From: a phage
DNA: 64,000 nucleotides
NCBI GenBank assembly: GCA_024683775.1
Contig: GCA_024683775.1_4106.1
Reading direction: 5' to 3' (one strand)
Part shown: positions 1 through 64,000 of the stretch, piece by piece
Layout: the number at the start of each line of letters is the position of its first letter
How positions within the stretch are numbered: the first letter of the stretch is position 1
Notes under the pieces: model-generated
What the model was told of the DNA's origin: nothing
What the model saw: the letters and a program-made list of their open reading frames with translations, nothing else
Database searches by the model: none
Position numbers and translations under genes: made by a program

Positions 1-585
1 GAGTTGGAAGAAGTTACCAAAGCACAAGATGCTGAATTGGTAGCAATGCAAGCGAACCCTGACGTTGATTCTTTTGCAATCCAGGAGCAAAAGATGATTT
101 GTGAAGCTCTTTCTAAACAGGAAGATAAGATTCGTCGTCTTATCATGATGTGTGAACTGAGCGGTCCTCGCCTGATGAGTATGAAGAAAGTAAACCTCAA
201 CACTGTTTCTAAGTTTGAGGATTTGAAATCAGTTGTTATTCCAGCATGGAAATCACAATTGGCTGAACAGTTGATTTCCGAACGTCAACGTAAAGACAAT
301 GAGTTGGGTAATCTGATTGACAATGAAACTAACCGTTTACTCGAAGTAAACTCTAAAATGGTAGCAACTAACATGTTGGATGCTGCTAAGGCAAATAATC
401 GTGGTATCGTGGATATTAAAACATTGCGTAATGTACACAAAACAATGATCGATAGCATCGAAGCAGTACTGATTGAAGAGAAGAAAGGTAAAGAAGAGCG
501 TGAGCGAGCTAAGATTGAAATCGCAAAACTCTCTCATGAACTTGAAGATACTCTTCGTGAAATTGCTGAAAAAGCTAACAAGTAA
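1..585 (+). CDS. TelA-like (toxic anion resistance family) protein, C-terminal part; 5' end lies outside the window
   Basis: Frame is open from base 1 with no start codon. The C-terminal 'NRGIVDIKTLRNVH...IEEKKGKEERERAKIEIAKL' resembles the conserved GIVDIxTL segment and coiled-coil tail of TelA/KlaA proteins. Confidence 0.55.
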   Translation, partial: ELEEVTKAQDAELVAMQANPDVDSFAIQEQKMICEALSKQEDKIRRLIMMCELSGPRLMSMKKVNLNTVSKFEDLKSVVIPAWKSQLAEQLISERQRKDNELGNLIDNETNRLLEVNSKMVATNMLDAAKANNRGIVDIKTLRNVHKTMIDSIEAVLIEEKKGKEERERAKIEIAKLSHELEDTLREIAEKANK

Positions 586-588
586 TAG

Positions 589-617
589 TTGACACAAGAG
601 TGCGTTTTCGATATAAT
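589..617 (+). promoter_or_regulatory. sigma70-type promoter (TTGACA, 17 bp spacer, TATAAT) lying inside the loop of a terminator hairpin
   Basis: TTGACA at 589-594 and TATAAT at 612-617. The hairpin arms at 597-607 and 628-639 bracket the -10 element. Confidence 0.6.
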
Positions 618-643
618 GTTCTTATTGAAACGCACTCTTTTTT
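597..643 (+). terminator. intrinsic terminator with a long loop
   Basis: AAGAGTGCGTTT pairs with AAACGCACTCTT and is followed by a T-run, directly after the TelA-like stop codon. Confidence 0.6.
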
Positions 644-666
644 AATATACAGATAAGGAACGAAAT

Positions 667-1356
667 ATGAAACGCCGTCATGTTAGTGTTGATATTGAAG
701 CTCTCGGTACTCCTGAAAACTCTGGTTATGATATTATTATTCCAAATTATGCAGCAGTAGTTGTTCCAAGTAAACCTGAACATGATATCAGACAATTTGT
801 ATATGTTAAGTTACCATACCAAGCACAAGTCAACGCTGGGCTGAAATCAGATGCAGGTGCAATGGATTTCTGGATGAATACATGTCAGAAGGAATATCCT
901 AATGCATATGCTGAAGTTGCCAGTACTATGGCACTAGTTGCACCAGAATTGTACGGTCCTAATGGTAAATCCAAACAAATCTTTACTTCTAATGGTATTG
1001 TCGATTTCTGGAAAGATATCCGTTTTGATTGTTATGGTAAAGAGGTTGAACATTCAATTTGGGGAAATGGCTGCAACTTCGACTGTAGTATTTTACAAGC
1101 TAATCACTTAAAACTATTGAATGTTGGTGATTTGTGGAAATATGATGCTCCTGAAAACGCACGAACCCTGAAGCGTTTATTGAATGAAGAAGCTCGCACC
1201 GAAATGGATGAGATTGTGTCAGTGCAGTTAGCTAAATTCGTGAAGTATGTAGAAAAATGTGGTATTAATGGTTTGGAATTACATCACCCTCTGTATGATG
1301 CAGCACGTGAAGCTATCCAAATCTCCTATTGTCTCAATAAACTTAAACTGGACTAA
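667..1356 (+). CDS. DEDDh-type 3'-5' exonuclease-like protein
   Basis: N-terminal 'VSVDIEALGT' (D-x-E Exo I motif) and C-terminal 'HHPLYDAAREA' (H-x4-D Exo III motif). AAGGAA RBS lies upstream. Confidence 0.55.
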   Translation: MKRRHVSVDIEALGTPENSGYDIIIPNYAAVVVPSKPEHDIRQFVYVKLPYQAQVNAGLKSDAGAMDFWMNTCQKEYPNAYAEVASTMALVAPELYGPNGKSKQIFTSNGIVDFWKDIRFDCYGKEVEHSIWGNGCNFDCSILQANHLKLLNVGDLWKYDAPENARTLKRLLNEEARTEMDEIVSVQLAKFVKYVEKCGINGLELHHPLYDAAREAIQISYCLNKLKLD

Positions 1357-1359
1357 TAC

Positions 1360-2454
1360 ATGAATTTTATTATTCTGTTGATTCCTTCACTTATCGTTGT
1401 ATTTGTTATGAAATACATGTATGATAAGCACATCAGTACTAAAGAACTGTTGATTCATATTGGTTGTTGTATAGTTGGTGCTGCTCTTGTGCTTGGTATC
1501 TCATATGCAATCAACTACAGTCAATTGTACGATGTAGAGATTCTAAATGGGCAGGTAACATCCAAATATAATCACAAGGAGTTTTGTACACAATCAAGCT
1601 CATGTAAGCATTACACGTGGCACGAGAAATGCAGAACTCGTTATGATAGTAAGGGGAAATCCCATCGTGAATGTGAGTCCTATAAGGTATTTGATTATAC
1701 ATACGAAGTTGACTGGTATGTAAAAAGTACTGTAGGGAAGTTTGAGATTGAGCGAGTAAACCGTCAGGGTACAATGACCCCTCCACGCTGGCAACAGGTT
1801 AACATTGGGGATTATGCTGCCGCAGAAAGTTCTTATATTAACTATCTGTTCGCTGATAAAAACTCATTGTTCAGTCCTGATGAATTACATGAAATGTATG
1901 ATGAGAAATATCTTAGTACTTTACCAGAATACCCAAGTGTGGTAGACTATTATAAAACACACCATGTAATCAACACTACTAATTATAATGTAGATGGTTA
2001 TGATGAGTATCTGCGTGAAGAACTAAAAACTATGGGTGCACGTAAACAAGTCAACATCCAAGTTTTGGTTTATGATTATAAAAACGTAGATTTTGTTGAG
2101 GCAACACTCGCTTCGTGGCGTGGTGGTAAGAAGAATGATGTTATTATGTTCTTTGGAATTGATAATGATGGGAAGATTGTTAAATTTGATAGCACTTCCT
2201 TTGCACAAGGCATGAAGAACGAAGAACTACATGCTAAGATGCGAATGGATGCATTAAATGAAAAATTAACTCTTGACTTGTTGAGCAAAGAAGTGCATAA
2301 TATTGACACAAAGTTTGAAAGACTCTCTAATAAAGAGTTCGAGTACTTGTCTGTAAAAATGGAACCACGTAAAGATGTTCTCATCGGTGCTTCTATTTTA
2401 TTACTGATTGTATCTATTTTCATTGGCCTTTATATGAGGGATAACAAGTTATGA
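1360..2454 (+). CDS. membrane protein with N-terminal and C-terminal TM helices
   Basis: 364 aa ORF. Hydrophobic N-terminus 'FIILLIPSLIVVFVM' plus a second helix, and C-terminal 'VLIGASILLLIVSIFIGLYM'. The middle part is Cys-rich. Confidence 0.55.
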   Translation: MNFIILLIPSLIVVFVMKYMYDKHISTKELLIHIGCCIVGAALVLGISYAINYSQLYDVEILNGQVTSKYNHKEFCTQSSSCKHYTWHEKCRTRYDSKGKSHRECESYKVFDYTYEVDWYVKSTVGKFEIERVNRQGTMTPPRWQQVNIGDYAAAESSYINYLFADKNSLFSPDELHEMYDEKYLSTLPEYPSVVDYYKTHHVINTTNYNVDGYDEYLREELKTMGARKQVNIQVLVYDYKNVDFVEATLASWRGGKKNDVIMFFGIDNDGKIVKFDSTSFAQGMKNEELHAKMRMDALNEKLTLDLLSKEVHNIDTKFERLSNKEFEYLSVKMEPRKDVLIGASILLLIVSIFIGLYMRDNKL

Positions 2455-3005
2455 ATGGTAAAATTATTGCATTGATTGGTGTTGTTGTTGTATTCGGTCT
2501 TATGGCAATTGGTTCAGTTAGTATGTATGTAGATGCACATGACCGTGCTGTTGAATTTGAAGGTAATATTAAAAAGTACTATGATGCATCAGAAAGTCAA
2601 CTAAGTAAATACACTCTTGTCATTCAAGAAAAAGTACAAGTTTCTGATAAGTATAAGGATGCATTGAAAGAAACCATCGAAACATACTTTAAAGGTCGTG
2701 AAGGTGTTGACCAGAAGTTTGTGATGTCACAGATTCAACAACAGGTTCCTAATCTCGATCCTAAGATTTATCAAGAACTTATGGTAACTATCGAGTCAGG
2801 ACGTACACAGTTCAACAATCTTCAGAAAATGAAAATTGACCAGTGTACTGATTATGCTAAGTTCCGTAAAGGTTTCTGGAACTCCAAAATTCTTGATACT
2901 AACACATTCCCAAGTGAAAATATTGAACATTTATGTACAGTAGTTTCTGATACACGCACTAAGAAAGCAATGGATACTGGTATCCAAGAAGTAATTAAAC
3001 TATAA
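2451..3005 (+). CDS. LemA-like single-pass membrane protein (tentative)
   Basis: N-terminal TM 'IIALIGVVVVFGLMAIGSV'. About 185 aa. 'VPNLDPKIYQELMVTIESGRTQFNNLQ...YAKF' resembles the LemA YPxLK...L...ENxIxxxRxxYN pattern. Start overlaps the upstream stop (ATGA). Confidence 0.4.
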   Translation: MNGKIIALIGVVVVFGLMAIGSVSMYVDAHDRAVEFEGNIKKYYDASESQLSKYTLVIQEKVQVSDKYKDALKETIETYFKGREGVDQKFVMSQIQQQVPNLDPKIYQELMVTIESGRTQFNNLQKMKIDQCTDYAKFRKGFWNSKILDTNTFPSENIEHLCTVVSDTRTKKAMDTGIQEVIKL

Positions 3006-3014
3006 TCTAAATTT

Positions 3015-3040
3015 GGGAGTACATTGTACTCCCATTTTCT
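3015..3040 (+). terminator. intrinsic terminator
   Basis: GGGAGTAC pairs with GTACTCCC, followed by ATTTTCT. Confidence 0.6.
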
Positions 3041-3052
3041 ATAGGATTTATT

Positions 3053-3640
3053 ATGTTTTTAAAAAATACTTATGAATTAATTAAAATGCTTCAAAATATG
3101 AATTCCGGTGGTCTATTCCCGTATCACTCTGAGGATAAAACTCATCGTTTAGTTTTGAAATTGGATGAAACTGGGCGTATTGCATCACTAAGAACGGCTG
3201 TTCCAAATATAGATCAAGTAATTATGCCAACAACTCCGAATTCAGGAACTGCTGTTAATACACCACAAACATATAACTCAAACTACCAACACCCACAGAT
3301 GTATACGATTAGTACTCCATCTATTACAAGAGTTGCTTGTATTGTTAATATAAAAGTATCAAAAGACTATCGTGATTTAATATCAGTTGAATGGTCAGAA
3401 CTAACATCAGCATTTGCAAACAATGGGCTTGTTGTAACAAATGCTGGTATAGCAGTCAATGCAAAAGAAGGACAACAGATAATGAGTGCGTTGTATCTTA
3501 GCAATGGTTATGTTATCATTAATGGGAAGTTGTATTGTAACACCGAACCAGAAGCACTCACTGAAGATTTGATTAGTGAAAAAGAATATAGTCTTCTTGA
3601 AATTATGAATTTAAAAAAGGTATATGAAAACTGTGATTAG
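3053..3640 (+). CDS. hypothetical protein
   Basis: 195 aa ORF in the co-directional gene train; no recognisable motif. Confidence 0.5.
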   Translation: MFLKNTYELIKMLQNMNSGGLFPYHSEDKTHRLVLKLDETGRIASLRTAVPNIDQVIMPTTPNSGTAVNTPQTYNSNYQHPQMYTISTPSITRVACIVNIKVSKDYRDLISVEWSELTSAFANNGLVVTNAGIAVNAKEGQQIMSALYLSNGYVIINGKLYCNTEPEALTEDLISEKEYSLLEIMNLKKVYENCD

Positions 3641-4205
3641 ATTTGATCAAGACGATTTGCCATTTATCCAAGAACTAGAAGAACTAGTTACGGTAACGAT
3701 GCAAGAAATTAGTTCATGGGATATAACAGTTTTTAGGAACGTATATGATAAAATCACAAACTTTAAAACTGTTAATATTGAGGTAAAACACAATAACTTT
3801 TACTTAACAAAAGAATTCATTCTAAAAAGACCAGGAACGATCCAACCGAAACGTAGTTTGTCTTTTGCTCAAGTTCTCGGTGCTAAGACAAGGGATGATG
3901 ATTTGAATGAATCAATATATTCGTATATTAAAGAGCGTTCTCCTGATGTTAAGAAGAGATATTACCTTTGTGTTACATTTGATGAACAAGGAAAACTAAA
4001 TGCGTATTCTATAAATTCATCAGCACACGTCCCATTACATTCAACGTCAATTGGTGATAAACAATTACTAATCGATTCATCAACATGGCATAATAGGGAA
4101 AATTTTGCCACTGAAACTTTTCAGTACTCGGTATCTGAACCAAAGTCTCCATTTGATTTTGTGTTTGTTAATAACATCCTTTTACGTTTTGGTGTAGGAG
4201 TCTAA
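3624..4205 (+). CDS. hypothetical protein, possibly a divergent acidic-FQxS family member
   Basis: 193 aa ORF. C-terminal 'FATETFQYSVSEP' weakly resembles the family motif. Confidence 0.5.
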   Translation: MKTVIRFDQDDLPFIQELEELVTVTMQEISSWDITVFRNVYDKITNFKTVNIEVKHNNFYLTKEFILKRPGTIQPKRSLSFAQVLGAKTRDDDLNESIYSYIKERSPDVKKRYYLCVTFDEQGKLNAYSINSSAHVPLHSTSIGDKQLLIDSSTWHNRENFATETFQYSVSEPKSPFDFVFVNNILLRFGVGV

Positions 4206-4207
4206 AT

Positions 4208-4561
4208 ATGCTAATTTATTTGAGTGTTCTTGTTATTTCATTACTAGTATCATTAGCAGTACTGAAAGTTGTTGCTATCGGTCGTAGTAAAATTGATAGT
4301 ACTGAAACCAGTTCTGTGTTGGACCTAATTATGGATCATCCAAAGATCTGTACTGGGATTGTTGTGTTTGTTCTTCTTATAGGAACATTCATTGTACGTA
4401 CACATTTATACAATATGTATGACTGTAGTGTTCGTTCAATTTCTCAGGGTGTTGAAACCGACTATAGCTGGTACTATGAGAAATGTCGCTTCAAAAACCA
4501 GCATGGTATTTGGGTTGATTTTGATAAACTGCGTGGTACACCATCTGGTGAAGAAGAGTAA
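4208..4561 (+). CDS. small membrane protein (2 TM)
   Basis: Two hydrophobic helices, 'LIYLSVLVISLLVSLAVLKVV' and 'ICTGIVVFVLLIGTFIV'. Confidence 0.55.
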   Translation: MLIYLSVLVISLLVSLAVLKVVAIGRSKIDSTETSSVLDLIMDHPKICTGIVVFVLLIGTFIVRTHLYNMYDCSVRSISQGVETDYSWYYEKCRFKNQHGIWVDFDKLRGTPSGEEE

Positions 4562-4563
4562 TT

Positions 4564-5055
4564 ATGTTTGAATTTCCTGAAGAGTCATTTAACTATATTG
4601 ACCCTACTGATGACGGATACAGACACATTAATATCTATAGTAAAGCTAAAACTAAGTTAGGTAGGGATCTATCTAACTTTTCGTCACATAGTTTTACCTT
4701 AGAACCATACGGTTGGTTCCCATCGGTAGAAACTTTTTATTTTTGGTTTTTAACAGGCCAGAAACATGATGATCTTAGAAAAGTGTCGGGTGCTGCTGCA
4801 AAAGCAGCGGCGAACAAGTATATGCACGACCGTATTGAAATGACACCCGAATGCATTTCTCGTATCCAGGATGCAATATGTGCTAAGATATTTCAAAACC
4901 CAGAACTTGCTGAACGATTGAGGAAAAGTAAGTTACCCTTCTATCATTACTATGTTTATGGTGGGAAGGTGGTTGATGTATCTGATGAACATGACTGGTT
5001 TGTTAAAACATTCGAAGATATAAGAATTGTTTTGAAGGAGAACCACAATGAGTAA
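4564..5055 (+). CDS. NADAR/YbiA-like domain protein (tentative)
   Basis: 'INIYSKAKTKLGRDLSNFSSHSF...GWFPSVETFYFW' and 'KIFQNPELAERLRKS' resemble the NADAR pattern (LSNF...F...G..y.S.EhyyQ ... Kf.qNp.l...Ll.t). Confidence 0.45.
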   Translation: MFEFPEESFNYIDPTDDGYRHINIYSKAKTKLGRDLSNFSSHSFTLEPYGWFPSVETFYFWFLTGQKHDDLRKVSGAAAKAAANKYMHDRIEMTPECISRIQDAICAKIFQNPELAERLRKSKLPFYHYYVYGGKVVDVSDEHDWFVKTFEDIRIVLKENHNE

Positions 5056-5326
5056 ATGTTGGGTATGTTGTAAGCAATTCGATGAAGATTATATTATTTC
5101 TTTGGATGTATTACCACAACAATACATGATATCTTCAGGGAAATATAAACTAGATACAGTTCCAACACCTAAGTATATGGGGATTTGTCCATTGTGTAAT
5201 GGGAATGGTGTATCGAATGAAGTTGTTGCATTCACAAATACACAAACTACTGATTGTGTCGCCGAATATATAAGAAAGAATCTGGCTTTTTTCACTAGGA
5301 GATTATATGAACGAGAGAATCTTTAA
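5048..5326 (+). CDS. small zinc-ribbon-like protein
   Basis: CxxC pairs: 'CWVCC' and 'CPLCNGNG'. Confidence 0.45.
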   Translation: MSKCWVCCKQFDEDYIISLDVLPQQYMISSGKYKLDTVPTPKYMGICPLCNGNGVSNEVVAFTNTQTTDCVAEYIRKNLAFFTRRLYERENL

Positions 5327-5543
5327 TTCATATGATATGGAAGATTTACTAATACCATCTGATAACAGTACTGTTAAAATGCAAATGTATTGGTTAGTAA
5401 AAGATGGAAAGGTATTCCAGCACAAAGTTACAAAAGTATGGCAATGTAATAAAAACAAATCTATAGTTGATGCACTCGCAACTGCATATCCTGGGGTAGA
5501 GGTTGTATTTTTACCATTTGCTTACATTAAGGAAATAAAATGA
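5307..5543 (+). CDS. hypothetical protein
   Basis: 78 aa ORF, co-directional. Confidence 0.45.
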   Translation: MNERIFNSYDMEDLLIPSDNSTVKMQMYWLVKDGKVFQHKVTKVWQCNKNKSIVDALATAYPGVEVVFLPFAYIKEIK

Positions 5544-5695
5544 AAAAAAACATGGACAATATTCGTAATACCTACTATAATGTTGTTATTGTCACTTACG
5601 GTCCCGCAAGGGCATGTTGTGGCACTGAATGTAGTAGAAATTATTCTTCTTGTAATTCACTGCATTGTATGTTACTATTATGTAAAATCGGATGA
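5540..5695 (+). CDS. small Cys-rich protein (51 aa; not in the supplied ORF track)
   Basis: ATG overlaps the upstream TGA (ATGA). My translation is MKKNMDNIRNTYYNVVIVTYGPARACCGTECSRNYSSCNSLHCMLLLCKIG. Confidence 0.3.
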   Translation: MKKNMDNIRNTYYNVVIVTYGPARACCGTECSRNYSSCNSLHCMLLLCKIG

Positions 5696-5704
5696 TAAAA
5701 AAAT

Positions 5705-6127
5705 ATGAAGTACTATCGAATTCGAGTTGGTGTAAGCTCTGGTTTTAGTAATTGGGTATATTATGATTTACCTGATAGCTATACCGTAGAAGATGTAATT
5801 GACTTATATTATGAAGAAGAGTCATGGGTATCCAGTACTGAAACACACAGTGTTGTGTGTGAAGAACTGAGTGCTGAAGATTACAAGCACTGTACCCAAG
5901 CAATGAAGTATTACAGTAAAGATGTGAAGATGTTATCTGAAAACGTTTTTCCTGTAAAAGAATGGGCAATTTTGCTTGCAAATCCTAACAAACCTGTTAG
6001 AATAGGTTATCCAAACAATCATATGGTTTATCGAATGAATGATAAACGTGAGCTAAGTTATCAGTATGATTACAGTGCTTCTAAGTTTGGAGTTCTAAAA
6101 CAATTTATGAAGGCTTATCCAGTATGA
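5705..6127 (+). CDS. hypothetical protein
   Basis: 140 aa ORF. Confidence 0.5.
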   Translation: MKYYRIRVGVSSGFSNWVYYDLPDSYTVEDVIDLYYEEESWVSSTETHSVVCEELSAEDYKHCTQAMKYYSKDVKMLSENVFPVKEWAILLANPNKPVRIGYPNNHMVYRMNDKRELSYQYDYSASKFGVLKQFMKAYPV

Positions 6128-6459
6128 GCAAAGACAGCAAAGAATTTATAGTGCGTTGTAGTTGTGGCGATAATACGGAACATTGTGTTCACATTTCACA
6201 ATTTGACTTGACACAAGAACATGGAGATGATAAACTTGGTCAATGTCTGGTGAGTATGCGTTTGAATCCTTTCTTAAAATGGTACAAACGTATATGGGTT
6301 GCATTGAAGTATATTTTCGGCGTAAACGACTTTCAATACAAAGAAGCAATGATTGATGTTGACATTCTGAAAGAAGTTGTGTTACAATTAGAAGATACCC
6401 GCTCCGATGAGGTAAAGAAAGAAGAAAGAGATAAACGTACTGATGTGAAGGTTTTATGA
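6124..6459 (+). CDS. hypothetical protein
   Basis: 111 aa ORF. ATGA overlap with the upstream gene. Contains 'CSCGDNTEHC'. Confidence 0.5.
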   Translation: MSKDSKEFIVRCSCGDNTEHCVHISQFDLTQEHGDDKLGQCLVSMRLNPFLKWYKRIWVALKYIFGVNDFQYKEAMIDVDILKEVVLQLEDTRSDEVKKEERDKRTDVKVL

Positions 6460-6650
6460 GTACTGAACTTTATGAAAAAAAGTACTGTACAAATTGTTCA
6501 ACCGAGTATACAATACAGGGTATGTTGATTTGTACAATATGCCAATCAAAACAGGCTGCCACTTTTATCGTTGATGATAGATTTGGTGATTTAAAACAGT
6601 TTAAAGCAAACCGTAATCTTCGTAACTTTAGCAATCTATATAAGGAATAA
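6456..6650 (+). CDS. small zinc-ribbon-like protein
   Basis: 'CTNCSTEY...CTICQSK' gives two CxxC pairs. ATGA overlap upstream. Confidence 0.45.
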   Translation: MSTELYEKKYCTNCSTEYTIQGMLICTICQSKQAATFIVDDRFGDLKQFKANRNLRNFSNLYKE

Positions 6651-6653
6651 CAC

Positions 6654-7082
6654 ATGAATATCGAACAAACTATCCGTAACCACTCTTTCTTCGCTGCTGA
6701 AACTGGTCGTGTAATCGAGAGCGTCAAAATTGAAGAACTGATGATTAACGTTAAATATAAAGAACTGAATGATGAGATTAGCAGCACCATTTGTGCACTA
6801 CGTGCTCCATTCCGTTCTGAAGCAGCTAAGAAACCTGCCTATGTACTGGCGATTGCATTGGGTTGTGTAGTGAAATTGGTCGTTGATGAAAATCAACTAA
6901 ATATCAAAGTTGCTCCAACCAACGATGAAGAAAACATCGACCTGAACTTTGAAGGTAATCTGGCTGAAGACGTATTCTTCCAACAATCACTGGTTTATGA
7001 TTTCCGTACCGTAACTCATGACCATATCAACTTTGTCAATGAGATGGTTGACATTGTAGCTGAATACGAAGCTTCCCTATAA
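6654..7082 (+). CDS. acidic-FQxS motif paralog family protein
   Basis: Motif 'AEDVFFQQSLVYD' about 40 aa from the C-terminus. Confidence 0.65.
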   Translation: MNIEQTIRNHSFFAAETGRVIESVKIEELMINVKYKELNDEISSTICALRAPFRSEAAKKPAYVLAIALGCVVKLVVDENQLNIKVAPTNDEENIDLNFEGNLAEDVFFQQSLVYDFRTVTHDHINFVNEMVDIVAEYEASL

Positions 7083-7095
7083 TTAGATTAACAAA

Positions 7096-7118
7096 AGCCT
7101 CCGTAATGGGGGCTTTTT
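7096..7118 (+). terminator. intrinsic terminator
   Basis: AGCCTCC-GTAAT-GGGGGCT hairpin followed by TTTT. Confidence 0.65.
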
Positions 7119-7138
7119 CCAACATAAGGATATGAATA

Positions 7139-7690
7139 ATGATTGACCAAATTAAAATCCTAACTGAACAAATCACTGATTTTCTAGCAGATAAAGATGG
7201 ATTCAGTACTGAAGTTAAAATGCATGGTGTTAGTCTCGATGTAACTGCACCAAATGGTGAAACAACCAATTATGATATGTATGAAATCCTACTTTATACA
7301 TTGGCTGTTCGTAAACTTGGTAGTGATATTGAACTGAACATTAACAAAACCGAGAACGGTGACCAAGTGTTTGCAATCAACACTGGTGCACAAATGGACG
7401 TAGTAGCTGAAATCAACAAGATCAACCAATCTTTTGTGGGTTTCAAGCATGATACAATCCAATCTGTGTTCCTGGGTAAACAAACCGGAAACAGCCACTG
7501 TCCTTATTGTGTAATGACAACCTATAAAAATGGTAACTGGATGCGTCAGGATCTAGTACTTGCAGAAATGCTTTATGCAATCACTCACGGCCTAGAACTT
7601 GAACTTGATGATAGTGTTTACTGTTTCAAGAAAATCCGTAAACTTTCTGGTGATATACAAGCTCAATTAAAAGAATTAAATGATAAATAA
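7139..7690 (+). CDS. hypothetical protein
   Basis: 183 aa ORF downstream of the terminator. Confidence 0.55.
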   Translation: MIDQIKILTEQITDFLADKDGFSTEVKMHGVSLDVTAPNGETTNYDMYEILLYTLAVRKLGSDIELNINKTENGDQVFAINTGAQMDVVAEINKINQSFVGFKHDTIQSVFLGKQTGNSHCPYCVMTTYKNGNWMRQDLVLAEMLYAITHGLELELDDSVYCFKKIRKLSGDIQAQLKELNDK

Positions 7691-7801
7691 TTATACCAGT
7701 AATGGTTAACATTATCATGTTACTTTCCTCCCTTACATAATAATGATGCGTTATTATTTTATTGTATTATTCCCCTTTTTTGTACAAAATCTTTTTCGTA
7801 C

Positions 7802-7826
7802 TGCCCCGACCTTCGGGGCATTTTTC
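7802..7826 (+). terminator. intrinsic terminator
   Basis: TGCCCCGA-CCT-TCGGGGCA hairpin followed by TTTTT. Confidence 0.7.
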
Positions 7827-7847
7827 TTGTCTAAATTTTGAGGTTCT

Positions 7848-8243
7848 ATGAATAATACTATTGGTAGTACAATATCTAAACCACTCTCTTATTACCTTGA
7901 AAAATTCAGAAGTACAAATGGTAAAAAATTTAATGGTATATACCAATTCTCACATAAAGAATATATCACAGTTGATTGTTATTCAAATAAACTTATGTAC
8001 GTAGATGATACTGAATACTGTATGAAATTGTCATTGGATGTAGAATTAGATAAGTTAACATTTATTGAATATACATCCAAAAGAACATCATTTCTTGGGA
8101 AATGTAATCGAAAAGTATATAAAAATATTTCAATGTACTTAAATGAAGATTACCACTTCCAACAAACAACGATTGAAGATGTTCTATTCAGTACTGAAGA
8201 ATTGAAAGAACTGTATCACTGGTATAAGCAATTCACATCTTGA
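7848..8243 (+). CDS. acidic-FQxS motif paralog family protein
   Basis: Motif 'NEDYHFQQTTIED'. The stop TGA lies inside the next promoter's TTGACA. Confidence 0.65.
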   Translation: MNNTIGSTISKPLSYYLEKFRSTNGKKFNGIYQFSHKEYITVDCYSNKLMYVDDTEYCMKLSLDVELDKLTFIEYTSKRTSFLGKCNRKVYKNISMYLNEDYHFQQTTIEDVLFSTEELKELYHWYKQFTS

Positions 8244-8268
8244 CATTATCGTGGGTTTATCCTACAAT
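8240..8268 (+). promoter_or_regulatory. sigma70-type promoter
   Basis: TTGACA at 8240-8245, 17 bp spacer, TACAAT at 8263-8268. Confidence 0.55.
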
Positions 8269-8298
8269 GTAAGATAATGATACATAGAGGATAAATTT

Positions 8299-8709
8299 AT
8301 GAGTTTAGATTTACACAATGAACTAAAATATTATTTCGATTTGGATATATCACATTTGAACCAACACGTCAATTATATGACTAGTACTATGTGGTGGTCT
8401 GATGAGTTTGATGAACCAAAAATCCAACTTTGTGGTGATTTGTCTGTTTTGAGGTTGTATGCCCTTGATTCGGAAATGAATATCAAGATCACATACATCC
8501 CATACACAAACAAACTTATTGTAAACACCCTAAACCCAGTTACCGTATTGAAAATTTCTGATTTGGACACGATACAGTCAGATGAATCACTATTCCAACG
8601 TTCTTTGATTGATGATATGGGTGGTATTTTATATGAAGATATTGTACAATTGAAGAAGATGTATAGTGAATTGTTAGAAATTAAAAACACAGTAATTGTG
8701 GGGAGTTGA
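8299..8709 (+). CDS. acidic-FQxS motif paralog family protein
   Basis: Motif 'SDESLFQRSLIDD'. Confidence 0.65.
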   Translation: MSLDLHNELKYYFDLDISHLNQHVNYMTSTMWWSDEFDEPKIQLCGDLSVLRLYALDSEMNIKITYIPYTNKLIVNTLNPVTVLKISDLDTIQSDESLFQRSLIDDMGGILYEDIVQLKKMYSELLEIKNTVIVGS

Positions 8710-8710
8710 T

Positions 8711-9115
8711 ATGGTAAGTTTACTTGATATTGATAATACCAGTCTAGTACTGGTAAAAAAAGGTGTAATTCCCAATTCTACAAAAATTGATTATGCAGTT
8801 ATTGAAACAAATATTGGAAATATCTGGTATGACTCCGAAAGGGATATTGTGATTAGCTGCGTAGACAGTGACCGTGCTGAGTGTTGTAGGGTTGGTCATG
8901 ACGGGCAATTTATTTTCGAATTCCGTTACTGGAAAGATGCTAAATTCCATCATGAGCATGTTTCAATTACAGGTGTGTATTGCACCGAAGAATCGTTCTT
9001 CATGGATAGTACTGTTAATGATTTTGGTTCAGTTACATTTGAGTACTATAAAAAAGTATACAACGTATCCAGAGAAGTAATGCGAATCATCAGAAATGCT
9101 GAGGGTCAAGATTAA
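8711..9115 (+). CDS. acidic-FQxS motif paralog family protein
   Basis: Motif 'TEESFFMDSTVND'. I prefer the ATG at 8711 over the non-ATG start at 8696 in the ORF track. Confidence 0.6.
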   Translation: MVSLLDIDNTSLVLVKKGVIPNSTKIDYAVIETNIGNIWYDSERDIVISCVDSDRAECCRVGHDGQFIFEFRYWKDAKFHHEHVSITGVYCTEESFFMDSTVNDFGSVTFEYYKKVYNVSREVMRIIRNAEGQD

Positions 9116-9116
9116 C

Positions 9117-9491
9117 ATGACTACTATATATGACATTTTAGGTGACTTGAATAAAAATATAGATAATGATTTTGTTATTGTTCAAGATACTAGAAATTTA
9201 TTTCAACTACCAATAGGTTCACCAGATAGGTTAATTTTTAATAGATACGCAAAAACACTGACATACCTACACGATGGTATGGTTATATTGGTACTTGATA
9301 TTAAAGAAAATACAATACGATATGCATATGACTTCAAAGATTATTGGTCAAGAACCCATAGTATTGATATTGAGGAAGAGGAACTATTCCAATTGTCATT
9401 GATTGAGGAAAATGTAATAGGAATTACAGAAATTGATATTGTTAAAAAAGCATTAGACTATACAAATATAAAAATTAATGGTGAGCTATGA
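9117..9491 (+). CDS. acidic-FQxS motif paralog family protein
   Basis: Motif 'EEEELFQLSLIEE'. The ATG at 9117 avoids overlap with the upstream gene; 9096 is an alternative. Confidence 0.6.
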   Translation: MTTIYDILGDLNKNIDNDFVIVQDTRNLFQLPIGSPDRLIFNRYAKTLTYLHDGMVILVLDIKENTIRYAYDFKDYWSRTHSIDIEEEELFQLSLIEENVIGITEIDIVKKALDYTNIKINGEL

Positions 9492-9943
9492 TGGAAATTG
9501 ATGAAATAAAAAATCATTTTGAAATTGCATTGTCTTGTAAATTTGATGGCTCTTATGTTCCTGATCCAGAAGAGATAATTAGAATTTCCACATCGTTTTC
9601 GGAAGAGTACAATGTTCTTATTGAGAAAACATATGACAGTACGGAACTCGCATTTTACAATAAGAATTCACGAACAACAACATTTATATTATTATATAAC
9701 ACAACATCGGATTTAATAGAAATTATAACATGTAAAACAATCAAAGATGTACATTATGAGACTATATCAAATGTGAGTTATTGTTCAACTGAAGAAGGAT
9801 ACTTTCAGGAATCTCTTGTTAAAAATTTAACAGTTAGTTATTCTGATTTAAGCACTATAATCAATTGTGTTGAAAAGCTAAATGATTTCGTTCTATCTAT
9901 GTTTGATATCACAGAGCAAAACCCGAAGGTAATCAAATGCTAA
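9488..9943 (+). CDS. acidic-FQxS motif paralog family protein
   Basis: Motif 'TEEGYFQESLVKN'. ATGA overlap upstream. Confidence 0.65.
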   Translation: MMEIDEIKNHFEIALSCKFDGSYVPDPEEIIRISTSFSEEYNVLIEKTYDSTELAFYNKNSRTTTFILLYNTTSDLIEIITCKTIKDVHYETISNVSYCSTEEGYFQESLVKNLTVSYSDLSTIINCVEKLNDFVLSMFDITEQNPKVIKC

Positions 9944-10392
9944 ATCCAGGACAGTTTTTCCATTTACTTAGTATTACACCTATACCGGATTTAATCAGTG
10001 AAGCGAATCAATATCGTGATATAGGAATTGTATCTATGGAATACGATTCACCTGACTTTAAATGTTACGTAACATATGATTTGGTAGCCTATGAGTCAGA
10101 AACTGAGATAAAAAAACCATCATACATTTTTGTGTTCATATATAATGATTATAGTGGTGATCTACTCAATGATGTTCATATTGACACATTTGAAATATGT
10201 GATAATATTATAACAGATGATTCATCATGTACATTTGATTTATCAGAAAACAGTACTGAAGAGGCACTTTTTCAGTTGAGTACTGTTAGTGACACTGTAC
10301 TAACTCTTGATGACATTGAGAAATTTAAAGAACAGCTTGACGCAGTACGTGAGATGTTCTATAATCATTATCCAGAAATCGAGTTCAAATAA
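9937..10392 (+). CDS. acidic-FQxS motif paralog family protein
   Basis: Motif 'TEEALFQLSTVSD'. Confidence 0.65.
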   Translation: MLNPGQFFHLLSITPIPDLISEANQYRDIGIVSMEYDSPDFKCYVTYDLVAYESETEIKKPSYIFVFIYNDYSGDLLNDVHIDTFEICDNIITDDSSCTFDLSENSTEEALFQLSTVSDTVLTLDDIEKFKEQLDAVREMFYNHYPEIEFK

Positions 10393-10406
10393 CTAAAGGT
10401 ATCAAA

Positions 10407-10667
10407 ATGACTAAAGTAGTTCGTAAACGCCACATGATGAACATGGATGAATTTCGCACCTTTGACAAATACCGTACTATGTTTCGTATGCTGTCACAGG
10501 GCCGTCCAATCGTCATTGTAACGGAGAATTACATGTCACCTGAGATGATGTTCGGTAATTATGAAAAGGTCTTCATGTTGTACGTGAAGCGTGAATTGCT
10601 AACGATTAAGACCTTAGCTGAAGCTACAGATGAAGATATGGATGGTGATAATACATTTACCATGTGA
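10407..10667 (+). CDS. hypothetical protein
   Basis: 86 aa ORF. Confidence 0.5.
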   Translation: MTKVVRKRHMMNMDEFRTFDKYRTMFRMLSQGRPIVIVTENYMSPEMMFGNYEKVFMLYVKRELLTIKTLAEATDEDMDGDNTFTM

Positions 10668-10745
10668 GGAAATATATGGCAGAAAAACCAAAAGAACCAT
10701 TGGACCGTGATGATGATTTTTACGACGAACGATATGGGGAATCAG

Positions 10746-10997
10746 ATGAGTGAACATCGTGCAGTACTTAAAAAGATTTTAAATGAACTTGGTGATGAGT
10801 TTAATGTTACTGAAGAAGAATATCAATGTTGGAAGAAGGATTTTGAACTCCTTGCTGAGTATGATAAAGTCTTCAATATGATTGGTGTCATTAGCCAGTA
10901 CTTACTTGGTGGTGGTCGAGCCAGTGCTTCAATTCTTGCATCTGCGATCATCTGTACTTCTCGATGGTGCGATGAAAAAAGTCTGGAAGATTTCTAA
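10746..10997 (+). CDS. hypothetical protein
   Basis: ORF 10707..10997 in the track. The ATG at 10746 ('MSEHRAVLKK') overlaps the stop of a possible 25-codon upstream ORF at 10676-10753. Confidence 0.45.
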   Translation: MSEHRAVLKKILNELGDEFNVTEEEYQCWKKDFELLAEYDKVFNMIGVISQYLLGGGRASASILASAIICTSRWCDEKSLEDF

Positions 10998-11049
10998 ATA
11001 AGATGCTATAATGTATTATAGTACCTTAACAATATAAAAAGGATTTTAT

Positions 11050-11910
11050 ATGAAACCTATCAGAGTACTGTCACTTTTTAATGGAATGAGCGTTGGATAT
11101 ATGGCATTGGCAGATGCAGGTATTCCAGTTGAAAAATATTACTCATCTGAAATTGACAAGTACGCAATTGCTGAATCTTCCGAGAATTTTCCTGATATTA
11201 TCCAGTTAGGTGATGTGACTAAGTGGAAAGAATGGGATATTGAGTGGGATAAGATAGATTTACTCATGGGAGGATTCCCATGTCAAGCCTGGTCTGTTGC
11301 TGGTAAGCAAGGTGGCTTGAATGATATACGTGGACAGTTATTTTTGGTTATGGTTGATATTTTTGAGCACATCAAAAGTGTAAATCCAAACTTGCAATTT
11401 CTGTTCGAGAATGTTAAAATGAAGGAAGATTTCAAAGAATACATTAATAGTATTTTAGGAATCACACCAGTACTGATAAATTCCCAGCATTATACGCCTC
11501 ACTTCAGGCAGAGATACTACTGGTGCAGTACTGATAAGCTTTTTATACCACCTGCATTATCAAATGCCCCTAAACTTCAAGATATCATTGAAGATGGTTG
11601 GTATACTGACAGAACCGCTTCGTACTGTATAGATGCTAACTATTTTAAGGGTGGTGATTGTAACCAGTACTTTAATAAATCAAGACGACAGTTGGTGTTT
11701 CGTGACCCAACGATTAATCGTCAATATCTATTGGAGAATGGTAAAAGAAATATTGACTATAGACACTTAAGTGTAGTAGAATGTTGTAAATTACAGGGTA
11801 TTCCTGTAGATTTCTTTAAAGTGTCTAGTAAGACACAAGCATACAAAATGCTTGGGAATGGATGGACTATGCCAGTTATATCACACTTACTAAGAGAGAT
11901 ATTCTTTTGA
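11050..11910 (+). CDS. C5 cytosine-specific DNA methyltransferase (orphan; no nuclease partner seen)
   Basis: Motif I 'VLSLFNGMSVG', motif IV 'GGFPCQAWSVAG', motif VI 'FLFENVKMK', motif VIII-like 'QRYYW' and motif X 'GNGWTMPV'. Confidence 0.85.
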   Translation: MKPIRVLSLFNGMSVGYMALADAGIPVEKYYSSEIDKYAIAESSENFPDIIQLGDVTKWKEWDIEWDKIDLLMGGFPCQAWSVAGKQGGLNDIRGQLFLVMVDIFEHIKSVNPNLQFLFENVKMKEDFKEYINSILGITPVLINSQHYTPHFRQRYYWCSTDKLFIPPALSNAPKLQDIIEDGWYTDRTASYCIDANYFKGGDCNQYFNKSRRQLVFRDPTINRQYLLENGKRNIDYRHLSVVECCKLQGIPVDFFKVSSKTQAYKMLGNGWTMPVISHLLREIFF

Positions 11911-11912
11911 AC

Positions 11913-12392
11913 ATGAAGAACTACCCCACCTATACTGAACGTGTAATGAAATTTCAACGTCAGTCATCAAAGGAAGAATTAGAATTTAATTTGTACTATC
12001 CTAATATTGGTGATGAGGTATTCTATTGTTCTCATACAAAGAATGGAACTTTACTTAAATCTGGTAAAGGTATTATTGTTGATATGATTAGCACTTTCAA
12101 AGGTAAACTTAATGTAATGTACAAAGTACAAGATTCAAGTACTGAGTGCATTCATGAAGTGATGCATAATATACCTGCATATCCAAAGGATTTTGTTGAG
12201 CTAATATCTCGAAGGGAGAAACCTATGTTTTATTGTGGTTATGACAAACTAACCAAACAAATTATTCCTAATACTATGGGAAAATTTAAAAGTGATGTTA
12301 AAACTGAACTTAATAAGAAATTAGGTTCATCATGGGAAACTGAAAACGAATTCATCGAAATTCGTTTGATTGAAGTTACTATACTCGATTAA
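11913..12392 (+). CDS. hypothetical protein
   Basis: ORF 11862..12392 in the track. The ATG at 11913 removes the overlap with the methyltransferase gene. Confidence 0.5.
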   Translation: MKNYPTYTERVMKFQRQSSKEELEFNLYYPNIGDEVFYCSHTKNGTLLKSGKGIIVDMISTFKGKLNVMYKVQDSSTECIHEVMHNIPAYPKDFVELISRREKPMFYCGYDKLTKQIIPNTMGKFKSDVKTELNKKLGSSWETENEFIEIRLIEVTILD

Positions 12393-12398
12393 TTACAG

Positions 12399-12422
12399 AT
12401 CCACGCTATGCGTGGATTTTTC
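12399..12422 (+). terminator. intrinsic terminator
   Basis: ATCCACGC-TAT-GCGTGGAT hairpin followed by TTTTT. Confidence 0.7.
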
Positions 12423-12434
12423 ATAGGTGCATAT

Positions 12435-12950
12435 ATGACAGTTCCTTATGTTAAAATTATTAATAATATCCTTGATTCGTGGGAAGATGTTATTACTGGT
12501 AAAAAGAACCCAATGCCAGTACACGCACTAACCGGAAGACTACAATTCAGAACGTCAAACAAAACTGAAACTTTTAATAATCATGATGTTCACATTACTA
12601 TAAAATCACCTGTACGTATTGTAATTAAAAAAAATCAAGATGATGAATTGACATTATCTATTGGTAGTGATAAAATCATTTTGAGTAATTTATCCGAAGA
12701 AGAATTCTTTCAACGTAGTACTATCATCGATATGAAAGATTTCACATATGAATCATTGGTTGAACTCAATACACGTTTCAACGATATTCAGGAACGATTG
12801 CGACCAATCCTCGGTAAAGAAGAGGAAGCCTGGAATGAAAGTGTGAGAAAGATGCAAGAAATGTTGAAAGAAAATATTAACAATCTGGGTAAAGCTACAA
12901 TGGAATTTGGTAAATCTTTTAAACTGAACTTTTCAAAGGATCGTAAATGA
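12435..12950 (+). CDS. acidic-FQxS motif paralog family protein
   Basis: Motif 'SEEEFFQRSTIID'. The track start at 12408 lies inside the terminator hairpin, so I prefer the ATG at 12435. Confidence 0.6.
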   Translation: MTVPYVKIINNILDSWEDVITGKKNPMPVHALTGRLQFRTSNKTETFNNHDVHITIKSPVRIVIKKNQDDELTLSIGSDKIILSNLSEEEFFQRSTIIDMKDFTYESLVELNTRFNDIQERLRPILGKEEEAWNESVRKMQEMLKENINNLGKATMEFGKSFKLNFSKDRK

Positions 12951-13402
12951 AAATTGATAATTTGATTCATGTCTTAGGGACTTTACATAAAATATTATCT
13001 CATGTAGATGAGATAAAGAAACTGGGACTTAACATCTCAAATTCAATTGAAACTACATTTAAATATCAATCAATTACTGGTGATGGTTATTACATAATCG
13101 AATATACTTATGAAACCGATCCAGACTTCTATCCTCTTACGTTGAGAATTTATCCAACAAATCCGAGAGGAATTCACGACATATCATCAATTTCACTTGA
13201 TCCAGATGGTGAAACGAGTATTGAATACAATAATGATTCAAAACCAGAATTTTACATTGATGATATTAAAAAGTTGTTCAATGATGAATATGTTTTCCAA
13301 CAAAGTACTGTGCATGATGTTGGTAGTACTACTGGGCAATTTTGGAATACATGTTATTATCATATGATTGAAATTTGTAAATTACTAAAAGGTGTTGAAT
13401 AA
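12947..13402 (+). CDS. acidic-FQxS motif paralog family protein
   Basis: Motif 'NDEYVFQQSTVHD'. ATGA overlap upstream. Confidence 0.65.
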   Translation: MKIDNLIHVLGTLHKILSHVDEIKKLGLNISNSIETTFKYQSITGDGYYIIEYTYETDPDFYPLTLRIYPTNPRGIHDISSISLDPDGETSIEYNNDSKPEFYIDDIKKLFNDEYVFQQSTVHDVGSTTGQFWNTCYYHMIEICKLLKGVE

Positions 13403-13785
13403 TGAAATACTGCATTGAAGTACATTACACTACAGGTGATACTGAAAATTGTTATGACGTTCTTAATACAATTGATATTCAATGGTCTTCTAAAGAGGAA
13501 GCAGTTGCTGCTTTACAGTGCCTAAAAGAGCATTGGGTGTTTTATATGAAGCAAGATAATTGCTATACAAAAGAACACGAAACGATCATGGAAAATGCTA
13601 AACAAAAAGAGTGGTTTGACCCAATATCACCAGAATATTCATTCTTAGTTAAAGTTGGTGATGTGACAGTTCCATTACGAACACCGTGGAACGGCTACTT
13701 TGAAACTCTTCATAATGCACGAGTTGTCGCTGTTGATAACCCTGAACAAATCGATTTCGATTCATTGGACTGGAAAAAACTATGA
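13402..13785 (+). CDS. hypothetical protein
   Basis: 127 aa ORF. TAATG overlap upstream. Confidence 0.55.
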   Translation: MKYCIEVHYTTGDTENCYDVLNTIDIQWSSKEEAVAALQCLKEHWVFYMKQDNCYTKEHETIMENAKQKEWFDPISPEYSFLVKVGDVTVPLRTPWNGYFETLHNARVVAVDNPEQIDFDSLDWKKL

Positions 13786-14225
13786 CAGTACTGCACCGAT
13801 TGAAGAAGGTTAAGCATCCAGTTGTATATGAGGACTGGAAACGACAGAAGTTGCTGGGTGATTTTTATTACCCAAAATCTAAAGTTCTTGCGAATTCAAG
13901 ATGTACATATTGCACACATAATGATAAAGATACAGTATTTGTCGAAATGGGTTTCCATCCATCAAACACAATGTTCACTACTAACCAAACGTTTTACAAA
14001 TTTCATATACAAAAAGATTCATTTACTGTTATGATTATAAAACATTTAGTTGAAGATCTGGCATTCAGTGAAGAACGAGTACCTTTATCATTAGTGGATA
14101 TTCCTTATAATAATTTAGAGGAAATGTACTTCCAACAGTTGACAGTACAAGAAAACTTTGGTATGATAGGACTTCAAGAGTTAGAGATGATTAAGCAAAT
14201 TCGTGATATCTACTTTAAGGAGTAA
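13782..14225 (+). CDS. acidic-FQxS motif paralog family protein
   Basis: Motif 'LEEMYFQQLTVQE'. ATGA overlap upstream. Confidence 0.65.
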   Translation: MTVLHRLKKVKHPVVYEDWKRQKLLGDFYYPKSKVLANSRCTYCTHNDKDTVFVEMGFHPSNTMFTTNQTFYKFHIQKDSFTVMIIKHLVEDLAFSEERVPLSLVDIPYNNLEEMYFQQLTVQENFGMIGLQELEMIKQIRDIYFKE

Positions 14226-14227
14226 CT

Positions 14228-14371
14228 ATGCCAGTACGTAACAGTACTTCACGCTTTACGCTTCAACAGAAAGCAGATCTTTTGAATATGGCAAACAAAG
14301 ATTCTAATTTTCACTATCTAGTACTCGGTGGTTCAGTTGAAAAGATTGACCTACGTGAGTGTATGAAATAA
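14228..14371 (+). CDS. small hypothetical protein (47 aa; not in ORF track)
   Basis: ATG 3 nt after the upstream stop. Fills an otherwise unannotated gap. Confidence 0.35.
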   Translation: MPVRNSTSRFTLQQKADLLNMANKDSNFHYLVLGGSVEKIDLRECMK

Positions 14372-14387
14372 CAAAAAGGGGACTAAA

Positions 14388-14558
14388 ATGAGTCTACGTG
14401 AATCATGGGAACAATTTAAAGAAGAGATTGGTTATCGTGGTGTCAAAATCGAACCAATCAATCGCACCGAAAGCATCAAAGCTAGTACTAATGGCACTAC
14501 CTATGATCGTTATGATGAAAAGTATGGTTTACATTCTAAACCAAAGGATACTGAGTAA
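14388..14558 (+). CDS. small hypothetical protein (56 aa; not in ORF track)
   Basis: GGGGA purine run upstream of the ATG. Fills a gap. Confidence 0.4.
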   Translation: MSLRESWEQFKEEIGYRGVKIEPINRTESIKASTNGTTYDRYDEKYGLHSKPKDTE

Positions 14559-14701
14559 TGGTGTATACTAATATTTTTACTGGTATTATGCGTAAGTTTG
14601 TTAATGGTATTGGATATGTATCCAATGACAACGGTAGTACATGGGTAAAAAATAATACGTCAGAATCTTTAGTGAAAAGTCTTCCGTATTATAAAGCTTG
14701 A
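14558..14701 (+). CDS. small hypothetical protein (47 aa; not in ORF track)
   Basis: TAATG overlap upstream. The TGA stop lies inside the next TTGACA. Confidence 0.35.
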   Translation: MVYTNIFTGIMRKFVNGIGYVSNDNGSTWVKNNTSESLVKSLPYYKA

Positions 14702-14726
14702 CACATGAAAATGGAGTATGTATAAT
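14698..14726 (+). promoter_or_regulatory. sigma70-type promoter
   Basis: TTGACA at 14698-14703, 17 bp spacer, TATAAT at 14721-14726. Confidence 0.6.
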
Positions 14727-14743
14727 ACTCCTATATTAATCAA

Positions 14744-15331
14744 ATGAGGATATACGAAATGGCTGGTGTTGATAAAATTTGTGAATTCAGTGGCGATTAT
14801 GAAGGTTACGAAATGTACAAGTCCAAGCGTAATCACATTCAAGTTCTGTCAAAGTACCGTAAAGAATTCCGAGGACACAAAGCAACATTGTATGTTTTTG
14901 AGAATGGATATTCTGAAGTTTTCACAAGTGGTGGGTATAGTACAGCTAACATGGCACATATCAACCCAAACCCAACTGAAGATGATTGGAATAGTGGTAA
15001 CGCTTTTCGTATTTCAATTTTGAATAAAATGAATCGTTACGACCGTTATTGTACATTCTTTGAAAATATTTCAGAATACAAGCAAGCATTAAAGAAATAT
15101 AATCAACGCTTACTAATGAATTATGATTACATTCTTCATGTTCCTACTGTTCCAGGTCAGGTTAATGGTCTGTATACGAACAGTACACATGATTTAACTG
15201 CGGTGAAGCGTCGCCTCAAACGTATGTTGGGTTGTGGTAATTTAACAATCAAGGTTATGCGTAATGAATCAATGTATAACTTTTTAAATGTACTACAATA
15301 CACATTGAAGGATAATAATGGAAACGATTAA
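14744..15331 (+). CDS. hypothetical protein
   Basis: 195 aa ORF. The ATG at 14759 is an alternative start. Confidence 0.55.
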   Translation: MRIYEMAGVDKICEFSGDYEGYEMYKSKRNHIQVLSKYRKEFRGHKATLYVFENGYSEVFTSGGYSTANMAHINPNPTEDDWNSGNAFRISILNKMNRYDRYCTFFENISEYKQALKKYNQRLLMNYDYILHVPTVPGQVNGLYTNSTHDLTAVKRRLKRMLGCGNLTIKVMRNESMYNFLNVLQYTLKDNNGND

Positions 15332-15515
15332 GTTTATGTTTGAGGTGTTTGTTGCATTCATCTTATGTGCTGTATCTATTGCTATTGCTTTAATCCCAGT
15401 AATCGTTTACCAAGTTAATGGTGGTACAGACCCAACAGTTGATCTGTTTCTTCGTTGCGTGGGATTCTGCATATGGTTGGCGATGTTTATGTACTATATG
15501 CATCGTGAGGATTGA
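15318..15515 (+). CDS. small membrane protein (2 TM)
   Basis: 'FEVFVAFILCAVSIAIALIPVIV' and 'FLRCVGFCIWLAMFMYYM'. Confidence 0.55.
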   Translation: METIKFMFEVFVAFILCAVSIAIALIPVIVYQVNGGTDPTVDLFLRCVGFCIWLAMFMYYMHRED

Positions 15516-16348
15516 TTATGTCATTGGAAAAAGTAATTATTTCTGAATTCCGAAAGTACATCATTGATTGTGATAGAGATACCCAGCGTAAGTTCAATGA
15601 GTATCTTGACAAATATCCATATTTGATGTTTAATCCATTTGAAACTCAATCCGATGTTAATCTTGGATTTTACATTGGGTTTACACAACGAATTCTACAA
15701 CAATATGAGATGAAACAGCCAGAGGTTTGGGTAGAAACTGATTCGAATGAGACGAATGTTTTTTATCTGTACTCTTATTATGCGGAAATTGTTAGTTCAA
15801 TGACGCTAGAAGGGTATCTATTCGTCAAAACATCTGATATTGAAAAAATATACATAGAACCTGTATCTTTGGATATGGTTGCCCAGCTTCCAACAGTTCA
15901 ATATTTGGATGCAAATGAGTTGACATATTCGGTGTTTGAGTACCTTAACCGAGACGATTTAACTCAAGAAATTGAGAATATGGTTTCAAAATATACCACA
16001 ACTCTTATATCTAATGGTTCACTTAGAATAGAACTGATTTACGACGATACTAGTACTAATGCAGTACGAGGAACTCGAATTGGAAAAGTTACTATACGTG
16101 TTGTCCACAATGATGTAGTACTTGGTTATATTTCGAAACGTGGTCATGACTTGTGTTTGATTAACACATATGTTATTGAACGAAAAGAATGGAACGATTT
16201 AATGCAAAAAATCGTAGACGGAAGTGGAATTCGTGATATAATGTGTAATGAGGTAGTGACAATTAATCCTGACATTGACTGTGATGTATATTTCCCAGTT
16301 CCTGGATTTACTCTACGTAATTTTGGTACATTAAAGGGTACAAAATGA
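15512..16348 (+). CDS. hypothetical protein
   Basis: 278 aa ORF. Overlap with the upstream stop. Confidence 0.55.
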   Translation: MIMSLEKVIISEFRKYIIDCDRDTQRKFNEYLDKYPYLMFNPFETQSDVNLGFYIGFTQRILQQYEMKQPEVWVETDSNETNVFYLYSYYAEIVSSMTLEGYLFVKTSDIEKIYIEPVSLDMVAQLPTVQYLDANELTYSVFEYLNRDDLTQEIENMVSKYTTTLISNGSLRIELIYDDTSTNAVRGTRIGKVTIRVVHNDVVLGYISKRGHDLCLINTYVIERKEWNDLMQKIVDGSGIRDIMCNEVVTINPDIDCDVYFPVPGFTLRNFGTLKGTK

Positions 16349-16635
16349 AAATTTTAGAAGTCTTACTTGAAAAGGATGCATCTGGCACACTTTATGTTGG
16401 TAATGAGTTCAGTCCTGATCCAATTGATATGATGCAGCGTATTCAAACACTGACCCAATCAATTTCAGTTAAACAACCTTTCCTAAAAGAATTGGAAATT
16501 CACTGCGATAAAGATATGGAACAACATGATAATGTTATTTCTGATATCAAAAGTCTATTGACAAAGAATGGATATGTGGAGTATAATCCTTCTATCGTAA
16601 TCGTTATCCCTGACTTTATGAAAGGAACCTTGTAA
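16345..16635 (+). CDS. hypothetical protein
   Basis: 96 aa ORF. ATGA overlap upstream. Confidence 0.5.
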   Translation: MKILEVLLEKDASGTLYVGNEFSPDPIDMMQRIQTLTQSISVKQPFLKELEIHCDKDMEQHDNVISDIKSLLTKNGYVEYNPSIVIVIPDFMKGTL

Positions 16636-16904
16636 TGACTAAAGAAGAAATGAAATCTCGCCTAAGCGAACTTAAGAAAGAACGAAAACTAGTCCGTTTG
16701 GACTGGGACATTCTTAACAAAAAAGATGAGCAATCATATGCTAACTGGAGTTCCGATAAAGTTCGTAACGACCGTTCCAAAGAAGACGCTAAACAGTTTA
16801 TGGCATTGACCAAACGTTTATCCTCACTGAACAGTGAAATTACAGGTCTTCAAAAGGAAATTATTTCAATTCTTCAATCGGAGATTAACTCACTGTATGA
16901 ATAA
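16635..16904 (+). CDS. hypothetical coiled-coil protein
   Basis: 89 aa, charged heptad-like sequence. TAATG overlap upstream. Confidence 0.5.
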   Translation: MTKEEMKSRLSELKKERKLVRLDWDILNKKDEQSYANWSSDKVRNDRSKEDAKQFMALTKRLSSLNSEITGLQKEIISILQSEINSLYE

Positions 16905-17193
16905 GCATGAAGTGATTCATTTTGATGGTAAGATTTATGTACCAAACAATGATAGTACTGAATCTTATTATCTAATCAATGCAATTATGTCAGAAACACA
17001 AACATGTTGCCGTCAGCGTCCAGGTGAGTATGAGTTCAGTCAGACCATTGGTTATTATCGTTATACTGAACTTGATAAATTTACAATCGATTCTAAAAAA
17101 GTTATTGACGTTCTCACGAAGAACGGATATAATGAATCCGAATCAAACGAAACAGAGTTACCAGTTGTGAAATTTGTTCTAAAAAATAATTAA
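16897..17193 (+). CDS. hypothetical protein
   Basis: ORF 16834..17193 in the track. I prefer the ATG at 16897 ('MNKHEVIHFDG') because it overlaps the upstream gene least. Confidence 0.5.
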   Translation: MNKHEVIHFDGKIYVPNNDSTESYYLINAIMSETQTCCRQRPGEYEFSQTIGYYRYTELDKFTIDSKKVIDVLTKNGYNESESNETELPVVKFVLKNN

Positions 17194-17260
17194 TTTTTGG
17201 GACAACGCTGAAAAGCATGATATAATGTATATTATCGGCAGATGTAAAAATGCAAACCAT

Positions 17261-17281
17261 TCCTCAATGATGAGGGTTTTT
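17261..17281 (+). terminator. hairpin plus T-run about 30 nt downstream of a TATAAT (17221-17226)
   Basis: TCCTCA-ATGA-TGAGGG hairpin followed by TTTTT. Confidence 0.5.
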
Positions 17282-17310
17282 CATAAAAAAGAAATAAAAG
17301 GGTATTAAAA

Positions 17311-17520
17311 ATGGCTAAAGAAACTAACGCACAAGTACTAGATATCACCGACTTCGACCGCACTGTGAACTACATTCAGTTCCAGATTCATCAAGCTGAA
17401 GAAGCTCTCGCAGTATTCCACGGTACTGGTGCAAGGCCAATCCGTTTTGCTCATCTAATTGCATGGAAGAAAAGTCTACAAGAAGAACTTTCTGAACTGC
17501 GTAAAGCAAACCGTAAGTAA
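17311..17520 (+). CDS. hypothetical protein
   Basis: 69 aa ORF flanked by terminators on both sides. Confidence 0.55.
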   Translation: MAKETNAQVLDITDFDRTVNYIQFQIHQAEEALAVFHGTGARPIRFAHLIAWKKSLQEELSELRKANRK

Positions 17521-17530
17521 TTGATTTCCC

Positions 17531-17558
17531 GCCTCATCAATGTTGATGGGGCTTTTTT
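17531..17558 (+). terminator. intrinsic terminator
   Basis: GCCTCATCA pairs with TGATGGGGC, followed by TTTTTT. Confidence 0.7.
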
Positions 17559-17585
17559 AATAAAATACAAACTGAGGATATATTA

Positions 17586-18092
17586 ATGAGTGTTGAATAT
17601 TGGTTTTTGTTTATATGTCTTGGTACACTAGTACTGATTACATTGGGCTTAATCTTCAATACGGTAATCAGTGGTAGTAATTACTTCAAGTCCTTTCAAC
17701 TTCTAATGTCAGCTATGCAGTACAGTGACGAGGCAGAAGAAACCACTACATTGATTTTGAATAAACTTGAAGCTAACTTACTGGTTGCTAAAATTTCTTC
17801 GTGTAATACAAATATTGTATTTTATGCATCACCCGTGGACATTAATGGGTACGAAATGAGTTACCAGCCAGCCGTTGCTGAAATTTTTATTGGTTCTAAG
17901 TATTATGCATATGGATATATCCGAAAGTATTATACTGAAGCAAAAGCCGAGCTAACAAAGAAACGACCGTCAATTAAGACATTAAAGCGTATCATCGCAC
18001 TAGAAAAGAAACTACGAGGTGATGTGACAAAAAATGATTCACCCACTGTAGTAAATACAAAGAAAAAAAATAACGTAGTGGAGTTGGATTAA
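17586..18092 (+). CDS. membrane-anchored protein (N-terminal TM)
   Basis: 'YWFLFICLGTLVLITLGLIFNTVI'. Confidence 0.55.
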   Translation: MSVEYWFLFICLGTLVLITLGLIFNTVISGSNYFKSFQLLMSAMQYSDEAEETTTLILNKLEANLLVAKISSCNTNIVFYASPVDINGYEMSYQPAVAEIFIGSKYYAYGYIRKYYTEAKAELTKKRPSIKTLKRIIALEKKLRGDVTKNDSPTVVNTKKKNNVVELD

Positions 18093-18397
18093 TGGACGCA
18101 GATAAATCAAACAGTATTCTTATTGATGTACAAACGAAGTTATTAGATGTTATGGAAATCATCAAAGATTTACCACAAGGATATCAGTTTAAAGTTCGTG
18201 AAATGTTATCTTGTGCAGAAACGGTTGTGTCTATGTACAATGATGTGCAGCATGGAATTATCCCTGAAATTCTTCAAGATGGTCTAAATATTAACACAAA
18301 GATTCCAGCACAAGAGCCTGAAGAGGTTGTTCAGCCTGAACCAGAACCTCCTTTACGTAAAGTACTGGATCTGTCTGGCATCAAAATTAACATCTAA
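18092..18397 (+). CDS. hypothetical protein
   Basis: 101 aa ORF. TAATG overlap upstream. Confidence 0.5.
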   Translation: MDADKSNSILIDVQTKLLDVMEIIKDLPQGYQFKVREMLSCAETVVSMYNDVQHGIIPEILQDGLNINTKIPAQEPEEVVQPEPEPPLRKVLDLSGIKINI

Positions 18398-18419
18398 AAT
18401 ACATTCAATAGGAGAAGTA

Positions 18420-18569
18420 ATGAGTAATCAAAAAATCGACTTAGTAGTAAAACTTCAAGAGATTCAAGCACTAGCTAAAGAACTTGATGAAAAACGTGCA
18501 GCAGCAGTTGATTCACTGTGTGCAACAATCCTGACTGTTTTTGCAGATTACGAAAAGAAATCTGATTAA
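18420..18569 (+). CDS. small hypothetical protein
   Basis: GGAGAAG RBS before the ATG at 18420. The track start at 18327 overlaps the upstream gene. Confidence 0.45.
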   Translation: MSNQKIDLVVKLQEIQALAKELDEKRAAAVDSLCATILTVFADYEKKSD

Positions 18570-18579
18570 ACATTACTTT

Positions 18580-18608
18580 ATACCCAGTCTAGTACTGGGT
18601 ATTTTTTT
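18580..18608 (+). terminator. intrinsic terminator
   Basis: ATACCCAGT-CTAGT-ACTGGGTAT hairpin followed by TTTTTT. The hairpin includes an AGTACT. Confidence 0.7.
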
Positions 18609-18619
18609 AAGGAAATAAA

Positions 18620-19012
18620 ATGACTGAATCTGAACTACGTGAAATGATAGATTTCATTTATGAAATGGTGCAAGATAAAAATAACATCAATACAATTATT
18701 TCTGGTCCAAGACAAATTGGTAACCAAATGACATATTCTTTATCTTTGTGGATAAACCAGAACTACAAAGTTGATTGTTTGTATTTTCGTCCTGATATTG
18801 ATGCTTATTATTTTGTAAATCATGATGCATTAATGAAACCAAATAAGCGTCCAGTTGATGATGCCTTTGTGACGCACCCATTTTATCTGGCTGATTCCGA
18901 AGAAGATGAGTTTCAAAAGAACACAACGTTAAGCCCAGGTGAAATTTGCATCCCTTACACACTAAAAGATAAAATGATTTACATCACAGAAGTTATGAAA
19001 ACATGCTGGTAA
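18620..19012 (+). CDS. acidic-FQxS motif paralog family protein (divergent)
   Basis: Motif 'SEEDEFQKNTTLS'. Confidence 0.55.
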   Translation: MTESELREMIDFIYEMVQDKNNINTIISGPRQIGNQMTYSLSLWINQNYKVDCLYFRPDIDAYYFVNHDALMKPNKRPVDDAFVTHPFYLADSEEDEFQKNTTLSPGEICIPYTLKDKMIYITEVMKTCW

Positions 19013-19060
19013 GTGCAATGAAACTCTGATATAATACAAATAATGATAATAGGAGGATAT

Positions 19061-19279
19061 ATGAAATTTATTAATTTTGATATTTCTAAGGTCAAAGAAT
19101 TATTTGTAAGAAATGCAGTTTATGATATCATGTTACATAACGGTACTGTACAAGAAGATGTTGTATTGTTTTCGTTTGATGGTGAAAATCTCGAAACTAT
19201 ATATAAATTCAGCAACTTAGATGGTGACTTTTGGGAAACCAGTGCTGTTAAAATGTATAGAATTAAAAAGGAGCATTAA
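19061..19279 (+). CDS. hypothetical protein
   Basis: AGGAGGA RBS before the ATG at 19061. Confidence 0.55.
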   Translation: MKFINFDISKVKELFVRNAVYDIMLHNGTVQEDVVLFSFDGENLETIYKFSNLDGDFWETSAVKMYRIKKEH

Positions 19280-19280
19280 T

Positions 19281-19769
19281 ATGCCAATTCGTGGTGTCCC
19301 AGAACCATTAACTGAAGTTATTAAGCATGTTCGCATTGGAGATCGAGAAGTTAATCTGCGACGTGGTAATATATATTACTTTAAAACTTCAGATATGAGT
19401 TCTGTGCAGATTGTCATTGGTACATCTATTATGATTACTCGCGTACTTGATGGTAGTACTGACTTCGTTGGGTACAATGTACTTACTAATAAAGTAACAC
19501 ATACATATAAATGGAGTGGATATAAAACTATTAAGTATGAATTTGACTTAGCTAGAACTGAAGAAGAACGATTTATGCTGAGTACTATCAATCCAGCAAA
19601 CTATCCAGATCTTGATGCATTTTTGCTAATTTTAAAATTGTATAATGAAGCAAATCAGAAAGCTAAAGAGTATGATAGAATCATGTATGAACGCCGAAAA
19701 GAACGTGCACAAAAAAGTTATGATCTGTATGATAGCCCATACGTGAAATATAGTAAGGGGTCGAAATGA
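19281..19769 (+). CDS. acidic-FQxS motif paralog family protein (FM variant)
   Basis: Motif 'TEEERFMLSTINP'. AAGGAG RBS before the ATG at 19281. Confidence 0.6.
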   Translation: MPIRGVPEPLTEVIKHVRIGDREVNLRRGNIYYFKTSDMSSVQIVIGTSIMITRVLDGSTDFVGYNVLTNKVTHTYKWSGYKTIKYEFDLARTEEERFMLSTINPANYPDLDAFLLILKLYNEANQKAKEYDRIMYERRKERAQKSYDLYDSPYVKYSKGSK

Positions 19770-20170
19770 ATAAAGAAGTTCAAATTATCATAACTCCACC
19801 TATACAAAGTCTGGATGTATCCATTAGTGATTTTTTGGAAAAATACTATGAATGGTTTAATGAAGATTCAGTAATTTATAACCATTCATTACCTGATGGT
19901 TTCGTTGAGCTTATTGAATTAAATGCCAAATCACTATACTTCTGTGTTGAATACAATGATTATATGACAGATGAAGCATATCGTTTTCGTTGTACATTGT
20001 ATCCTAACCATTTTTCCATTGGTTATAAAGACTATCAGTACTGCACCACAAACTATAGTGTAGAGGAAGAATTTCAGTACAATTTACTTTATCCTGATTT
20101 AGATTATACGATTGCAGTACTGTTGACTAAAATCATGGATTTTTATAAAGATAAATATAATGCATCCTAA
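19766..20170 (+). CDS. acidic-FQxS motif paralog family protein (divergent)
   Basis: Motif 'SVEEEFQYNLLYP'. ATGA overlap upstream. Confidence 0.55.
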   Translation: MNKEVQIIITPPIQSLDVSISDFLEKYYEWFNEDSVIYNHSLPDGFVELIELNAKSLYFCVEYNDYMTDEAYRFRCTLYPNHFSIGYKDYQYCTTNYSVEEEFQYNLLYPDLDYTIAVLLTKIMDFYKDKYNAS

Positions 20171-20345
20171 GACATTTGATGAGTGGTTTAATCTACACTA
20201 TAATATAAATGCAGCAGATATATACTATTTTAAGCTTGAATTGTATATATCATTGCGTAACCCAATCGAATACTATAACAACATCATCAATTGTGATGAT
20301 TTTGGTACATATTTTAGTATAGCAGTCATGGACAAAATAAGATGA
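20160..20345 (+). CDS. small hypothetical protein
   Basis: 61 aa ORF. Confidence 0.45.
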   Translation: MHPKTFDEWFNLHYNINAADIYYFKLELYISLRNPIEYYNNIINCDDFGTYFSIAVMDKIR

Positions 20346-20512
20346 CACACAAAGAATGGTTAGATGAACTAAAATTTAAACATAATCCTTTTGGTTTTGG
20401 TATACGCCAAGGTCATTATGATGTGTTAAAAGATAAACAACTTTTCAAATCATTTGTACTTGATGAGGATAGTAATCACTGGTACATCTATGAGCTTGCA
20501 ATTAGGAAATAG
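20342..20512 (+). CDS. small protein of the 'MTH(E/K)EW' family (56 aa; not in ORF track)
   Basis: ATGA overlap upstream. The N-terminus MTHKEWLDELKF resembles the three tandem ORFs at 21846-22332. Confidence 0.4.
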   Translation: MTHKEWLDELKFKHNPFGFGIRQGHYDVLKDKQLFKSFVLDEDSNHWYIYELAIRK

Positions 20513-20522
20513 AAGATATAGT

Positions 20523-20871
<349 letters not shown>

Positions 20872-20884
20872 CGAGGAATCCAAA

Positions 20885-21082
20885 GTGACTAAAGCAGAAC
20901 TTGTAGCATTATTGGAATCATATCCCGATGATGCATGTATTGAAGTTGTTCATAGTGCGAGACATTTTGACATTGAAGATGTAGTACGTTATAATGACAA
21001 AGGTGTGCTCATCATGGAACTATGTATTGGTGAAATGAAAACTATACCCGAATCAGAAAAACGTAAAAATAGTAAACCGTAA
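20885..21082 (+). CDS. small protein of the 'MxKxELIxxLQ' N-terminal family
   Basis: GTG start after an AGGAA RBS. 'MTKAELVALLESYPDDACIEV' parallels the N-termini of 27558 and 27972. Confidence 0.5.
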   Translation: MTKAELVALLESYPDDACIEVVHSARHFDIEDVVRYNDKGVLIMELCIGEMKTIPESEKRKNSKP

Positions 21083-21092
21083 GGAAAATAAA

Positions 21093-21311
21093 ATGGAATC
21101 TACTCTATTAGAAGTTATTAACTCATTAAACGCTGGCGACAATGTACAAGTACTCCTTCAGGGATACCGTGTAAAAGGTTCAGTAGTTTTAGTTAATGAC
21201 ACCACTGTTGTTGTAACTGAAACTAACCCGTTTGACAGTAATGAGCTTGCTAATATCCATATTGATATTAAAAGTATTATTGGTGTTGGTGTAACTAAAC
21301 CACAAGAATAA
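21093..21311 (+). CDS. hypothetical protein
   Basis: 72 aa ORF. Confidence 0.5.
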   Translation: MESTLLEVINSLNAGDNVQVLLQGYRVKGSVVLVNDTTVVVTETNPFDSNELANIHIDIKSIIGVGVTKPQE

Positions 21312-21332
21312 CAATTGTTATTGGGGATTACT

Positions 21333-21605
21333 ATGCATTTTGAAAAATTCAATACAAATCGTAACACACGCATTGACGTTCTTTATGAAACACAAGACTC
21401 AATAAGCATTCGTACACGTAGTGGTGATGTATATCATGACTGTACTATTGGTTGGGAACAGGGAAGAACACGTAGTGCAGAATTCGATAACTATCGCTTC
21501 TACCAAGGGGACACCACAATCTGGCCTGAACACGTAGAAGATATTGCGATTGAAGATGAACATAAAGATGAATTTATAAAATTTAATCCCGAAACCGAAT
21601 CATAA
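21333..21605 (+). CDS. hypothetical protein
   Basis: I prefer the ATG at 21333 over the non-ATG track start at 21315. Confidence 0.5.
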   Translation: MHFEKFNTNRNTRIDVLYETQDSISIRTRSGDVYHDCTIGWEQGRTRSAEFDNYRFYQGDTTIWPEHVEDIAIEDEHKDEFIKFNPETES

Positions 21606-21622
21606 ATATTGGAACAGACTAT

Positions 21623-21738
<116 letters not shown>

Positions 21739-21742
21739 AAAT

Positions 21743-21828
<86 letters not shown>

Positions 21829-21845
21829 CAATTAAAGGTTAAACC

Positions 21846-22006
<161 letters not shown>

Positions 22007-22010
<4 letters not shown>

Positions 22011-22167
22011 CACATGAAGAATGGATGAATGACATTAATTTTAGATATTCGGGTATCGGTAAATGGCTAAAGTATCATTGGGAATTCATTTCAGAGCCAC
22101 ATCTGTATGATAAACTTATCAACGATCCAGCATATGAAATGTACTTAATTGAACTACTGGTACGAAT

Positions 22168-22171
<4 letters not shown>
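22007..22171 (+). CDS. 54-aa 'MTHEEW' family protein, tandem copy 2
   Basis: ATGA overlap upstream. Nearly identical to copy 1 over the first 19 codons. Confidence 0.5.
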
Positions 22172-22763
<592 letters not shown>

Positions 22764-22767
<4 letters not shown>

Positions 22768-22792
22768 CTAAATAGTTCAGTACTGATATAAT
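22764..22792 (+). promoter_or_regulatory. sigma70-type promoter, copy B of the repeated promoter
   Basis: TTGACT at 22764-22769, 17 bp spacer, TATAAT at 22787-22792. Confidence 0.6.
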
Positions 22793-22798
22793 GAATTC

Positions 22799-23140
22799 CA
22801 CAATCAGACGTATATGGTGTAAGTTACGTCGATGTAATCCAGAACAAGATCTCTGGTACTCTAGGAAGTGGTGAATGTTAACCTAGACGGGTTTGATAAT
22901 TGGACGATAGGCAATTATTACTTGACTAGCAGGTTTAAACTAGAGGTGACAGTCCTTTACCAAACTGGAAAACCGGATGGACTTTTATTTAAAAGGGTAA
23001 GGCGTGGAAATATGTTTACAGTAGTTGCTTTTAGTAGCCTGTACGCCCCACGTAAAGGTAGCCGAAAGGCAAGTTAAAACGGGTGGTTATAAAGCTGAAT
23101 TAACAGCGGCGTTTAAAAGCGTCACCATCCATTTTTTTTA
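22799..23140 (+). ncRNA. candidate structured non-coding RNA (~340 nt), promoter-driven and ending at a T8 run
   Basis: No convincing ORF. It has its own promoter. GNRA hairpin GCC-GAAA-GGC. Nested stem CCAC...GTGG. Terminal stem GGGTGGT...ACCATCC followed by TTTTTTTT. Confidence 0.45.
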
Positions 23141-23155
23141 ATTAAAGTTGGTGAT

Positions 23156-23533
<378 letters not shown>

Positions 23534-23544
23534 GATTAAGTACT

Positions 23545-24109
<565 letters not shown>

Positions 24110-24123
24110 ATCAGTACTTTATT

Positions 24124-24258
<135 letters not shown>

Positions 24259-24262
24259 AATC

Positions 24263-24352
24263 GGTCCCGTTGCCTAGCGTCCGAAGGCAGCCGACTCATA
24301 ATCGGTCACAGTTAATGACACACCACTGGTTAGAATCCAGTCGGGACCACCA
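24263..24352 (+). tRNA. tRNA with CAT anticodon (Met/Ile2 type) carrying an ~18 nt variable region and a TTA T-loop
   Basis: Acceptor GGTCCCG/CGGGACC plus A plus CCA. D-arm GCCT...AGGC. Anticodon arm GCCGA-CTCATAA-TCGGT. T-arm ACTGG-TTAGAAT-CCAGT. Confidence 0.6.
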
Positions 24353-24356
24353 ATTA

Positions 24357-24429
24357 GACTCTGTAGTTCAGTTGGTAGAACGCTTCACTCATAATGAAGA
24401 AGTCGCTGGTTCAATCCCAGTACTGACCA
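24357..24429 (+). tRNA. tRNA-like (CAT anticodon) with a non-complementary acceptor stem; possible pseudogene
   Basis: Canonical D-arm GTTC-AGTTGGTA-GAAC, anticodon arm CTTCA-CTCATAA-TGAAG and T-arm GCTGG-TTCAATC-CCAGT. The 5' GACTCTG cannot pair with the 3' ACTGACC. Confidence 0.35.
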
Positions 24430-24438
24430 CAAAAAAAA

Positions 24439-26136
<1,698 letters not shown>

Positions 26137-26183
26137 AATATTCTCCTGAATTTTCTAAAAGTTATAATAATATTTAGTTACAA

Positions 26184-26190
26184 TATTTAT
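26184..26190 (-). promoter_or_regulatory. possible T4-type late promoter core (ATAAATA on the minus strand)
   Basis: The minus strand reads TCATAAATATTG about 48 nt upstream of the GTG start. Confidence 0.25.
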
Positions 26191-26206
26191 GATATAGATT
26201 AAAAAG

Positions 26207-26236
26207 TTGAAATGTGTTCAAAAAATGTGGTATAAT
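26207..26236 (+). promoter_or_regulatory. sigma70-type promoter with an extended -10
   Basis: TTGAAA at 26207-26212 and TGgTATAAT at 26228-26236. Confidence 0.5.
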
Positions 26237-26262
26237 ACCTCTGTTGTTCACGGAAAGATTAA

Positions 26263-26484
<222 letters not shown>

Positions 26485-26493
26485 TCAAAATTC

Positions 26494-26575
<82 letters not shown>

Positions 26576-26584
26576 TAAAACAAA

Positions 26585-26668
26585 TGGTAGTTAGCATATC
26601 GGCCTTATGCAACGGACTGTTAATCCGTGTCAGAAATGACAAGACTGGTTCGACTCCAGTACTACCAG
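26585..26668 (+). tRNA. tRNA-Asn (GTT) carrying an extra variable-arm hairpin
   Basis: Acceptor TGGTAGT/ACTACCA. D-arm GCAT...ATGC. Anticodon arm ACGGA-CTGTTAA-TCCGT. 15-nt variable region with a GTCA-GAAA-TGAC hairpin. T-arm ACTGG-TTCGACT-CCAGT. Confidence 0.7.
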
Positions 26669-26733
26669 CAAAACAATCATGAACCTCGGAACAATAAATA
26701 ATATCATACAGGATATTATGAGGTCTAAGGTTC

Positions 26734-27276
26734 ATGGGACGAAAACAATCAGAAGAAACACGTAAAAAAATAGCTGAATCATTAAAGGCTAAAAGTTCTA
26801 AATTACCAGAGAATGAAATAATTCAAAAATATTTAAATGGTATGCCAATTTACGGTTTAGCCAAAGAATATAAGTGTAATAGATCAAGAATAAATGATAT
26901 CGTTGAATCACATGGTGTTAAACGACCAAAATCAACCAATGAAATGCGATTTTGTGAAATACACAATAAGAATTATGAATTAAATTCACAAGGTAAATGG
27001 AAATGTTTAAAATGTGACAGTCAACGTGTTTCTGATAGACGTAGAAAATTAAAAATACTAGCCGTTGAATACAAAGGCGGTTGTTGTGAAAAGTGTGGAT
27101 ATGATAAATGCATTGCCGCATTAGAATTCCATCATGTTGATCCTTCACAGAAAGATTATTCAATTAGTCAAGAAGGTGCAACTCGTTCTTTTGAAAAAAT
27201 TAAAATAGAACTGGATAAATGTATTATGGTTTGTGCAAATTGTCATCGTGAGATTCATGATGATGAACGACAATAA
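26734..27276 (+). CDS. HNH endonuclease with a NUMOD3-like N-terminal DNA-binding motif
   Basis: 'GRKQSEETRKKIAESLK', 'CEKCGYDKCIAALEFHHVDPSQKD' and 'CANCHREIH'. Confidence 0.8.
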   Translation: MGRKQSEETRKKIAESLKAKSSKLPENEIIQKYLNGMPIYGLAKEYKCNRSRINDIVESHGVKRPKSTNEMRFCEIHNKNYELNSQGKWKCLKCDSQRVSDRRRKLKILAVEYKGGCCEKCGYDKCIAALEFHHVDPSQKDYSISQEGATRSFEKIKIELDKCIMVCANCHREIHDDERQ

Positions 27277-27279
27277 TTT

Positions 27280-27549
<270 letters not shown>

Positions 27550-27557
27550 GAATTTAA

Positions 27558-27959
27558 ATGAAAAAGAATGACTTGATCAAAATGCTTCAAGAGATTGACG
27601 GCAATCCAGAGATTGTTATTTGGAATGGATATGTCGATGATTATATGAACATCGAAAAAGGCTTGACTAAAATCACTCTAGTCAAAGAAACTGAACAGTT
27701 CCTTCTGGAAGCATTAGTGCACGAATGGTGCAAACGTAACAATACATTCGACATTCCAGAAGATCAACGAACTAAGATTGCAGAACAAGCTAAAAAACTT
27801 CATAAGAAACGTGAATACGATTTCCAGAACCCACATGTTACTGAAGACGAATTCAATCACTGGTACGGTAAAAAGAAATTGACAAAATATGTCATTTCAC
27901 CTAAACTACGTGGTAAGACTTCACTTGGTGTCTTCAACGCCGCTGACTTAAACTACTAG
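27558..27959 (+). CDS. protein of the 'MxKxDLIKxLQ' N-terminal family
   Basis: 'MKKNDLIKMLQEIDGNPEIVIW'. Confidence 0.55.
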   Translation: MKKNDLIKMLQEIDGNPEIVIWNGYVDDYMNIEKGLTKITLVKETEQFLLEALVHEWCKRNNTFDIPEDQRTKIAEQAKKLHKKREYDFQNPHVTEDEFNHWYGKKKLTKYVISPKLRGKTSLGVFNAADLNY

Positions 27960-27968
27960 CGGGTATTA

Positions 27969-28501
<533 letters not shown>

Positions 28502-28520
28502 AAATCTTAGTAAGAAAATA

Positions 28521-28602
<82 letters not shown>

Positions 28603-28681
28603 GAAGAAACTGCTAAACAGCTTGAAGTACTTTGTAGTGCTGCACCTATGCCGACACTTGGCTTAATCAAGTTGATGCGTA

Positions 28682-28723
<42 letters not shown>

Positions 28724-28774
28724 GCCTCCCCTCAATGCGAAAGAGTATAGAGACTTGTTGGTTATCTTACTTCT

Positions 28775-28853
<79 letters not shown>

Positions 28854-28870
28854 CAAAATAAAGGTACACT

Positions 28871-29296
28871 ATGACATACAACATTGTTAAAATGGTGAAC
28901 TACGTATTAAAAAACAACGCATGGTCACTACATGATGTACAATTAAAAGATATTGGTGAAGTTAGAGTTTTTTGCTATGATGACGATTTGAACGAAACCA
29001 CTGATTTGAGTAAATGTTTTAATATTTTTCTTGGTTATGAAATCAATGATCATTTTTATTCATTTGATGTGTATTTTGAACGAGTTAAAATCAGAATTTA
29101 TTCAGTAGATAATGATTTTTATGATTATGATAACGAATCAATTGAATTGAATTTTAACGATATTGATACTGAAGAAAAATTCTTCCAGTACTGTCTCGTA
29201 AACGATCTAAATGGATTGACATTTGAGGACATTAGTGCTATCCTTAAAGTTAAAAGATTGATTCCAGAAGAGGTTCCAAATCCGTTTAATGACTAG
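28871..29296 (+). CDS. acidic-FQxS motif paralog family protein
   Basis: Motif 'DTEEKFFQYCLVND'. Confidence 0.65.
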   Translation: MTYNIVKMVNYVLKNNAWSLHDVQLKDIGEVRVFCYDDDLNETTDLSKCFNIFLGYEINDHFYSFDVYFERVKIRIYSVDNDFYDYDNESIELNFNDIDTEEKFFQYCLVNDLNGLTFEDISAILKVKRLIPEEVPNPFND

Positions 29297-29648
29297 TTTA
29301 ATAACTCGTATAATGCAAGATGTTCGTAAGAATCTTTATACTGGTAATTTTGATGATCCTAACATAAAAATATTATGTTATGATGTATTCACACTGGTAC
29401 ACCCATCTGAATCTAATAATATATACATAGCATATACTTCTCCTGATATTTTGTATCAATTTGATTTATATAGTACAATGGCTAAGATAACATTAGATGT
29501 TTCTAAGGAGCCATTTTTTATAGCAGTACATGATTTTGAGTACACAGAAGAGTCATTATTCCAGTACTCAATGATAAATGACATTGGTGACTTGACATTA
29601 GAAGAGATAAATGTTATAGTTGGTATGTGTCGTTTGATTAATCCATAA
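29289..29648 (+). CDS. acidic-FQxS motif paralog family protein
   Basis: Motif 'YTEESLFQYSMIND'. Confidence 0.65.
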   Translation: MTSLITRIMQDVRKNLYTGNFDDPNIKILCYDVFTLVHPSESNNIYIAYTSPDILYQFDLYSTMAKITLDVSKEPFFIAVHDFEYTEESLFQYSMINDIGDLTLEEINVIVGMCRLINP

Positions 29649-29661
29649 CTCGGAGCTTAAT

Positions 29662-29853
29662 ATGTTTTTGAATTTGTTATGCTTATTTGGTCGTACATTG
29701 GTTCTTGCTATTATTCATACACCTGGTATTCGTAATTATGTTTCTTATGAATTTAAGAAAAATTACCACAACAACACTGAAGTTCGTGTAACTAAGATGT
29801 GCAAAGACTTCAATGGAGATGTTCAACCATTCAAGAAGTACGAGGATGAATAA
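29662..29853 (+). CDS. small membrane-anchored protein
   Basis: Hydrophobic N-terminus 'FLNLLCLFGRTLVLAIIH'. Confidence 0.5.
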   Translation: MFLNLLCLFGRTLVLAIIHTPGIRNYVSYEFKKNYHNNTEVRVTKMCKDFNGDVQPFKKYEDE

Positions 29854-30137
29854 TGGAATTTATTGTTGCACCTGATGAACTAAAAACATTCACGTTCCGA
29901 GACAATAACAATTATCCTTATATAAATCATTCATTGAATTCATTGCATGTTATTTCAATCATTGCATCTGAATACAGAGACAATCCATGTATTGATTTTA
30001 AAACCACTGATGGTGAATATACATGGGTAGTTCCGAACGATAAATACAGTTATCAGGGTGCAGTGGAGATCCGCGACTCGATTCTAAAGCAAATCGAAGA
30101 TGGACATACTCATCCTAAACTAAACATTCAGTACTGA
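29853..30137 (+). CDS. hypothetical protein
   Basis: 94 aa ORF. TAATG overlap upstream. Confidence 0.5.
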   Translation: MEFIVAPDELKTFTFRDNNNYPYINHSLNSLHVISIIASEYRDNPCIDFKTTDGEYTWVVPNDKYSYQGAVEIRDSILKQIEDGHTHPKLNIQY

Positions 30138-30329
30138 AATCGTTTAACCGGATAGCTTCTAGTCGGTACTGAATTCCTCCTTTTGTCTAGAAGCTATCAC
30201 TCTTTTAAAGTATAATGATATCACCCTCATGGTTCATTATATTCGTTACCCTCTAACAGTATCTTTTTTATTCCTCTTTGATACTGTATTTTAGAAGTTG
30301 ACATTTTTACTTCTACTGTGTTATACTTA

Positions 30330-30361
30330 AGGCTGATTCATAATGAATCGGCCTTTTTTTC
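30330..30361 (+). terminator. hairpin plus T-run overlapping a promoter (TTGACA 30297-30302)
   Basis: AGGCTGATTCA-TAA-TGAATCGGCCT hairpin followed by TTTTTTT. Confidence 0.6.
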
Positions 30362-30378
30362 TTGTGGGGATTAATGTA

Positions 30379-30795
30379 ATGAATAAAGAAGTTATTAGTT
30401 TAATGGATGAGTATATCAACCAAACATATCGTTTTATATTTTTTAATGCATTTGAGTCCAGAACAACGTATTATTCTGGTGAATATGAGATAATAACTGG
30501 ATCATTTCTTAACGGATACATGGAGTTTTTAGAACAAAGCGATAATGTGTTCATTTCCATATCTGAAAAACATGGTAATGATTATGTTATTGATATGTGG
30601 CCTAATAAAGTAGAGATTGATACCACGCACAAAATCGTAATTGATGTGGATGAATCGTTGTATGATTTAACTGAAGATATGTACATGCAACTAAATTTCG
30701 TATACGATCTAACTAACATAAGTTATTCTAATCTAAGTAAATTATTTTATATTTGTGGTGTACTACATAAAAACGTACAACAAAATAAAGGATAA
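30379..30795 (+). CDS. acidic-FQxS motif paralog family protein (divergent, YMQ variant)
   Basis: Motif 'LTEDMYMQLNFVYD'. The track start at 30343 lies in the terminator hairpin, so I prefer the ATG at 30379. Confidence 0.55.
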   Translation: MNKEVISLMDEYINQTYRFIFFNAFESRTTYYSGEYEIITGSFLNGYMEFLEQSDNVFISISEKHGNDYVIDMWPNKVEIDTTHKIVIDVDESLYDLTEDMYMQLNFVYDLTNISYSNLSKLFYICGVLHKNVQQNKG

Positions 30796-30803
30796 ACATT
30801 TAA

Positions 30804-31208
30804 ATGTTGAAAATTCCACCACATACACTATCTATGCTAATTGAAAATGGTGTAATATTTTCTGAAGGGTGTAGTTCATTCTATACATGTGACGTAGACC
30901 CGTATACATTTGAATACCGTTCATTTAAAAATACATTGAGTGTTCCATGTGAAGCTTCTGACAACATTGTACTTGTCGTTTCGTTCTATGGTGTGCCAAA
31001 ATTCTTCATTGATATATATTATGATTCTTTTAAGATACAAACATACGATCATTTTCTTGGTGAAGTGCTCTTGCAAATGCAGATTGAACATGTTACTATA
31101 GATGAAGATATGTTCTTTCAGCTATCTACATTATACGATATGTGTGGATTGTCAGTTGACAACATAAATGGTATATTTGAAATTGCCAGAAACCTACGAG
31201 GAAGATGA
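30804..31208 (+). CDS. acidic-FQxS motif paralog family protein
   Basis: Motif 'IDEDMFFQLSTLYD'. Confidence 0.65.
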   Translation: MLKIPPHTLSMLIENGVIFSEGCSSFYTCDVDPYTFEYRSFKNTLSVPCEASDNIVLVVSFYGVPKFFIDIYYDSFKIQTYDHFLGEVLLQMQIEHVTIDEDMFFQLSTLYDMCGLSVDNINGIFEIARNLRGR

Positions 31209-31209
31209 T

Positions 31210-31617
31210 ATGAATAAAATTTTAAGTGATAATGAGGTTGATATTGTCATTGATGTGCTTGAAAACAGTAATACATTTGAGAAGAAACACAGTACTGTAT
31301 ACTTCGGTAAAGATTGCTGGTTGAGCTATATATCTGATAATTCGTTTGTAATTCGTGTTGAAACGGGTGATATTGGATTTACGGTACATGCGGCACATAC
31401 CAAAACTGATAAACAAATCACTGTTATTGCTGACACGCCAAGTATCTGGGATAGAATTGATGATTGTGAACACTACACGTCAACATTCTATGATACAGAA
31501 GAAGAACATTTCATGGATAGTACGGTCAAAGAATTAACTATTCCATTTAAACTTATGAAAGCAGCAAGAGATTTTATTTTAAAATACAAAAAAATAGGAG
31601 TTGATGATGCAATTTAA
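31210..31617 (+). CDS. acidic-FQxS motif paralog family protein (FM variant)
   Basis: Motif 'DTEEEHFMDSTVKE'. The ATG at 31210 follows the upstream stop directly. Confidence 0.6.
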   Translation: MNKILSDNEVDIVIDVLENSNTFEKKHSTVYFGKDCWLSYISDNSFVIRVETGDIGFTVHAAHTKTDKQITVIADTPSIWDRIDDCEHYTSTFYDTEEEHFMDSTVKELTIPFKLMKAARDFILKYKKIGVDDAI

Positions 31618-32053
31618 TGGTAAGGTTTCTAAAGTAGGTTTAGTTTTTGAAAATTGTGAGTTCATTGAGATTGATGTAAAGAATGTTTTATGGATGCATA
31701 TTGCTGACGAGAAAACTCTTTGTAGTCGTTTTTCCAACGGTCTAACTATTAGTACTGGTATTGGTGAGTTTGGTATCGCATTACGTAGTGACACACCATC
31801 TGATTTCATGGATAACTCAACACTGCTAGAACGTTTAAAAATGCGTGATGTTACACACGTTTATCTTTATGATACTAATGGTGTTGAACAGCGTTATGTA
31901 GTTGAATGGGCTAATTATAACCTTAGTGATCAATATTCAGTAAATCAGCGTGTTCAACTCACCCCTGGTGGTAATATTGTGTTTGTTAGTTCAACTGGTA
32001 AATTAATCAGTGTAGATGATGAAAGTATCGATCTATTCACTTCATATAACTAA
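31604..32053 (+). CDS. hypothetical protein
   Basis: ATG at 31604 after a GGAG RBS. Confidence 0.55.
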   Translation: MMQFNGKVSKVGLVFENCEFIEIDVKNVLWMHIADEKTLCSRFSNGLTISTGIGEFGIALRSDTPSDFMDNSTLLERLKMRDVTHVYLYDTNGVEQRYVVEWANYNLSDQYSVNQRVQLTPGGNIVFVSSTGKLISVDDESIDLFTSYN

Positions 32054-32064
32054 TACGAGCTTCT

Positions 32065-32484
32065 ATGAAAACAATCAAAACACATTTCAAAGACACGTGG
32101 ACAGAAGTAAGTACTGGTAATATTCAAGATATTTTATACAGTACTGAAACTATTCATGTCTATGACGAAGAGACAGCAGCGGAGCAGTTAAAGGTATTGC
32201 ATCGTAGTGTAGGTGAACACACCGAGTACGGTGTTAAACATACTCGTGAATTGGTAAGTACTGATCATATTGACACCTGTACTGTAAATCTATCAAAAGA
32301 AGAAATGTTTGATTTTATTCTAAACAATACTTTAGCAATTCAACCAGATGGATCACTATACAGTAAAACAGATGGTACACAAGTTCATAAAAAGTACAAT
32401 GTGACCATCAATGATACGGTGATGTCTGGATATGATTTAGTTGATGCAATCAACGAGTACGTTTCTATGCAGAGGTTGAAATGA
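32065..32484 (+). CDS. hypothetical protein
   Basis: 139 aa ORF. Confidence 0.55.
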   Translation: MKTIKTHFKDTWTEVSTGNIQDILYSTETIHVYDEETAAEQLKVLHRSVGEHTEYGVKHTRELVSTDHIDTCTVNLSKEEMFDFILNNTLAIQPDGSLYSKTDGTQVHKKYNVTINDTVMSGYDLVDAINEYVSMQRLK

Positions 32485-32846
32485 TTAATCTGATATATTT
32501 TACAATTATTTGTTGCATTACTATTGTACTTTGTCGTCTAATTCATGTATACTCATATCATAAAGCGTTGAGAATCGAACAAGAGATTTACAACGAAAAC
32601 CGTGAGCCAGAGCCAGAGAAGCTACCCCGCTCACCATATGCATTGAAGCGTGAGATGCATTCGGTGAGTAAGAAGTGGGGTTATGCAATAACCAAGCATG
32701 GTTATATCGACACTGCTGCAAATGGCTATTTTCAAATTCACTATGATCTTTCAGTTGCGATTGGAATTTTATGGGAAATGGAGGATATAGGTGGTTATGA
32801 GCGTACTAAATTTCCAAACTTACAAAATGATCCAGGAACTTCATGA
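32481..32846 (+). CDS. membrane-anchored protein (N-terminal TM)
   Basis: 'LIYFTIICCITIVLCRLIHVY'. ATGA overlap upstream. Confidence 0.55.
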   Translation: MINLIYFTIICCITIVLCRLIHVYSYHKALRIEQEIYNENREPEPEKLPRSPYALKREMHSVSKKWGYAITKHGYIDTAANGYFQIHYDLSVAIGILWEMEDIGGYERTKFPNLQNDPGTS

Positions 32847-33000
32847 AGAACATGATATAATTATAGATGTAGAAAAGAAGGAAGTTGTTATGAAGAAGCA
32901 AGCATATCGCATCTTAGACAACTTCTATCTTAAGGCATTTATAATGAAGTTCTGTGCAGACGAGCACTTAACAGGACGTGTTATACGCAAGGAGTCGTAG
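32827..33000 (+). CDS. small hypothetical protein
   Basis: The ATG at 32827 lies inside track ORF 32791..33000. It overlaps the upstream gene by 20 nt. Confidence 0.35.
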   Translation: MIQELHEEHDIIIDVEKKEVVMKKQAYRILDNFYLKAFIMKFCADEHLTGRVIRKES

Positions 33001-33342
33001 ATGGACATGAGTTCAACAATTCAGTACTTGAGCGAGAATTTTGTCAAAATCATTTCACGTGGTGGTATGATTGTGCATCCTGAAACTGAAGATATGTATA
33101 TCATTCGTTTTGATGCAAATTCTTATGATCAAGTACTTGTTGTTTCGAAATTAGTAGGTTATAATGAAGTCGTTCAGTTCTGCTGTACTGAGTTCGGTAT
33201 CTATATTAAAGATGCAGAAACCAATGAGATTTCACATTATTTTTATCACACACTGATGGGTACTAAAGATTTTGGATTGAAATTCAATGATTTAGTACAA
33301 TGTCACTATATGTTTAAAACATACCCAGCATCTGGGAAATAA
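33001..33342 (+). CDS. hypothetical protein
   Basis: 113 aa ORF. Confidence 0.55.
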   Translation: MDMSSTIQYLSENFVKIISRGGMIVHPETEDMYIIRFDANSYDQVLVVSKLVGYNEVVQFCCTEFGIYIKDAETNEISHYFYHTLMGTKDFGLKFNDLVQCHYMFKTYPASGK

Positions 33343-33353
33343 GGAGTAACAAT

Positions 33354-34169
33354 ATGAGCAACATTTTCTTCAAAACCATTTCCTTCAAAAAAGAATCTTA
33401 CTCTTACGCTTATGTAGATGGTAAAGTACTCAATATCGTTCTAGATGGTGTTGATGTACCTGTTCAATTTACCAGTCATCAAGAAGCGATTGAGGGTGCT
33501 CAAGAGCTTAACAGCTTACTAAATGGTATTGAGAAGAAACCTGAAGTTAAATCTGACCTTGATTTATTGGTTGACAAAATTAAAAGTGGTGAACTATTAT
33601 CAATTCTAGACCAGTGTAATGAAAAATTACGTGGTGTTGTTGGTGATGTACGTACTACAGTTCAAGATCGTCTACTTGAGCAAGCATTCAAAGAAGTTAC
33701 TAAGAAAACTGAAGAACGTGTTGAAGGTATGATTAAAAACATTGATGACGTTCTCACTCATATGTTCACCAAGCCATACGAATCAAGTACTGATTCTGAA
33801 GAGAAACAAGAAGAACCAGTAGAACGCACCAAGCCATCTATTGTTACTAAAGTTAAACATAGTTTTGGTTCACTGGATGATGTATTTGGATTTACAAATG
33901 TACGTGTTAGTACTGATGAAAAGCCAGAAGTTGATGAAATGCTAATTGGTGACATGACAACTGGACAACTCAAAAAAGAGATTGATACCTTTGTTAATGA
34001 ACTAATTAGTTCTGAACGTGCTGAAAATATGTTTAGCAGTATTTCAGCAAACTTCGGCAAAGAAGCAACTGAGCAAGCAGTACAGGCATTCAAAGATTTG
34101 ATTTACACTGTTGCAATTGCTAATCCAGAACAAACACTGGAAGAAGTTCTACGTAAAAACTTCAAATAA
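33354..34169 (+). CDS. acidic hypothetical protein
   Basis: 271 aa, rich in Glu, Asp and Lys. AAGGAG RBS upstream. Confidence 0.6.
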   Translation: MSNIFFKTISFKKESYSYAYVDGKVLNIVLDGVDVPVQFTSHQEAIEGAQELNSLLNGIEKKPEVKSDLDLLVDKIKSGELLSILDQCNEKLRGVVGDVRTTVQDRLLEQAFKEVTKKTEERVEGMIKNIDDVLTHMFTKPYESSTDSEEKQEEPVERTKPSIVTKVKHSFGSLDDVFGFTNVRVSTDEKPEVDEMLIGDMTTGQLKKEIDTFVNELISSERAENMFSSISANFGKEATEQAVQAFKDLIYTVAIANPEQTLEEVLRKNFK

Positions 34170-34184
34170 GATATAGATAAAAGA

Positions 34185-34213
34185 AAAGCCACTACAATGT
34201 AGTGGCTTTTTTG
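34185..34213. terminator. bidirectional intrinsic terminator between convergent genes
   Basis: AAAA-GCCACTA-CAATG-TAGTGGC-TTTTTT. Confidence 0.75.
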
Positions 34214-35371
34214 TTATGCGTTATAACCAACAATGACTACAGTACAGCCAAATGGTTCAACAACTTTTAATACAACATTATCATCTGCATCGAGTTCAAC
34301 TTCACTTAGAACAACATGATTGTCTTCAGCATAGACTTGAACTTGTGGGAGGATTTTACCATGTTCACTGGCAGGAATGGACAGTGTGTACATAGAATCA
34401 CCATCATCTACCCAATCACTATCGGTATACGTGTTGTGATATGGAGTGGTGTGTAAGGTTTTACCAATAATACTCAATGAGATTGGAGCATCATCAGTTT
34501 GGTACACAGTAATATTACCGCTAGGATCTACAATGAGGTCTACTCCAATTTGGAATAAATCACCACTGTATGCTTGTAGAGCAAGATACTCACCACGCTC
34601 ATGCACAGTAGCTGGTACAGTTGCCATGTACATACCATCGGACGTGTACTCAAACTGAGATAGAAGTACTGAAGTAACGAAGTCAATATCTTCGCCGCTT
34701 TCTAGTATATCAAATTCAATAGTTTTGGTATTATATATGTCAGAAGTGAGTATGATGGTTCCTTTACCGGATTGAGTAATTGGATCAACTGGAATACTAA
34801 AAACATCATCAATTATTTCAGTTGTGAAGTACTCGGTTCCGTCAGGAAGTATAACGGTAATACGCATTCCAGTTGTATCAATGGCTGAACCTGCGTTGAA
34901 TAGGCGACCACCTACCAAATCATCACCTACGAACGTTGGGAACATAAGGATGTTGTCTATATCTCTATCTATAATCCCGCATTCAGGGGTGTACATATTA
35001 TATAGTGTTTGTGAACTACCTAGAATTGTTTTGTGCAAAAGAAACTTATAAACAAACCCAGTAGGATCTGATTCAAGTTTAGCATCTGAGTATCCTCTTA
35101 CGAAAAAAGAGTTCTTTCTTATTTCACTTAGGATTTGGTCATTAGTTTTGTTGTAGTTTAATTGATATCCTTGTATATCCTTTGTTGTAATTTGTACTTT
35201 ACGATAAATTACATTACTTACAGGATCAAGTAAATCATATAATCTATGGCTTCTCTGACGATAGATTCGAACATTTTTGAGTTTAGTCCCATCGTTGAGA
35301 ATTGCACCATCGACTACATATCCACATTCACCGAACTTATATTGTCCAGCAGCAGCAATCGATCTTGACAT
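34214..35371 (-). CDS. hypothetical late or structural protein (fibre or decoration-like; unassigned)
   Basis: 385 aa on the minus strand. GGAGGG RBS and ATG start. The composition looks beta-rich. Possible late-promoter core upstream. Confidence 0.6.
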   Translation of the reverse strand: MSRSIAAAGQYKFGECGYVVDGAILNDGTKLKNVRIYRQRSHRLYDLLDPVSNVIYRKVQITTKDIQGYQLNYNKTNDQILSEIRKNSFFVRGYSDAKLESDPTGFVYKFLLHKTILGSSQTLYNMYTPECGIIDRDIDNILMFPTFVGDDLVGGRLFNAGSAIDTTGMRITVILPDGTEYFTTEIIDDVFSIPVDPITQSGKGTIILTSDIYNTKTIEFDILESGEDIDFVTSVLLSQFEYTSDGMYMATVPATVHERGEYLALQAYSGDLFQIGVDLIVDPSGNITVYQTDDAPISLSIIGKTLHTTPYHNTYTDSDWVDDGDSMYTLSIPASEHGKILPQVQVYAEDNHVVLSEVELDADDNVVLKVVEPFGCTVVIVGYNA

Positions 35372-35402
35372 TCATCCCTCCATTGGTATAATTATTATAA
35401 CG

Positions 35403-35409
35403 TATTTAT
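35403..35409 (-). promoter_or_regulatory. possible T4-type late promoter core (ATAAATA on the minus strand)
   Basis: The minus strand reads GAATAAATACG about 32 nt upstream of the ATG at 35371. Confidence 0.3.
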
Positions 35410-35431
35410 TCTAGATAGGTAAAAAAGCACC

Positions 35432-35460
35432 TTGACTGAGTTGTGTTTTTGACGTATACT
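35432..35460 (+). promoter_or_regulatory. sigma70-type promoter
   Basis: TTGACT at 35432-35437, 17 bp spacer, TATACT at 35455-35460. Confidence 0.5.
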
Positions 35461-35487
35461 TAAATGGAATATCAATAAGGGGATTTT

Positions 35488-36072
35488 ATGAGTGTTGTAG
35501 AAAAACGTTTAGTACTGAAAAATGGTAAAATGACTGTTAAGCTATACAAAGATGAAGCTGATTCTTTTATGGCTAAAGCAATTGAGAAATCCGAACGATA
35601 TAAAATTCTTGCACCTGCAAGTAAATCGCCGTATGGGTTTAATCACGCTCACAGTCATTTTGTTGGTATGGTATGTGAACATGCTTCATTTGTACTTTTT
35701 AATGAAATTGAAAACTATTCAGGTATTGCACTTAACATCGATCCAGCGTTCCAAAGTGATGGACGTGATGGGGAATGTGATATCAAAGTAAACAACTTAA
35801 GAATTGAAGTGAAAGGTATCAAGTACAAATCGTGGACCGACTTTGGACCATGTGTTAGTACTCGACAGTTAAAAAATATACAGAAAAAAGCTGACGTTAT
35901 TCTGTGGGTATTGTATAATGAGAAAAAGCAAGAATTCACATTTGAGGGATTCAACTATGTAAAAGACATTAGTTCGATTCCAGTTGTGCTAACAGGTGTA
36001 CCAGGGCGACCAATGATTGAAAATCACCCAGTACTGAGTATTATTAAACCACTTCAGGAGTTACCATTATGA
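35488..36072 (+). CDS. PD-(D/E)xK nuclease-fold-like protein (tentative)
   Basis: 'DGRDGECDIKVNNLRIEVKGIK' fits a D...E-x-K catalytic pattern. Confidence 0.4.
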   Translation: MSVVEKRLVLKNGKMTVKLYKDEADSFMAKAIEKSERYKILAPASKSPYGFNHAHSHFVGMVCEHASFVLFNEIENYSGIALNIDPAFQSDGRDGECDIKVNNLRIEVKGIKYKSWTDFGPCVSTRQLKNIQKKADVILWVLYNEKKQEFTFEGFNYVKDISSIPVVLTGVPGRPMIENHPVLSIIKPLQELPL

Positions 36073-36296
36073 TTACTGCCACTGTATATCAAGATATTAA
36101 TGAAGAATTTAATTCTAAAATTGCATTTTTATCCTTTCCCGTATTGCCAGCTATTGGTGCTACGTTGAATCTTACAATCTGTGGCTTTGAAAAATACTAT
36201 GAAGTACTAGATATTGAGTACTGTGCCGATGTTTATTCATGCAACAGTGAGATTGCTATTCCTGTGCAAATCGACATTATTGTAAAAGAGGTTTGA
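36069..36296 (+). CDS. hypothetical protein
   Basis: 75 aa ORF. ATGA overlap upstream. Confidence 0.5.
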   Translation: MITATVYQDINEEFNSKIAFLSFPVLPAIGATLNLTICGFEKYYEVLDIEYCADVYSCNSEIAIPVQIDIIVKEV

Positions 36297-36298
36297 TT

Positions 36299-36757
36299 AT
36301 GTTTAAACACTTTCTAGTAATCACTGCTGTTGTATTCAGTACTTCCTGCTTCGTTGCACCAGTACATGCGGAAGACCAGCGTCAAACAATCAAGACGATT
36401 GGAACAGGGAAAGCCCAACCAAAACGTACTGCTGAAGAATACATGCCTGAGATGCGTGAACGTTACCGCCAGCAATACCGTGAAAAACATGCTAATGATA
36501 AGCCTATCAAAAAGCATAAATGGAATGTAGTCAAATCGCCATCGTTTTGTGCTGGGTATGCTAAGGTTAAGGATGAACAGCACAACAAGCAGTACTATAA
36601 AGATATGTACACATTCTATGATTCGAGGATCTCGGATGATGACATGATGGCTGCTAAGGTTGATAAAGAAGAATTTCTTCAGGGTTATGACATGACCGAT
36701 GATGACAAGATCATGGAATGTGTTGAAGTATATGAAAAATACAGAGGTTTTGAATGA
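36299..36757 (+). CDS. secreted protein (signal peptide)
   Basis: 'MFKHFLVITAVVFSTSCFVAPVHA|EDQ' looks like a signal peptide. Confidence 0.55.
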   Translation: MFKHFLVITAVVFSTSCFVAPVHAEDQRQTIKTIGTGKAQPKRTAEEYMPEMRERYRQQYREKHANDKPIKKHKWNVVKSPSFCAGYAKVKDEQHNKQYYKDMYTFYDSRISDDDMMAAKVDKEEFLQGYDMTDDDKIMECVEVYEKYRGFE

Positions 36758-37197
36758 CACTTTTGCTGATTCTAGGTTTATTAGTGTCATATTTCATTTT
36801 TCTTAACATCTTCTCTGATGCATCACATTTTGCATATGCTTCAGCTATTGCAAAACACGAAGGGATAAAGAAGTATATTCCTGCATTGTTATTCTCATAT
36901 ATGTACCATCCAAGGTACTTTACACTAGGTGTGTTTGACAAGTATGTATACGACGAAAAAGCACTCAATGAAATTGAATACTTTGTAAGAACTCATGCTA
37001 ATAACAATCCAAAATCATTAATTAACTTTACTGATAATCGTAAACGTGTTAGTATTAGAAGTGACTTGTATCCTACCAGTCACTTTCATCTAGGCGATTG
37101 TAGTGTGTACAGAGTTAGATACGAAAACTTACTGTTACCACCATCACATATAAGATACATAGAAAAATACTTGTTGAAATGTGTTGACTCCAAATAG
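36754..37197 (+). CDS. membrane-anchored protein
   Basis: N-terminal 'LLLILGLLVSYFIFLNIF'. ATGA overlap upstream. Confidence 0.55.
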   Translation: MTLLLILGLLVSYFIFLNIFSDASHFAYASAIAKHEGIKKYIPALLFSYMYHPRYFTLGVFDKYVYDEKALNEIEYFVRTHANNNPKSLINFTDNRKRVSIRSDLYPTSHFHLGDCSVYRVRYENLLLPPSHIRYIEKYLLKCVDSK

Positions 37198-37250
37198 TAA
37201 ATGGCAGTATAATAGCTTCGTACCGCAATAACTGACAAGAGGATTTAACG

Positions 37251-37709
37251 ATGGACGTATTAGCTACTCAATTCAAACGCAACGCAGAAGAACGTGAAGG
37301 TTACCTAAGTATCAGTGAAGTGGTTGAAGATGGATTCAAGCAGTACATTTTCAACAGTGCAATTAAACTGAAGCCAACAAAAGATTCACCGGATCGCAGC
37401 TTCACAAAGTGGATTGCATTCTGGGAAGAGTCACCAATTGCAATCGAAATGACTGTCATTACTACAGTACTGGAAACTGGTTACATCAAAGCAATTGTAG
37501 TTGATAAGAAAGTTCGCACTCTTGATGAAATCGGGACATACCCAGCACGTAACTCTAAAGTATTTGGGTGTTTAGTTGATGGTAAGTTTATGATTGAAAA
37601 AGATGCTAAGAACTATGTAATTGATAAACTACAAACCAGTGCTACTAAACAGGAAGTCGTAGACCAGAACGCAGTGGATGCTATTAAAAAGGCATGGGGA
37701 CTGAAATAA
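37251..37709 (+). CDS. hypothetical protein
   Basis: 152 aa ORF with a GAGGA RBS. Confidence 0.55.
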   Translation: MDVLATQFKRNAEEREGYLSISEVVEDGFKQYIFNSAIKLKPTKDSPDRSFTKWIAFWEESPIAIEMTVITTVLETGYIKAIVVDKKVRTLDEIGTYPARNSKVFGCLVDGKFMIEKDAKNYVIDKLQTSATKQEVVDQNAVDAIKKAWGLK

Positions 37710-38131
37710 TGTTCACACTTAGCAATGCAAAGTATCTATTTCTTATTGCTATTATTGGTTGGGTTATGGCTCCAGTGCTTAATGCACTGGGGTTTCCAGA
37801 CGGACATAAACTTGTAAATGTTTCAGGTGTAATCCAGGGCATTTCATGGTATTCATTGATTATATTTTCTATATGTATTCATACATTTGCACGTGATTAC
37901 CGCCGTCTGCTTTTTGTTAAAGTATTCGGTACTAAGAGATATAGTTTTGTGTTTACATTTATTTTAATACCATGTATTATCTATGCTTTTGTATTTGATT
38001 ACTATACTTATCTGTGGGTGTGTGGTTCTATGTTTGTTATGTTGGAATATACAAGAACTGTTCAAAACTCATATGCTGATGAGTATTATGATCTTGAAGT
38101 TAAACGAAAATTAACGGAGCTAAACAAATGA
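37709..38131 (+). CDS. multi-pass membrane protein
   Basis: About four hydrophobic helices. TAATG overlap upstream. Confidence 0.55.
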   Translation: MFTLSNAKYLFLIAIIGWVMAPVLNALGFPDGHKLVNVSGVIQGISWYSLIIFSICIHTFARDYRRLLFVKVFGTKRYSFVFTFILIPCIIYAFVFDYYTYLWVCGSMFVMLEYTRTVQNSYADEYYDLEVKRKLTELNK

Positions 38132-38553
38132 GGGGATACAATAAGATTTGTATTTTTGTATTTTTAGTTTGTGCAATCAATACATTTGGATATTACTGTA
38201 CTGAAAACAACATTTCATATGGTTTAAATCCTTTGTGGTTTACAATTGCCAATGTAGCACAAATTGGTATTGCTGTTATGTCTGCACTTATGTTCTGTCC
38301 AATTGTCACTATGGATACTGAACATGAAAGGCTTGGATTTATCCGTGATACTGGAGACGAACCTTACAGTAGATTGATTGTGTTGTATCCATTTATTGTT
38401 ATTTTAGGTACTAACATCCAACTTGGGTCTTTATCTAATAGTGTTACTTCAGCAGCCATTACAGTCTTTGCATTCACATTTTTTATGGTACACAAATCAG
38501 TACTCAAATGGCACATCACCAAAATGGCAGAGAAAGGTACAGAAAACAGTTGA
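38128..38553 (+). CDS. multi-pass membrane protein
   Basis: About four hydrophobic helices. The stop TGA lies inside the next TTGACG. Confidence 0.55.
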   Translation: MRGYNKICIFVFLVCAINTFGYYCTENNISYGLNPLWFTIANVAQIGIAVMSALMFCPIVTMDTEHERLGFIRDTGDEPYSRLIVLYPFIVILGTNIQLGSLSNSVTSAAITVFAFTFFMVHKSVLKWHITKMAEKGTENS

Positions 38554-38578
38554 CGTGAGTTATTGAGTCATATATAAT
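38550..38578 (+). promoter_or_regulatory. sigma70-type promoter
   Basis: TTGACG at 38550-38555, 17 bp spacer, TATAAT at 38573-38578. Confidence 0.55.
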
Positions 38579-38612
38579 TATTACATCAAAACGGGGAAAT
38601 GGTAAGGAACTT

Positions 38613-38864
38613 ATGAACATCGATAAGGTCAAAGAACTTAGTGAAGCACTAATTAAGAACGAAGAAGCTTGTGAAGAACTTCGCAGTACTATCAAAGTTG
38701 AGTACGCACGTCTTCAAGCTATGCTTCAGGAATCCGAATGGGTTGTAACTAAATCAATCGAAGCTATCTATAAGGATATCGAATCCCTTTTCAATAAGAA
38801 AAGCAAGTTTGAATCTGATTCATATAACAAGCGTAAAGAATTGAATTCAGTACTCGGTATCTAA
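38613..38864 (+). CDS. hypothetical coiled-coil protein
   Basis: 83 aa ORF. Confidence 0.5.
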   Translation: MNIDKVKELSEALIKNEEACEELRSTIKVEYARLQAMLQESEWVVTKSIEAIYKDIESLFNKKSKFESDSYNKRKELNSVLGI

Positions 38865-38870
38865 AAGTAT

Positions 38871-38899
38871 TTGACTTAACCAATAACATGGAGTACAAT
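38871..38899 (+). promoter_or_regulatory. sigma70-type promoter
   Basis: TTGACT at 38871-38876, 17 bp spacer, TACAAT at 38894-38899. Confidence 0.55.
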
Positions 38900-38938
38900 G
38901 TGCTCCTACTTTAATCAAAATCCTAAAAGGAAAACATT

Positions 38939-39199
38939 ATGAAATCTATCCTCGTTGCTGTAAACCTGGTTGCTTCCCCATCTTTCAACTTCAAACAAGT
39001 TGTTGCTGATAATCTGAAGAACATTTGCCCTAACGCTGAATTGACTTTCTGTGTGTTTGATTCAGAAAAAGTAACAACTGTTGATCTAAACTATCTTTTG
39101 AACGAAGTACAAAGTATTTCTGGTGAAAGTAATTTGGAAGTACTGAACTCCGTTGCTGATGACTATGATGATACACTTGTAATTTCGGAGAAATTCTAA
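38939..39199 (+). CDS. hypothetical protein
   Basis: 86 aa ORF. Confidence 0.5.
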   Translation: MKSILVAVNLVASPSFNFKQVVADNLKNICPNAELTFCVFDSEKVTTVDLNYLLNEVQSISGESNLEVLNSVADDYDDTLVISEKF

Positions 39200-39204
39200 A
39201 TCCA

Positions 39205-39624
39205 ATGCTTAGATTTATACATTACTTAATCAGTAAGGTTTTTGGGTATCAAACTGTGGAGGACAAGGCTAATCTAGCACACAAAATCTTCACAGCTTTG
39301 TGTTCTGGTGATTATCCTGTATTGAATAAGTACTGTAAATCTAAAGCATGTATTGACATAATGGCACTTCGTATATATGAGTGCCAGTTCAATAGATACA
39401 ATTTTTACCAGTACAGATATGATAAAGATGATTTTGATAGCATTGTAATGCTAAAGAATTTATGTAATAATAAAAAGAATATTCATATATCTGAATTTGT
39501 TGCATTGTATTTTTATTTAAAAAGTTCATTGTATATGAATTCAATGCAACGATTTGATACTAGAATTAATGTATTCAACGATAAAGAATTTTATATCTAT
39601 GATAAATTTTTAGATAAGGTTTAA
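39205..39624 (+). CDS. hypothetical protein
   Basis: 139 aa ORF. Confidence 0.5.
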   Translation: MLRFIHYLISKVFGYQTVEDKANLAHKIFTALCSGDYPVLNKYCKSKACIDIMALRIYECQFNRYNFYQYRYDKDDFDSIVMLKNLCNNKKNIHISEFVALYFYLKSSLYMNSMQRFDTRINVFNDKEFYIYDKFLDKV

Positions 39625-39625
39625 T

Positions 39626-40123
39626 ATGACGACTGTTTATATTGATAAACGCTTGGGAGTATTACTTACTGATTCAAAAGTGACATCAACTGAGCAACGT
39701 TCATTTTTGAACCTATTCCCGTTGAAGCCAAAACTTAGTTATGGTGTAGTTTCACAAAAAACATTGTATGTACACGACCGACTGTTTAGTGCTTGCGGTG
39801 AAGTTAGTGAAATTAACAAAGTACTGAGATACTTGATTTCACAAGAGACTGTGATACCAGACCGCAAGGCGAGTTGTCACTGTGTTCTTGTGTCAAAAGA
39901 TTACATCATTCACTTAATCGTTAATAAGGGTAAGTTTACCAAGAAGATTGATTATCTCCATAATGATTATACATTCTTTATGGGTAGTGGTGGTGAATAC
40001 ATGCTTGATGCAGCAGTACATGAAGAGTATAATACTCTTCTTGATAAGGTATTTGATACCTTCATGGATGTTCATAACCATGATATCTATACCGATGATA
40101 ATATTAATGTATACCGTTTTTGA
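39626..40123 (+). CDS. HslV/proteasome beta-subunit-like Ntn-hydrolase (tentative)
   Basis: N-terminal 'MTTVYIDKRLGVLLTDSKVT' compares with HslV 'TTIVSVRRNG.V.I.GDGQ'. A 'FFMGSGGEYMLDAA' GSGG motif compares with HslV 'AIGSGGPYAQAAA'. Confidence 0.45.
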   Translation: MTTVYIDKRLGVLLTDSKVTSTEQRSFLNLFPLKPKLSYGVVSQKTLYVHDRLFSACGEVSEINKVLRYLISQETVIPDRKASCHCVLVSKDYIIHLIVNKGKFTKKIDYLHNDYTFFMGSGGEYMLDAAVHEEYNTLLDKVFDTFMDVHNHDIYTDDNINVYRF

Positions 40124-40145
40124 TTTCATTCATTAGGAGAAGTAA

Positions 40146-41111
40146 GTGAAAAAGCTTGATTTAAATGCAATTTCTGAAGAAGTACTGGATGAGTGTTTTG
40201 CTAGTGAAGAAGTCAACGTATTAGAGGCTCTTGATTCCGTCGAAGAAGAAGAACATGACGGTCACAAGTTTGAGAAACCAAAAACAGGTATCAGCTTAAC
40301 TCGCCCTAAAGGGATAACGAATGAAATGCTCATCCAAGCAGTGCGTGATGGTATTGACGTTGAAAAGAACATTGACCTTTTGGTTCGCTACAACTATCCA
40401 ATGGTAGTAAGTGTTGCACGTAAGTGTACATGTTTTATCCCATTTGAAGATAAGATTTCTTATGGTGTTGAAGGTTTAATGCGAGCAATTCATACGTTCG
40501 ACACTACCAAAAATGTTAAGTTCATTACATATGCAACAACAACTGTGTACATGACAATCTATAACGAAAGTGCAGATGCTAATTATCTAGTGCATTTCCC
40601 ACGTTATATGAGTGTTAATAACATTTATGTGAAACGTTGTGTAGAAGAGTATCAAAGGAAACATGGTAAATACCCAACTCCTGAGATGGTGTCAAAAGAG
40701 ACTGGTATTGAGATTCAACACGTTAAGAATTGTCTAACTTACAGTAACACTTATGTAGCATTGAATATGAAAATGAGTAATGATTCAGAAAGTACATTAT
40801 CTGACATTGTTACTTCAGTTGAACCTGATTACAACTTAGGCGTAGAAACTGTCAGTACCCCACTGGTACAAAGTATTGCAGAAATGATGAGTAACCTATC
40901 TGCCAAAGACCGTGAATTGATTGAACGTGTACATGGTATTGGTTCTTATTCTGAACCCGAAACGCTACGAGAAATCATTGAGAGTGGTTTTGAAGATGAG
41001 AAGGGTAAGGTCATGACTGCTCGTTCTTCATTGCACCGTAAGTACTCTGAAGCAATGGAACGACTGCGTAAGATGGTTAAGACAAAAGGTTATGAGTTCG
41101 AAGATTTTTAA
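40146..41111 (+). CDS. sigma-70 family RNA polymerase sigma factor
   Basis: GTG start after a GGAGAAG RBS. Region 2-like 'LVRYNYPMVVSVARK...GVEGLMRAIHTFD...KFITYATTTVYMTIYNE'. Region 4-like 'LSAKDRELIERVHGI...ETLREI...ARSSLHRKYSEAMERLRK'. Confidence 0.75.
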   Translation: MKKLDLNAISEEVLDECFASEEVNVLEALDSVEEEEHDGHKFEKPKTGISLTRPKGITNEMLIQAVRDGIDVEKNIDLLVRYNYPMVVSVARKCTCFIPFEDKISYGVEGLMRAIHTFDTTKNVKFITYATTTVYMTIYNESADANYLVHFPRYMSVNNIYVKRCVEEYQRKHGKYPTPEMVSKETGIEIQHVKNCLTYSNTYVALNMKMSNDSESTLSDIVTSVEPDYNLGVETVSTPLVQSIAEMMSNLSAKDRELIERVHGIGSYSEPETLREIIESGFEDEKGKVMTARSSLHRKYSEAMERLRKMVKTKGYEFEDF

Positions 41112-41119
41112 GATTAAAG

Positions 41120-41145
41120 GGTTGACTTCGGTCAGCCTTTTTTTA
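41120..41145 (+). terminator. terminator hairpin of the repeated TTGACTTCGGTCA cassette family (copy 1)
   Basis: GGTTGAC-TTCG-GTCAGCC hairpin followed by TTTTTTT. Confidence 0.7.
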
Positions 41146-41180
41146 TGGGACAAATTTATTAATGGTGATACAATGATCTA

Positions 41181-41660
41181 TGTACAATCACAATGACAGT
41201 ACTGGTACTGACAATCTTCCCCTACTTCACTTGAAAATGTAAAGGATAGATGAGCTTTTCATTGTAGCGAACAGCAAAAGAAACCCGTTAGATGTGGGCA
41301 TAGTTTGAACCCCTCACGGCAATGCGGCTGTATAAAGAACCACGTTAGGATAGCTGGTGGTTCCTCGATAGACATATAAGGATAACACCTTACGAATTAT
41401 CTAAGGGAGAGTTATCGAATTTTGTACAGGAAAGTTGCGTCCAAAATTTGAGTACTCACATTAAGTATTTGATTGCATAGATACTTAATGAAGATACACT
41501 ATGTTTAAAAGTGTAGACCGTCATATGAAACTGAAGTAGAGAGAAACAGGATGACCCGCTTTCGCACTCGTTATGAGTAATCTTCAATGCAATAGCTCTG
41601 ATACCATCAGCGTCAAATTTCCCTCCGTGCGGGGGGAAGAAAAATCCCTTCCTCAAATCC
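41181..41660 (+). ncRNA. candidate large structured non-coding RNA (~480 nt)
   Basis: Extended -10 TGaTACAAT at 41166-41174. No plausible ORF. Hairpins GAACCAC...GTGGTTC, CATTAAGTAT...ATACTTAATG and ACACT...AGTGT. Terminal hairpin TTCCCTCC-GTGC-GGGGGGAA. Confidence 0.4.
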
Positions 41661-41678
41661 CGTCAATATTAAAAGTCC

Positions 41679-41707
41679 TTGACAGTTATGATTCATTCGC
41701 GTAGAAT
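41679..41707 (+). promoter_or_regulatory. sigma70-type promoter
   Basis: TTGACA at 41679-41684, 17 bp spacer, TAGAAT at 41702-41707. Confidence 0.55.
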
Positions 41708-41771
41708 ACGTAGTATTAGAAGCGAACAGACATCTCGAAGAGATGGATGATTAACCATTGAGGAATATCTA

Positions 41772-41981
41772 ATGAATTCAGTAATCTTTTTAATTATTGC
41801 TCTTTCACCACAATCTGGTGTACAAATCACCCCAATGAATTCAATGAATCAATGCATTGCAGTACGTGACAGTACGTATGAACAAGTAAACAGCGTTTCA
41901 CTTAGAACAGTTGGTGAAGAATTAATGTGGTGTTACAATAGTAATACTAAAGAAAAACTAATTGTTGGACAAACAGAATGA
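41772..41981 (+). CDS. small secreted or membrane-anchored protein
   Basis: Hydrophobic N-terminus 'SVIFLIIALSPQSG'. Confidence 0.5.
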   Translation: MNSVIFLIIALSPQSGVQITPMNSMNQCIAVRDSTYEQVNSVSLRTVGEELMWCYNSNTKEKLIVGQTE

Positions 41982-42208
41982 GTTATGGTGTTCGTTTTGA
42001 GATTCGTTCTATTGTTATCAATGACGAGAAACAAGCATCGTTGGATGGCGATATACGAGAACTATATCTATCATGTATCCGTGCGAAATCTGAAGCAGAT
42101 GCCTTAGTACAAATGTATAGTTTTAACTTTTCAAATGGATTCTATTTGGTACGAGTTATTGAAGTGAAAAAAGTACTTATTGGTTGTAGCATAGAAGGAT
42201 TAATGTAA
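41978..42208 (+). CDS. hypothetical protein
   Basis: 76 aa ORF. ATGA overlap upstream. Confidence 0.5.
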   Translation: MSYGVRFEIRSIVINDEKQASLDGDIRELYLSCIRAKSEADALVQMYSFNFSNGFYLVRVIEVKKVLIGCSIEGLM

Positions 42209-42209
42209 A

Positions 42210-43004
42210 ATGAGCACTATAGATGAATTGATTCGCCGGAATTCAAAATACTACGACCCATCAGAAATTGTCGGCAACATTACTAAATCTGAGTTCGGCC
42301 CAAATACTCGAAAACTCATTCATGTAATGTCACGTGATGGCTTTAAATGTGATTGTTGTGGTGAATCCAATGTGGTATTCACTTTACATAAGCACAGTAC
42401 TAAAGACCGTTATAAATTCAGACCTTATGTACTTAAAGGGAAACGCCTTGTACGCATGACGTTAGACCATAATGTACTGGACTGTCTTCAGGGCGGTAAT
42501 GATAAAGAGAACATGACCGCATTGTGTGAGGATTGTAACGCATTACGCCAGCATAAGTTTGCTGAGTACAGTGAGTTTAAGCACTGGTATCATAACGCTG
42601 ATCGTTCTATCGAGCCTGACGTTAACTACTGCTTCATTGAGTATATTAAGAATGCTAAAGATACGTACATTCTTAAATCAATGTCACCTATTACAGTGTT
42701 CCCTGAGAATCTATTCAGTACTATGCAGCGTGATTTTAAACGTGGTATCATTAATGCATTCAAACATTTAGACAAAGGTATCAAGCACTTTGAGGTGCAA
42801 TGCTTAAATGAAGGAATGAATCGTTTAGTACAAATTTACATGAAATCATTTATAGGTGTTGACACCGCACGTCTACCAGTATATAATTACTTTATTGAAA
42901 GCGAAGAAGGTGAATCACTTCGTGATTATGGTGAAAGATTTAATAATAAAGTTTTCACTGCAATCGCAAACGAGATTCATTACTATAAACCATATGTAAT
43001 TTAA
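42210..43004 (+). CDS. HNH endonuclease
   Basis: 'CDCCGES...TLDHNVLDCLQGGNDKENMTALCEDCNALR' matches the C-x2-C ... D-H ... N ... C-x2-C pattern. Confidence 0.7.
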   Translation: MSTIDELIRRNSKYYDPSEIVGNITKSEFGPNTRKLIHVMSRDGFKCDCCGESNVVFTLHKHSTKDRYKFRPYVLKGKRLVRMTLDHNVLDCLQGGNDKENMTALCEDCNALRQHKFAEYSEFKHWYHNADRSIEPDVNYCFIEYIKNAKDTYILKSMSPITVFPENLFSTMQRDFKRGIINAFKHLDKGIKHFEVQCLNEGMNRLVQIYMKSFIGVDTARLPVYNYFIESEEGESLRDYGERFNNKVFTAIANEIHYYKPYVI

Positions 43005-43018
43005 TTAGAGGATATATC

Positions 43019-43201
43019 ATGCAAATCATCATTCTTATCGTAGGTATCATTCTTGGTGTATATGGTCACTCCTGGATGAACGAGAAGTTCCCTAATACCC
43101 GTCCTGAGTATTGCAGTACTAATGTATTCCAGAATGGTGAGAAACCAAAGGATAGTATTGGTAAGAAACTGGACAAAGTACTTGACGTAATCAACGAATA
43201 A
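43019..43201 (+). CDS. small membrane-anchored protein
   Basis: 'MQIIILIVGIILGVYGHSW'. Confidence 0.5.
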   Translation: MQIIILIVGIILGVYGHSWMNEKFPNTRPEYCSTNVFQNGEKPKDSIGKKLDKVLDVINE

Positions 43202-43210
43202 GGGTAAAGT

Positions 43211-43411
43211 ATGTTTAAATCAAATACAAATGTTGGTAAGAAGGTTCAATTACTTGAGGATGTATCCACCTTGAGTGGAATTTTCCCAAGAGGTCACATC
43301 ATGACTATTATTGCCGAAACATCCCGTGGGTGGGATTTGGAAGATGCTGATGGTAATCGCATCCTTGAGGCTGGATTCTATGGTCATCGTGAATATAAAA
43401 TCATTGATTAA
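43211..43411 (+). CDS. hypothetical protein
   Basis: 66 aa ORF. Confidence 0.5.
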   Translation: MFKSNTNVGKKVQLLEDVSTLSGIFPRGHIMTIIAETSRGWDLEDADGNRILEAGFYGHREYKIID

Positions 43412-43420
43412 GGATGCAAC

Positions 43421-43504
43421 ATGACTTTAGAGATTGTCTTTGGTATTGTTAGCTTAGTCGTCTGTGTGGGTTGGTTTGGGTATCTGATGATTTTTGGTGA
43501 TTAA
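43421..43504 (+). CDS. 27-aa hydrophobic peptide (not in ORF track)
   Basis: MTLEIVFGIVSLVVCVGWFGYLMIFGD, after an AAGGA RBS. Confidence 0.3.
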   Translation: MTLEIVFGIVSLVVCVGWFGYLMIFGD

Positions 43505-43507
43505 TAC

Positions 43508-43535
43508 TTGACATAAGATATCAGTACTGTATAAT
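43508..43535 (+). promoter_or_regulatory. sigma70-type promoter followed by a long leader hairpin
   Basis: TTGACA at 43508-43513 and TATAAT at 43530-43535. The leader has GCAGTGA...TCACTGC and then a T-run. Confidence 0.55.
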
Positions 43536-43628
43536 GTTTATATCAAAGGGAATGCAGTGAAAGGAAAGACAGCATAATCGTACTCGTCACTGCGTTTCCA
43601 CCCTTTTAAATTAAATGAGGAATTAACT

Positions 43629-43937
43629 ATGTTTCAAACTAACACTCAAGGTTTTGTAATCATCGATTTGAACCAAAACAGCGGTTATTGGATGAAACCT
43701 ACTGACGCATGTATGCAGTTTGATTTTTTAGGTTACAGGATTAGTGTAAGTACTGGTGCTTCTGTACTGCGTGGTGGTTGTATCGTTGAACATCTGGTAA
43801 CAGATCCTGAAGGCCGTGAGTATGAAATCGCAGGTTCAGTACAAGATGCCATTATGTTTGTATGTCAGCGTGAAATGAATAGTTCGAATTCAAATGCACT
43901 GACTCATGCTCTTTCTCAAGAAGTGGAGGTTCGTTAA
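43629..43937 (+). CDS. hypothetical protein
   Basis: 102 aa ORF with a GAGGAA RBS. Confidence 0.55.
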   Translation: MFQTNTQGFVIIDLNQNSGYWMKPTDACMQFDFLGYRISVSTGASVLRGGCIVEHLVTDPEGREYEIAGSVQDAIMFVCQREMNSSNSNALTHALSQEVEVR

Positions 43938-44188
43938 TGAAATATATCGTAGCAGTACTCGTTGCATTTTTACTCACTGCATGTGACGCTTCAACCAAAG
44001 AACGCACAAGTGATTTTATTCTCCCTATTGAATTACAAGAAGCAGGATGTAAGATTTATCGTATGCAAAAGGACGGTGCTGGCGTAACCTTGTATACAGT
44101 TTATTGCCCTAATGCAAATACCAGTACTGGATACAGCAGCGGTAAAACACGAATCAATACTTCAGTGATTAATGGAGTACAACAATGA
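43937..44188 (+). CDS. lipoprotein
   Basis: Signal peptide plus lipobox, 'VAVLVAFLLTAC'. Confidence 0.6.
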   Translation: MKYIVAVLVAFLLTACDASTKERTSDFILPIELQEAGCKIYRMQKDGAGVTLYTVYCPNANTSTGYSSGKTRINTSVINGVQQ

Positions 44189-44553
44189 GCCTTGATACAA
44201 CCCGTGCAACAGATTTATTAACTCGTCTGAATGATGAAGAATATCTTGCTGAAATAAAGTACAAGCTTGAAAAACTGGCACGAAGTGCTGAAGTAATTGA
44301 AGTTAAAGGTCATTTACCAATGGATCAATTCCATACGTTCAAAGAAGATATGGTTTATTATCCAAATGAAATTTGGATTGAGTGGGAACATTGGACTAAC
44401 AAAACTCTACGCATTGAAGGTTATTGTGTAAATTATGAATCTGAACCTGGTGATGTTACAAAAACTCTCTCCATTTGGTGTACAAAAACACATGAACTAG
44501 TTGAGGTGAATTTGAATTATATGAAAGGTTTCCGTTGGGGTGATGTTAAATGA
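44185..44553 (+). CDS. hypothetical protein
   Basis: 122 aa ORF. ATGA overlap upstream. Confidence 0.55.
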   Translation: MSLDTTRATDLLTRLNDEEYLAEIKYKLEKLARSAEVIEVKGHLPMDQFHTFKEDMVYYPNEIWIEWEHWTNKTLRIEGYCVNYESEPGDVTKTLSIWCTKTHELVEVNLNYMKGFRWGDVK

Positions 44554-44825
44554 TTAAAAAACTATTGACAGTTGTCTTTGTATTCTGTACAATGTTTCTT
44601 ACAGCATGTAATGATGACGGCAGGTTTAGTGCAAAAGACTTAGTTCGTCAGGATTGTACATTCACAGGTAAGTCTTTTATTAACGAGTATGAGGTATGTA
44701 CACAATCAGGCCGTATCTGTGGTGGTTGGGAAAAACGTCAGGAGAGATTGTATGTATATGAATGCCCTGGACATCTCAACAAAGTACTAAGCACACACAA
44801 ACTTGTTTATGATAAGGTTGAATAA
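44550..44825 (+). CDS. lipoprotein
   Basis: Signal peptide plus lipobox, 'VVFVFCTMFLTAC'. Confidence 0.6.
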   Translation: MIKKLLTVVFVFCTMFLTACNDDGRFSAKDLVRQDCTFTGKSFINEYEVCTQSGRICGGWEKRQERLYVYECPGHLNKVLSTHKLVYDKVE

Positions 44826-45040
44826 TGACTACCAATGAAATGATGCAGGTTATTTGGGATAAAGGTTGTGATATTAAAATCACTAGTACTGATGTTCGTG
44901 TATTCAAAACTGAATATATGGAGTACTTGGACCTTGATACTTATAATAATATTGTATCAATTGAACACAAAGGTGCAGTACTGGAAACAATTGACGTAGT
45001 ACTGAAGAAAGCTACCGACCTATTAGGAGCGGCAGTGTGA
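44825..45040 (+). CDS. hypothetical protein
   Basis: 71 aa ORF. TAATG overlap upstream. Confidence 0.5.
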   Translation: MTTNEMMQVIWDKGCDIKITSTDVRVFKTEYMEYLDLDTYNNIVSIEHKGAVLETIDVVLKKATDLLGAAV

Positions 45041-45183
45041 ATAACAAAGAGTGGGAAGAGTACCGTAAGAAGTGCAGGGAGTTTGATAAAGAACTAACTG
45101 GTACAGTGAATGCAGTAATGTGGGTATCTGTAATTATTGCAGTTCTTGCGTTGGGTGCTATTATTATTAATAAATTATTCTAA
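45037..45183 (+). CDS. 48-aa C-terminally anchored membrane peptide (not in ORF track)
   Basis: GTG start 7 nt after AGGAG. The C-terminus reads 'VMWVSVIIAVLALGAIIINKLF'. Confidence 0.35.
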   Translation: MNNKEWEEYRKKCREFDKELTGTVNAVMWVSVIIAVLALGAIIINKLF

Positions 45184-45193
45184 GGCGAATATC

Positions 45194-45394
45194 ATGTTTA
45201 CTTTATATCTCGCAGTAGTTCTCACCAATGGTGAAATCACTCGTACTATTGGTGAAGGTGTATATAAAACACCAGACCAGTGCTACTCTGCTACTCATTG
45301 GCCTCGCGATAGTGGGGATGAAACTCGCACTGAATTCAAATGCATGAAAGTAAAAGGTGATTTTGTTAACCTTAAGGTTATCGAGGCGAAATAA
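45194..45394 (+). CDS. small hypothetical protein
   Basis: ATG at 45194 within track ORF 45137..45394. Confidence 0.45.
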   Translation: MFTLYLAVVLTNGEITRTIGEGVYKTPDQCYSATHWPRDSGDETRTEFKCMKVKGDFVNLKVIEAK

Positions 45395-45909
45395 TGGATA
45401 TTAATGAGTTGTTGATCTTATTGTTTAATCGTGGAAATGATGTAAGACGTTCTGAATATCAAGACAAAATTCACATTGAAACTGATAAATGTTATGGTAA
45501 AACAACTCATGAGATTTTGAAGCCAAATGGCAAACGATATGCCGATGTATGTTTTCATGAACGAAGTGATGGTAGTGAAATAATCAGTACTGAAATTGTG
45601 TTTTATGATAGATCCTCGGCAGGTTCGTATGAAATAGAACTTATATATTGCCCTGGTTCAGAAACACACAATAAACGTCAGATATTATATGATGTTTATT
45701 CACCTCCAGGTGTAGCTGAATATTTTGTTATTGATTACAGTACTGAAGAAAGTGTGTTTCAACAGAGCTTGATTCATAACTTCCAGTTGAATGATCCAAA
45801 TGTACCAAAGTTGTTCAAACTACTCGATACTATCGATGTTGATTTTGAATTTGTTATGTGCATTAGAACTTCCTTGATCGATGAATTTATGGAACTACTT
45901 AATATATGA
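45394..45909 (+). CDS. acidic-FQxS motif paralog family protein
   Basis: Motif 'STEESVFQQSLIHN'. Confidence 0.65.
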   Translation: MDINELLILLFNRGNDVRRSEYQDKIHIETDKCYGKTTHEILKPNGKRYADVCFHERSDGSEIISTEIVFYDRSSAGSYEIELIYCPGSETHNKRQILYDVYSPPGVAEYFVIDYSTEESVFQQSLIHNFQLNDPNVPKLFKLLDTIDVDFEFVMCIRTSLIDEFMELLNI

Positions 45910-46127
45910 ATCGTTACTACATTGTGTATGAGCATGTATCTGAGTTTAATAATGTACGTGGTTATAAGAAAGAAGTACAGAAGATTGATGTATTTGTTCG
46001 TGCATTAAGTCCAACACATGCACTATTTAAATTGTTTGATGAAGTAACTAAGTACAACACATCAAAAACACAACGCTATATTGAAACAGTACATAGTGTA
46101 ATACTCACTGAATATGATGGAGAATGA
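45906..46127 (+). CDS. hypothetical protein
   Basis: 73 aa ORF. ATGA overlap upstream. Confidence 0.5.
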   Translation: MNRYYIVYEHVSEFNNVRGYKKEVQKIDVFVRALSPTHALFKLFDEVTKYNTSKTQRYIETVHSVILTEYDGE

Positions 46128-46130
46128 CAA

Positions 46131-46349
46131 ATGAATTTATATCTAGTTGAAGGGTCAGTACAAGTATCCAAGCAAGACGGAGAAGGGTATCGTTTTTCAC
46201 ATGTAGAATATTTTAAGTACGTAGTAAAGGCCGATGGTCAGTACGACGCAGAAATTCAGGTTGAAGAATCATTCCGTAAGAAGAATGATATTGGTAAATT
46301 TGAATACCAAGACTTACAATTCACTGTATGGCCTAGTATTAATGACTAA
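46131..46349 (+). CDS. hypothetical protein
   Basis: 72 aa ORF. Confidence 0.5.
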   Translation: MNLYLVEGSVQVSKQDGEGYRFSHVEYFKYVVKADGQYDAEIQVEESFRKKNDIGKFEYQDLQFTVWPSIND

Positions 46350-46350
46350 G

Positions 46351-46557
46351 ATGTGGTGGTGTCATGGTGTCTACAATGTCTATGAATATGGTAGATTCAA
46401 AATGAGCAGTACCTATGCCAGACGTGTTAATGCGAAAACCCAAGTTGATGCTGCTTGTGAGATTGTAGAGTGGTATGCAGAGTTCAATGCAATTGAATAT
46501 ATGTACGAAATAGTTACAATAAATGTTGTACAAATTGACACGTCTTTGATACAATAA
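46351..46557 (+). CDS. hypothetical protein
   Basis: ATG at 46351 directly after the upstream stop. The track start at 46234 overlaps the upstream gene. Confidence 0.45.
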   Translation: MWWCHGVYNVYEYGRFKMSSTYARRVNAKTQVDAACEIVEWYAEFNAIEYMYEIVTINVVQIDTSLIQ

Positions 46558-46590
46558 CTACATCAAAAAACAACTGCAACTGAGGATACT

Positions 46591-47253
46591 ATGTTAGTTA
46601 ATCTTAATTTCATCACTTCTCCTGATTGGGCATTGCGTGGTGTTTCTTTGAACTTTAAAGAAACTAATTTCGACTACATTGGTGATTGTACTTTAGTTAA
46701 TGCTAAATTTGATCCTCATCATCCTTTTTGGGCTGAAATTCATGATCCTAATGTAAACAATAGTACATCTGTTATGACTATTGTACAGACGAAACATACA
46801 GGTATCCTCGCAGGTTACAGACCAGGACATGCGATTGAACACTTCACTGATTATGATGTAGTAGATGAGTATCCAATGATCCATGAAGATGGAAGTTTAT
46901 ACACGTCAGAAGACTTCCGTGCTATCTTTAATAGTACTGATGACATTCTACCAAGTGGTCGTCCACGTCCTGAGTCTTATCTTATGCACTCGTCTTATGG
47001 TGTAGCAGATACGCTTGAACAGATTTTGACGAAGTACAAGAACCTTATTGAAGGTCCAGAAGAAATTGTCATGTGCTATCATCCAGTACTGAAGTCTGAC
47101 CAACCAGAGAGTGGTGGGTGGCGTTGGCATAAGAATGGTGAGTACATCGGTACTAAGCGTAGTAAAGAACGCTTTGAGTACTTGTATGATGAGCCAGATG
47201 TTGAGGTTGTTTTATGTTATAATTTTCTTAAGGTGAAAAAGAAATGTATCTAG
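46591..47253 (+). CDS. hypothetical protein
   Basis: 220 aa ORF with a GAGGA RBS. Confidence 0.6.
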   Translation: MLVNLNFITSPDWALRGVSLNFKETNFDYIGDCTLVNAKFDPHHPFWAEIHDPNVNNSTSVMTIVQTKHTGILAGYRPGHAIEHFTDYDVVDEYPMIHEDGSLYTSEDFRAIFNSTDDILPSGRPRPESYLMHSSYGVADTLEQILTKYKNLIEGPEEIVMCYHPVLKSDQPESGGWRWHKNGEYIGTKRSKERFEYLYDEPDVEVVLCYNFLKVKKKCI

Positions 47254-47486
47254 TATTGAGTTTTGTAGTTGCATTATTGTTTATGTTCTACCCTACACTA
47301 GTAGCAGTAGCCACTAAACGAAAGCTGGTGGATATCACTACTGTATTCTTGCTAAACGTGGCACTCGTTCTAGTGTCTATTATCATTCCCGTGAGCTTTA
47401 CGGTTATTGATATGGCATCTGTATTACTATTCGTCTTCAGTTATCTTATGCTTATTGAAGAAAAACCTGTTGACAAACGTTTGTAG
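47244..47486 (+). CDS. small membrane protein (3 TM)
   Basis: Hydrophobic throughout. A promoter (TTGACA at 47470) is embedded in its 3' end. Confidence 0.55.
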   Translation: MYLVLSFVVALLFMFYPTLVAVATKRKLVDITTVFLLNVALVLVSIIIPVSFTVIDMASVLLFVFSYLMLIEEKPVDKRL

Positions 47487-47497
47487 TACTGTATAAT
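47470..47497 (+). promoter_or_regulatory. sigma70-type promoter
   Basis: TTGACA at 47470-47475, 16 bp spacer, TATAAT at 47492-47497. AGTACTG occupies the spacer. Confidence 0.55.
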
Positions 47498-47544
47498 GGT
47501 TCTTGTAGTCTGAAACTTAACACTTAAACTTGAGGATATAAAAC

Positions 47545-47871
47545 ATGTTATCAGTTCTAATTTCAATTCCTGCTCTAATTCTGTTATGGGTTATGGTTTT
47601 CGAATTCTTCATTAAAGACGAAACCGAGCGTGATGAGTTTCGTGAGTTGTTTATGCTAGACTCACCTATTGCACGAATCTTCTTTGTTGTAGTACTTATT
47701 TCAGTACTGTCATGGTTAGTAAGTTTTGTATTACCAATTGGACCATTTGTTTCAATTATGAATTTAGTTGAGAACATTGTCGGTATTGTGTGGTTTATTA
47801 ATGCATTGTTTGCTGGTAAAGTTTCCATTTGGTTTGATATCTTGAAAGATAAACTAACTAGTAAGAAGTAA
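47545..47871 (+). CDS. small membrane protein (3 TM)
   Basis: Hydrophobic helices. Confidence 0.55.
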   Translation: MLSVLISIPALILLWVMVFEFFIKDETERDEFRELFMLDSPIARIFFVVVLISVLSWLVSFVLPIGPFVSIMNLVENIVGIVWFINALFAGKVSIWFDILKDKLTSKK

Positions 47872-47949
47872 CGTTCAAAAAGTCTCTAATAGTATTAAAT
47901 ACTTCTGTACAAATAATATGTGCAGAAGTATTGCTCGTTAGAGGTTATA

Positions 47950-48315
47950 ATGAAAAAATATATAAGAATGATAATGGTGTTTGTAGTATTCATGCTTTAT
48001 TCAAGGTTCAGTACAGCCGTACCTGCTTACCTTGATTGTATGGGAAACGATGGAACATGGCATGTACTTTCTAATGACCCACAAAATGGAAACAATATTG
48101 TCGTAGATAATGAGGTTTACCGTTTCAGGGCCGAGAGTTTGATTGGGAATAAAAAGGTATCGACATATAAATCAGATGCTGGTATAATAGCAAATGTAAT
48201 ATTGATAGTGGACCCCAAGACAAAGGATGGGGATATTTACATAGTCATTTATCAAGATTCGTCGAACAAACGCGATCAGGATATTGATAAATTGAATATT
48301 CATTGTGAACTTTAA
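47950..48315 (+). CDS. secreted Cys-bracketed small protein family member
   Basis: Signal peptide 'MKKYIRMIMVFVVFMLYSRFSTA'. Cys close to the N-terminus of the mature protein ('LDCMGNDG') and near the C-terminus ('IHCEL'). 'NEVYRF' motif. Confidence 0.55.
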   Translation: MKKYIRMIMVFVVFMLYSRFSTAVPAYLDCMGNDGTWHVLSNDPQNGNNIVVDNEVYRFRAESLIGNKKVSTYKSDAGIIANVILIVDPKTKDGDIYIVIYQDSSNKRDQDIDKLNIHCEL

Positions 48316-48325
48316 GGTATAACAA

Positions 48326-48709
48326 ATGATCAACGATGTAATGCTTTATGTATTAATTACTCCGATTCTTATTAACTCAGTAATAACTATTTCAATGGCA
48401 TTATTTGGTATAGTAGCAATTGTTTATGCGGTTAGTACTGGAAAGTATACTTTAATTAGTAAGGTTGATTCATGGTTCGCATCTGATAGTGTACCATATT
48501 CAGCTAGTATGATTACGATTGGTATTCTAATCGTTGCATTTACACTGCACTGTATTGGTTTTATTAATACAAGTATTTTTTCAGTTTTTATTGGTCTATC
48601 ATTATATCCATCACTTTGGTACTTGATTTATGTAATCGATGTTTGGTATAATAACTACAAGCAGTACAAAGTGAAGAAATCCATTTTATCCAAAGGAAAC
48701 AAATCATGA
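48326..48709 (+). CDS. multi-pass membrane protein
   Basis: About four hydrophobic helices. Confidence 0.55.
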   Translation: MINDVMLYVLITPILINSVITISMALFGIVAIVYAVSTGKYTLISKVDSWFASDSVPYSASMITIGILIVAFTLHCIGFINTSIFSVFIGLSLYPSLWYLIYVIDVWYNNYKQYKVKKSILSKGNKS

Positions 48710-49056
48710 AAGTAATTTTGTTTTTTGTTTGTATGATTATATGTGGTATGTCTTATGCAGAACCATTACCTGGACTAGTCTGTACTGAAGGTGATATTAA
48801 ACACATTTACCAAGGTGATAGCGATGACCATACTATCGTTTATATCGATGGTGAAGTGTATAATTTTGTTAAAGAACATACTGTAGGTGACATTAGTTTT
48901 ACGCAGTACTCGAATGATACTGATCCCAATATGCTTGCATTTCTTCAAGTTGATGTATATGAAGAAAGTAATGGCGAACAGTATGTTAAACTTGTGATGA
49001 TGCGTAAGGCAGCAAAACAGGCAACATTCGGTGGCTTGTGTAAATATGAGGACTAA
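48706..49056 (+). CDS. secreted Cys-bracketed small protein family member
   Basis: Signal peptide. Contains 'LVCTEGD', 'GEVYNF' and 'GLCKYED'. Confidence 0.55.
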   Translation: MKVILFFVCMIICGMSYAEPLPGLVCTEGDIKHIYQGDSDDHTIVYIDGEVYNFVKEHTVGDISFTQYSNDTDPNMLAFLQVDVYEESNGEQYVKLVMMRKAAKQATFGGLCKYED

Positions 49057-49060
49057 ACAT

Positions 49061-49252
49061 ATGTTGATTTATCAATGTGATAACATTCGTGTTATGCAGC
49101 ATCCCTACTTACAAATCTTTGATGTGCAGCAGTATATGGAAGGTGATGATCCAAGAACCTATGGTCGTAAGTATGATTACTTCACTGTAAAGCAGTGTCG
49201 TGACATCAAAGAAGTACGACAATTAGTTCAAGAACTTCAAAATAAAGGTTGA
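49061..49252 (+). CDS. hypothetical protein
   Basis: ATG at 49061 after a GAGGA RBS. The stop TGA lies inside the cassette TTGACT. Confidence 0.5.
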   Translation: MLIYQCDNIRVMQHPYLQIFDVQQYMEGDDPRTYGRKYDYFTVKQCRDIKEVRQLVQELQNKG

Positions 49253-49278
49253 CTTCGGTCAACCTTTTTTGTTATAAT
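49244..49278 (+). promoter_or_regulatory. terminator/promoter cassette copy 2
   Basis: AAAGGTTGAC-TTCG-GTCAACCTTT hairpin plus T-run. TTGACT at 49249-49254, 18 bp spacer, TATAAT at 49273-49278. Conserved leader ATTTCATCAACTACTGG. Confidence 0.7.
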
Positions 49279-49307
49279 TATTTCATCAACTACTGGGGAT
49301 TTTAATT

Positions 49308-49748
49308 ATGTACGTATATCGTTTTGAACTTAAATTCAGTTATATTGAACCTAACTTAGATCCAGCAAAAACAGTAGGGCCGTTCGCACGGTACTCTTCA
49401 CGATACAGTACTAAAAATGGATTTGACCGTTTGTGCATGACCACGCCTTCGCAATTCCAACCAGAACCAACTGAAGATGGAATCTATTCAATCAAACGTG
49501 GCTGGGCATTTGGCTGTCAGAGTTTGAATGATTTGTTTAAGTTCTTTACTATGGACTTGGGTAAATTACATCGTGCAGGGTTTGCTGTATCAGTATATGA
49601 AGTTCCTGATAATCATGTTGACATTGGTCGTAGTCAGGTTCAGTACTATTGTGGTAGTGCCAATCTGGTTCGTATCATGTCAGTGAGAGAAGCAAAGGAT
49701 GAGTACCGCCAAAGTAAAAGAGTAATACATGAGGCTGTATATGGATAA
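49308..49748 (+). CDS. hypothetical protein
   Basis: 146 aa ORF. Confidence 0.55.
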   Translation: MYVYRFELKFSYIEPNLDPAKTVGPFARYSSRYSTKNGFDRLCMTTPSQFQPEPTEDGIYSIKRGWAFGCQSLNDLFKFFTMDLGKLHRAGFAVSVYEVPDNHVDIGRSQVQYYCGSANLVRIMSVREAKDEYRQSKRVIHEAVYG

Positions 49749-50085
49749 GACTCAAATAGAATTAAAAAAATTTGTATCGTTTTATCTACCCAATGACCCA
49801 CGTTGTACACAATATGATGTTGCATATTACAATGCATTGACTACGCAGTTAATGAAGAAATTCAAACAATGTTTGACTGTATTCAATGATGATGGTAGAC
49901 GTAGATATAGAATCATTCCAATGAATGATGAAAACGATAACTACTTTGACTTTGATGTTGTTTTTAGAGCATACAGTGATGATAGAATAAAATTAAATTA
50001 TGAGCAAATAATGCTTGACCTGAGTGTTATCTGTGTTATAATTACTCACATAGCCGAACTTGATGGTTTAAAAGAATGGTATTAA
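49741..50085 (+). CDS. hypothetical protein
   Basis: ATG at 49741 overlaps the upstream stop. Confidence 0.5.
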   Translation: MDKTQIELKKFVSFYLPNDPRCTQYDVAYYNALTTQLMKKFKQCLTVFNDDGRRRYRIIPMNDENDNYFDFDVVFRAYSDDRIKLNYEQIMLDLSVICVIITHIAELDGLKEWY

Positions 50086-50099
50086 CTTAGAGGATAATC

Positions 50100-50366
50100 A
50101 TGAAGCTTAAATTACAATACAATGGTTTTACTTTGCGTAACGACACTGAGTTTGTCAATCGTTCACCAGGTGCCGAGTTGTTTTTGCGAGAGATGAACAT
50201 TCCTTTCGTCATCACTACTGTTGGTGACCGTGAAGTGCTACAATACGCAGAGCATCCAGTTATTGATGTTCCGTGGTATTCTGAGCATATGTATATGGAT
50301 ATGGCCCGTCGCTACGACTGTAAGTTCGTAGTTGAAGGTGATAAAATTACAGTCCAATTCAAATAA
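50100..50366 (+). CDS. hypothetical protein
   Basis: 88 aa ORF with a GAGGA RBS. Confidence 0.55.
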   Translation: MKLKLQYNGFTLRNDTEFVNRSPGAELFLREMNIPFVITTVGDREVLQYAEHPVIDVPWYSEHMYMDMARRYDCKFVVEGDKITVQFK

Positions 50367-50377
50367 GGTAACTTAAA

Positions 50378-50671
50378 ATGATCAGTACTTCAGTAAATGC
50401 AAGCATCGTGGCAGACGTAGAAATGGTTAAAGAATGTACAGACGAAACCCTTCGCAACATGTACATCAATGATTTGATTTCAGAGTACGGAAGTCGTGGT
50501 GTTCATGAGTTTGTTCGCCTAAGCGGTGAATTGATGAAGAATCGCATTCGTATGAAGCTTAATGTGCATCCAAAAGCATGGGCGTTTACAATGAAGTACG
50601 CTGAAGATATTGTTGAATTGCGTCGCAATGATGTGTATAATCGTTTACACAATGGTACATTAAAGGACTAA
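50378..50671 (+). CDS. hypothetical protein
   Basis: 97 aa ORF. Confidence 0.55.
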   Translation: MISTSVNASIVADVEMVKECTDETLRNMYINDLISEYGSRGVHEFVRLSGELMKNRIRMKLNVHPKAWAFTMKYAEDIVELRRNDVYNRLHNGTLKD

Positions 50672-50676
50672 ATTAT

Positions 50677-50707
50677 AGGAATCCGTAAAAGGATTCCTGT
50701 TCTTGTT
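50677..50707 (+). terminator. intrinsic terminator
   Basis: AGGAATCC-GTAAAA-GGATTCCT hairpin followed by a T-rich tract. Confidence 0.6.
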
Positions 50708-50721
50708 TATAAGGTAATAAA

Positions 50722-50946
50722 ATGAAATATCTAGTACTAGTACTGCTATTCTTGAGTACTGTTGTATGTGCTAAACCAAAGTATCATGTAGTGTGTATCA
50801 ACGAGATGGAAGGGTATACTGAAACATATAAGAACCATATTGTTGAAGTTGCAGCCCAAGGTTCCTATGGGACCATCATCTTCCTTAAGAACAATGTGAT
50901 TGTTCAGTACAAAAAAGATTCAAATTGTAAAGTGACTAAAAATTGA
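50722..50946 (+). CDS. secreted Cys-bracketed small protein family member
   Basis: Signal peptide 'MKYLVLVLLFLSTVVCA'. Contains 'VVCINE' and 'SNCKVTKN'. Confidence 0.5.
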   Translation: MKYLVLVLLFLSTVVCAKPKYHVVCINEMEGYTETYKNHIVEVAAQGSYGTIIFLKNNVIVQYKKDSNCKVTKN

Positions 50947-51016
50947 TCTAGATCAATTTTTCAGATATTCTCTGTAAATAATAGCAGTACAGAACATTAT
51001 TTTACGGAGGTGTAAT

Positions 51017-51253
51017 ATGGAAACTATAATCATCATATGTGCGTTGTTTGCATTTTTGGTAATGTGGTCACCAACATTCATTGCATATAAAATGAAAAAT
51101 AAAAATGCAGAAGCAATTATGTACGTAAACTTATGTTGCATACTAACTTATGGAATACTTTTATTCTTTACTGAATTTACATTAATCCCAGTAGTAGTTT
51201 GTTCATCAATGTTTATTTGGTTGTTTCTGCTTTATGAATCTATTAAAAAATAA
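51017..51253 (+). CDS. small membrane protein (2-3 TM)
   Basis: Hydrophobic helices. Confidence 0.55.
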   Translation: METIIIICALFAFLVMWSPTFIAYKMKNKNAEAIMYVNLCCILTYGILLFFTEFTLIPVVVCSSMFIWLFLLYESIKK

Positions 51254-51307
51254 AAGATATAGGGTTGGTAATATGCCATCCCTTTTACTTTATGTGGGGT
51301 TTAATTA

Positions 51308-51880
51308 ATGAATAGAAAAGGTAAGTTTAAAGTATCAAAGAAGAACAAAAGTTCTAGATTTAGACCTATAACTTTAACTTTTAAGGCTAAAGAAGAATTA
51401 ACTGCACTTAGTAAAAAGATAATTTCATCTAAGATTAAAGTATCATACGTAAATTCGGTAAAATTTCAGAAGGTTAAACCACAAGACAAACTCATTTCAC
51501 TTATATTTAAACGTAATGATTTTGAGATATTAGTAGATGATTATAGAGCCTATAATGCTGGATTCATTCATGTCACTTGTAATACCGAACTAACTGAGTT
51601 GGAACATTTGACATGTATCATAAGTGTAGATAACGGTGTGGTGAAGTACAATTTTTTACATTTTACCAATATCAATAATGGAATGGGTGTACAATCCAGA
51701 CCTATAGTACCTACATGTGATGTAACTAATTTAGCAAAGCTCAATGAAGAAGAATATTTTCAAGAAAGCATTGTAACTGAGCATTTAGATGCTATAATAG
51801 CAACTTACAAAGAATGCATATGGGTTTTGAATGCGATAAAGCCCAAATTGTGTTTAATGAATGTCGTTCGTGATTTATAA
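51308..51880 (+). CDS. acidic-FQxS motif paralog family protein (longer, basic N-terminus)
   Basis: Motif 'LNEEEYFQESIVTE'. Confidence 0.6.
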   Translation: MNRKGKFKVSKKNKSSRFRPITLTFKAKEELTALSKKIISSKIKVSYVNSVKFQKVKPQDKLISLIFKRNDFEILVDDYRAYNAGFIHVTCNTELTELEHLTCIISVDNGVVKYNFLHFTNINNGMGVQSRPIVPTCDVTNLAKLNEEEYFQESIVTEHLDAIIATYKECIWVLNAIKPKLCLMNVVRDL

Positions 51881-51893
51881 CTGGAGATGAAGT

Positions 51894-52337
51894 ATGGGTT
51901 GGATTAACGTTAATAGCATTGAGCTAAATGAGCAAGACATATTTGCCTTTGTTAATTTGGTAGAGAACATTGCTATTAAAGGTCGTCTGTTTAGTTCATC
52001 GGACGGTAAAAAATGGATCTCTCTTATGAACGACAATGGCGAGATTTATGACGTTATGCAACTACCTCATTGGGCTTATAAGAATACATCTGATGATGTG
52101 ATGGCTGCTGTTATGCGTGAGTTTGAGAAGCTGCCAGGTGGTGATATTAAGAACATCGTATTCAATGCAGAACGCATGAACTACACACCAGAGCAGCTTC
52201 AACAGTTGGCAATTGCTGCCTATCAAGCTGCCATTAAGAAACCTGAATGTGTGATATTAAAGTACACACCGAACTTGAAGTTAACACTAGAAGATATGGA
52301 TTCCTTTATCTTCAGTTCAGAACTTAAACAGTACTGA
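51894..52337 (+). CDS. hypothetical protein
   Basis: 147 aa ORF with a GGAG RBS. Confidence 0.55.
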   Translation: MGWINVNSIELNEQDIFAFVNLVENIAIKGRLFSSSDGKKWISLMNDNGEIYDVMQLPHWAYKNTSDDVMAAVMREFEKLPGGDIKNIVFNAERMNYTPEQLQQLAIAAYQAAIKKPECVILKYTPNLKLTLEDMDSFIFSSELKQY

Positions 52338-52408
52338 TTTGACTTTGGAACAACCATTTCATATGTGATATAATCTTAAGTGTCTGTTGAAATAAACAGC
52401 ACATGAAG

Positions 52409-52416
52409 TATAAATA
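52409..52416 (+). promoter_or_regulatory. exact T4-type late promoter consensus TATAAATA
   Basis: TATAAATA lies 33 nt upstream of the ATG at 52449, downstream of a sigma70-like promoter (TATAAT at 52369-52374). Confidence 0.3.
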
Positions 52417-52448
52417 TTAAAGTAATTTATCTCTTTAAGGAGTATGAA

Positions 52449-52832
52449 ATGGTTGATAAATGGAATAAGAAAGATCCATCGCATGATGTGGATATTTCTG
52501 GAATTGATAATGCACATAAGCATAAGTATCTTGATTCACTAGGTCTACTAAAGCCTGACCAAAGTCTTGCACATGATCGTCCTTCACGTGAAAAAGCTTT
52601 CAGTCTAGAATCACTAGGCCATGAATTGAATCGTGTATTTGAAGATCATCCAATTTATGTACGTGATATCATTGAGAAACTTAAAGTGACTCCTAAAGAG
52701 CACTTCAAGGCAACAGTACACGCAGCATTCCGTGCACTACATGAAGCACTAAAGAAAACTCATAACCTTCGCAAGATTCATGATGACATCGTGAACTCTA
52801 TTGAAGGCGAAAAACATAAGTTTAAAAAATAA
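52449..52832 (+). CDS. hypothetical protein sharing the 'Y..SLGLL' motif with 54195..55688
   Basis: 'KHKYLDSLGLLKPDQ' compares with 'LRYVNSLGLLNATQ'. Both also share a '...KALQAVPKEE / KLKVTPKEH' segment. Confidence 0.55.
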   Translation: MVDKWNKKDPSHDVDISGIDNAHKHKYLDSLGLLKPDQSLAHDRPSREKAFSLESLGHELNRVFEDHPIYVRDIIEKLKVTPKEHFKATVHAAFRALHEALKKTHNLRKIHDDIVNSIEGEKHKFKK

Positions 52833-52838
52833 TTAAAA

Positions 52839-52872
52839 GGGGTTGACTTCAGTCAGCCCTTTGTCGTATAAT
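52839..52872 (+). promoter_or_regulatory. terminator/promoter cassette copy 3
   Basis: GGGGTTGAC-TTCA-GTCAGCCC hairpin. TTGACT at 52843-52848, 18 bp spacer, TATAAT at 52867-52872. Confidence 0.65.
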
Positions 52873-52919
52873 ATTTTCATCAAGTGATACAAAATACAAA
52901 CAACGTGAGGTATTAAATT

Positions 52920-53033
52920 ATGCAAGGTACTAAATTCATCATCGCTGCCCTAATCGCTGCTGTTGTAGTGGGTACAGTATGTTATTCAATTGACACCTAT
53001 ATCAATACACCTAGTGTTGAACAAACCAAATAA
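52920..53033 (+). CDS. 37-aa membrane peptide (not in ORF track)
   Basis: MQGTKFIIAALIAAVVVGTVCYSIDTYINTPSVEQTK, after a GAGG RBS. Confidence 0.35.
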   Translation: MQGTKFIIAALIAAVVVGTVCYSIDTYINTPSVEQTK

Positions 53034-53041
53034 GGGATATC

Positions 53042-53299
53042 ATGGCTGAAACATTATCACTATATGCGTTAGTACTGTTATTTGTCGGATTTCTTCCCGC
53101 ACTCATTACAGCCATTCGTGTTGTTAAACATGAAGCTGCATTGATTGTATGTAGTATTGGGTCGAACATTCTATTGTATTTCTTTTTGACAAATACTATT
53201 GTACTGTTTGCTTTCTTTATCATGATTCTGTGGGTACTTGTAATTCTCGGATTCTTCATTTGGTCATTGGTTGATCCTAAGAAAAAACAGGAGAAGTGA
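53042..53299 (+). CDS. small membrane protein (3 TM)
   Basis: Hydrophobic helices. Confidence 0.55.
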   Translation: MAETLSLYALVLLFVGFLPALITAIRVVKHEAALIVCSIGSNILLYFFLTNTIVLFAFFIMILWVLVILGFFIWSLVDPKKKQEK

Positions 53300-53300
53300 A

Positions 53301-53597
53301 ATGAAATTAATTATTGTAATGATGATGTGTTTGGCTTTCCCAGTACTGGCTACTCCTAATCTGGACTGCACACTGTTGCGTTCAGATGGTGACACACTTG
53401 AAATCAACACATATGAACTCTTTGGTCCAAGTGTAGTGGAGAATGAAACCACCTACAATTTCAAAGCTATTGACTTTGAAGGTAATGTTCCAGTACTAAC
53501 TACAATGACTATTGACAAAACTACTTTACTCGGACGAATCACCACACAACGCGGAGAAAGTAAAACATTCACAGCGAAAGCTGACTGTAACTACTAA
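53301..53597 (+). CDS. secreted Cys-bracketed small protein family member
   Basis: Signal peptide 'MKLIIVMMMCLAFPVLA'. Contains 'LDCTLL', 'TTYNF' and 'ADCNY'. Confidence 0.55.
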   Translation: MKLIIVMMMCLAFPVLATPNLDCTLLRSDGDTLEINTYELFGPSVVENETTYNFKAIDFEGNVPVLTTMTIDKTTLLGRITTQRGESKTFTAKADCNY

Positions 53598-53617
53598 TGG
53601 TATAGTACAGTGAAAAT

Positions 53618-53649
53618 AGGGTTGACTTCGGTCAACCTTTATATATAAT
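53618..53649 (+). promoter_or_regulatory. terminator/promoter cassette copy 4
   Basis: AGGGTTGAC-TTCG-GTCAACCTTT hairpin. TTGACT at 53622-53627, 16 bp spacer, TATAAT at 53644-53649. Confidence 0.65.
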
Positions 53650-53662
53650 GGAAGAAATAAAC

Positions 53663-54190
53663 ATGGAACGTTGGAAATTAATTCCTGATTATGACTATTC
53701 AATTTCTGATCATGGAAGAGTAAGAAACGAACAAACTGGATATATAAGTTGTGGATTTAAAAATAAAGATGGGTATGTGAAGGTCGATTTGTATCGCAAT
53801 TCTGTGAAAAATAGAAAGGCGATTCATCGACTAGTAGCTGAAGCATTTTTACCACCACCCACACAGAAACAGTTACAGTGGGCAAGTAGAACAAAGAAAA
53901 AAGTTGTTCACATAAACCATAAAGATTGTAATAGAAGTAACAATCACTATTTGAATTTGGAATGGAACACAGCATCTGAAAACGTACTATATTCTTATTC
54001 ACATGGTAACGCAACAACTAATCGTGGTGCTGCTGTGTTGACATGGGAAATTGTAAGAGAAATAAGAAAAGATTATAATGATAATTATAATGATGTGATA
54101 GAATATGCACGAGAAAATTGTAATAAATACCGTGTATGTAAAAAAACAATACGTCGTATTTTATACAATCAAACATGGATAGAGGATTAA
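53663..54190 (+). CDS. HNH-type homing endonuclease (NUMOD4-like plus HNH_3-like)
   Basis: 'MERWKLIPDYDYSISDHGRVRN', 'IHRLVAEAFLPPP' and 'INHKDCNRSNNHYLNLEW'. The track start at 53648 overlaps the -10 element. Confidence 0.7.
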   Translation: MERWKLIPDYDYSISDHGRVRNEQTGYISCGFKNKDGYVKVDLYRNSVKNRKAIHRLVAEAFLPPPTQKQLQWASRTKKKVVHINHKDCNRSNNHYLNLEWNTASENVLYSYSHGNATTNRGAAVLTWEIVREIRKDYNDNYNDVIEYARENCNKYRVCKKTIRRILYNQTWIED

Positions 54191-54194
54191 AAAT

Positions 54195-55688
54195 ATGCCA
54201 CAAGATAATGGGGATATGAAACATCGTAATGGTGGACTAGTACAACACTCGGATAAATGGGCCGACCGAAATCGTCGCAAAAATAGTTATCAAGCAGGAC
54301 AAGGTTCACGTGGTTCACGTAATCAAGGGACAGGTTTAGCTGGTAAGGCAAACGCAGAAGCAGGTGAAGTTAAGAGTACTGAGAACATGACTGAGCTAGA
54401 AAAGCTACGTTATGTTAACTCATTAGGTCTTCTTAACGCAACACAGAAACAACGCCTTGCTGATATGGAACGTGCTGAGAAAGAACAAGCAGTTCCTAAA
54501 GAAGAACCAAAACCAGAAGCTCCTAAAGCAGCTAACCCTGTTAAAGAGTTATCTGATAACTTAGGTAAGATCTTTGCTAACAAACCACAGTTGATTCAGG
54601 GTATTGTCAAAGCACTACAGGCAGTTCCTAAAGAAGAACTCAAAGGTAAAGCACAAGCTGTACTTGATGCAATGAAAGGTAATAAGAGCACTGAACCCAC
54701 TGAAGTATTCAGTACTATCATGCGTGCACTTGAAGGTACACACAAAGAAGATTCGAAAGAACCTGAACAGGGTGAAGCAAGTCTTGATGGTATTCTTAAA
54801 ACTTTTGATAGTATTGGTAAAGCAGACCGTGCTAATGCCCAGCAAGTCAAGAATGTACTGGCTAAACTTGAAAACCGTTTAGAAGGTAAAGACGATAAGG
54901 TTAAGCTCGTATCAGATGCAGTTAACAGTGCACTTAAATCTTATGTACAAGGTGAGAAAAGTCGCTTCGTAACAGCTATGGATGCTGCATTCAACACTAT
55001 GAAAAAGTATGAAGCAGAACATGGTGAGAAAGTGACACCTGATGGATATCTACTACGTAAAGATGAAGAAGGTGCAGTTGAACAGAAAGATGTTGAGCCT
55101 GAGCAAGAAGATCTACCTGATACCGTTGATATGGATGGATACATTCATCGTCCTGAGATGGAAGAGTTTGGGTCAGATAAAGAAGGTTTTGAACATGCAA
55201 TGGCAGTATATAAAGCATTAGTTAAAAATCCAGATTATGCTAACCGTTTTGTTGACGAGTTTGATAGTGCATGGAATAACTACAAAGACAAAGGTTATGA
55301 CTTCCCTGCTGAAGCTGCATTCTTTGAACTTGGTAAACTATTAGCTAAACATGGAATTGACGTTGGTTCATCTGATTCTGACGGTATGGAAGAAGAACAT
55401 CTTGAAATGACTGATAAATCAATTCATGAACTTCAAAAGTTAATGATGTGGATATCCGAGATTGGTAAAAAAGCAGGTGCTGATAGTAAAAGTATCAACA
55501 AAAATATTAGTTGGATTAAAGATAATGTTGGTAACAATGCTCGTAAACTTCAAAAGGCTTGGGCTGATTTAGTAAATGGTGCAGATGATGTTGACATTGA
55601 ATCACCAGAAGCATATGAGTATGCACTAACTACACTTGATAACTCATTCAAAGAGTACGACCGTGGTGTTGGAAAGGATAAAAAATAA
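54195..55688 (+). CDS. large acidic hypothetical protein
   Basis: 497 aa. Gly/Arg/Asn/Gln-rich N-terminus followed by a long Glu/Lys/Asp-rich helical region. Confidence 0.6.
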   Translation: MPQDNGDMKHRNGGLVQHSDKWADRNRRKNSYQAGQGSRGSRNQGTGLAGKANAEAGEVKSTENMTELEKLRYVNSLGLLNATQKQRLADMERAEKEQAVPKEEPKPEAPKAANPVKELSDNLGKIFANKPQLIQGIVKALQAVPKEELKGKAQAVLDAMKGNKSTEPTEVFSTIMRALEGTHKEDSKEPEQGEASLDGILKTFDSIGKADRANAQQVKNVLAKLENRLEGKDDKVKLVSDAVNSALKSYVQGEKSRFVTAMDAAFNTMKKYEAEHGEKVTPDGYLLRKDEEGAVEQKDVEPEQEDLPDTVDMDGYIHRPEMEEFGSDKEGFEHAMAVYKALVKNPDYANRFVDEFDSAWNNYKDKGYDFPAEAAFFELGKLLAKHGIDVGSSDSDGMEEEHLEMTDKSIHELQKLMMWISEIGKKAGADSKSINKNISWIKDNVGNNARKLQKAWADLVNGADDVDIESPEAYEYALTTLDNSFKEYDRGVGKDKK

Positions 55689-55694
55689 ACATTT

Positions 55695-55730
55695 AAAAGG
55701 TTGACTTCGGTCAACCTTTTTTTGTAAATA
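55695..55730 (+). promoter_or_regulatory. terminator/promoter cassette copy 5 (degenerate -10)
   Basis: AAAAGGTTGAC-TTCG-GTCAACCTTTT hairpin. TTGACT at 55701-55706 and TAAATA at 55725-55730. Confidence 0.55.
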
Positions 55731-55759
55731 TTGTAGAGGGTTTTATAAGAGGTAATGCA

Positions 55760-56011
55760 ATGTTTAAATATGTTTTATTTTCACTTGTATTGTTTACTGA
55801 TATAGTTTATAGTACTGAATACCAGTGCTCTATTGCTAGACAGGAGTTTAGAAACGGTGAGTTCTATACCAAGTCTTACACTAGAGGATTGGTACATGAC
55901 AATAATAAAACTATAGGGTTCAATGCATTTGATAACAAAGATCGATATACGTCTGGAATACTATCTGAACGTAAGTCGGATGTAATAGGTATCGAGCATG
56001 AATTCCGGTGA
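55760..56011 (+). CDS. small secreted protein
   Basis: Signal peptide 'MFKYVLFSLVLFTDIVYS'. Confidence 0.5.
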   Translation: MFKYVLFSLVLFTDIVYSTEYQCSIARQEFRNGEFYTKSYTRGLVHDNNKTIGFNAFDNKDRYTSGILSERKSDVIGIEHEFR

Positions 56012-56372
56012 CACAGTTGCAATGTGTAATGATATTGAGAGTACTAAGAAAGTATATACTAATGGTGAAAATACCTTTAGATTCCACAATCTTACTACCA
56101 ATGAAAGTTTATACTTCTACAACTGTAAAGAGTTCATTAAACCTGTGGATAACTCATGTGATATGCCGGAGCCAAAAGCTGCTGTATGTGAGGAACCACA
56201 ATCCAAAGCTGACAAAGATTCAAAAGATAAGAAAGACAAAGCTGACAAATTGGATAAAAAAGAAAACAAAAAGAAAGCTAAAGATGATAAAGATAAAAAG
56301 TCCCCTAAGCCAAATCCATTTGAAAAGCCAAAGAATGAAAAGCCAAAACCAGACATGACATGTAAAATATAA
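55998..56372 (+). CDS. protein with a Cys-bracketed domain and a Lys/Asp-rich low-complexity tail
   Basis: 'AMCNDIE...TFRFHN...YNCKEF' followed by 'KADKDSKDKKDKADKLDKKENKKKAKDDKDKK'. Overlaps the upstream ORF by 14 nt. Confidence 0.5.
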   Translation: MNSGDTVAMCNDIESTKKVYTNGENTFRFHNLTTNESLYFYNCKEFIKPVDNSCDMPEPKAAVCEEPQSKADKDSKDKKDKADKLDKKENKKKAKDDKDKKSPKPNPFEKPKNEKPKPDMTCKI

Positions 56373-56379
56373 AAGAAAA

Positions 56380-56412
56380 GGGTTGACTTCGGTCGGCCCT
56401 TTTTGCTATAAT
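56380..56412 (+). promoter_or_regulatory. terminator/promoter cassette copy 6
   Basis: GGGTTGAC-TTCG-GTCGGCCC hairpin plus T-run. TTGACT at 56383-56388, 18 bp spacer, TATAAT at 56407-56412. Leader CATTTCATCAACTACTGGAGG. Confidence 0.7.
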
Positions 56413-56438
56413 CATTTCATCAACTACTGGAGGCAAAC

Positions 56439-56852
56439 ATGTTAAAAGTTATTTTCCGTTCTATCAGTTCATTACTTCTTATGATTAGTTCAGTTTCTTA
56501 TGCAAATGAAGTATCTGACTTGTTTGAGAAGAATTACCCAACTGCACAAGAGATGGGTGTTTTAAAATGCAAGCTAACTTCGTACAACATCATCGGCAGT
56601 AAACTTGTACTGGAACATGAACGTAGTACACCAATCCCTCTAGTAGAAGAAGGCAGTACCTTTAGCTTCAAGTACGGGGTGAACGTAACATCTGGTGTAA
56701 TGAACAATGTTGATGCAGAGACTGGTTCAACATGGAGTACTAGCGGTAAAGATGTGTTTCATCGTATGCGTGAAAATGGTAAACTGAAGTACGTATATGA
56801 AAGTTCATTCATGAAACGTGTATTCATTATAAAAAATTGTGTACCAGCATAA
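56439..56852 (+). CDS. secreted Cys-bracketed protein family member
   Basis: Signal peptide '...LLLMISSVSYA'. Contains 'LKCKLTS', 'STFSFKY' and 'KNCVPA'. Confidence 0.55.
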   Translation: MLKVIFRSISSLLLMISSVSYANEVSDLFEKNYPTAQEMGVLKCKLTSYNIIGSKLVLEHERSTPIPLVEEGSTFSFKYGVNVTSGVMNNVDAETGSTWSTSGKDVFHRMRENGKLKYVYESSFMKRVFIIKNCVPA

Positions 56853-56863
56853 GGAACAACATC

Positions 56864-57139
56864 ATGCGTTCATTTGAAAACTTAATCGGTAAACTTCGCT
56901 TACAAGAAATTGAAGATGATGTGAAGGAATTATCTGAAACTAAGAGTTACATTCATTTAGATGAACTGTTTATTAAGTACGGTGAGATTGGTTTTAAGTC
57001 ATTATTTGTTTTTGTCATGAAGGTGCATAGTTTAAAGTACTTTGATTTGAGTTCAAAAGACGGACAACCAAATCTGTATTACATGTATTATCTTAAGAAC
57101 ATAGACGAAGCTAATACATTATTCTTAGAATATATGTAG
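56864..57139 (+). CDS. hypothetical protein
   Basis: ATG at 56864 within track ORF 56837..57139. Confidence 0.5.
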   Translation: MRSFENLIGKLRLQEIEDDVKELSETKSYIHLDELFIKYGEIGFKSLFVFVMKVHSLKYFDLSSKDGQPNLYYMYYLKNIDEANTLFLEYM

Positions 57140-57148
57140 GGGGTAAAA

Positions 57149-57487
57149 ATGGAACATCATTTTGAATTAATTAATAAGGTATCATTTTATGTAGTATCGT
57201 TAATTTGGGTGTATTACATGTTTTGTTACATTATTGCATTCTTCCGATACACAACCTTGTATCAACGCATATACTACGATGCACCCATTTCATTTATGAT
57301 GTTCTGTGCATGTACGTGGGGGATAATTGAAGCACTGGTATGTGGATATAGTACTGACGAATTAAATCTCGTATCGGGGTTGACATTACTAACAATTGCC
57401 ATTATGATAGCTACTGTTCCGATATTTTTGCTCTTTAAACTGCTTCATCGTATTGATGAGTGGCGTAATAAAATCCCTGAAAAGTAA
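57149..57487 (+). CDS. small 3-4 TM membrane protein family, array 1 copy 1
   Basis: Hydrophobic helices and a conserved basic C-terminus, 'RIDEWRNKIPEK'. Confidence 0.6.
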   Translation: MEHHFELINKVSFYVVSLIWVYYMFCYIIAFFRYTTLYQRIYYDAPISFMMFCACTWGIIEALVCGYSTDELNLVSGLTLLTIAIMIATVPIFLLFKLLHRIDEWRNKIPEK

Positions 57488-57496
57488 GGATTGATA

Positions 57497-57838
57497 ATGA
57501 TTTTTTACACTAATGCGTTTGCTTATGCCGTTGCATCAATCTACATTGTGTACTTCTTATTTGGTGGAGTACTGTACTTCTTTAAGTACAAAACATTGTT
57601 TAACCGAATGTATCCAAATCATCCAATTGTAGTAGTACTTTTGATTATTTCTGTTGCTCACATCATTGTAGAAACAATAATGGGTATCAGTGCAGTACAT
57701 TACAGTCTAGGTACTATTGTAATTATTACTATGATCATCGCATACATTTTAGTAATGGGTTTTGGTTTATTTGGAAATGTAGCAATGAAATTGTATAATC
57801 GAATCAAAACATTACGTGATAATCTACCGGAGCGTTGA
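57497..57838 (+). CDS. small 3-4 TM membrane protein family, array 1 copy 2
   Basis: C-terminus 'RIKTLRDNLPER'. Confidence 0.6.
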   Translation: MIFYTNAFAYAVASIYIVYFLFGGVLYFFKYKTLFNRMYPNHPIVVVLLIISVAHIIVETIMGISAVHYSLGTIVIITMIIAYILVMGFGLFGNVAMKLYNRIKTLRDNLPER

Positions 57839-57839
57839 G

Positions 57840-58184
57840 ATGTATAATTTAAATTTAATATCATATATCATAACAACACTGTTTACTTTCTATGCCTTTG
57901 TTGGTATACTCCTACTGTACTTTAAATTTTATAAACTTTTTGATCGTTTTTATCCGTCATTAGAACATGAATTCTTATTAGTGATGTACATATGTCTAAC
58001 GTTTATGTCTACATTTTTCACTGCATCTGATGGTATCATTGGTATTAAAGCTGAAGAACCAAATGGGAGTACGCTTGTTGCCTTTATTCTGGTAGGATTT
58101 TTCAGTACTTATATTACCTTTATTTCAGGATGTACCGTGATTGATTATCTTGTGAAATTACGAGATAAAATGCCAAATCGATAG
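57840..58184 (+). CDS. small 3-4 TM membrane protein family, array 1 copy 3
   Basis: C-terminus 'LVKLRDKMPNR'. Confidence 0.6.
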   Translation: MYNLNLISYIITTLFTFYAFVGILLLYFKFYKLFDRFYPSLEHEFLLVMYICLTFMSTFFTASDGIIGIKAEEPNGSTLVAFILVGFFSTYITFISGCTVIDYLVKLRDKMPNR

Positions 58185-58193
58185 GGGATTGCT

Positions 58194-58451
58194 ATGTTTG
58201 CATTGCGTAATAAAAATACAAAAGAGATTCTGTGTATCTCAACAGTATGGGATTGTGCAGGAAGTGAAATGATTCTCGAAGAAGGTTCAGGTGATTGTGT
58301 TTATGTTGTTCAGGATCGTCGCGAACTGGAATCATTACTTGACGAATTTAATGCTGGTGGAAATCCTAAAAGTACTCAATTCCCTGAGATCAGGAATCCA
58401 GCACCACCAGGCTCTTATGAAATTCTACAACTGTGGGAGATGGATAAGTAA
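58194..58451 (+). CDS. hypothetical protein (possible paralog of 60313..60600)
   Basis: 'MFALRNKNTKE...VYVVQDRRELESLLDEF' compares with 'MYALYNKEKKQ...YYVLDDVSVLQRLLERS'. Confidence 0.5.
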   Translation: MFALRNKNTKEILCISTVWDCAGSEMILEEGSGDCVYVVQDRRELESLLDEFNAGGNPKSTQFPEIRNPAPPGSYEILQLWEMDK

Positions 58452-58831
58452 TGCGTCAAATGCACAAAGTAACCGAGCTAAACAAGCGTCTGATTAAACA
58501 ATCAATGTTTGAGGATAAAGAGTCTTACTATAACTTCAAACGTGCTGTAGAGGCTGCTATCCACATTCAGAAGCTTAAAGATAGTGGATGTATTATTCTC
58601 GAAAATGGTTCTGACGTTGTTACTGATGACTTCAGTGTAGCGTTTGATGTTTCACCTGATGGTTCGCTATCAATGCCACGCTTAGGGACTGGTGACATGA
58701 CTGTGTGGGTAGGTTTCACTATGGGGAATGTACCAGGCACGGTGTATGTAGATGATGCTGAGTTGAAAGAAAGCTTCAAAAACTTATCGCATCTTGAACC
58801 ACAATACGCACATGAAATGAATTTATTTTGA
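58451..58831 (+). CDS. hypothetical protein
   Basis: 126 aa ORF. TAATG overlap upstream. Confidence 0.55.
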   Translation: MRQMHKVTELNKRLIKQSMFEDKESYYNFKRAVEAAIHIQKLKDSGCIILENGSDVVTDDFSVAFDVSPDGSLSMPRLGTGDMTVWVGFTMGNVPGTVYVDDAELKESFKNLSHLEPQYAHEMNLF

Positions 58832-58832
58832 G

Positions 58833-58860
58833 TTGACAAACTCATTCAGTACTGTATAAT
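58833..58860 (+). promoter_or_regulatory. sigma70-type promoter followed by a leader hairpin
   Basis: TTGACA at 58833-58838 and TATAAT at 58855-58860. Leader hairpin GGGGATGA-ACTTC-TCATCCCC at 58870-58890. Confidence 0.6.
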
Positions 58861-58907
58861 GTTTATCAAGGGGATGAACTTCTCATCCCCACAATCGAGG
58901 AATTGTC

Positions 58908-59462
58908 ATGATTACTTTTAAGAAAACTGCTAACCACATCCATGAGATCTACATTAACGGTCACAAAGCTGGCCTTCTTCGTTTACTCGCCCATCATCCG
59001 AATATTACCGTATCTGATAATGAACCTAAAGATTGGCGTGTATTTTTCTTTGGAAAGTACAGTGATTTTCAAGTATCAAACCTGAAGAACATTCGTTCAG
59101 TATGCACGTTAACTGAAATTAAAGAAAAGTTAACCAAAGCATTGAAAACTAATCCAGATAGTGTTCTTCCACCTGATAACTTTGTAGAGAAAGGATATGC
59201 CTTAGCTCATTTCAAAGATGGTACTATTCAATCTATCAGTACTGAATATGAATATCAATGGACTGAGTACTTCACTTATGGATCGCGTAATACATTGATG
59301 GCTTCACGTAGTAAATTGGAAGAAGTACTGACTCGTATGAATGAACGCGAGCGTCAATTTTATGACAAACCAGAAATGTGGAGTTCAACTTACATTGACC
59401 GTATTGACTATGTTATTATGACTCCAATCTTTGACACTGCTTACTATGATTCTTTGAAATAA
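58908..59462 (+). CDS. hypothetical protein
   Basis: 184 aa ORF with a GAGGAA RBS. Confidence 0.6.
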   Translation: MITFKKTANHIHEIYINGHKAGLLRLLAHHPNITVSDNEPKDWRVFFFGKYSDFQVSNLKNIRSVCTLTEIKEKLTKALKTNPDSVLPPDNFVEKGYALAHFKDGTIQSISTEYEYQWTEYFTYGSRNTLMASRSKLEEVLTRMNERERQFYDKPEMWSSTYIDRIDYVIMTPIFDTAYYDSLK

Positions 59463-59473
59463 GGATAACTTAT

Positions 59474-59650
59474 ATGAAACTACGTACTCGTAATCGACTG
59501 ATGGATGCACTGTACCATGAACAGCTTTCACTGAATGAAGTGAAGCGTCAGTTAATGTACACATATCTGTTACCCGCTCGCATTGCAAAACAACGTGCTA
59601 AAGAATTGCTGAAAGAAGCAATCGAGTACTGGGAATCTGATTCGTACTAA
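59474..59650 (+). CDS. 58-aa hypothetical protein (not in ORF track)
   Basis: AAGGA RBS upstream. Begins MKLRTRNRLMDALYHEQLSLNEVKRQL. Confidence 0.4.
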   Translation: MKLRTRNRLMDALYHEQLSLNEVKRQLMYTYLLPARIAKQRAKELLKEAIEYWESDSY

Positions 59651-59678
59651 TTGTCACGTTAATTAAGTGAGGCGATAA

Positions 59679-59930
59679 ATGAAAATTTTATTAGTTCTAA
59701 TACTACTAATTGTTTTACCATTTACGTTAGTATCCCCTGAACTTGCATGGAATGTGTTTGTGTACTTACTATGTACTATTGTAGTAAATGGTATCTTGTT
59801 CTTAGTTCTATTCATAAATGGAATAGGACACGGTGGAGGATGGACCAGTACTGCTGATATTGTACATAAAACCACTATGTCTTTATTTGTAGTGTGGAAT
59901 TTATTCTGGACTTGGTTTGTGTTCTTCTAA
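59679..59930 (+). CDS. small membrane protein (3 TM)
   Basis: Hydrophobic helices. GAGG RBS. Confidence 0.55.
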   Translation: MKILLVLILLIVLPFTLVSPELAWNVFVYLLCTIVVNGILFLVLFINGIGHGGGWTSTADIVHKTTMSLFVVWNLFWTWFVFF

Positions 59931-59939
59931 TTAAAAAAT

Positions 59940-60311
59940 ATGAATATAGATTTGAAAGGTGCAACCCGAACTGTCATACTCATTGGGGAATATGCTATCA
60001 AGATTCCAACCTTTAAAAGTTGGAAGCTATTCTTAACAGGGATGATAGCTAACCTCAATGAACGTTCTTGGATGCAGTACTCCAAGCGTAGTGATAGTGG
60101 TATCTGCCCTACGTTGTGGTCATCATGTACTGGACTAGTAACTGTACAGAAACGTTGTAAGCCAGTACAACATAGGGGTTTATTTTGGGTGGAGTTGTGT
60201 GCTTTAGCATTGGATTCAGAGTTGAGTACTGACTTCTTCTATTCAGATGCGAAGCCAGAAAACTTTGGGTATCTGGGTGGTAAGTTAGTTAAACTTGATT
60301 ATGGAGATTAA
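59940..60311 (+). CDS. mini protein-kinase-like protein (tentative)
   Basis: 'GEYAIKIP' is VAIK-like. 'NERSW' could supply the alpha-C Glu. 'SDAKPENFG' is a D-x-K-P-x-N catalytic loop. 'VKLDYGD' is DFG-like and sits at the very C-terminus. Confidence 0.45.
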   Translation: MNIDLKGATRTVILIGEYAIKIPTFKSWKLFLTGMIANLNERSWMQYSKRSDSGICPTLWSSCTGLVTVQKRCKPVQHRGLFWVELCALALDSELSTDFFYSDAKPENFGYLGGKLVKLDYGD

Positions 60312-60312
60312 T

Positions 60313-60600
60313 ATGTACGCACTGTATAATAAAGAAAAGAAACAATTTGCTAAGGTTGAAAAATCGATTGATACATTTGGCATGTTTAAGTACTGTATTG
60401 TGACGGACCCATATGCTAACTTGTATTACGTTCTTGATGACGTATCAGTACTGCAACGATTGCTTGAACGTTCCAAAAGCCAATGCCAAGGTATCCATGA
60501 TGGTTCAACTTATGAAACACCTGAGTGTTCCTATGGCTATCTGGATGGGTATGAGATTGTGAAGTTGGGTGCATTGTTGAATAAATGGATTAAACAATGA
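60313..60600 (+). CDS. hypothetical protein
   Basis: ATG at 60313 directly after the upstream stop. Confidence 0.5.
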   Translation: MYALYNKEKKQFAKVEKSIDTFGMFKYCIVTDPYANLYYVLDDVSVLQRLLERSKSQCQGIHDGSTYETPECSYGYLDGYEIVKLGALLNKWIKQ

Positions 60601-61010
60601 AGAAGTGTATCACGTGTAATATTGAAAAAGACATTAGTGAATTTGGTATAAGAAGTGATACTGGGAAACATAGAAATACATGCAAAGGTTGTAGTAATAT
60701 TACCAGTAAGAGAACCAGAAATAAAAAAACTGATGTAAAAACACTTGAAGAAATCAAAAGAAAAAATAAAGATTTCATGACCAGAGTTAAATCATTTTAT
60801 GGTTGTAGTGTTTGTATGATGAAGTATCCAGAATGTTTAGACTTTCACCATCTTGACCCTAATACCAAAGAACATACACCAAGTTCTATGTTCAGTAAAA
60901 GTCGAGAATCTATCAAAGATGAAATTCGAAAGTGTATGATTCTTTGTTCTAATCACCATCGCATGGTACATTCTGGTAGACTATGTTTGATTGAAAGAAA
61001 AAAGGGTTGA
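60597..61010 (+). CDS. HNH endonuclease
   Basis: 'CSVCMMKYPECLDFHHLDPNTKEH' and 'CSNHHRMVHSG'. The stop TGA lies inside the cassette TTGACT. Confidence 0.8.
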   Translation: MKKCITCNIEKDISEFGIRSDTGKHRNTCKGCSNITSKRTRNKKTDVKTLEEIKRKNKDFMTRVKSFYGCSVCMMKYPECLDFHHLDPNTKEHTPSSMFSKSRESIKDEIRKCMILCSNHHRMVHSGRLCLIERKKG

Positions 61011-61036
61011 CTTCGGTCAGCCCTTTTTGCTATAAT
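61004..61036 (+). promoter_or_regulatory. terminator/promoter cassette copy 7
   Basis: GGGTTGAC-TTCG-GTCAGCCC hairpin plus T-run. TTGACT at 61007-61012, 18 bp spacer, TATAAT at 61031-61036. Confidence 0.7.
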
Positions 61037-61064
61037 CATTTCATCGAAACGAGAGGATGAATAC

Positions 61065-61580
61065 ATGACACGCATTAACTTAGTACACGTTAAAGAACTT
61101 GCTGACCAACATCTGATGGCTGAATATCGTGAACTCCCACGTGTGTTTGGTGCTGTACAAAAACATGTTCAAGCACGTAAGCGAGTCCGTGATTTCAAAA
61201 TTAACAGTACTTACCTGTTAGGTTCAGGTCATGTAACATTCTTCTACAACAAGTTATTGTACTTACAGAAGCGTCATATTGATATTGTTAACGAATGTTT
61301 GCGTCGTGGGATGAAGATTCAAAACACTGAAGTAAACGACATTAGCGGATTCCCTACTGAGTTTTGTAATGACTACGTACCATCGGAGTCAGAGATTAAA
61401 ATGTCTCGTGAGCGTTTGATTGAGAAGCTACAGATGAAGCCTACGTGGTATAAGTTTACTGATGTTGAACGCCCACAGTACGTTAAAGATATGCAGGACG
61501 TAAGTAGTAATATAGAATCTAGTACTGATATGTTCGACGAAATTGAAGAACAAATCAAAGATGAAATGAATAATTATTAA
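61065..61580 (+). CDS. denV: pyrimidine-dimer DNA glycosylase / AP lyase (T4 endonuclease V homologue) with an acidic C-terminal extension
   Basis: The N-terminus '[31 protein letters not shown]' is nearly identical to T4 EndoV and keeps Thr2 and Glu23. Also has '[10 protein letters not shown]', 'ECLRRGM' and 'PTWYKF'. Confidence 0.9.
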
Positions 61581-61586
61581 AGGTAA

Positions 61587-61619
61587 GGGTTGACTTCGGT
61601 CAGCCCTTTTTGCTATAAT
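61587..61619 (+). promoter_or_regulatory. terminator/promoter cassette copy 8
   Basis: GGGTTGAC-TTCG-GTCAGCCC hairpin plus T-run. TTGACT at 61590-61595, 18 bp spacer, TATAAT at 61614-61619. Leader ATTTCATCAACTGATGAGG. Confidence 0.7.
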
Positions 61620-61647
61620 TATTTCATCAACTGATGAGGATAACGAA

Positions 61648-62418
61648 ATGACCAGAGAAGCCCGTAGCATTCAAATCCAGAAAAACTTCAACTCCATGAT
61701 GGTTGCTCTTGAGTGTTTGCTCGATGATAGCAGTACTGTAAAAAGTATGGTTGTCAGCGGTGCACCTGGTGTTGGTAAGACTTACACCCTGTCACAACGC
61801 CTCCAGAAAGCTCATGACGCAGCAGAATGGAACGTAGCTACTATCAGTGGTAAGATGACTACTCTTGCTCTGTATGAAGTTCTGTACAAGAATCGTCACA
61901 GCACCAACGTATTAGTACTGGATGATATGGACAGCATCTTTGATTCAGAAGACGGTATGAACCTGCTCAAAGCAGTACTGGACAGCGGTAAACGTACTGT
62001 GTCTTACATGACTAGCTCTAAGTACTTAACTACCAACGGTATCCCTAACAGCTTTGATTTTAACGGTCGTATCGTATTCATTACTAACAAAGATTTGGCA
62101 CTGAATGCTAAAGCTAAAACCAAAATGTCTGCTCACTATGCTGCTCTTATGTCTCGCTCTGTGTATGTTGACTTACAGATCCAGACTAAAAGCGATATCA
62201 TGATTCACATTGAAAACGTAATGAACAAGACCAACATCCTGTCAACTAAAGGTGTTAATAGTAATGGTAGCAAAGCAATCCTGAATTGGATGCTGAAACA
62301 TGAAGATGCACTTCGTGCTCCTTCACTGCGTATGCCTCTGTTGATTTCAGCAGTATACAACAACAACCCGTATGATTGGGAAGAGCAGTGCGAAAACTTG
62401 TTCCTTGAGAAAATTTAA
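61648..62418 (+). CDS. P-loop (AAA-like) ATPase
   Basis: Walker A 'SGAPGVGKTYTL' and Walker B 'VLVLDDMD'. Confidence 0.7.
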   Translation: MTREARSIQIQKNFNSMMVALECLLDDSSTVKSMVVSGAPGVGKTYTLSQRLQKAHDAAEWNVATISGKMTTLALYEVLYKNRHSTNVLVLDDMDSIFDSEDGMNLLKAVLDSGKRTVSYMTSSKYLTTNGIPNSFDFNGRIVFITNKDLALNAKAKTKMSAHYAALMSRSVYVDLQIQTKSDIMIHIENVMNKTNILSTKGVNSNGSKAILNWMLKHEDALRAPSLRMPLLISAVYNNNPYDWEEQCENLFLEKI

Positions 62419-62485
62419 TTACATGTATTGACAGTACTACCATAGTGTAGTACTATAACTTAATATTCACCACCGGAGATACGAT

Positions 62486-62824
62486 ATGCTTGAGTTTTTT
62501 AATTCAGATACAATGCTTAGTATTACTTTGATTTATCTGTTTGGTTTTTTCTTTTATCATGCACTAGTTGTAGTACTATGGTATTTTAAAAAGAAAATCG
62601 TTTTCAAACTGTATCCTGATGGAAACATTTCACTACTTCTTTTCACTATTATCCAAGGTATGTTTGCAATTGTTGGTCTTATCGCACACTTAATTTATTG
62701 TGCTAATCCACAGTTGAACTCAATATCACAATATATTGTATTCCTTGGATTACTAATTTGGGTGCTGATATACTTGTTTAATCTCATCATTAATGGTAGA
62801 GCAAAAATTCGTGGGGACTTCTAA
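62486..62824 (+). CDS. small 3-4 TM membrane protein family, array 2 copy 1
   Basis: Hydrophobic helices; C-terminus 'NGRAKIRGDF'. Confidence 0.6.
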   Translation: MLEFFNSDTMLSITLIYLFGFFFYHALVVVLWYFKKKIVFKLYPDGNISLLLFTIIQGMFAIVGLIAHLIYCANPQLNSISQYIVFLGLLIWVLIYLFNLIINGRAKIRGDF

Positions 62825-63171
62825 TGTTTGAATCTTATCTTGAGTTTTTAAAGAGTAGTTCTGTTGCACATTCAATTGCAGGGATTATTCTAACAGGTTA
62901 TGTAACATTTTGGGTAGTTATGTTTCTAGGATGGTATTTTAAACGACAATTCTATAAGCGTAATGGTGAAGATTTTATGAATTCTTTCATTAATCAATCG
63001 TTGTTTGCATCAACATTGATAGCATGTATTGTAGCAACACTCACAGGAAAGGTACTGCCAGCATTCTCCGCAGTTTACGGTACATTGGGTATGATATGTG
63101 TAGTTTTTTACTTGACCATTAAACTTTGTTGTGTTATGATTGAACTTCGAAACAAGATACCGGAGGAATGA
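62824..63171 (+). CDS. small 3-4 TM membrane protein family, array 2 copy 2
   Basis: C-terminus 'MIELRNKIPEE'. TAATG overlap upstream. Confidence 0.6.
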   Translation: MFESYLEFLKSSSVAHSIAGIILTGYVTFWVVMFLGWYFKRQFYKRNGEDFMNSFINQSLFASTLIACIVATLTGKVLPAFSAVYGTLGMICVVFYLTIKLCCVMIELRNKIPEE

Positions 63172-63506
63172 TGGAATATTTTTTACACTTACTGCCGTGG
63201 TATATGAAAGTTAGTACTATGTACTATATTCTTAGTGCTGGATTCTACTTTCTGATGTGGTTCTTCAAACGACCAATTTCAGTATTCATCTCTGATAACA
63301 TGCTGCAATTAAAATTACACGCATGGTTTGGTATGGCGATGTTCATGCCTATTATTCACTACTCAATGATTAGTAGAGGGTTCCGTTCCAATGGTGAACC
63401 AATTATATTAGTATTCTATTGGGGTTCAACTATTGCATATGTAAGTTTGTTGTTGTTCCCAGTCGTTCATAAATTACGTGCTAAAGTTCCTGATGCGAGG
63501 TACTAA
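63168..63506 (+). CDS. small 3-4 TM membrane protein family, array 2 copy 3
   Basis: C-terminus 'HKLRAKVPDARY'. ATGA overlap upstream. Confidence 0.6.
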   Translation: MMEYFLHLLPWYMKVSTMYYILSAGFYFLMWFFKRPISVFISDNMLQLKLHAWFGMAMFMPIIHYSMISRGFRSNGEPIILVFYWGSTIAYVSLLLFPVVHKLRAKVPDARY

Positions 63507-63820
63507 TGGATATCGTAACATTGATTTACACGCTTTATTCATTCTATTTTATTATGTGTTGGGTTGGATTTTTATTTGTATTGAAGATGTTTGATTATGT
63601 TGAAAAACAGATAAAAGAATTTTGTATTCCTTTTATTGGGTCAACCATAATTAGTATTACTTGTTTGTATTATTTGGTATGTGATCCACCTGTTAATACA
63701 GCAATGATTGACTTCATGTTATTACCAACAACTGTTATTTTTTTATGTAGTCTGATGCCACCGATTAGTCGTGGGCTAACCGAATTTAGACGCAATCAAA
63801 AGCGTAAACGAGGGATGTGA
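63506..63820 (+). CDS. small 3-4 TM membrane protein family, array 2 copy 4
   Basis: C-terminus 'LTEFRRNQKRKRGM'. TAATG overlap upstream. Confidence 0.55.
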   Translation: MDIVTLIYTLYSFYFIMCWVGFLFVLKMFDYVEKQIKEFCIPFIGSTIISITCLYYLVCDPPVNTAMIDFMLLPTTVIFLCSLMPPISRGLTEFRRNQKRKRGM

Positions 63821-64000
63821 TGGAAATTGCACTTATTATATTAACTGCTATGTTGTTTATTAGTACAATTGTTATTATTGGCAAGTTCTTCTGTGTATCC
63901 TTCTTGGAAACCGTATACGATGAAATTGCTGATGACTATGAATTACATGCAGGATTTTTTACTACGTATTGGATTAGTTTATTACTACTTATCACTGTAT
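63820..64000 (+). CDS. small membrane protein, array 2 copy 5; 3' end lies outside the window
   Basis: The ATG overlaps the upstream TGA. Begins 'MEIALIILTAMLFISTIVIIGKFF...'. No stop codon within the window. Confidence 0.5.
   Translation, partial: MEIALIILTAMLFISTIVIIGKFFCVSFLETVYDEIADDYELHAGFFTTYWISLLLLITV

Follow-up and report, generated by a model that had tools for sequence, protein, structure and literature searches.

The palindrome AGTACT is kept about eightfold above chance in every reading frame of a giant E. coli phage, an Asteriusvirus jumbo phage of the PBECO4/121Q type. The stretch of its genome that we analyzed (64,000 nt, hereafter the window; G+C 34.55%) carries exactly 171 copies, one per 374 bp, and base composition predicts 21.6. 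An earlier note on this DNA had estimated 165-170 copies; its observation is confirmed, and the over-representation is stronger than it claimed.

Excess of AGTACT over null models

Of all 4096 hexamers, the top three by over-representation in the window are AGTACT, CAGTAC and GTACTG, and CAGTACTG was found 41 times against 0.6 expected. Markov models of orders 1, 2 and 3 predict 18.6, 35.9 and 64.9 copies of AGTACT, respectively, and 200 Markov-3 simulations gave 65.9±8.1 (z=12.9). The 152 copies in coding DNA compare with 39.9±5.5 under a synonymous-codon shuffle that held all proteins and the codon usage of each gene fixed (z=20.5), 22.3±5.0 under a codon-order shuffle (z=26), and 116.8±4.6 under a highly constrained synonymous shuffle that preserved dinucleotides (z=7.6). 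Spacing was near Poisson (CV 0.88), a roughly random spread, with sites starting at the following positions.

1-10 kb: 465, 922, 1435, 1726, 1915, 2342, 2575, 3311, 4123, 4258, 4298, 5367, 5709, 5834, 6459, 6481, 7205, 7555, 8190, 8383, 8746, 9008, 9042
10-20 kb: 10252, 10279, 10763, 10897, 11064, 11469, 11527, 11666, 12138, 12717, 13304, 13325, 13787, 14243, 14320, 14484, 16052, 16117, 16954, 17334, 17630, 18361, 18591, 19455, 19581
20-30 kb: 20037, 20116, 20697, 21149, 21643, 22285, 22305, 22358, 22684, 22724, 22779, 23519, 23539, 23716, 24113, 24140, 24419, 24661, 26360, 26455, 26658, 27372, 28211, 28447, 28626, 29187, 29563
30-40 kb: 30130, 31291, 31751, 32110, 32140, 32257, 33023, 33132, 33425, 33786, 33909, 34665, 34828, 35511, 35857, 36030, 36203, 36217, 36338, 36591, 37466, 38499, 38685, 38849, 39139, 39329, 39820
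40-50 kb: 40181, 41041, 41198, 41451, 42172, 42396, 42717, 43115, 43177, 43523, 43749, 43954, 44123, 44783, 44885, 44922, 44977, 44998, 45586, 45739, 46933, 47085, 47177, 47485, 47691, 47703, 48434, 48905, 49407, 49642
50-64 kb: 50384, 50733, 50739, 50755, 52330, 53071, 53342, 53492, 54375, 54711, 55811, 56040, 56736, 57036, 57350, 57568, 57634, 58104, 58371, 58848, 59238, 59266, 59324, 59625, 59847, 60076, 60225, 60389, 60447, 61206, 61521, 61732, 61914, 61974, 62021, 62433, 62449, 62572, 63213

A symmetric word at the DNA level

The earlier note read AGTACT as a DNA signal, not a peptide motif, that occupies all three coding registers, and both points held. By our own greedy ORF-based gene calls, which are not an annotation, the sites in plus-strand genes fall 67 times in AGT-ACT, 29 in nAG-TAC-Tnn and 51 in nnA-GTA-CTn, with 5 more in minus-strand genes and 19 intergenic or at gene edges. 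Coding DNA has 2.66 sites per kb and intergenic DNA 2.78. Codon choice is overridden at the sites. Ser-Thr dipeptides are over-used (134 vs 78 expected; Thr-Ser only 75) and 69 of the 134 are written AGT-ACT, against 17.9 expected by codon usage, while the TAC share of Tyr rises from 29% in ordinary contexts to 82% where the flanks permit AGTACT. AGT is the commonest Ser codon in the window, and 69 of its 396 copies lie in AGT-ACT.

Across 995 pooled sites the flank preferences are mirror-symmetric (r=0.87): C is enriched 2.41x and G reduced to 0.50x at position -1, and G is enriched 2.37x and C reduced to 0.49x at +6. This preference is present in every frame and in non-coding DNA, and flanks beyond ±1 carry no information in the pooled sites. 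Outer-position variants with GTAC intact (TGTACT, AGTACA) are enriched about 2-2.7x; variants changed at inner positions are not. The real word is an 8-bp dyad, (C)AGTACT(G), with half-site (C)AGTAC.

Outside protein-coding genes, AGTACT occupies promoter spacers, a terminator and tRNAs. Promoter-spacer sites at 22358, 43523, 47485 and 58848 had been noticed before, and those at 22779 and 24140 are additional. All six promoters are early, of one sigma-70-type class that is conserved across three Asteriusviruses.

22343-22370, plus strand: early promoter, TTGACT-N9-AGTACT-G-TATAAT, site in the spacer adjoining the -10 element; kept in the 121Q ortholog (L001 9036)
22764-22792, plus strand: early promoter, TTGACT-N9-AGTACT-GA-TATAAT, extended -10 TGn; kept in 121Q (L001 9515)
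24125-24153, plus strand: early promoter upstream of the tRNA cluster, TGAACT-N9-AGTACT-GA-TATAAT; kept in 121Q (L001 10274) and JNE01 (L002 8022)
43508-43535, plus strand: early promoter, TTGACA-N9-AGTACT-G-TATAAT; kept in 121Q (L001 27464), remaining spacer different
47470-47497, plus strand: early promoter, TTGACA-N10-AGTACT-G-TATAAT; kept in 121Q (L001 31774)
58833-58860, plus strand: early promoter, TTGACA-N9-AGTACT-G-TATAAT; kept in 121Q (L001 42359) and JNE01 (L002 41743), spacer sequence different
18582-18608, plus strand: terminator-like hairpin, ACCCAGT/ACTGGGT then a T run; AGTACT at 18591-18596 across the loop and 3' arm
21649-21738: tRNA-Ser, directly preceded by AGTACT at 21643-21648
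24164-24255, plus strand: tRNA-Ser, anticodon ACU, pairing with the AGU codon; annotated tRNA-Ser(act) in 121Q
24358-24430, plus strand: tRNA-Met, AGTACT at 24419-24424 in its 3' part
26585-26669: tRNA-Asn, AGTACT at 26658-26663 in its 3' part

The terminator-loop site and the two sites in tRNA 3' parts had also been claimed and are present as described. The claimed non-coding RNA-like regions were not confirmed, as an Rfam search of the window returned seven tRNAs and no other RNA family. The tRNA-Ser with anticodon ACU may be tied to the motif.

The word was also said to be rare in mobile genes, and this is just a tendency. Four site-poor genes together hold 1 copy against 8.5 expected (Poisson P=0.002), in line with the claim, but the HNH gene at 42210-43004 is a counter-example with 2.

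24439-26136, minus strand: site-poor gene, 1 AGTACT (24661) in 1.7 kb
26734-27276: gene with 0 AGTACT
53648-54190: HNH_3+NUMOD4 gene, 0 AGTACT
60597-61010: gene with 0 AGTACT

Conservation, distribution and the missing GCGC

Sites aligned to 121Q (84.7% identity) are kept in 90 of 123 cases (73%), compared with 47% of phase-matched control hexamers, and 63% are kept in JNE01 versus 36-37% of coding-phase controls. At the six core positions, identity per base reaches 0.89-0.96 (0.84-0.87 expected), and the flanks show no excess over expectation. Within sites, TAC keeps its third base in 20/20 cases, against 132/196 elsewhere (P=0.001). These comparisons support maintenance by selection, as had been suggested, or by an equivalent bias, with a footprint of exactly the six core bases. 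Site-preserving biased repair would likewise raise conservation at the sites, and conservation alone does not separate it from selection.

The enrichment marks a large clade of jumbo myoviruses of Enterobacterales, being common to RaK2-, GAP32/CBB-, Kaldavass- and Serratia-BF-type jumbo phages. Observed/expected counts are 139/16 in 121Q, 129/16 in JNE01, 114/17 in RaK2, 114/17 in GAP32, 112/17 in CBB, 122/13 in Kaldavass and 94/13 in XbC2, and Serratia BF has 54 copies in 12 kb; GCGC is absent from each. In the whole genome of TH47, near-identical to the window phage, AGTACT occurs 917 times (119 expected) and CAGTACTG 203 times (3.6 expected), and GCGC is the sole missing tetranucleotide (329 expected). 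The same enrichment was looked for in unrelated AT-rich genomes and was absent from T4 (12/16.7), PHB05 (0/11.9), ICP1 (1/6.9) and PA5oct (1/13.3), as well as from E. coli K-12 (11/12.6).

GCGC is also absent from the window, together with 28 of the 64 six-base palindromes, so that AGTACT enrichment runs against otherwise extreme palindrome avoidance; the earlier note had called it the opposite of the trend expected in phages. Because 24-30 of the 64 are likewise missing from each clade sample, the lack of GCGC may be no more than ordinary restriction avoidance taken to its extreme, and therefore an AGTACT/GCGC 'two-word code' may be a coincidence arising from shared ecology. IMG/VR fragments of 5 kb or longer split into 59 that were both AGTACT-rich and GCGC-free, 9 that were rich only, 3 that were GCGC-free only and 106 that were neither.

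The same pairing occurs in temperate siphoviruses of Leclercia, a family with genomes of ~33 kb that is unrelated to the jumbo phages and has the same motif and flanks: 163 AGTACT in 40 kb (13x), C at -1 enriched 2.9x, G at +6 enriched 2.7x, and no GCGC. Under the synonymous shuffle, 121 coding AGTACT compare with 29±4.7, and 0 GCGC with 45±6. The siphovirus carries a large serine integrase and is integrated in two Leclercia genomes, where the composition switch falls exactly at the integrase gene; divergent members (24-50% protein identity) retain the trait. The two lineages are just two independent evolutionary observations.

Candidate readers and a possible role

The excess and the lack of GCGC recur together in a small, unrelated phage from the same bacterial family, so something probably reads AGTACT on DNA. 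The earlier note proposed as partner an orphan methyltransferase.

11050-11910, plus strand: C5 cytosine DNA methyltransferase, 286 aa (Pfam PF00145, E=4.7e-37)

Among solved structures, its best relatives are the catalytic domains of DNMT3A/3B, matched over the full length, indicating a short DNMT3-like enzyme. Its role as AGTACT reader is not supported: PHB05 has a 50%-identical homologue yet zero AGTACT, the gene is interrupted in TH47 with its 917 copies, methylated CpG was reported in the RaK2 paper and AGTACT contains no CpG, and no methyltransferase was detected in the examined parts of the siphovirus lineage. No common phage-encoded reader is visible between the siphovirus and a whole jumbo genome, since the shared proteins (tblastn, E<1e-3) are only mobile endonucleases of HNH-AP2 and T5orf172 type and a lysozyme domain. 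SlmA sites were rejected as the identity of the AGTACT copies. No reader protein was found, and we know of no host protein that binds CAGTACTG.

We infer that a protein, encoded by phage or host, reads the word. Our tentative reading, held with rather less than even confidence, is that AGTACT is a word selected for recognition by a dimeric reader, and perhaps a label marking phage DNA as self. (C)AGTACT(G) is held genome-wide at about one per 370-380 bp, by selection or a site-preserving process. It would be bound by a small DNA-reading protein with two-fold symmetry, and its size matches the sites of Type II enzymes. Affinity seems graded, with the GTAC core strict, the adjacent A/T preferred and the outer C/G preferred, and the many copies would add up to a 'this is phage DNA' mark spread along the genome. 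In favour of a recognition word, an 8-kb island elsewhere in the genome excludes AGTACT and has only the oriented half-variant AGTACA. Against the label reading, density is uneven over the genome, from 7 per kb in a hot region to zero in one island, variation that a label would not need. Nicking, packaging or binding roles are also possible.

The position of the word relative to the -10 element is fixed at the six early promoters, so early transcription could be under the control of the same reader as well. Host DNA has ~0.2 AGTACT and 7 GCGC per kb, versus ~2.7 and 0 in phage DNA, and the two words together separate host from phage almost perfectly. The putative reader could use this contrast to shield phage DNA, to load onto it or to organise it, and a GCGC-directed activity, whether host restriction or a phage nuclease, would act on all else.

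Excess and anatomy of the AGTACT word

We counted exactly 171 copies of AGTACT in the window, one per 374 bp, against 21.6 expected from base composition (G+C 34.55%), which agrees with the high count given in an earlier note on this DNA. CAGTAC (10.2x), GTACTG (9.5x) and AGTACT itself (7.9x) were the three most over-represented hexamers of all in the window, and the full octamer CAGTACTG occurred 41 times versus 0.6 expected. Markov-3 simulations yielded only 65.9±8.1 copies (z=12.9). The excess could in principle be without function, reflecting mutation bias, codon or dipeptide usage, or the purging of neighbouring words such as GGTACC and CGTACG. Lower-order words do explain part of it, as the maximal-order Markov expectation was 141 against the 171 observed, and with GGTACC and CGTACG both absent some GTAC contexts are channelled to A/T flanks. 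Against this reading, a synonymous-codon shuffle that kept the proteins and the per-gene codon usage gave 39.9±5.5 copies versus the 152 observed in coding sequence (z=20.5), a codon-order shuffle gave 22.3±5.0, and even a tightly constrained, dinucleotide-preserving synonymous shuffle gave 116.8±4.6 (z=7.6). The excess thus survived the codon- and dipeptide-preserving null check that the earlier note had named.

The window was assigned by megablast to the Asteriusvirus group of ~350-kb jumbo coliphages, being 97-99% identical to EC.P1, fEgEco12, WPEC3, Turkey3, CMSTMSU and TH47, and ~84% identical to PBECO4, 121Q, slurp01, phAPEC6 and Sharanji. It is an early-type region for which our own greedy ORF-based calls, used in place of an annotation, gave ~144 small genes (138 on the plus strand) and seven tRNAs. 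Pfam recognized few functions, including a C5 DNA methyltransferase, a sigma-70-like factor, HNH/NUMOD4 endonucleases, a TelA fragment and a pyrimidine-dimer glycosylase. Features of the region include the following.

21846-22329: three tandem ORFs of 162 nt each (~53 aa), back to back; three 165-nt CDSs lie at the equivalent place in 121Q
24164-24255: tRNA-Ser with anticodon ACU (cognate codon AGU), kept in 121Q
40146-41111, mid early region: sigma-70-family factor with regions 2 and 3, annotated as RNA polymerase sigma factor in relatives

The serine codon used most in the window is AGT (396 of 1291), a count partly inflated by the AGTACT word.

Most copies (152 of 171, >85%) lie inside genes, and those on the plus strand are split 67/29/51 among the three codon registers. 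The density outside the gene calls (2.78 per kb over 6.8 kb) equals that in genes (2.66 per kb), and the spacing in the window is approximately random, or Poisson-like (CV 0.88). AGT-ACT writes 69 of the 134 Ser-Thr dipeptides versus 17.9 expected, and tyrosine is encoded by TAC in 82% of cases where the flanks could complete AGTACT, compared with 29% elsewhere. The Ser-Thr dipeptide is itself overabundant (134 versus 78 expected, with 75 Thr-Ser), so the word also shapes protein sequence. These results, with all frames and non-coding DNA occupied and codon choice overridden, bear out the earlier proposal of a DNA-level signal rather than a peptide motif. The particular places that had been named for the word (promoter spacers, a terminator loop and the 3' parts of tRNAs), and the HNH genes named as free of it, were all found as described. 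Its rarity in mobile genes held for four site-poor genes, which carry 1 site versus 8.5 expected (P=0.002), but did not extend to the mobile-type gene at 42210-43004, which has a normal two.

To describe the sequence context of the word, we combined 995 sites of the window and of seven relatives. The base before AGTACT is preferentially C (2.41x, with G at 0.50x) and the base after it is preferentially G (2.37x, with C at 0.49x), and this preference is present separately in each frame and in non-coding DNA. The flank profiles are mirror-symmetric (r=0.87) and positions beyond ±1 held no further information in the pooled sites, so the unit is an 8-bp dyad, (C)AGTACT(G). GTAC alone is 2.4x enriched in the window; variants that keep GTAC with a changed adjacent A or T reach 1.0-2.7x, and variants inside the GTAC core are at background level.

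Distribution, conservation and a second carrier lineage

The AGTACT excess extends to other jumbo phages. TH47, which is 97% identical to the window, was analyzed as a whole genome (352,450 bp), and the remaining genomes were sampled as 12-50 kb pieces (40-50 kb for the other genera). TH47 contains 917 AGTACT versus 119 expected, 203 CAGTACTG versus 3.6 expected and 2503 GTAC versus 1132 expected. The earlier note had named the same enrichment in unrelated AT-rich genomes as a result that would speak against a signal; T4, PHB05 and ICP1 showed none.

AGTACT in sampled phage and host DNA (observed/expected)
121Q: 139/16
JNE01: 129/16
RaK2: 114/17
GAP32: 114/17
CBB: 112/17
Erwinia phage Kaldavass: 122/13
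Xanthomonas phage XbC2: 94/13
Serratia phage BF fragment: 54 sites in 12 kb
PA5oct, a more distant relative, trait-free: 1/13, with 35 GCGC
T4, trait-free: 12/17
PHB05, trait-free: 0/12
ICP1, trait-free: 1/7
E. coli K-12, trait-free: 11/12.6, with 357 GCGC in 50 kb

In TH47 the sites are heterogeneously spaced (CV 1.29), with a hot region at ~88,000-110,000 that holds 155 AGTACT in 22 kb (7 per kb, 22x). Fragments with a high site density in RaK2, CBB and others (loci L041, L151 and L020) may correspond to this region. The ORFs of the hot region look fragmented in this record, which is marked 'UNVERIFIED'.

Every AGTACT-rich sample of this clade has no GCGC, versus 32-56 expected. The window has none versus 56 expected from composition and 27.8±4.6 in the synonymous shuffle, and in TH47 (0 versus 329 expected) GCGC is the sole absentee among the 256 tetranucleotides. 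In addition, 28 of the 64 six-base palindromes, mostly GC-rich, have zero copies in the window (including CTGCAG, CAGCTG, GTCGAC, CTCGAG, GAGCTC, GCATGC, CCATGG, CGATCG, GGTACC and CGTACG), GATC and CTAG are at half of expectation there, and 24-30 of the 64, again mostly GC-rich, are missing from each trait-bearing sample. With so many palindromes missing, palindrome avoidance in these genomes is very strong, and AGTACT is its single large exception. The losses in the window indicate strong restriction-site avoidance and suggest that the DNA is mostly unmodified. An origin of GTAC from GCGC by double deamination was rejected, given that GTGC/GCAC reach only 1.2-1.4x and that the GTAC excess (+280) is far larger than the GCGC deficit (-56).

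The individual sites are also conserved. Of the 123 sites that align to 121Q (84.7% identity over 41 kb), 90 (73%) are intact there, compared with 47% of codon-phase-matched control hexamers; in JNE01 (80.8% identity) the intact share is 63%, versus 36-37% for coding-phase controls. The per-base identity is 0.89-0.96 at the six core positions versus 0.84-0.87 expected, and the flanks are at expectation. At the third base of TAC, a synonymous position, all 20 cases inside sites are conserved versus 132 of 196 elsewhere (P=0.001). The word is thus held in place across genus-level divergence, which may reflect selection or a repair process that preserves existing sites. The same conservation argument was used to infer selection on HIP1, the highly iterated palindrome GCGATCGC of cyanobacteria (Xu et al., PMC5861425).

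We scanned IMG/VR twice for closely spaced copies of AGTACT; the counts that follow refer to the matches listed. Among these were, as a minimum, many non-jumbo contigs of 31-35 kb with 40-44% G+C. They encode a large serine integrase, a tape-measure protein, a lambda-type tail tube, a J-type tail fibre and a protease-capsid fusion, a gene set that identifies them as temperate siphoviruses. The family comprises ~30 loci among the matches listed (e.g., L023, L065, L121 and L125), and its contigs had zero nucleotide matches in the GenBank phage collection. Over 40 pooled kb, we counted 163 AGTACT (13x) with the same flank preference (C 2.9x, G 2.7x) and no GCGC; the coding sites number 121 versus 29±4.7 in the synonymous shuffle, with 0 GCGC versus 45±6. 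Divergent members, at 24-50% protein identity, all bear the trait. The genome was pieced together from overlapping fragments of different contigs.

An integrase search located the element in two Leclercia genomes (loci L133 and L134, both 10001-21785). The host flank has 57-61% G+C, ~20 GCGC per 2 kb and almost no AGTACT, and the composition switches at the integrase gene to ~40% G+C, 5-12 AGTACT per 2 kb and no GCGC. The G+C content of the family is ~15 points under that of the host, and most of its early genes are without known function.

Among the IMG/VR fragments of ≥5 kb in the matches listed, 59 are AGTACT-rich and GCGC-free, 9 are only rich, 3 are only GCGC-free and 106 are neither; siphovirus-type fragments that are only rich may include host flank. 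The profiles of over- and under-represented palindromes correlate between the two lineages (tetramers r=0.94; hexamers without AGTACT r=0.70). These are two independent evolutionary observations rather than 59, and the shared word, flanks and GCGC absence are not easily explained by chance. A supposed third lineage (L017, a 60-kb contig) was discarded, as its GTAC excess accompanies collagen-like repeats.

We compared the two lineages by tblastn. The 144 window proteins were queried against the IMG/VR loci that bear the trait, and all siphovirus ORFs were queried against the whole TH47 genome and ~560 kb of jumbo fragments. At the BLAST level the two lineages share only an HNH-AP2 endonuclease, a T5orf172-type endonuclease and a lysozyme domain. 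The HNH-AP2 gene adjoins the integrase in divergent siphovirus members, and the T5orf172/phrog_681-type gene is present in one Leclercia prophage and missing from the other. The shared mobile endonucleases were located as follows.

Siphovirus loci: L121 2392-3012; L125 1-666; L134 20807-21667
TH47: 146.6, 344.4, 42.9, 251.2 and 263.7 kb

These genes imply genetic contact between the jumbo and siphovirus lineages, which exchange mobile endonucleases and so meet in the same cells.

An AGTACT-free island of oriented half-sites

One segment of TH47, outside the window, is devoid of the word.

TH47 71,775-80,217 (locus L231 21775-30217): island of 8.4 kb with ~13 small co-oriented genes without known function

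AGTACT is at zero in this island though GTAC is 3.5x enriched. Its top strand carries 48 TGTACT, which read (C)AGTACA on the sense strand, and one AGTACA; the TGTACT copies fall in all three codon phases (18/16/14) in unrelated contexts. In EC.P1 (L238), 32 of 38 aligned copies are identical to those of TH47, and the 7-kb island of PBECO4, a different species (L239 7001-14000), has 0 AGTACT, 41 TGTACT and 0 AGTACA, with sharp borders to adjoining DNA that carries 4-8 AGTACT per kb. A TH47 sequencing artefact was rejected on the basis of these same sites in EC.P1 and PBECO4. Across the three phages the island spans 7-8.4 kb and holds 39-48 one-sided copies versus 0-1 in the reverse direction; TH47 holds no second one. 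The homologous stretch of fEgEco12 is at 31-38 kb of its record. The termini of this phage were confirmed by PhageTerm and digestion, with a 21-kb terminal repeat (PMC13070987), and we infer that the island sits just past that repeat.

The island shows that the palindrome is actively excluded there and that some process treats the two strands differently. With the palindrome excluded and one oriented half-site kept, (C)AGTAC is the half-site of the word.

The polarity could mean that the unit is the oriented (C)AGTAC / GTACT(G), acting as a single-strand signal such as a primase start or a strand-specific nick, with the palindrome serving both strands. Besides the one-sided variants of the island, CAGTAC and GTACTG are enriched above AGTACT itself. 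E. coli DnaG primase prefers the template trinucleotide CTG, with which GTACTG ends, and T4-type late transcription involves strand-specific nicks. On the other hand, known primase sites are trinucleotides without such enrichment, and paired nicks at one palindrome would be predicted to result in a double-strand break. Outside the island T follows 68% of CAGTAC versus 48% of other GTAC, so the left and right halves are positively associated, which favors recognition of the full dyad. We regard a polar signal as very unlikely.

The island also weighs on the reading without function, as it bars the word entirely and keeps a variant. That reading is further opposed by the lack of an excess in the host, T4, PHB05, ICP1 and PA5oct, by above-background conservation with an exactly six-base footprint, by amino-acid sequence bent to the word, and by the same word and flanks in an unrelated lineage. 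The word as a neutral by-product is largely refuted, and we give it hardly any likelihood.

Candidate readers and the meaning of the word

AGTACT is a DNA-level, dyad-symmetric word that shapes codon and amino-acid choice and is paired with complete loss of GCGC, and an unrelated phage family on hosts of the same order carries it too. It is probably a selected recognition site for a dimeric (two-fold-symmetric) reader protein. A reader encoded by both phage lineages was sought at BLAST-level sensitivity and not found; only the endonucleases and the lysozyme domain are common to them, and the HNH family occurs in 1493 phage records, mostly trait-free. A 465-aa siphovirus protein has no jumbo homologue. 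No candidate of a DNA-binding or restriction-like kind emerged from Pfam and PHROG scans, which covered the 144 window ORFs, 10 island proteins and the early region of the siphovirus.

The earlier note had put forward the C5 methyltransferase at 11050-11910 as a testable partner, for which it turned out to be a poor candidate. Among solved structures its best relatives are the catalytic domains of eukaryotic DNMT3A/3B, with which it aligns end to end (E about 1e-23). Its homologue in PHB05 is 50% identical, yet that phage has 0 AGTACT (11.9 expected), and the homologue in ICP1 is 44% identical, yet there is one AGTACT (6.9 expected); the enzyme family did not co-occur with AGTACT tolerance or enrichment. 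The gene in TH47 (175,441-177,327) is split by an insertion of ~1 kb, and no homologue was found in the siphovirus loci, nor by Pfam or PHROG scans of the siphovirus ORFs examined. The RaK2 paper describes methylation at CpG, detected by bisulfite, and AGTACT contains no CpG. The C5 enzyme of the jumbo phages appears to be a poor fit to AGTACT; the specificity of a methyltransferase is not readable from sequence.

Methylation might still underlie the word if AGTACT or GTAC were the target of a DNA methyltransferase, with methyl-dependent or site-biased mismatch repair making or keeping the sites, or with methylated sites serving strand discrimination or protection, as has been proposed for HIP1. 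A strict palindrome of this size is typical of Type II enzyme sites, 917 ScaI-type sites in one phage would call for protection, and the jumbo phages do encode methyltransferases. The avoidance of AGTACT by PHB05 and PA5oct suggests AGTACT cutters in these hosts, and the hemi-site island would stay 'hemimethylated' on one strand, a possible meaning of its polarity. The one-base deviations gather at the outer positions, as for HIP1 (Elhai, PMC4390886). CpG hypermutability was uninformative as a read-out of methylation, with C>T differences only mildly higher at NCG. Several results argue in the other direction, namely the poor fit of the C5 enzyme, the lack of a methyltransferase in the siphovirus ORFs and loci examined, and zero matches of T4- and ICP1-type Dam queries in TH47. 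A VSP-type repair drive from a C5 methyltransferase, retained only within the methylation reading, predicts depletion of the deamination neighbours; AGTATT (0.94x) and AATACT (0.76x) are not clearly depleted, which is weak evidence either way. The DNA of fEgEco12 was cut as predicted by ten enzymes including ClaI, NruI and SmaI, a set without ScaI (PMC13070987), and no methylome or ScaI digest of these phages was found in the literature searched. Overall, we consider methylation an unlikely basis for the word.

Promoters provide a different clue. Six sigma-70-type promoters of the window have the form TTGACw-N9/10-AGTACT-G(N)-TATAAT, with the word at one fixed register, and the orthologous promoters of 121Q and JNE01 keep AGTACT even where the spacer has otherwise diverged. 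A reader bound to this promoter class would occupy the -10/spacer region. The word could accordingly belong to a global architectural or transcription factor, of phage or host, that coats or organizes the chromosome and shuts off or times early promoters, with no role in telling self from non-self. The graded enrichment, resembling a position weight matrix, and the dyad symmetry are in line with such a factor. However, 8 contiguous bp make a short site for a helix-turn-helix repressor, the word is present in only ~6 of the 40-60 or so sigma-70-like promoter matches of the window, the great majority of sites are intragenic and Poisson-like, and the absence of GCGC and the recurrence in an unrelated temperate phage are left unexplained. 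HIP1 has likewise been argued to act in nucleoid structure (PMC5861425). We see this too as an alternative of low probability. An ordinary sigma-70 promoter element was rejected, since the copies are mostly intragenic and most promoter-like matches lack the word.

A second promoter type, TTGACTTCGGTCAGCCC(T)nTATAAT, has six copies with a near-identical GC-rich spacer, TTCGGTCARCC, and several of them adjoin HNH or other inserted genes.

49249: second-type promoter
52843: second-type promoter
53622: second-type promoter
56383: second-type promoter
61007: second-type promoter
61590: second-type promoter

Among host proteins, SlmA is the only one known with an AGTACT-centred site. Its sites in E. 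coli, with the consensus GTGAGTACTCAC, resemble the word in the central AGTACT of a palindrome and in the host group; each half requires G,T at positions 1-2, a purine at position 3 and A,G at positions 4-5 (Tonthat et al., PMC3020112). The flanks that SlmA requires are missing here: the word prefers C at position 3 (2.4x), G is the least favored base beside the core (0.5x), there is no preference for GT at positions 1-2, and GTNAGNNCTNAC has a single copy in the 64-kb window. SlmA as the reader is excluded by these flanks, and they equally oppose the word as a decoy for this division inhibitor. As another option, AGUACU might act in mRNA, e.g., as an endoribonuclease site, given that nearly all genes are co-oriented, which places the sites in mRNA as well, and that the island variant is strictly sense-strand. 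Mirror-symmetric flanks would be pointless in RNA, though, and sites are just as dense in non-coding DNA, promoters and tRNA genes. A role as RNA signal or SlmA decoy is extremely improbable. LexA boxes built from two motifs 18 bp apart were also rejected, this spacing being missing among the short inter-site distances.

Highly iterated words are known from cellular genomes, namely HIP1, the DUS/USS sequences and Chi. HIP1 is the closest in form, as an 8-bp palindrome with a 6-bp core that occurs roughly once in each gene, in every frame as well as in intergenic DNA, overrides codon choice, is conserved beyond background and has its one-base variants at the outermost positions; AGTACT likewise shows a genome-wide palindrome excess in coding and non-coding DNA and conservation above its surroundings. 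HIP1 is found in cellular chromosomes, whereas the AGTACT word is carried by phages and missing from their hosts. The hexamer is enriched 8-13x and the octamer ~56x, compared with 15-300x for HIP1, and the AGTACT word is AT-rich, paired with total GCGC loss and accompanied by an island of an oriented half-variant. HIP1 shows a periodicity of 10-90 kb (Xu, Lawrence & Durand 2018, PMC5861425), and its carrier genomes have a methyltransferase specific for the word or its core (Elhai 2015, PMC4390886); for AGTACT no cognate methyltransferase was identified, and the siphovirus parts examined yielded none.

The DUS of Neisseria and the USS of Pasteurellaceae are similar in being short, dense, intragenic words in all frames that bend protein sequence and form a distributed, protein-read mark of 'own' DNA. 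They occur about once per kb or denser and are read during transformation. They differ in being non-palindromic words of 9-12 nt read in competence; here the carriers are viruses, with no uptake system seen in the sequence.

Chi (GCTGGTGG) and KOPS are similarly over-represented words that alter the treatment of 'self' DNA, and the island shares their strict strand polarity; over most of the genome AGTACT is palindromic and non-polar. Polarity of the Chi/KOPS type was found only in the 7-8.4 kb island (48:1 on one strand) and not genome-wide. Phages are known to accumulate host Chi, and this phage does so as well. The window has 3 Chi octamers on the plus strand and 0 on the minus strand versus ~0.26 expected by hand calculation, and TH47 has 6 plus 17 (23 in total) versus ~1 expected per orientation. 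In every clade member CTGGTG and CACCAG rank with the top hexamers. We know of no helicase-nuclease that reads AGTACT.

With ScaI-type targets and phage orphan methyltransferases the word shares the hexamer and a Type II site size and symmetry. Such sites are normally depleted in phages, as in PHB05 and PA5oct, in contrast to the 8-13x enrichment here, and M.ScaI is an N4-cytosine enzyme, unlike the C5 enzyme of the window.

For the dimeric reader that we favor, many copies would act additively. The most economical function using both features would be a label that separates phage from host DNA, the former having 2.7 AGTACT and 0 GCGC per kb and the latter 0.2 and 7. We propose this self-label function tentatively, with rather less than even confidence. 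A specific form of it, a two-word self/non-self code that combines abundant (C)AGTACT(G) with the absence of GCGC and is read by two activities in infected cells, is decidedly unlikely. One activity would destroy GCGC-bearing DNA, i.e., the host chromosome and competing phages, and the other would recognize AGTACT-rich DNA to protect, replicate or package it. The Leclercia siphoviruses would share the code because they must survive in, or exploit, jumbo-infected cells; alternatively, both lineages would answer to one host system. The AGTACT-free polar island would then be a segment that needs different handling by the reader.

In the literature searched, no highly iterated word was described in phage genomes, and nothing relevant joined AGTACT, CAGTACTG or ScaI with these phages. 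It is unusual for a common restriction site to be 8-13x enriched in genomes from which palindromes are otherwise purged, and this makes the word testable; there are further handles in the sole missing tetranucleotide as partner, the two unrelated lineages on one host family and the conserved half-variant island. ScaI should cut these therapeutic-candidate jumbo phages into ~900 pieces, and GCGC cutters such as HhaI should make no cuts. The AGTACT-rich, GCGC-free signature also offers an easy means of recognizing related phage DNA in metagenomes. As phages are small and easily engineered, the function of the word is directly testable, which for HIP1 was not achieved in >20 years. If the word is a self mark, it would represent a new principle, the discrimination of virus and host DNA without base modification.

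What the first reader, a model, noticed from the sequence alone, without database searches (positions are those of the whole stretch)
6654..10392. Tandem array of seven paralogous 'acidic-FQxS' genes
Seven of eight consecutive ORFs (6654, 7848, 8299, 8711, 9117, 9488, 9937) encode 124-151 aa proteins. Their N-terminal two-thirds are highly divergent. All share one short motif about 30-45 residues from the C-terminus: AEDVFFQQSLVYD, NEDYHFQQTTIED, SDESLFQRSLIDD, TEESFFMDSTVND, EEEELFQLSLIEE, TEEGYFQESLVKN and TEEALFQLSTVSD. A short helix-like tail follows the motif.

The consensus is roughly [ST]-E-E-x-x-[FY]-[FM]-Q-x-S-[TL]-[VI]-x-[DEN]. Most of the genes are translationally coupled. I do not recognise this family or the motif.

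A hypervariable body on a fixed anchor motif is what one would expect from a diversified effector, decoy or adaptor set, for example host take-over or anti-defence proteins that dock to one common partner.
Basis: seen in the sequence. Interest (0 to 1): 0.8.

Follow-up and report, generated by a model that had tools for sequence, protein, structure and literature searches.

The report
Giant early-gene family in jumbo phage
The seven look-alike genes are real, but they are a small part of a family of about 64 small acidic proteins (roughly one gene in nine) that E. coli jumbo phages of the 121Q/PBECO4/RaK2 group appear to make early in infection; nobody has described its shared motif, its fold or its function.

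Summary
The window comes from an Asteriusvirus-type jumbo coliphage. The seven ORFs belong to one family with a C-terminal motif [ST]-E-E-x-[YF]-F-Q-x-S-[TL]-[VI]-x-[DEN]. The window holds 20 members, all on the + strand. The close relative phAPEC6 holds 64 (11.6% of its genes), in two blocks. An exhaustive search finds 132 divergent clusters. Every one whose source could be traced lies in RaK2/GAP32/CBB/121Q-type jumbo phages or jumbo-sized contigs, and none in bacterial genomes.

There is no Pfam, NCBIfam, PDB or significant fold match. AlphaFold gives helix, five-strand β-meander, motif helix, C-terminal helix. The motif reads as an N-capped helix with one variable face.

The members are mostly acidic, soluble and absent from the published virion proteome. 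They sit in a region with 37 near-consensus σ70 promoters on the coding strand and none on the other.

"Hypervariable body" is not supported. Orthologues are conserved along their whole length (dN/dS about 0.2), and the array is collinear with RaK2, so the paralogues are old and individually retained.

My best reading is a library of early host-takeover or anti-defence binders built on one scaffold. The function is inferred, not shown. [quoted passage not shown]

The parts
6654..7082 (+). Family member 1 (142 aa, pI 4.55), motif AEDVFFQQSLVYD. Orthologue of phAPEC6 gp134c and of RaK2 ORF L004:6137-6652.
   Evidence: E 2e-13; 48% identity over 145 aa to the RaK2 ORF
7139..7690 (+). Non-member ORF (183 aa) that interrupts the array: the 'eighth ORF' of the finding.
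   Evidence: E 4.6; not among the hits with E < 1
7802..7820 (+). Terminator-like GC hairpin followed by a T-run, in the 157-nt gap before member 2. A terminator is annotated in the corresponding gap of phage UE-S1.
7848..8243 (+). Family member 2 (131 aa), motif NEDYHFQQTTIED.
   Evidence: (E 3e-11)
8240..8268 (+). Near-consensus sigma-70-type promoter-like site (TTGACA-17-TACAAT), 31 nt upstream of member 3.
8299..8709 (+). Family member 3 (136 aa, pI 4.43), motif SDESLFQRSLIDD.
   Evidence: (E 1e-14)
8711..9115 (+). Family member 4 (134 aa), motif TEESFFMDSTVND (Met in place of Gln). Starts 1 nt after the upstream stop.
   Evidence: (E 3e-19)
9117..9491 (+). Family member 5 (124 aa, pI 4.47), motif EEEELFQLSLIEE. 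Starts 1 nt after the upstream stop.
   Evidence: (E 1e-9)
9488..9943 (+). Family member 6 (151 aa, pI 4.42), motif TEEGYFQESLVKN. Overlaps the upstream stop by 4 nt.
   Evidence: (E 2e-17)
9937..10392 (+). Family member 7 (151 aa, pI 4.05, net charge -23), motif TEEALFQLSTVSD. Overlaps the upstream gene by 7 nt.
   Evidence: (E 5e-18)
12408..12950 (+). Family member 8 (180 aa; relatives annotate a 171-aa version), motif SEEEFFQRSTIID, with an extra basic C-terminal tail.
   Evidence: (E 4e-17)
12947..13402 (+). Family member 9 (151 aa), motif NDEYVFQQSTVHD.
   Evidence: (E 2e-9)
13782..14225 (+). Family member 10 (147 aa), motif LEEMYFQQLTVQE.
   Evidence: (E 2e-13)
19221..19769 (+). Family member 11 (182 aa, basic, pI 9.4, long C-terminal tail), motif TEEERFMLSTINP.
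   Evidence: (E 3e-14)
22402..22767 (+). Family member 12 (121 aa), motif TEEEYFQTSTVQE. A promoter-like site at 22343-22370 lies 32 nt upstream.
   Evidence: (E 6e-16)
23156..23533 (+). Family member 13 (125 aa), degenerate motif DAEDEFQKSTVYE.
   Evidence: (E 4e-12)
28871..29296 (+). Family member 14 (141 aa), motif TEEKFFQYCLVND. Best-scoring window member.
   Evidence: (E 4e-20)
29289..29648 (+). Family member 15 (119 aa, the shortest). This is the protein modelled by AlphaFold2: H4-17, five strands in 34-79, motif helix 87-96, helix 104-117.
   Evidence: (E 9e-10 from the seven-gene profile)
30343..30795 (+). Family member 16 (150 aa), degenerate motif TEDMYMQLNFVYD. A promoter-like site at 30298-30327 lies 16 nt upstream.
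   Evidence: (E 2e-13)
30804..31208 (+). Family member 17 (134 aa), motif DEDMFFQLSTLYD.
   Evidence: E 3e-13
31168..31617 (+). Family member 18 (149 aa), motif TEEEHFMDSTVKE.
   Evidence: (E 3e-14)
45394..45909 (+). Family member 19 (171 aa), motif TEESVFQQSLIHN. Dispersed copy; orthologue of phAPEC6 gp054c.
   Evidence: (E 2e-11)
51308..51880 (+). Family member 20 (190 aa, basic, pI 9.3), motif NEEEYFQESIVTE. Dispersed copy; orthologue of phAPEC6 gp039c.
   Evidence: (E 2e-10)

Best explanation
The seven genes are part of 'block A' of a very large, old expansion of one protein family. The family appears confined to RaK2/121Q/GAP32/CBB-type jumbo myophages.

Shown:
- There are 20 copies in this window and 64 in the related phage phAPEC6, all on one strand.
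- Each copy is a small, mostly acidic protein (about 110-200 aa) with no membrane segment.
- None is in the published virion proteome of phAPEC6.
- The genes lie in a region packed with near-consensus host-type (sigma-70) promoters on the coding strand only.
- Individual paralogues are retained as orthologues, under purifying selection, between coliphages and Klebsiella phage RaK2.

Predicted:
- All copies share one compact alpha/beta domain: N-terminal helix, five-strand antiparallel meander, motif helix, turn, C-terminal helix.
- The motif [ST]-E-E-x-[YF]-F-Q-x-S-[TL]-[VI]-x-[DEN] is an N-capped helix. Thr/Ser is the cap and the acidic residues sit on the first turn. Only one narrow face of the helix (positions i, i+4, i+8) is variable, so the helix is mainly the conserved core of the fold, paired with the C-terminal helix.

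Inferred:
- The proteins are made at the start of infection by unmodified host RNA polymerase.
- They act in the cytoplasm as a library of binders built on one scaffold. Each uses its own conserved sheet and loop surface to bind and neutralise, or redirect, a different host target (or a competitor or defence target).
- This would be a phage counterpart of the multigene families of large eukaryotic DNA viruses.
For: Family and extent:
- The seven-gene profile finds 10 more window ORFs at E < 1e-3.
- The deep profile gives 20 members at E <= 2e-9, with the next ORF at E 0.04.
- An exhaustive scan of 1.84 billion representatives gives 132 clusters, and nearly all carry the motif.
- The phAPEC6 census converges at 64 members, all on one strand, and 60 of them have the E..FQ core.

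Clade restriction:
- All 12 viral-contig motif matches lie in contigs of about 345-366 kb or in fragments. Two of the loci are 100% identical to RaK2 and GAP32.
- The 22 bacterial-genome matches have no profile support and are chance matches.
- The BFVD structural neighbours are all uncharacterised proteins of this clade.

Fold and motif:
- AlphaFold2 model with pLDDT 77.6 and pTM 0.73.
- Residue frequencies over 142 sequences: E 95%, E 89%, F 98%, Q 86%, S 89%. The variable positions 89, 93 and 97 lie on one helical face.

Protein-level selection.

Soluble and acidic:
- Median pI is 4.6 against 6.5 for the other ORFs, and 15 of 20 members have pI below 5.
- Only one borderline hydrophobic segment was found.

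Non-virion: none of the 64 phAPEC6 gp numbers appears in Table 1 of PMC7247149.

Early expression (inferred):
- The window has 37 promoter matches at >= 11 of 12 positions on the + strand and 0 on the - strand, against about 2 expected per strand. Eleven are perfect, and 20 of the 37 lie in the 11% of the window that is intergenic.
- phAPEC6 has 96 such sites on the gene strand and 12 on the other.
- The CBB paper predicts that the equivalent region is early.
- A phage RpoD-like sigma factor is encoded at 40146-41111.

Old, retained paralogues:
- Orthologues are 60-89% identical along their whole length.
- dN/dS is 0.21 in the body, 0.17 in the C-terminal module and 0.15 in the motif.
- The array is collinear with RaK2.
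- The bodies keep weak family-wide homology.
Against: - No experiment bears on function, and no interaction partner is known.
- Early expression is inferred from promoter matches and has not been measured.
- Block B has a much lower promoter density than block A.
- The model is only moderately confident, and residues 22-32 have pLDDT below 50. I could not inspect coordinates, so burial of the motif is inferred from helical periodicity alone.
- Near-invariance of the polar residues E87, E88, Q92 and S94 across 10-20%-identical paralogues is stronger than helix capping alone normally demands. It could mark a shared binding site, which is the rival reading.
- Virion mass spectrometry with 62 proteins may miss low-copy small proteins.
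- Three window members are basic or near neutral rather than acidic.
Confidence: 0.5

Rival explanations
1. Common-partner docking module. The motif helix plus the C-terminal helix form a conserved interface that plugs every paralogue into one shared partner, while the divergent bodies select different cargo or targets. On this reading the family is a set of adaptors or decoys. Candidate partners are the host RNA polymerase or sigma-70, a sliding clamp, or the phage's own Clp protease (phAPEC6 encodes ClpP gp353c and a large Clp ATPase gp246c).
For: - The polar residues E, E, Q, S and D are 86-99% conserved across paralogues that are otherwise 9-22% identical.
- E87, F91, S94 and D98 fall on one helical stripe (i, i+4, i+7, i+11).
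- The phage encodes ClpP and a Clp ATPase.
- The sub-motif Q-x-S-[LT]-[VIL] loosely resembles the bacterial beta-clamp-binding motif QL[SD]LF. That resemblance is recalled from my own knowledge and was not tested.
Against: - The motif is predicted to be helical inside a compact domain, with only a narrow variable face.
- Much of the polar conservation is accounted for by two helix N-capping boxes, T-E-E-E and T-x-E-[DE].
- No partner has been identified.
- Position 5 of the clamp-like sub-motif is V or I, not F, and the motif is internal rather than in a disordered terminus.
- Co-occurrence with Clp cannot be separated from shared ancestry.
Confidence: 0.25
2. Hetero- or homo-oligomerising scaffold. 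The conserved helical hairpin is an oligomerisation interface, so that members assemble into acidic rings or mixed complexes in the manner of p32/Mam33 trimers. Such complexes would act as nucleic-acid or protein mimics or sponges.
For: - The secondary-structure order is of the same type as p32/Mam33: one N-terminal helix, an antiparallel meander, then two C-terminal helices (the p32 description is from my own knowledge).
- p32, gC1qR and p22 dominate the top non-significant Foldseek hits.
- The proteins are strongly acidic.
Against: - No member matches the Pfam MAM33 family.
- The model has five strands, whereas p32 has seven.
- Oligomeric state could not be tested with these tools.
Confidence: 0.1
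3. Processing or degradation signal. The motif is a protease recognition site or degron, used to clear or activate the early proteins at a set time. E-E-x-Y-F-Q-x-S resembles the potyviral NIa/TEV site E-N-L-Y-F-Q-S/G.
For: The only PDB sequence match of the family profile is the His-tag plus TEV-site linker 'DYDIPTTENLYFQGS' (E 1.6). This shows that the resemblance is objective.
Against: - The residue after Gln (the P1' position) is the most variable position in the motif (Q, L, E, Y) rather than Gly or Ser. The conserved Ser sits at P2'.
- The variable positions follow a helical i, i+4, i+8 pattern, and the segment is modelled as a helix at pLDDT above 80, not as an accessible extended peptide.
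- No 3C- or NIa-like protease is annotated anywhere in phAPEC6. It has only a T4-type prohead protease, ClpP and a putative metallopeptidase.
- 14% of members have Met in place of Gln.
Confidence: 0.05
4. Functionless duplication. The copies are filler DNA produced by tandem duplication during genome expansion to fit a larger capsid, as suggested in general terms for the 121Q array.
For: - Hua et al. 2017 interpret the 121Q array as tandem duplication that contributed to genome growth.
- A few block-B neighbours are recent duplicates, up to 58% identical.
- Block B content varies between strains, with 48-100% coverage.
Against: - dN/dS is about 0.2 in both body and motif.
- All copies keep intact reading frames.
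- Collinear orthologues are retained between coliphages and RaK2 at 25-48% identity.
- A 13-residue motif is preserved across more than 130 clusters.
Confidence: 0.03

Closest known systems
[quoted passage not shown] 2013, PMC3622015)
   Same: Almost certainly the same family. Block B of phAPEC6 (38 members, 290.6-318 kb) is present in 121Q at 100% coverage and 96.7% identity. RaK2 carries both block-A-like and block-B-like members.
   Different: Those papers give one sentence each, with no motif, fold, family definition, expression class or function. The genes in this window (block A) are too divergent to have been counted: 16 of the 64 members have no BLASTP-detectable paralogue. The block-A copies are not 'very similar'. 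They are old paralogues that are individually conserved.
Lineage-specific expansion of about 35 zinc-ribbon proteins in Bacillus phage G (Iyer et al. 2021, PMC7824862)
   Same: A very large expansion of one small domain within a jumbo phage, with unknown function. That paper calls the expansion 'unprecedented'.
   Different: The domain is unrelated: the present family has no zinc ribbon and no conserved Cys or His pattern. The copy number here is about twice as high (64). The family is shared across several phage genera rather than confined to one genome.
Multigene families of large eukaryotic DNA viruses, such as ASFV MGF360/505 and poxvirus Bcl-2-like or ankyrin families (comparison from my own knowledge)
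   Same: Tens of paralogues of one fold are clustered in blocks, are non-structural and are expressed early. In those viruses the families are used for host-range and immune-evasion functions through divergent binding surfaces.
   Different: There is no sequence or fold relationship, and the host domain of life is different. For the phage family the function is only inferred.
p32 / gC1qR / Mam33 fold (Pfam PF02330)
   Different: The matches are not significant. No member matches the Pfam model. The model has five strands rather than seven, and the oligomeric state is unknown. This is a topological lead only.
Small acidic phage inhibitor or DNA-mimic proteins, such as Ocr, Arn and AcrIIA4 (comparison from my own knowledge)
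   Same: Small, strongly acidic, cytoplasmic proteins made early in infection that neutralise host proteins by binding them.
   Different: There is no detectable sequence or structural similarity to any solved example. Those inhibitors are single genes, not families of 64 members.

Membership tests
Any curated protein family (Pfam-A, NCBIfam, PHROGs with a known function) | Profile match above the curated threshold | tested here: not met
   All 20 window members and all 142 aligned members were scanned. No Pfam family is shared by more than 3 members, and all of those matches are below threshold. NCBIfam gives nothing. PHROGs gives only per-orthologue families of unknown function, with weak cross-hits over the C-terminal module.
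121Q/RaK2 paralogue array (the published but undefined expansion) | [quoted passage not shown] | tested here: met
   A profile built from window members and their relatives hits about 41 ORFs in phAPEC6 block B at E < 0.01, and these carry the same EE.[YFL]FQ.S core. The iterated census gives 38 block-B members at E < 1e-3. That block is 96.7% identical in 121Q.
p32 / Mam33 (PF02330) | Sequence match to the MAM33 profile | tested here: not met
   None of the 142 members matches it at E <= 1. No p32 chain appears in the PDB sequence search at E <= 10.
p32 / Mam33 (PF02330) | Fold: N-terminal helix, seven-strand antiparallel sheet, two C-terminal helices, superposable on p32 | tested here: inconclusive
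p32 / Mam33 (PF02330) | Doughnut-shaped homotrimer | not testable with these tools
   No multimer prediction was available, and the coordinates could not be inspected.
NIa/TEV-type (3C-like) protease substrate site | E-x-x-Y-x-Q followed by Gly or Ser at P1' | tested here: not met
   Glu, Tyr/Phe and Gln are present, but P1' is the most variable position of the motif (Q 21%, L 20%, E 14%, Y 9%). The conserved Ser is at P2'.
NIa/TEV-type (3C-like) protease substrate site | Accessible, extended conformation, and a cognate Gln-specific protease in the genome | tested here: not met
   The segment is modelled as a helix at pLDDT above 80, and its variable positions follow a helical periodicity. The full phAPEC6 annotation lists no 3C-like protease. 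That check rests on annotation only.
Bacterial beta-clamp-binding motif (QL[SD]LF) | Pentapeptide Q-L-[SD]-L-F in a flexible terminus or loop | tested here: not met
   The family has Q-x-S-[T 57% / L 36%]-[V/I/L], with no Phe at position 5, and the motif is internal to a predicted helix. Binding itself was not tested.
Virion (structural or injected) proteins | Detection in purified particles | tested here: not met
   None of the 64 phAPEC6 members is among the 62 virion proteins identified by mass spectrometry in PMC7247149. The 'virion structural protein' label near the array belongs to the non-member ORF at 6124-6459.
Early genes transcribed by host sigma-70 RNA polymerase | Near-consensus -35/-10 promoters on the coding strand, enriched upstream of the genes | tested here: met
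   The window has 37 such sites on the + strand and 0 on the - strand, against about 2 expected. Twenty of the 37 lie in the 10.9% of the window that is intergenic. The same strand bias is seen genome-wide in phAPEC6. Actual timing was not measured.

The most novel reading that the evidence does not exclude
The family is a new protein fold that jumbo phages have expanded into the largest known phage multigene family, about 64 genes. It would work as a modular adaptor system. The invariant acidic-aromatic helix (TEEEYFQxS) docks every member onto one hub, for example the phage-encoded Clp protease or the host transcription machinery. Each conserved body delivers or sequesters a different host protein. 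The phage would thus have a programmable, ubiquitin-ligase-like system for dismantling the host, including its defence systems.
Probability: 0.1. Interest if true: 0.85.

Novelty: new variant of a known kind. Interest (0 to 1): 0.62.

Why it matters
More than 80% of the genes of these 350-kb phages are annotated as 'hypothetical'. This analysis collapses about one gene in nine into a single family. The family now has a defined motif, a predicted fold and a likely expression class (early, non-virion), and it is conserved across coliphage, Klebsiella, Cronobacter, Pectobacterium and Yersinia jumbo phages.

That turns a large piece of phage 'dark matter' into a tractable question: what do 64 individually conserved variants of one small scaffold bind?

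These phages are being developed for therapy against E. coli, Klebsiella and Cronobacter. A large early-gene arsenal that may set host range or counter bacterial defences is directly relevant to that work. If the conserved helix proves to be a docking element, it would also offer a single handle for studying or disabling the whole set.

Tried and rejected
1. Compositional coincidence: rejected. See the codon shuffles, the seed-only profile and the synonymous-codon spread.

2. DNA-level signal or recombination artefact at the motif: rejected. Ser uses both the AGY and TCN codon families, and dS in the motif is 0.62.

3. Known family:
- Pfam, NCBIfam, PHROGs and PDB sequence searches gave nothing.
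- PADLOC was not run.
- The AFDB50 library was unavailable.

4. Presence in bacterial genomes or prophages: the 22 motif matches were chance, with no profile support.

5. Virion proteins: rejected.

6. Membrane or secreted proteins: rejected. There is only one borderline hydrophobic segment.

7. Ongoing diversifying selection on the bodies: rejected.

8. Bodies unrelated to one another: disfavoured. Leave-one-out profiles give z > 0 in 18 of 19 cases.

9. TEV-like cleavage site and beta-clamp motif: both fail their defining features (see the membership tests).

10. Steps that led nowhere:
- tblastn with the profile consensus found nothing, probably because of low-complexity masking.
- The first word-indexed homologue search returned only 13 proteins.
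- The first AlphaFold run, with 19 sequences, had too little confidence to use (pLDDT 56).
- One literature search was too broad to be useful.
- The CBB supplement held no paralogue table in searchable form.
- I could not identify which metagenomic member carries the RecQ-1-like HTH hit.

Full report
**1. What is there**

The window is 99.7% identical over the tested 7 kb to Escherichia phage WPEC5. It matches some 37 Asteriusvirus-type jumbo phages of E. coli and Salmonella, each 320-386 kb.

The intervening ORF at 7139-7690 is unrelated. Public records annotate all of these genes only as 'hypothetical protein'.

Five of the seven starts lie within 3 nt of, or overlap, the preceding stop codon. 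The other two follow gaps that contain a terminator-like hairpin (7802-7820) and a near-consensus promoter-like site (8240-8268).

**2. It is a real family, and much larger than seven**

- A profile built from the seven alone recovers ten more window ORFs at E < 1e-3.
- Iteration, and then a deeper profile, give 20 members at E <= 2e-9, with a clean gap to the next ORF at E 0.04. All 20 are on the + strand and together make up 13.8% of the window.
- An exhaustive HMMER scan of 1.84 billion representative proteins finds 132 clusters at 50% identity, all proteins of 60-210 aa. Aligned to the profile, nearly all carry the motif.

Over 142 sequences the motif frequencies are: T/S 83%, E 95%, E 89%, E 49%, Y/F/L 88%, F 98%, Q 86% (otherwise M), x, S 89%, T/L 93%, V/I/L 99%, x, D/E/N 99%.

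Selection acts on the protein. Phe and Gln use both synonymous codons, and Ser uses both the AGY and TCN codon families.

**3. Genome-wide census**

I assembled the complete genome of the relative phAPEC6 from eight fetched stretches and scanned all ORFs. The iterated profile converged on 64 members, every one on the same strand, and 60 of them have the E..F[QM] core. The distribution is:

- Block A, 29.9-71.3 kb: 20 members. This block corresponds to the window.
- Block B, 290.6-318.0 kb: 38 members.
- Six scattered copies.

Sixty-four members is 11.6% of the 551 predicted genes.

I checked that block B was not profile drift. Those ORFs show the same core at the same position.

Sixteen of the 64 members have no BLASTP-detectable paralogue. 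This explains why the family has not been recognised as a whole.

**4. Distribution**

- A degenerate DNA pattern for the motif hit 12 loci in IMG/VR. All lie in contigs of about 345-366 kb or in fragments, and each holds 1-7 profile-supported members.
- Two of those loci are 100% identical to Klebsiella phage RaK2 and Cronobacter phage GAP32.
- One 109-kb contig with seven members has no GenBank relative.
- The same pattern hit 22 bacterial or archaeal contigs, about the number expected by chance. None has profile support.
- Structural neighbours in BFVD are all uncharacterised proteins from PBECO4, UB, CBB, GAP32, RaK2 and Yersinia phages fHe-Yen9-03 and -04.

**5. Structure**

With 19 sequences AlphaFold2 gave a poor model (pLDDT 56). 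With the 142-sequence alignment, the 119-aa member at 29289-29648 gave pLDDT 77.6 and pTM 0.73. The model has a helix at 4-17, five strands within 34-79, a helix at 87-96 (the motif) and a helix at 104-117.

Three features make the helical assignment credible:

- The variable motif positions 89, 93 and 97 are spaced i, i+4, i+8.
- The preceding Thr/Ser followed by acidic residues is a classical N-capping box.
- A second box, T-x-E-[DE], precedes the last helix.

The single PDB sequence hit of the family profile is a His-tag plus TEV-site linker. That is a curiosity which shows that the motif resembles ENLYFQ/S.

**6. What kind of proteins these are**

- Fifteen of the 20 window members have pI below 5. 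The median is 4.6, against 6.5 for the other + strand ORFs.
- None has a convincing membrane segment.
- None of the 64 phAPEC6 members is among the 62 virion proteins found by mass spectrometry.
- The window carries 37 near-consensus sigma-70-type promoters (at least 11 of 12 positions, 11 of them perfect) on the + strand and none on the - strand. About 2 per strand are expected. More than half of them lie in the 11% of the window that is intergenic.
- Genome-wide in phAPEC6 the bias is 96 to 12, with both family blocks in promoter-bearing territory. Block B is much sparser than block A.
- The window also encodes an RpoD-like sigma factor (40146-41111) and a cytosine methyltransferase (11050-11910).
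- In phage CBB the equivalent region was predicted to be the early, host-takeover region.

Early expression is therefore a well-supported inference, but it has not been measured.

**7. Evolution**

- Between the window and phage UE-S1 (about 82% DNA identity), orthologues are 60-89% identical in protein along their whole length.
- Pooled dN/dS is 0.21 for the bodies, 0.17 for the C-terminal module and 0.15 for the 13-residue motif.
- The RaK2 array next to its methyltransferase is collinear with the window array. Its ORFs pair with the orthologues of 6654, 8299, 8711, 9488, 12947 and 13782, at 25-48% identity.
- Only a few block-B neighbours are recent duplicates, up to 58% identical. Block B content varies between strains.
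- The N-terminal bodies retain weak but consistent family-wide similarity in leave-one-out tests: z > 0 in 18 of 19, and z > 2 in ten.

The picture is an ancient expansion whose copies have each been kept for a distinct job. It is not a hypervariable cassette system.

**8. Mechanism**

Most likely (confidence about 0.5 for the whole statement; high for the descriptive parts, low for the function): a library of small, acidic, cytoplasmic proteins made at the onset of infection. They share one scaffold whose core is the capped motif helix paired with the C-terminal helix. Each uses its own conserved surface to bind a different host or defence target.

Main rival (0.25): the conserved helix is a docking surface for one shared hub. 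The near-invariance of polar residues is the best argument for this. The phage's own ClpP and Clp ATPase are an attractive but untested candidate hub.

Minor rivals:

- p32-like oligomeric scaffold (0.1).
- Protease site or degron (0.05). This fails on the P1' residue, on conformation and on the absence of a cognate protease.
- Functionless duplication (0.03). Purifying selection and cross-genus retention contradict it.

**9. Prior knowledge and novelty**

- Hua et al. [quoted passage not shown] That array is block B.
- The RaK2 paper noted that about 10% of its gene products are paralogues.
- A broad jumbo-phage survey called a ~35-copy expansion in phage G 'unprecedented' and did not mention this family.
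- A 2026 review repeats only the 'more than 30 genes' remark.

As far as the searched literature and libraries show, the following are new:

- the family definition and its motif;
- the predicted fold;
- the inclusion of the divergent block-A genes in this window;
- the true size of 64 members;
- the conservation across genera;
- the non-virion status and early-region placement.

No function is known.

**10. Verdict**

'Hypervariable' is wrong, and 'common anchor' is untested. I rate the finding as a new variant of a known kind (a multigene expansion in a large virus), with interest 0.62.

Noticed in passing
window 1-64000 (e.g. 589-617, 14698-14726, 20823-20850, 35365-35392, 43508-43535, 47470-47497, 58833-58860): There is an extreme strand asymmetry of near-consensus sigma-70 promoters: 37 on the + strand and 0 on the - strand, against about 2 expected. 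Eleven are perfect TTGACA-N16-18-TATAAT. The whole window looks like a host-polymerase-driven early region.
   Followed up: yes
phAPEC6 MK817115 290.6-318.0 kb (L040), gp404c-gp466c: A second and larger block of the same family lies outside the window's equivalent region. It holds 38 members. Many are 160-200 aa and have a different tail after the motif. This block is the '>30 gene array' mentioned for 121Q, and its content varies between strains.
   Followed up: yes
phAPEC6 MK817115 gp353c (263.7-264.4 kb) and gp246c (176.7-178.9 kb); outside the window: The phage encodes its own ClpP proteolytic subunit and a large Clp-type ATPase. Together they are a possible hub for an adaptor-type family, but the link is purely speculative.
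   Followed up: no
window 21649-28854: Seven tRNA genes are interspersed with family members: Ser-TGA, Ser-ACT, three Met-CAT, Asn-GTT and Thr-TGT. The Ser tRNA with anticodon ACT is unusual.
   Followed up: no
window 24439-26136 (- strand) and 34214-35371 (- strand): These are the only two sizeable minus-strand ORFs in the window. The 564-aa ORF sits inside the tRNA cluster and has no Pfam match. The 384-aa ORF has no Pfam match either; it corresponds to phAPEC6 gp077, a virion protein by mass spectrometry.
   Followed up: partly
alignment A2 (one metagenomic member, not identified): One of the 142 aligned family members matches Pfam RecQ-1-like_HTH at E 3.7e-12, which may be a domain fusion. 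It is not one of the 20 window members, nor one of the ten long representatives I re-scanned.
   Followed up: partly
L008 (IMGVR_UViG_3300007747_000009, 108,897 bp) 2800-8400: Seven family members lie in about 6 kb of a viral contig that has no megablast match in GenBank phages. This is probably an undescribed relative of the clade.
   Followed up: partly
window 61648-62418: This 256-aa ORF has weak AAA/STAND-type NTPase matches, all below the Pfam thresholds except the generic AAA family.
   Followed up: no
family motif, e.g. window 9788-9826 (TEEGYFQESLVKN): The family profile's only PDB sequence hit is the His-tag plus TEV-site linker of an expression construct (9m0a_B, E 1.6). This is not homology. 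It is a reminder that tag sequences in the PDB can give spurious matches.
   Followed up: yes

Follow-up and report, generated by a model that had tools for sequence, protein, structure and literature searches.

Gene layout of the window

The window (the whole stretch of phage DNA analyzed, 64,000 nt) is the early small-gene region of an Asteriusvirus, an Escherichia coli jumbo phage of the 121Q/PBECO4 type, and shows 99.3% identity to phage WPEC5 and 88% to 121Q. Jumbo phages of this genus measure about 350–385 kb. Heuristic selection of open reading frames (ORFs) by the authors gave a set of 148 genes on the + strand. These are tightly packed: 94 of the 147 gaps between them are of 20 nt or less, 35 measure 46–120 nt, and ATGA start/stop overlaps occur at 22 places in the window. 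The phage encodes a sigma factor of its own (ORF 40146..41111, Sigma70_r2/r3 domains).

Six stop codons located in −35 hexamers

Six ORFs of the + strand end on the TGA contained in a TTGAC(A/T/G) hexamer, as the original prediction had stated; on checking every coordinate all six stops were found in frame, occupying bases 2–4 of the hexamers at 8240, 14698, 22764, 38550, 49249, and 61007, with a TATAAT-like box 17–18 nt on. In our gene set, which includes 51 TGA stops, these six are the only ones in a TTGAC context. The same CDS ends are annotated in WPEC5 and 121Q, PHROG families are matched over the whole length, or almost so, by five of the six ORFs, the remaining one being an HNH endonuclease, and four of the six show an excess of third-codon-position substitutions relative to their counterparts in related phages. 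The gaps at the junctions measure 42–59 nt, or 100 nt where a non-coding RNA comes next. The junctions represent the tightest spacing that keeps the promoter outside coding sequence, the next ATG being located about 55 nt on.

A significant stem-loop is missing at four of the six junctions (fold z-scores of −1.6 at 8240, −1.3 at 14698, +0.8 at 22764, and +0.7 at 38550), which are therefore regarded as plain promoters and not as composite modules. The ORF at 7848..8243 (131 aa, function unknown) matches phrog_33313 over its full length and differs from 121Q by 20/15/47 substitutions at the three codon positions; its stop (8241–8243) lies in the −35 hexamer of a sigma-70-type promoter (TTGACA, 17 nt, TACAAT; 8240..8268, + strand), and this junction is conserved in 121Q. 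The 47-aa ORF at 14558..14701 (codon-position substitutions 8/9/26) is closed by the TGA of a perfect 12/12 promoter (TTGACA, 17 nt, TATAAT; 14698..14726, + strand), in which a 7-bp stem-loop (GGAGTAT..ATACTCC) overlaps the −10 box, an arrangement also seen at 38871; the stop/−35 overlap is kept in phage JNE01 at 72% protein identity. The 121-aa ORFan at 22402..22767 lies between two near-identical promoter copies, at 22343 and 22764, the downstream one carrying its stop. JNE01 retains this overlap, its protein being 59.5% identical, and no third-position bias was seen in the substitutions of this ORF relative to related phages. The downstream copy, TTGACTaaatagttCAGTACTGaTATAAT (TTGACT, 17 nt, TATAAT; 22764..22792, + strand), belongs to a group termed here class B and is predicted to drive a non-coding stretch and no protein gene. 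The hydrophobic 141-aa product of ORF 38128..38553 ends at the TGA of a TTGACG hexamer (17 nt, TATAAT; 38550..38578, + strand); the overlap is kept in phages 121Q, UE-S1, and SD-15, where the hexamer reads TTGACA, and is not kept in JNE01.

Only the junctions at 49249 and 61007 show a significant hairpin. The 63-aa ORF at 49061..49252 (or from a GTG start at 49031) has its UGA in the 5′ arm of the terminator hairpin of a composite module, referred to as class A (49244..49278, + strand; AAAGGTTGAC-TTCG-GTCAACCTTT followed by a T-run, with TATAAT 18 nt after TTGACT; −14.1 kcal/mol, z −5.2). All seven Asteriusviruses compared share this arrangement, among them JNE01, where the protein is 75% identical, and the GenBank record of UE-S1 has a terminator annotated over the end of this CDS. 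The second case is a truncated HNH endonuclease ORF of 137 aa (60597..61010, + strand), closed by the −35 TGA of a pre-existing class A module (61001..61036, + strand; GGGTTGAC-TTCG-GTCAGCCC, TTTTT, and TATAAT 18 nt after the TTGACT at 61007; −19.8 kcal/mol, z −5.3).

Promoter-like sites and the hairpin family

On the + strand 39 sites match the sigma-70 consensus at 11/12 or better and on the − strand none does, compared with about 3.2 in simulated sequence; for perfect 12/12 matches the corresponding figures are 11, none, and 0.16. A ribosome-binding site and an ATG follow about 25–35 nt on. The proposal that the TTGAC hexamers belong to promoter-like modules is supported at the sequence level, as their number is far above chance and all of them point with the genes.

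In the class A family (eight copies in the window, all on the + strand) the −35 box is itself the 5′ arm of a UUCG terminator hairpin, and the T-run of the terminator fills the promoter spacer. Folding energies range from −14 to −20 kcal/mol with z-scores of −3.3 to −5.3, values that come from direct folding for six of the eight listed copies; a module at 589 folds with z −5.0. In the alignment of the stem 97% of cells pair, and one stem pair occurs as GC 17, AU 8, and GU 5 times. Opposite the two T's of TTGAC only A or G is found, which means that pairing is preserved solely in the + strand RNA. A G+C-rich stem, a short loop, and a T-run on the transcribed strand give these elements the features of intrinsic terminators. 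At 52843 and 53622 the T-run is short (3 T). Depositors annotated terminators for this region in the UE-S1 and G17 records, and those of UE-S1 sit on class A hairpins. On this evidence the modules probably act both as promoters and as terminators.

Two copies, at 41119..41145 (+ strand, z −3.3; after the phage sigma-factor gene and without a usable −10 box) and 55699..55725 (+ strand; after a 497-aa gene with its stop TAA at offset −15), appear to be terminators only. Other class A modules, all on the + strand, are found at 52839..52872 (upstream TAA at offset −13), where a replacement seen in 121Q, UE-S1, SD-15, and JNE01 has its left breakpoint; at 53619..53649, whose hairpin is immediately followed by an inserted HNH_3/NUMOD4 endonuclease gene (53648..54190); at 56380..56412 (stop TAA at offset −13); and at 61587..61619, which is the joint of indels of 0.7–3.9 kb in six of six relatives. 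In most class A copies from the window, its relatives, and IMG/VR the preceding gene stops within a tract rich in A, at offsets of −11 to −16, usually on a TAA some 12 nt before the hexamer. Among 45 copies of the hairpin module in IMG/VR about two thirds have a stop (TAA or TGA) at −11 to −13, and the TGA of the −35 box is used in one. The hairpin GGGTTGAC-UUCG-GUCAGCCC is common to RaK2-like genera and a few other large phages in IMG/VR.

Frequency of the stop/−35 overlap

Since TTGAC contains TGA, a gene frame that enters a −35 box in that phase, which is one in three, must end there. The phase of the overlap was examined on the 39 + strand sites that combine TTGACN with a −10 box scoring at least 5/6. 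Of these, 13 fall between genes, 20 fall within a gene but in another phase, and 6 share the phase of the gene. In-phase sites therefore account for 6 of the 26 strong sites reached by an open gene frame (23%), compared with 33% expected by chance (P for six or more = 0.91). With the count limited to genes that end no more than 60 nt past the −35 box, the in-phase share is 6 of 12, above one third but not significantly so (P = 0.18). A comparison of overlap statistics with chance, of the kind that the original prediction called for, hence yields no excess over all strong sites and a non-significant one in the restricted set, and the non-randomness that it implied finds no confirmation. Promoters often lie against or within the final part of a gene, and one reading frame in three is closed by TTGAC; the six cases would be that third. 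In all likelihood the overlap is about as frequent as tight packing and chance frame predict, and is not a recurrent designed joint.

Cassette turnover between related phages

Comparison with relatives points to the promoter modules as sites of gene gain and loss. The class B promoter at 43508..43556 (+ strand) is a hybrid of two promoters that flank a cassette with a 97-aa ORF (121Q gp173) in related phages; a 28-nt repeat (43529–43556) is the deletion joint of this cassette. Another class B copy, at 22343..22370 (+ strand), is absent from JNE01 and is a chimera of the −35/spacer part of the 22764 promoter and a −10/start region like that of 43508. In 121Q the −35/spacer part of the 22764 promoter is duplicated around a 47-nt insert, and the first copy of the 61587 module is broken in the hairpin loop at 61590. 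Indels relative to relatives are flanked by repeats at 43529–43556, 61585–61602, and 22763–22786, and insertions adjoin modules at 53640 and 60990. Breakpoints were derived from BLAST, whose alignments extend into any repeated module; with this property, 11 of 69 breakpoint clusters fall in modules, which make up 3% of the sequence (P = 6e-6), whereas measured against their 17% share of non-coding sequence the enrichment is only about two-fold (P = 0.02). These patterns suggest that cassettes of ORFans and homing-endonuclease genes are gained and lost at promoter modules, with recombination as the probable cause of the indels.

The HNH ORF at 60597..61010 illustrates such an event. It matches phrog_2255 (E = 2.5e-32) over positions 53–173 of 211 and is thus truncated; a Pfam search of this ORF gave no match. 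It is absent from 121Q, UE-S1, SD-15, and JNE01, which makes it an insertion specific to the window, while WPEC5 carries a decayed remnant, internally deleted and frameshifted. Among the six junctions, coincidence with a cassette boundary in relatives was found at 61007 (the HNH insertion) and 22764 (promoter duplication and loss of a unit), whereas those at 8240, 14698, 38550, and 49249 show no variation among the relatives that carry the gene. JNE01 retains at least three of the six overlaps, with protein identities of 60–75%, which marks these as old and stable and not as recent joins.

Interpretation and alternative explanations

The preferred explanation, to which we assign a probability of roughly 0.8, is that dense early genes and chance phase account for the six overlaps and that the repeated promoter/terminator families serve as recombination and insertion sites. 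Host sigma-70 RNA polymerase would transcribe the early region from about 30–40 strong consensus promoters, all on the gene strand, which lie against or within the end of the gene before them so that a third of frames would close on the −35 TGA. Each hairpin-promoter module would end the upstream transcript and start a new one, and the repeats may act as homologous-recombination sites and insertion targets, at which ORFan and homing-endonuclease cassettes would be gained and lost as described for the PeSLs (promoter-early stem-loops) of T4-like phages. The idea that cassettes are joined at or just before the promoter module is partly right, as cassettes do differ between relatives at modules, but the reason lies in the repeated promoter families: the recombination joints that could be resolved lie within promoter or hairpin (past the spacer, past the −10 box, or in the loop), and none lies at the −35/stop boundary. 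Likewise, the notion of a module inserted behind any open frame and ending it finds a counterpart in the HNH ORF, an insertion ahead of a module already present, whose TGA closes the frame, but the phase share fits chance. Junctions in related phages give a similarly divided picture, with variation at 61007 and 22764 and conservation of three to five of the six overlaps across the genus.

It has to be considered whether the stop-in-promoter junction is a selected, reusable joint, in which a promoter-led cassette brings a frame-closing TGA and the six cases mark joins. The modules do close all three frames within about 25–60 nt: the −35 box contributes a TGA, the −10 box a TAA, and a third stop precedes the ribosome-binding site. 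One ORF (22402..22767) lies between two copies of one promoter and is stopped by the second, the inserted HNH ORF is closed by a −35 TGA, and the +1 stop state arose separately at several hairpin junctions, in the 49249 family, at WPEC5 locus 73587, at JNE01 locus 15262, and at 61007 in the window. AT-rich non-coding DNA closes all frames within tens of nucleotides anyway, however, and the −11 to −13 offsets typical of the IMG/VR copies fall in all three frames, so that the module supplies no fixed stop, the +1 position being used only once. As the phase test already disfavors this reading, the overlaps conserved with their gene do not mark variable joints, and the joints that were resolved lie within promoter or hairpin, it appears very improbable. 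Still less probable is that TTGAC is not used as a −35 box, being merely a terminator stem in the hairpin family and elsewhere read by a phage sigma factor or not at all. The hairpins at 41122 and 55701 (two of eight) lack a usable −10 box, which means that the hairpin exists without a promoter, and a sigma-70-family factor is encoded in the window itself; against this, six of the eight hairpins have a TATAAT-like box at 16–18 nt, most of the 45 IMG/VR copies (about 35 on reading of the output) have a −10 box of at least 5/6, consensus matches far outnumber the expectation and all lie on one strand, a ribosome-binding site and ATG follow at about 25–35 nt, and in related phages TTGAC/TATAAT motifs lie at mapped transcript starts (PMC7318152).

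Ribosomes shield roughly 12–15 nt beyond the A site, and a terminator loses efficiency when a stop codon lies very near it. The overlaps at 49249 and 61007 might on this basis be functional, a ribosome stopping at the UGA blocking the hairpin so that translation of the upstream ORF sets read-through into the next cassette. The UGA does occupy stem positions of a stable hairpin, and the arrangement at 49249 is the one kept in every Asteriusvirus compared. Such conservation would also result from separate selection on the gene end and on the hairpin/−35 box, the usual stop spacing in the family is 11–13 nt upstream, and the 61007 case is a recent accident of the HNH insertion, already decayed in WPEC5, all of which makes this possibility unlikely. 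If true, it would mean a built-in translation-dependent anti-terminator inside a promoter/terminator cassette, with a small upstream ORF tuning read-through.

Comparison with known systems

The overlaps resemble the ATGA and TAATG overlaps of compact operons in that a gene's stop lies within the functional signal that follows, as a recurrent by-product of compaction. In those cases the stop overlaps a start codon of the same mRNA, and the translation of the two genes can be coupled, whereas at the six junctions it overlaps a promoter box at the DNA level, with no necessary tie to translation.

Among related jumbo phages, the RaK2-like CBB and PA5oct share with the window TTGACA/TATAAT-type promoters among short hypothetical genes, a phage sigma factor, and an early phase dependent on host RNA polymerase (PMC5259590; PMC7318152). 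RpoD-like promoters of CBB cluster in the early small-ORF region (PMC5259590), and PA5oct depends on host RNA polymerase and has TTGAC/TATAATA motifs at transcript starts derived from RNA-seq (PMC7318152). In the passages considered from both accounts promoters and terminators are listed apart, and the composite hairpin-promoter, the repeat families, and the link to indels, which are described here, are not mentioned (PMC5259590; PMC7318152).

The closest parallel is provided by the promoter-early stem-loops (PeSLs) of T4-like phages (Arbiol et al., 2010, PMC2839356; Comeau et al., 2014, PMC4122927). The modules described here occur in an Asteriusvirus jumbo phage and not in Straboviridae, their main hairpin is one fixed sequence with the −35 box itself as stem, and several promoters of the window, including four of the six at the junctions, have no significant stem-loop. 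Promoter and terminator activity as well as mini-circles have been shown for PeSLs (PMC2839356; PMC4122927), whereas for the window modules promoter and terminator activity is predicted from the sequence. PeSLs and window modules alike are intergenic cassettes that recur and carry a consensus sigma-70 early promoter oriented with the genes, an A/T-rich stretch upstream that contains the stop of the preceding gene, a stem-loop lying between the −35 and −10 boxes or over them and able to end upstream transcripts (in the window, as predicted), and a 3′ end formed by a ribosome-binding site and ATG (PMC2839356; PMC4122927). Both are concentrated among ORFans in a variable region and bound indels between close relatives, and a joint in the hairpin loop, as in 121Q at 61590, has likewise been reported for RB49 (PMC2839356; PMC4122927). 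The actual feature of this region is a set of repeated, putative promoter/terminator cassettes akin to the PeSLs already known in T4-like phages.

Phage and Genomic Region

The window (64 kb, 34.6% G+C) is 99.3% identical to the Escherichia phage WPEC5 and ~88% identical to phage 121Q, and on these identities its source is assigned to Asteriusvirus, a group of E. coli jumbo phages of ~350–385 kb. Its genes are short, of unknown function and nearly all located on the + strand. It also contains a tRNA cluster and a gene for a phage sigma-70-family factor (40146..41111); seven tRNAs are the only Rfam matches over the whole window at gathering score. In related jumbo phages such a region is regarded, according to one account, as an early, host-takeover region rich in RpoD-like promoters (CBB, PMC5259590).

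A 2.8-kb segment (23545-26311) that does not occur in WPEC5 and is largely missing from 121Q contains three tRNA genes together with 24439..26136 (565 aa), the one long ORF on the − strand in this area. This ORF has matches to phrog_30606 and to tail-fibre/hydrolase-like profiles, and the annotation of phage JNE01 includes a similar gene. Three tandem 165-nt ORFs at 21846-22332 (54 aa each, ~82% mutual identity) are kept in 121Q, WPEC5 and JNE01. The ~80-nt stretch at 5529-5611, which adjoins a TGGACA-17-TATAAT site at 5553, is single in the window and tandemly duplicated in WPEC5.

Stop Codons Within −35 Hexamers

Six ORFs (7848..8243, 14558..14701, 22402..22767, 38128..38553, 49061..49252, and 60597..61010) are closed in frame by a TGA lying within the −35 hexamer of the following promoter, all at the coordinates of the original prediction. 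The TGA corresponds to bases 2–4 of TTGACA (hexamers starting at 8240 and 14698), TTGACT (22764, 49249, and 61007) or TTGACG (38550), and a −10 box follows the hexamer after 17 or 18 nt (TATAAT in five cases, TACAAT at 8240). The depositors of WPEC5 and 121Q annotated identical CDS ends. PHROG families of unknown function are matched by five of the ORFs (end to end in four cases) and an HNH endonuclease profile by the remaining one, whereas Pfam matched none of the six. Four show the third-codon-position excess of coding sequence; 22402..22767 has no such excess, yet it is open over 121 codons in a 76%-identical relative. In a heuristic set of 148 + strand genes, a TTGAC context was found for 6/51 TGA stops, exclusively those of the six ORFs. 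A seventh, mechanical case (35246..35368, 40 aa) was left uncounted, as it overlaps the start of a − strand gene.

In this phage the hexamers probably act as promoters. The + strand has 39 sites that agree with TTGACA-N16-18-TATAAT at 11/12 positions or better, the − strand has none, and first-order Markov simulations yield 3.2; for perfect 12/12 matches the corresponding values are 11, 0 and 0.16. Such consensus promoters are concentrated in the part of the genome covered by the window, and at most sites a Shine-Dalgarno sequence and an ATG occur ~25–35 nt downstream of the −10 box. For the related jumbo phage PA5oct, a published analysis describes TTGAC and TATAATA motifs around transcript starts derived from RNA-seq, as well as dependence on the host RNA polymerase (PMC7318152).

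The original prediction took the recurrent overlap for a special joint by which a promoter-led cassette supplies the stop of any open frame placed before it. Reading-frame statistics do not bear this out. A TTGAC core combined with a −10 box of at least 5/6 occurs at 39 sites on the + strand: 13 are intergenic, 20 are within genes that do not read the TGA in phase, and six are in phase, these being the six ORFs described here. The out-of-phase set includes many strong promoters lying 50–150 nt short of the preceding gene's end, and even 12/12 promoters (16558, 20967, and 42859) are embedded in this manner. The in-phase share is thus 6/26 (23%), below the 33% expected from random phase (P(≥6) = 0.91). 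It rises to 6/12 in the subset with the gene end at most 60 nt past the −35 box (P = 0.18); homologous junctions in relatives are non-independent for these statistics. The overlap is a by-product of dense packing and of the TGA hidden in TTGAC, since promoters often run into the preceding gene and TTGAC closes one of three frames; it requires no special mechanism. The case is a caution: where short signals overlap repeatedly, the pattern should first be compared with what chance reading frame would give.

The position of upstream stops was also compared among copies of the hairpin-bearing promoter unit (module). Counted from the first T of TTGACT, these stops lie most often at −12 to −16, within an A-rich tract, in the window and six relatives. 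An exact-match scan of IMG/VR for this module (45 copies, 29 loci) placed the stop at −11 to −13 in about two thirds of the copies and within TTGAC (+1) in 1/45, the 121Q orthologue of 49249. A fixed TAA carried by this module was considered as the stop supplier and rejected: the three commonest offsets (−11, −12, and −13) span all three frames, so the gene merely ends at the edge of the A-tract.

A recent or lineage-specific origin of the overlaps was likewise rejected. 121Q keeps those at 8240, 14698, 22764, 38550 (local identity 82%), and 49249; those at 38550 and 49249 are retained in UE-S1 and Salmonella phage SD-15. Three (14698, 22764, and 49249) persist in JNE01, the most divergent relative compared, with proteins 72, 60, and 75% identical; in this phage the 38128 homologue has a different end and 7848..8243 is missing. 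The conserved overlaps are old, stable gene ends rather than recent joins. At 49249 and 61007 a ribosome stopping in a terminator stem could possibly suppress termination, although nothing here requires it.

Packing is tight throughout. Intergenic gaps fall into two groups, ≤20 nt (94/147) and 46–120 nt (35/147), and those at the six junctions measure 42–59 nt, roughly the minimum room for a −35 box, spacer, −10 box, short leader and ribosome-binding site. Only at 22764 is the gap wider (100 nt), as the promoter there is followed by a non-coding RNA region. The window has 22 ATGA start/stop overlaps, and a large share of its TGA stops is embedded in the next signal: 22 of the 51 overlap the next start as ATGA and six lie in TTGAC, and an A precedes 29.

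Putative Promoter and Terminator Families

Class A, a repeated promoter/terminator family with a UUCG hairpin, has eight copies, all on the + strand (41122, 49249, 52843, 53622, 55701, 56383, 61007, and 61590). Its form is (A)nGGG-TTGAC-TTCG-GTCAGCCC-TTTTT-GC-TATAAT, followed by cATTTCATCAACT..GAGGA. The −35 box is the 5′ arm of the UUCG-loop hairpin and a T-run occupies the promoter spacer, a structure resembling an intrinsic terminator. Folding energies of the hairpins range from −14 to −20 kcal/mol (z −3.3 to −5.3 relative to shuffled sequences), and 97% of stem cells are paired over 31 distinct copies taken from seven phages. One stem pair varies (GC 17, AU 8, GU 5) and the partners of both T's of TTGAC are A or G only; this preserves pairing in the + strand RNA and not in its complement, which indicates that selection acts on the sense transcript. 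Two copies, one following the sigma gene (41122) and the other a 497-aa gene (55701), have no usable −10 box and would be terminators only. The depositors of UE-S1 annotated class A hairpins as terminators, one of which overlaps the end of the CDS orthologous to 49061..49252. A cassette of this type would be a very compact natural terminator-plus-promoter part (~45 nt).

Class B, a second repeated family, is represented at 22343, 22764, 43508, 47470, and 58833 (TTGACW-N8-CAGTACTG-TATAAT). The promoters at 14698 and 38871 have a stem-loop over the −10 box. At 589-645, a long hairpin (AGAGTGCGTTT..AAACGCACTCT, then TTTTTT; −21 kcal/mol, z −5.0) contains a 12/12 promoter (TTGACA, 17 nt, TATAAT), with the −10 box enclosed by the stem and a T-run at the end of the stem; as the 5′ arm precedes the expected start, the terminator could form only in transcripts that read through from upstream. 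Among the six junctions, hairpin modules occur only at 49249 and 61007. The other four are plain promoters, and no significant stem-loop was detected at 8240, 14698, 22764 or 38550.

Gene Turnover at Promoter Modules

The window was aligned to WPEC5 and 121Q over its full length and to UE-S1, SD-15, JNE01, and CMSTMSU from ~37–39 kb on. Of 69 clusters of indel or replacement breakpoints, 11 fall in modules, which make up 3% of the sequence (P = 6e-6); when set against the 17% of non-coding sequence that modules occupy, the excess is ~2-fold (P = 0.02), and the coincidence is partly built in by the method because BLAST extends into any repeated module.

At 43508, relatives have a 97-aa ORF (121Q gp173) between two class B promoters and the window has a single hybrid promoter with its joint in a 28-nt repeat (43529-43556). 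At 61590, relatives carry 0.7–3.9 kb of additional genes between two class A copies, the first of which is broken in the hairpin loop in 121Q (between GGGTTGACTTCGGT and TACAC). At 53622, an HNH_3/NUMOD4 homing-endonuclease gene (53648..54190), missing from all six relatives, has been inserted into the T-run just past the class A hairpin; the 497-aa structural gene downstream of it has also had its first ~50 nt replaced, as expected from co-conversion. The 22343 promoter is a chimera of the −35/spacer part of 22764 and a 43508-like −10 and start region. It is entirely missing from JNE01, in which the 22764 promoter is joined straight to another downstream unit; in 121Q the −35/spacer part of 22764 is duplicated around a 47-nt insert.

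The ORF 60597..61010 matches the HNH endonuclease profile phrog_2255 (E = 2.5e-32) and is truncated, as the match spans only positions 53–173 of 211. It is missing from 121Q, UE-S1, SD-15, and JNE01. Where it is missing the preceding gene ends ...ATTGAATAA, followed by AGAAAAGGGTTGACT, and in the window the HNH gene sits between the stop of that gene and the class A module. Its last eight codons (..TTGATTGAAAGAAAAAAGGGT TGA) resemble a copy of the ancestral end of that gene and its spacer in which the TAA has been lost, so that the frame continues to the TGA of the −35 hexamer. In WPEC5, a 318-nt internal deletion and one more A in the A-run put this TGA out of phase.

Breakpoints and repeat-flanked indels thus support that part of the original prediction according to which cassettes are joined at promoter modules, and they place the region among PeSL-like systems (PeSL, promoter-early stem-loop cassette); the stop/−35 overlap is not supported as the joint. 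The cassettes mark sites of gain and loss of ORFans and homing-endonuclease genes and provide a handle on turnover in the large pool of unknown early genes of jumbo phages.

Candidate Non-coding RNAs

Downstream of the sigma-factor gene and its terminator is a non-coding element of ~460 nt (41228-41690, + strand) that may represent a family of large structured RNAs in RaK2-like jumbo phages. Asteriusviruses share it at 96% identity (flanking genes, ~85%); identity is ~70% in CBB, GAP32, Serratia BF, Erwinia and Yersinia jumbo phages and Salmonella Munch. The element occurs at ~4 places per genome, nearly always without annotation. RNAalifold (six sequences) predicted 102 pairs, 40 with compensatory double changes, along with a CCCCUGCGGGGGG hairpin at the end and long single-stranded motifs that do not vary. 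It had no Rfam 15 match at E ≤ 1, a search of 41100-41800 giving only a chance PhrS fragment; its nhmmer profile found no match in the PA5oct region with ncRNA001/ncRNA002, and no tandem repeats were found in 41100-41800.

The 22764 promoter precedes two conserved non-coding units (22796-22990 and 22990-23145, + strand) and no protein gene. Unit 1 (~190 nt) has counterparts in T4-like Bragavirus phages of Proteus, Morganella, and Shigella (85–91% identity), in a T5-like Proteus phage (86%) and in RaK2/K64-1 (80%), with a partial match in Aeromonas phage 65-like phages. It occupies an unannotated gap adjoining tRNA genes in the four tRNA-cluster loci compared (PM2, Proteus phage 1, SdyM_006, and Aeromonas phage 65), and in all but the last of these it fills the gap between two tRNA genes; its neighbors in RaK2 are hypothetical CDS on both sides. 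RNAalifold predicted 41 pairs, 10 of them compensatory. JNE01 has unit 2 (~150 nt) alone, and both units are missing from some Asteriusviruses. Rfam had no match at E ≤ 1 over 22700-23600, and the units show no similarity to T4 rnaC or rnaD.

Comparison with the PeSLs of T4-like Phages

PeSLs are repeated sigma-70 early promoters of T4-like phages with an A/T-rich upstream stretch containing the stop of the preceding gene, a stem-loop terminator mostly between or over both boxes, and a ribosome-binding site and ATG next; they are located in variable, ORFan-filled regions, and recombination between copies produces indels (PMC2839356, PMC4122927). A literature search for PeSL found no jumbo-phage account, the descriptions so far being from T4-like phages. 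The cassettes analyzed here match PeSLs in anatomy and behavior but belong to jumbo phages; in addition, their hairpin is nearly fixed in sequence, the −35 box itself is the stem, and several promoters have no stem-loop. PeSLs themselves are defined functionally by activity assays and mini-circles. Judged by likeness in sequence, PeSL-like promoter/terminator cassettes are also present in the 350-kb Asteriusvirus/RaK2-like jumbo phages.
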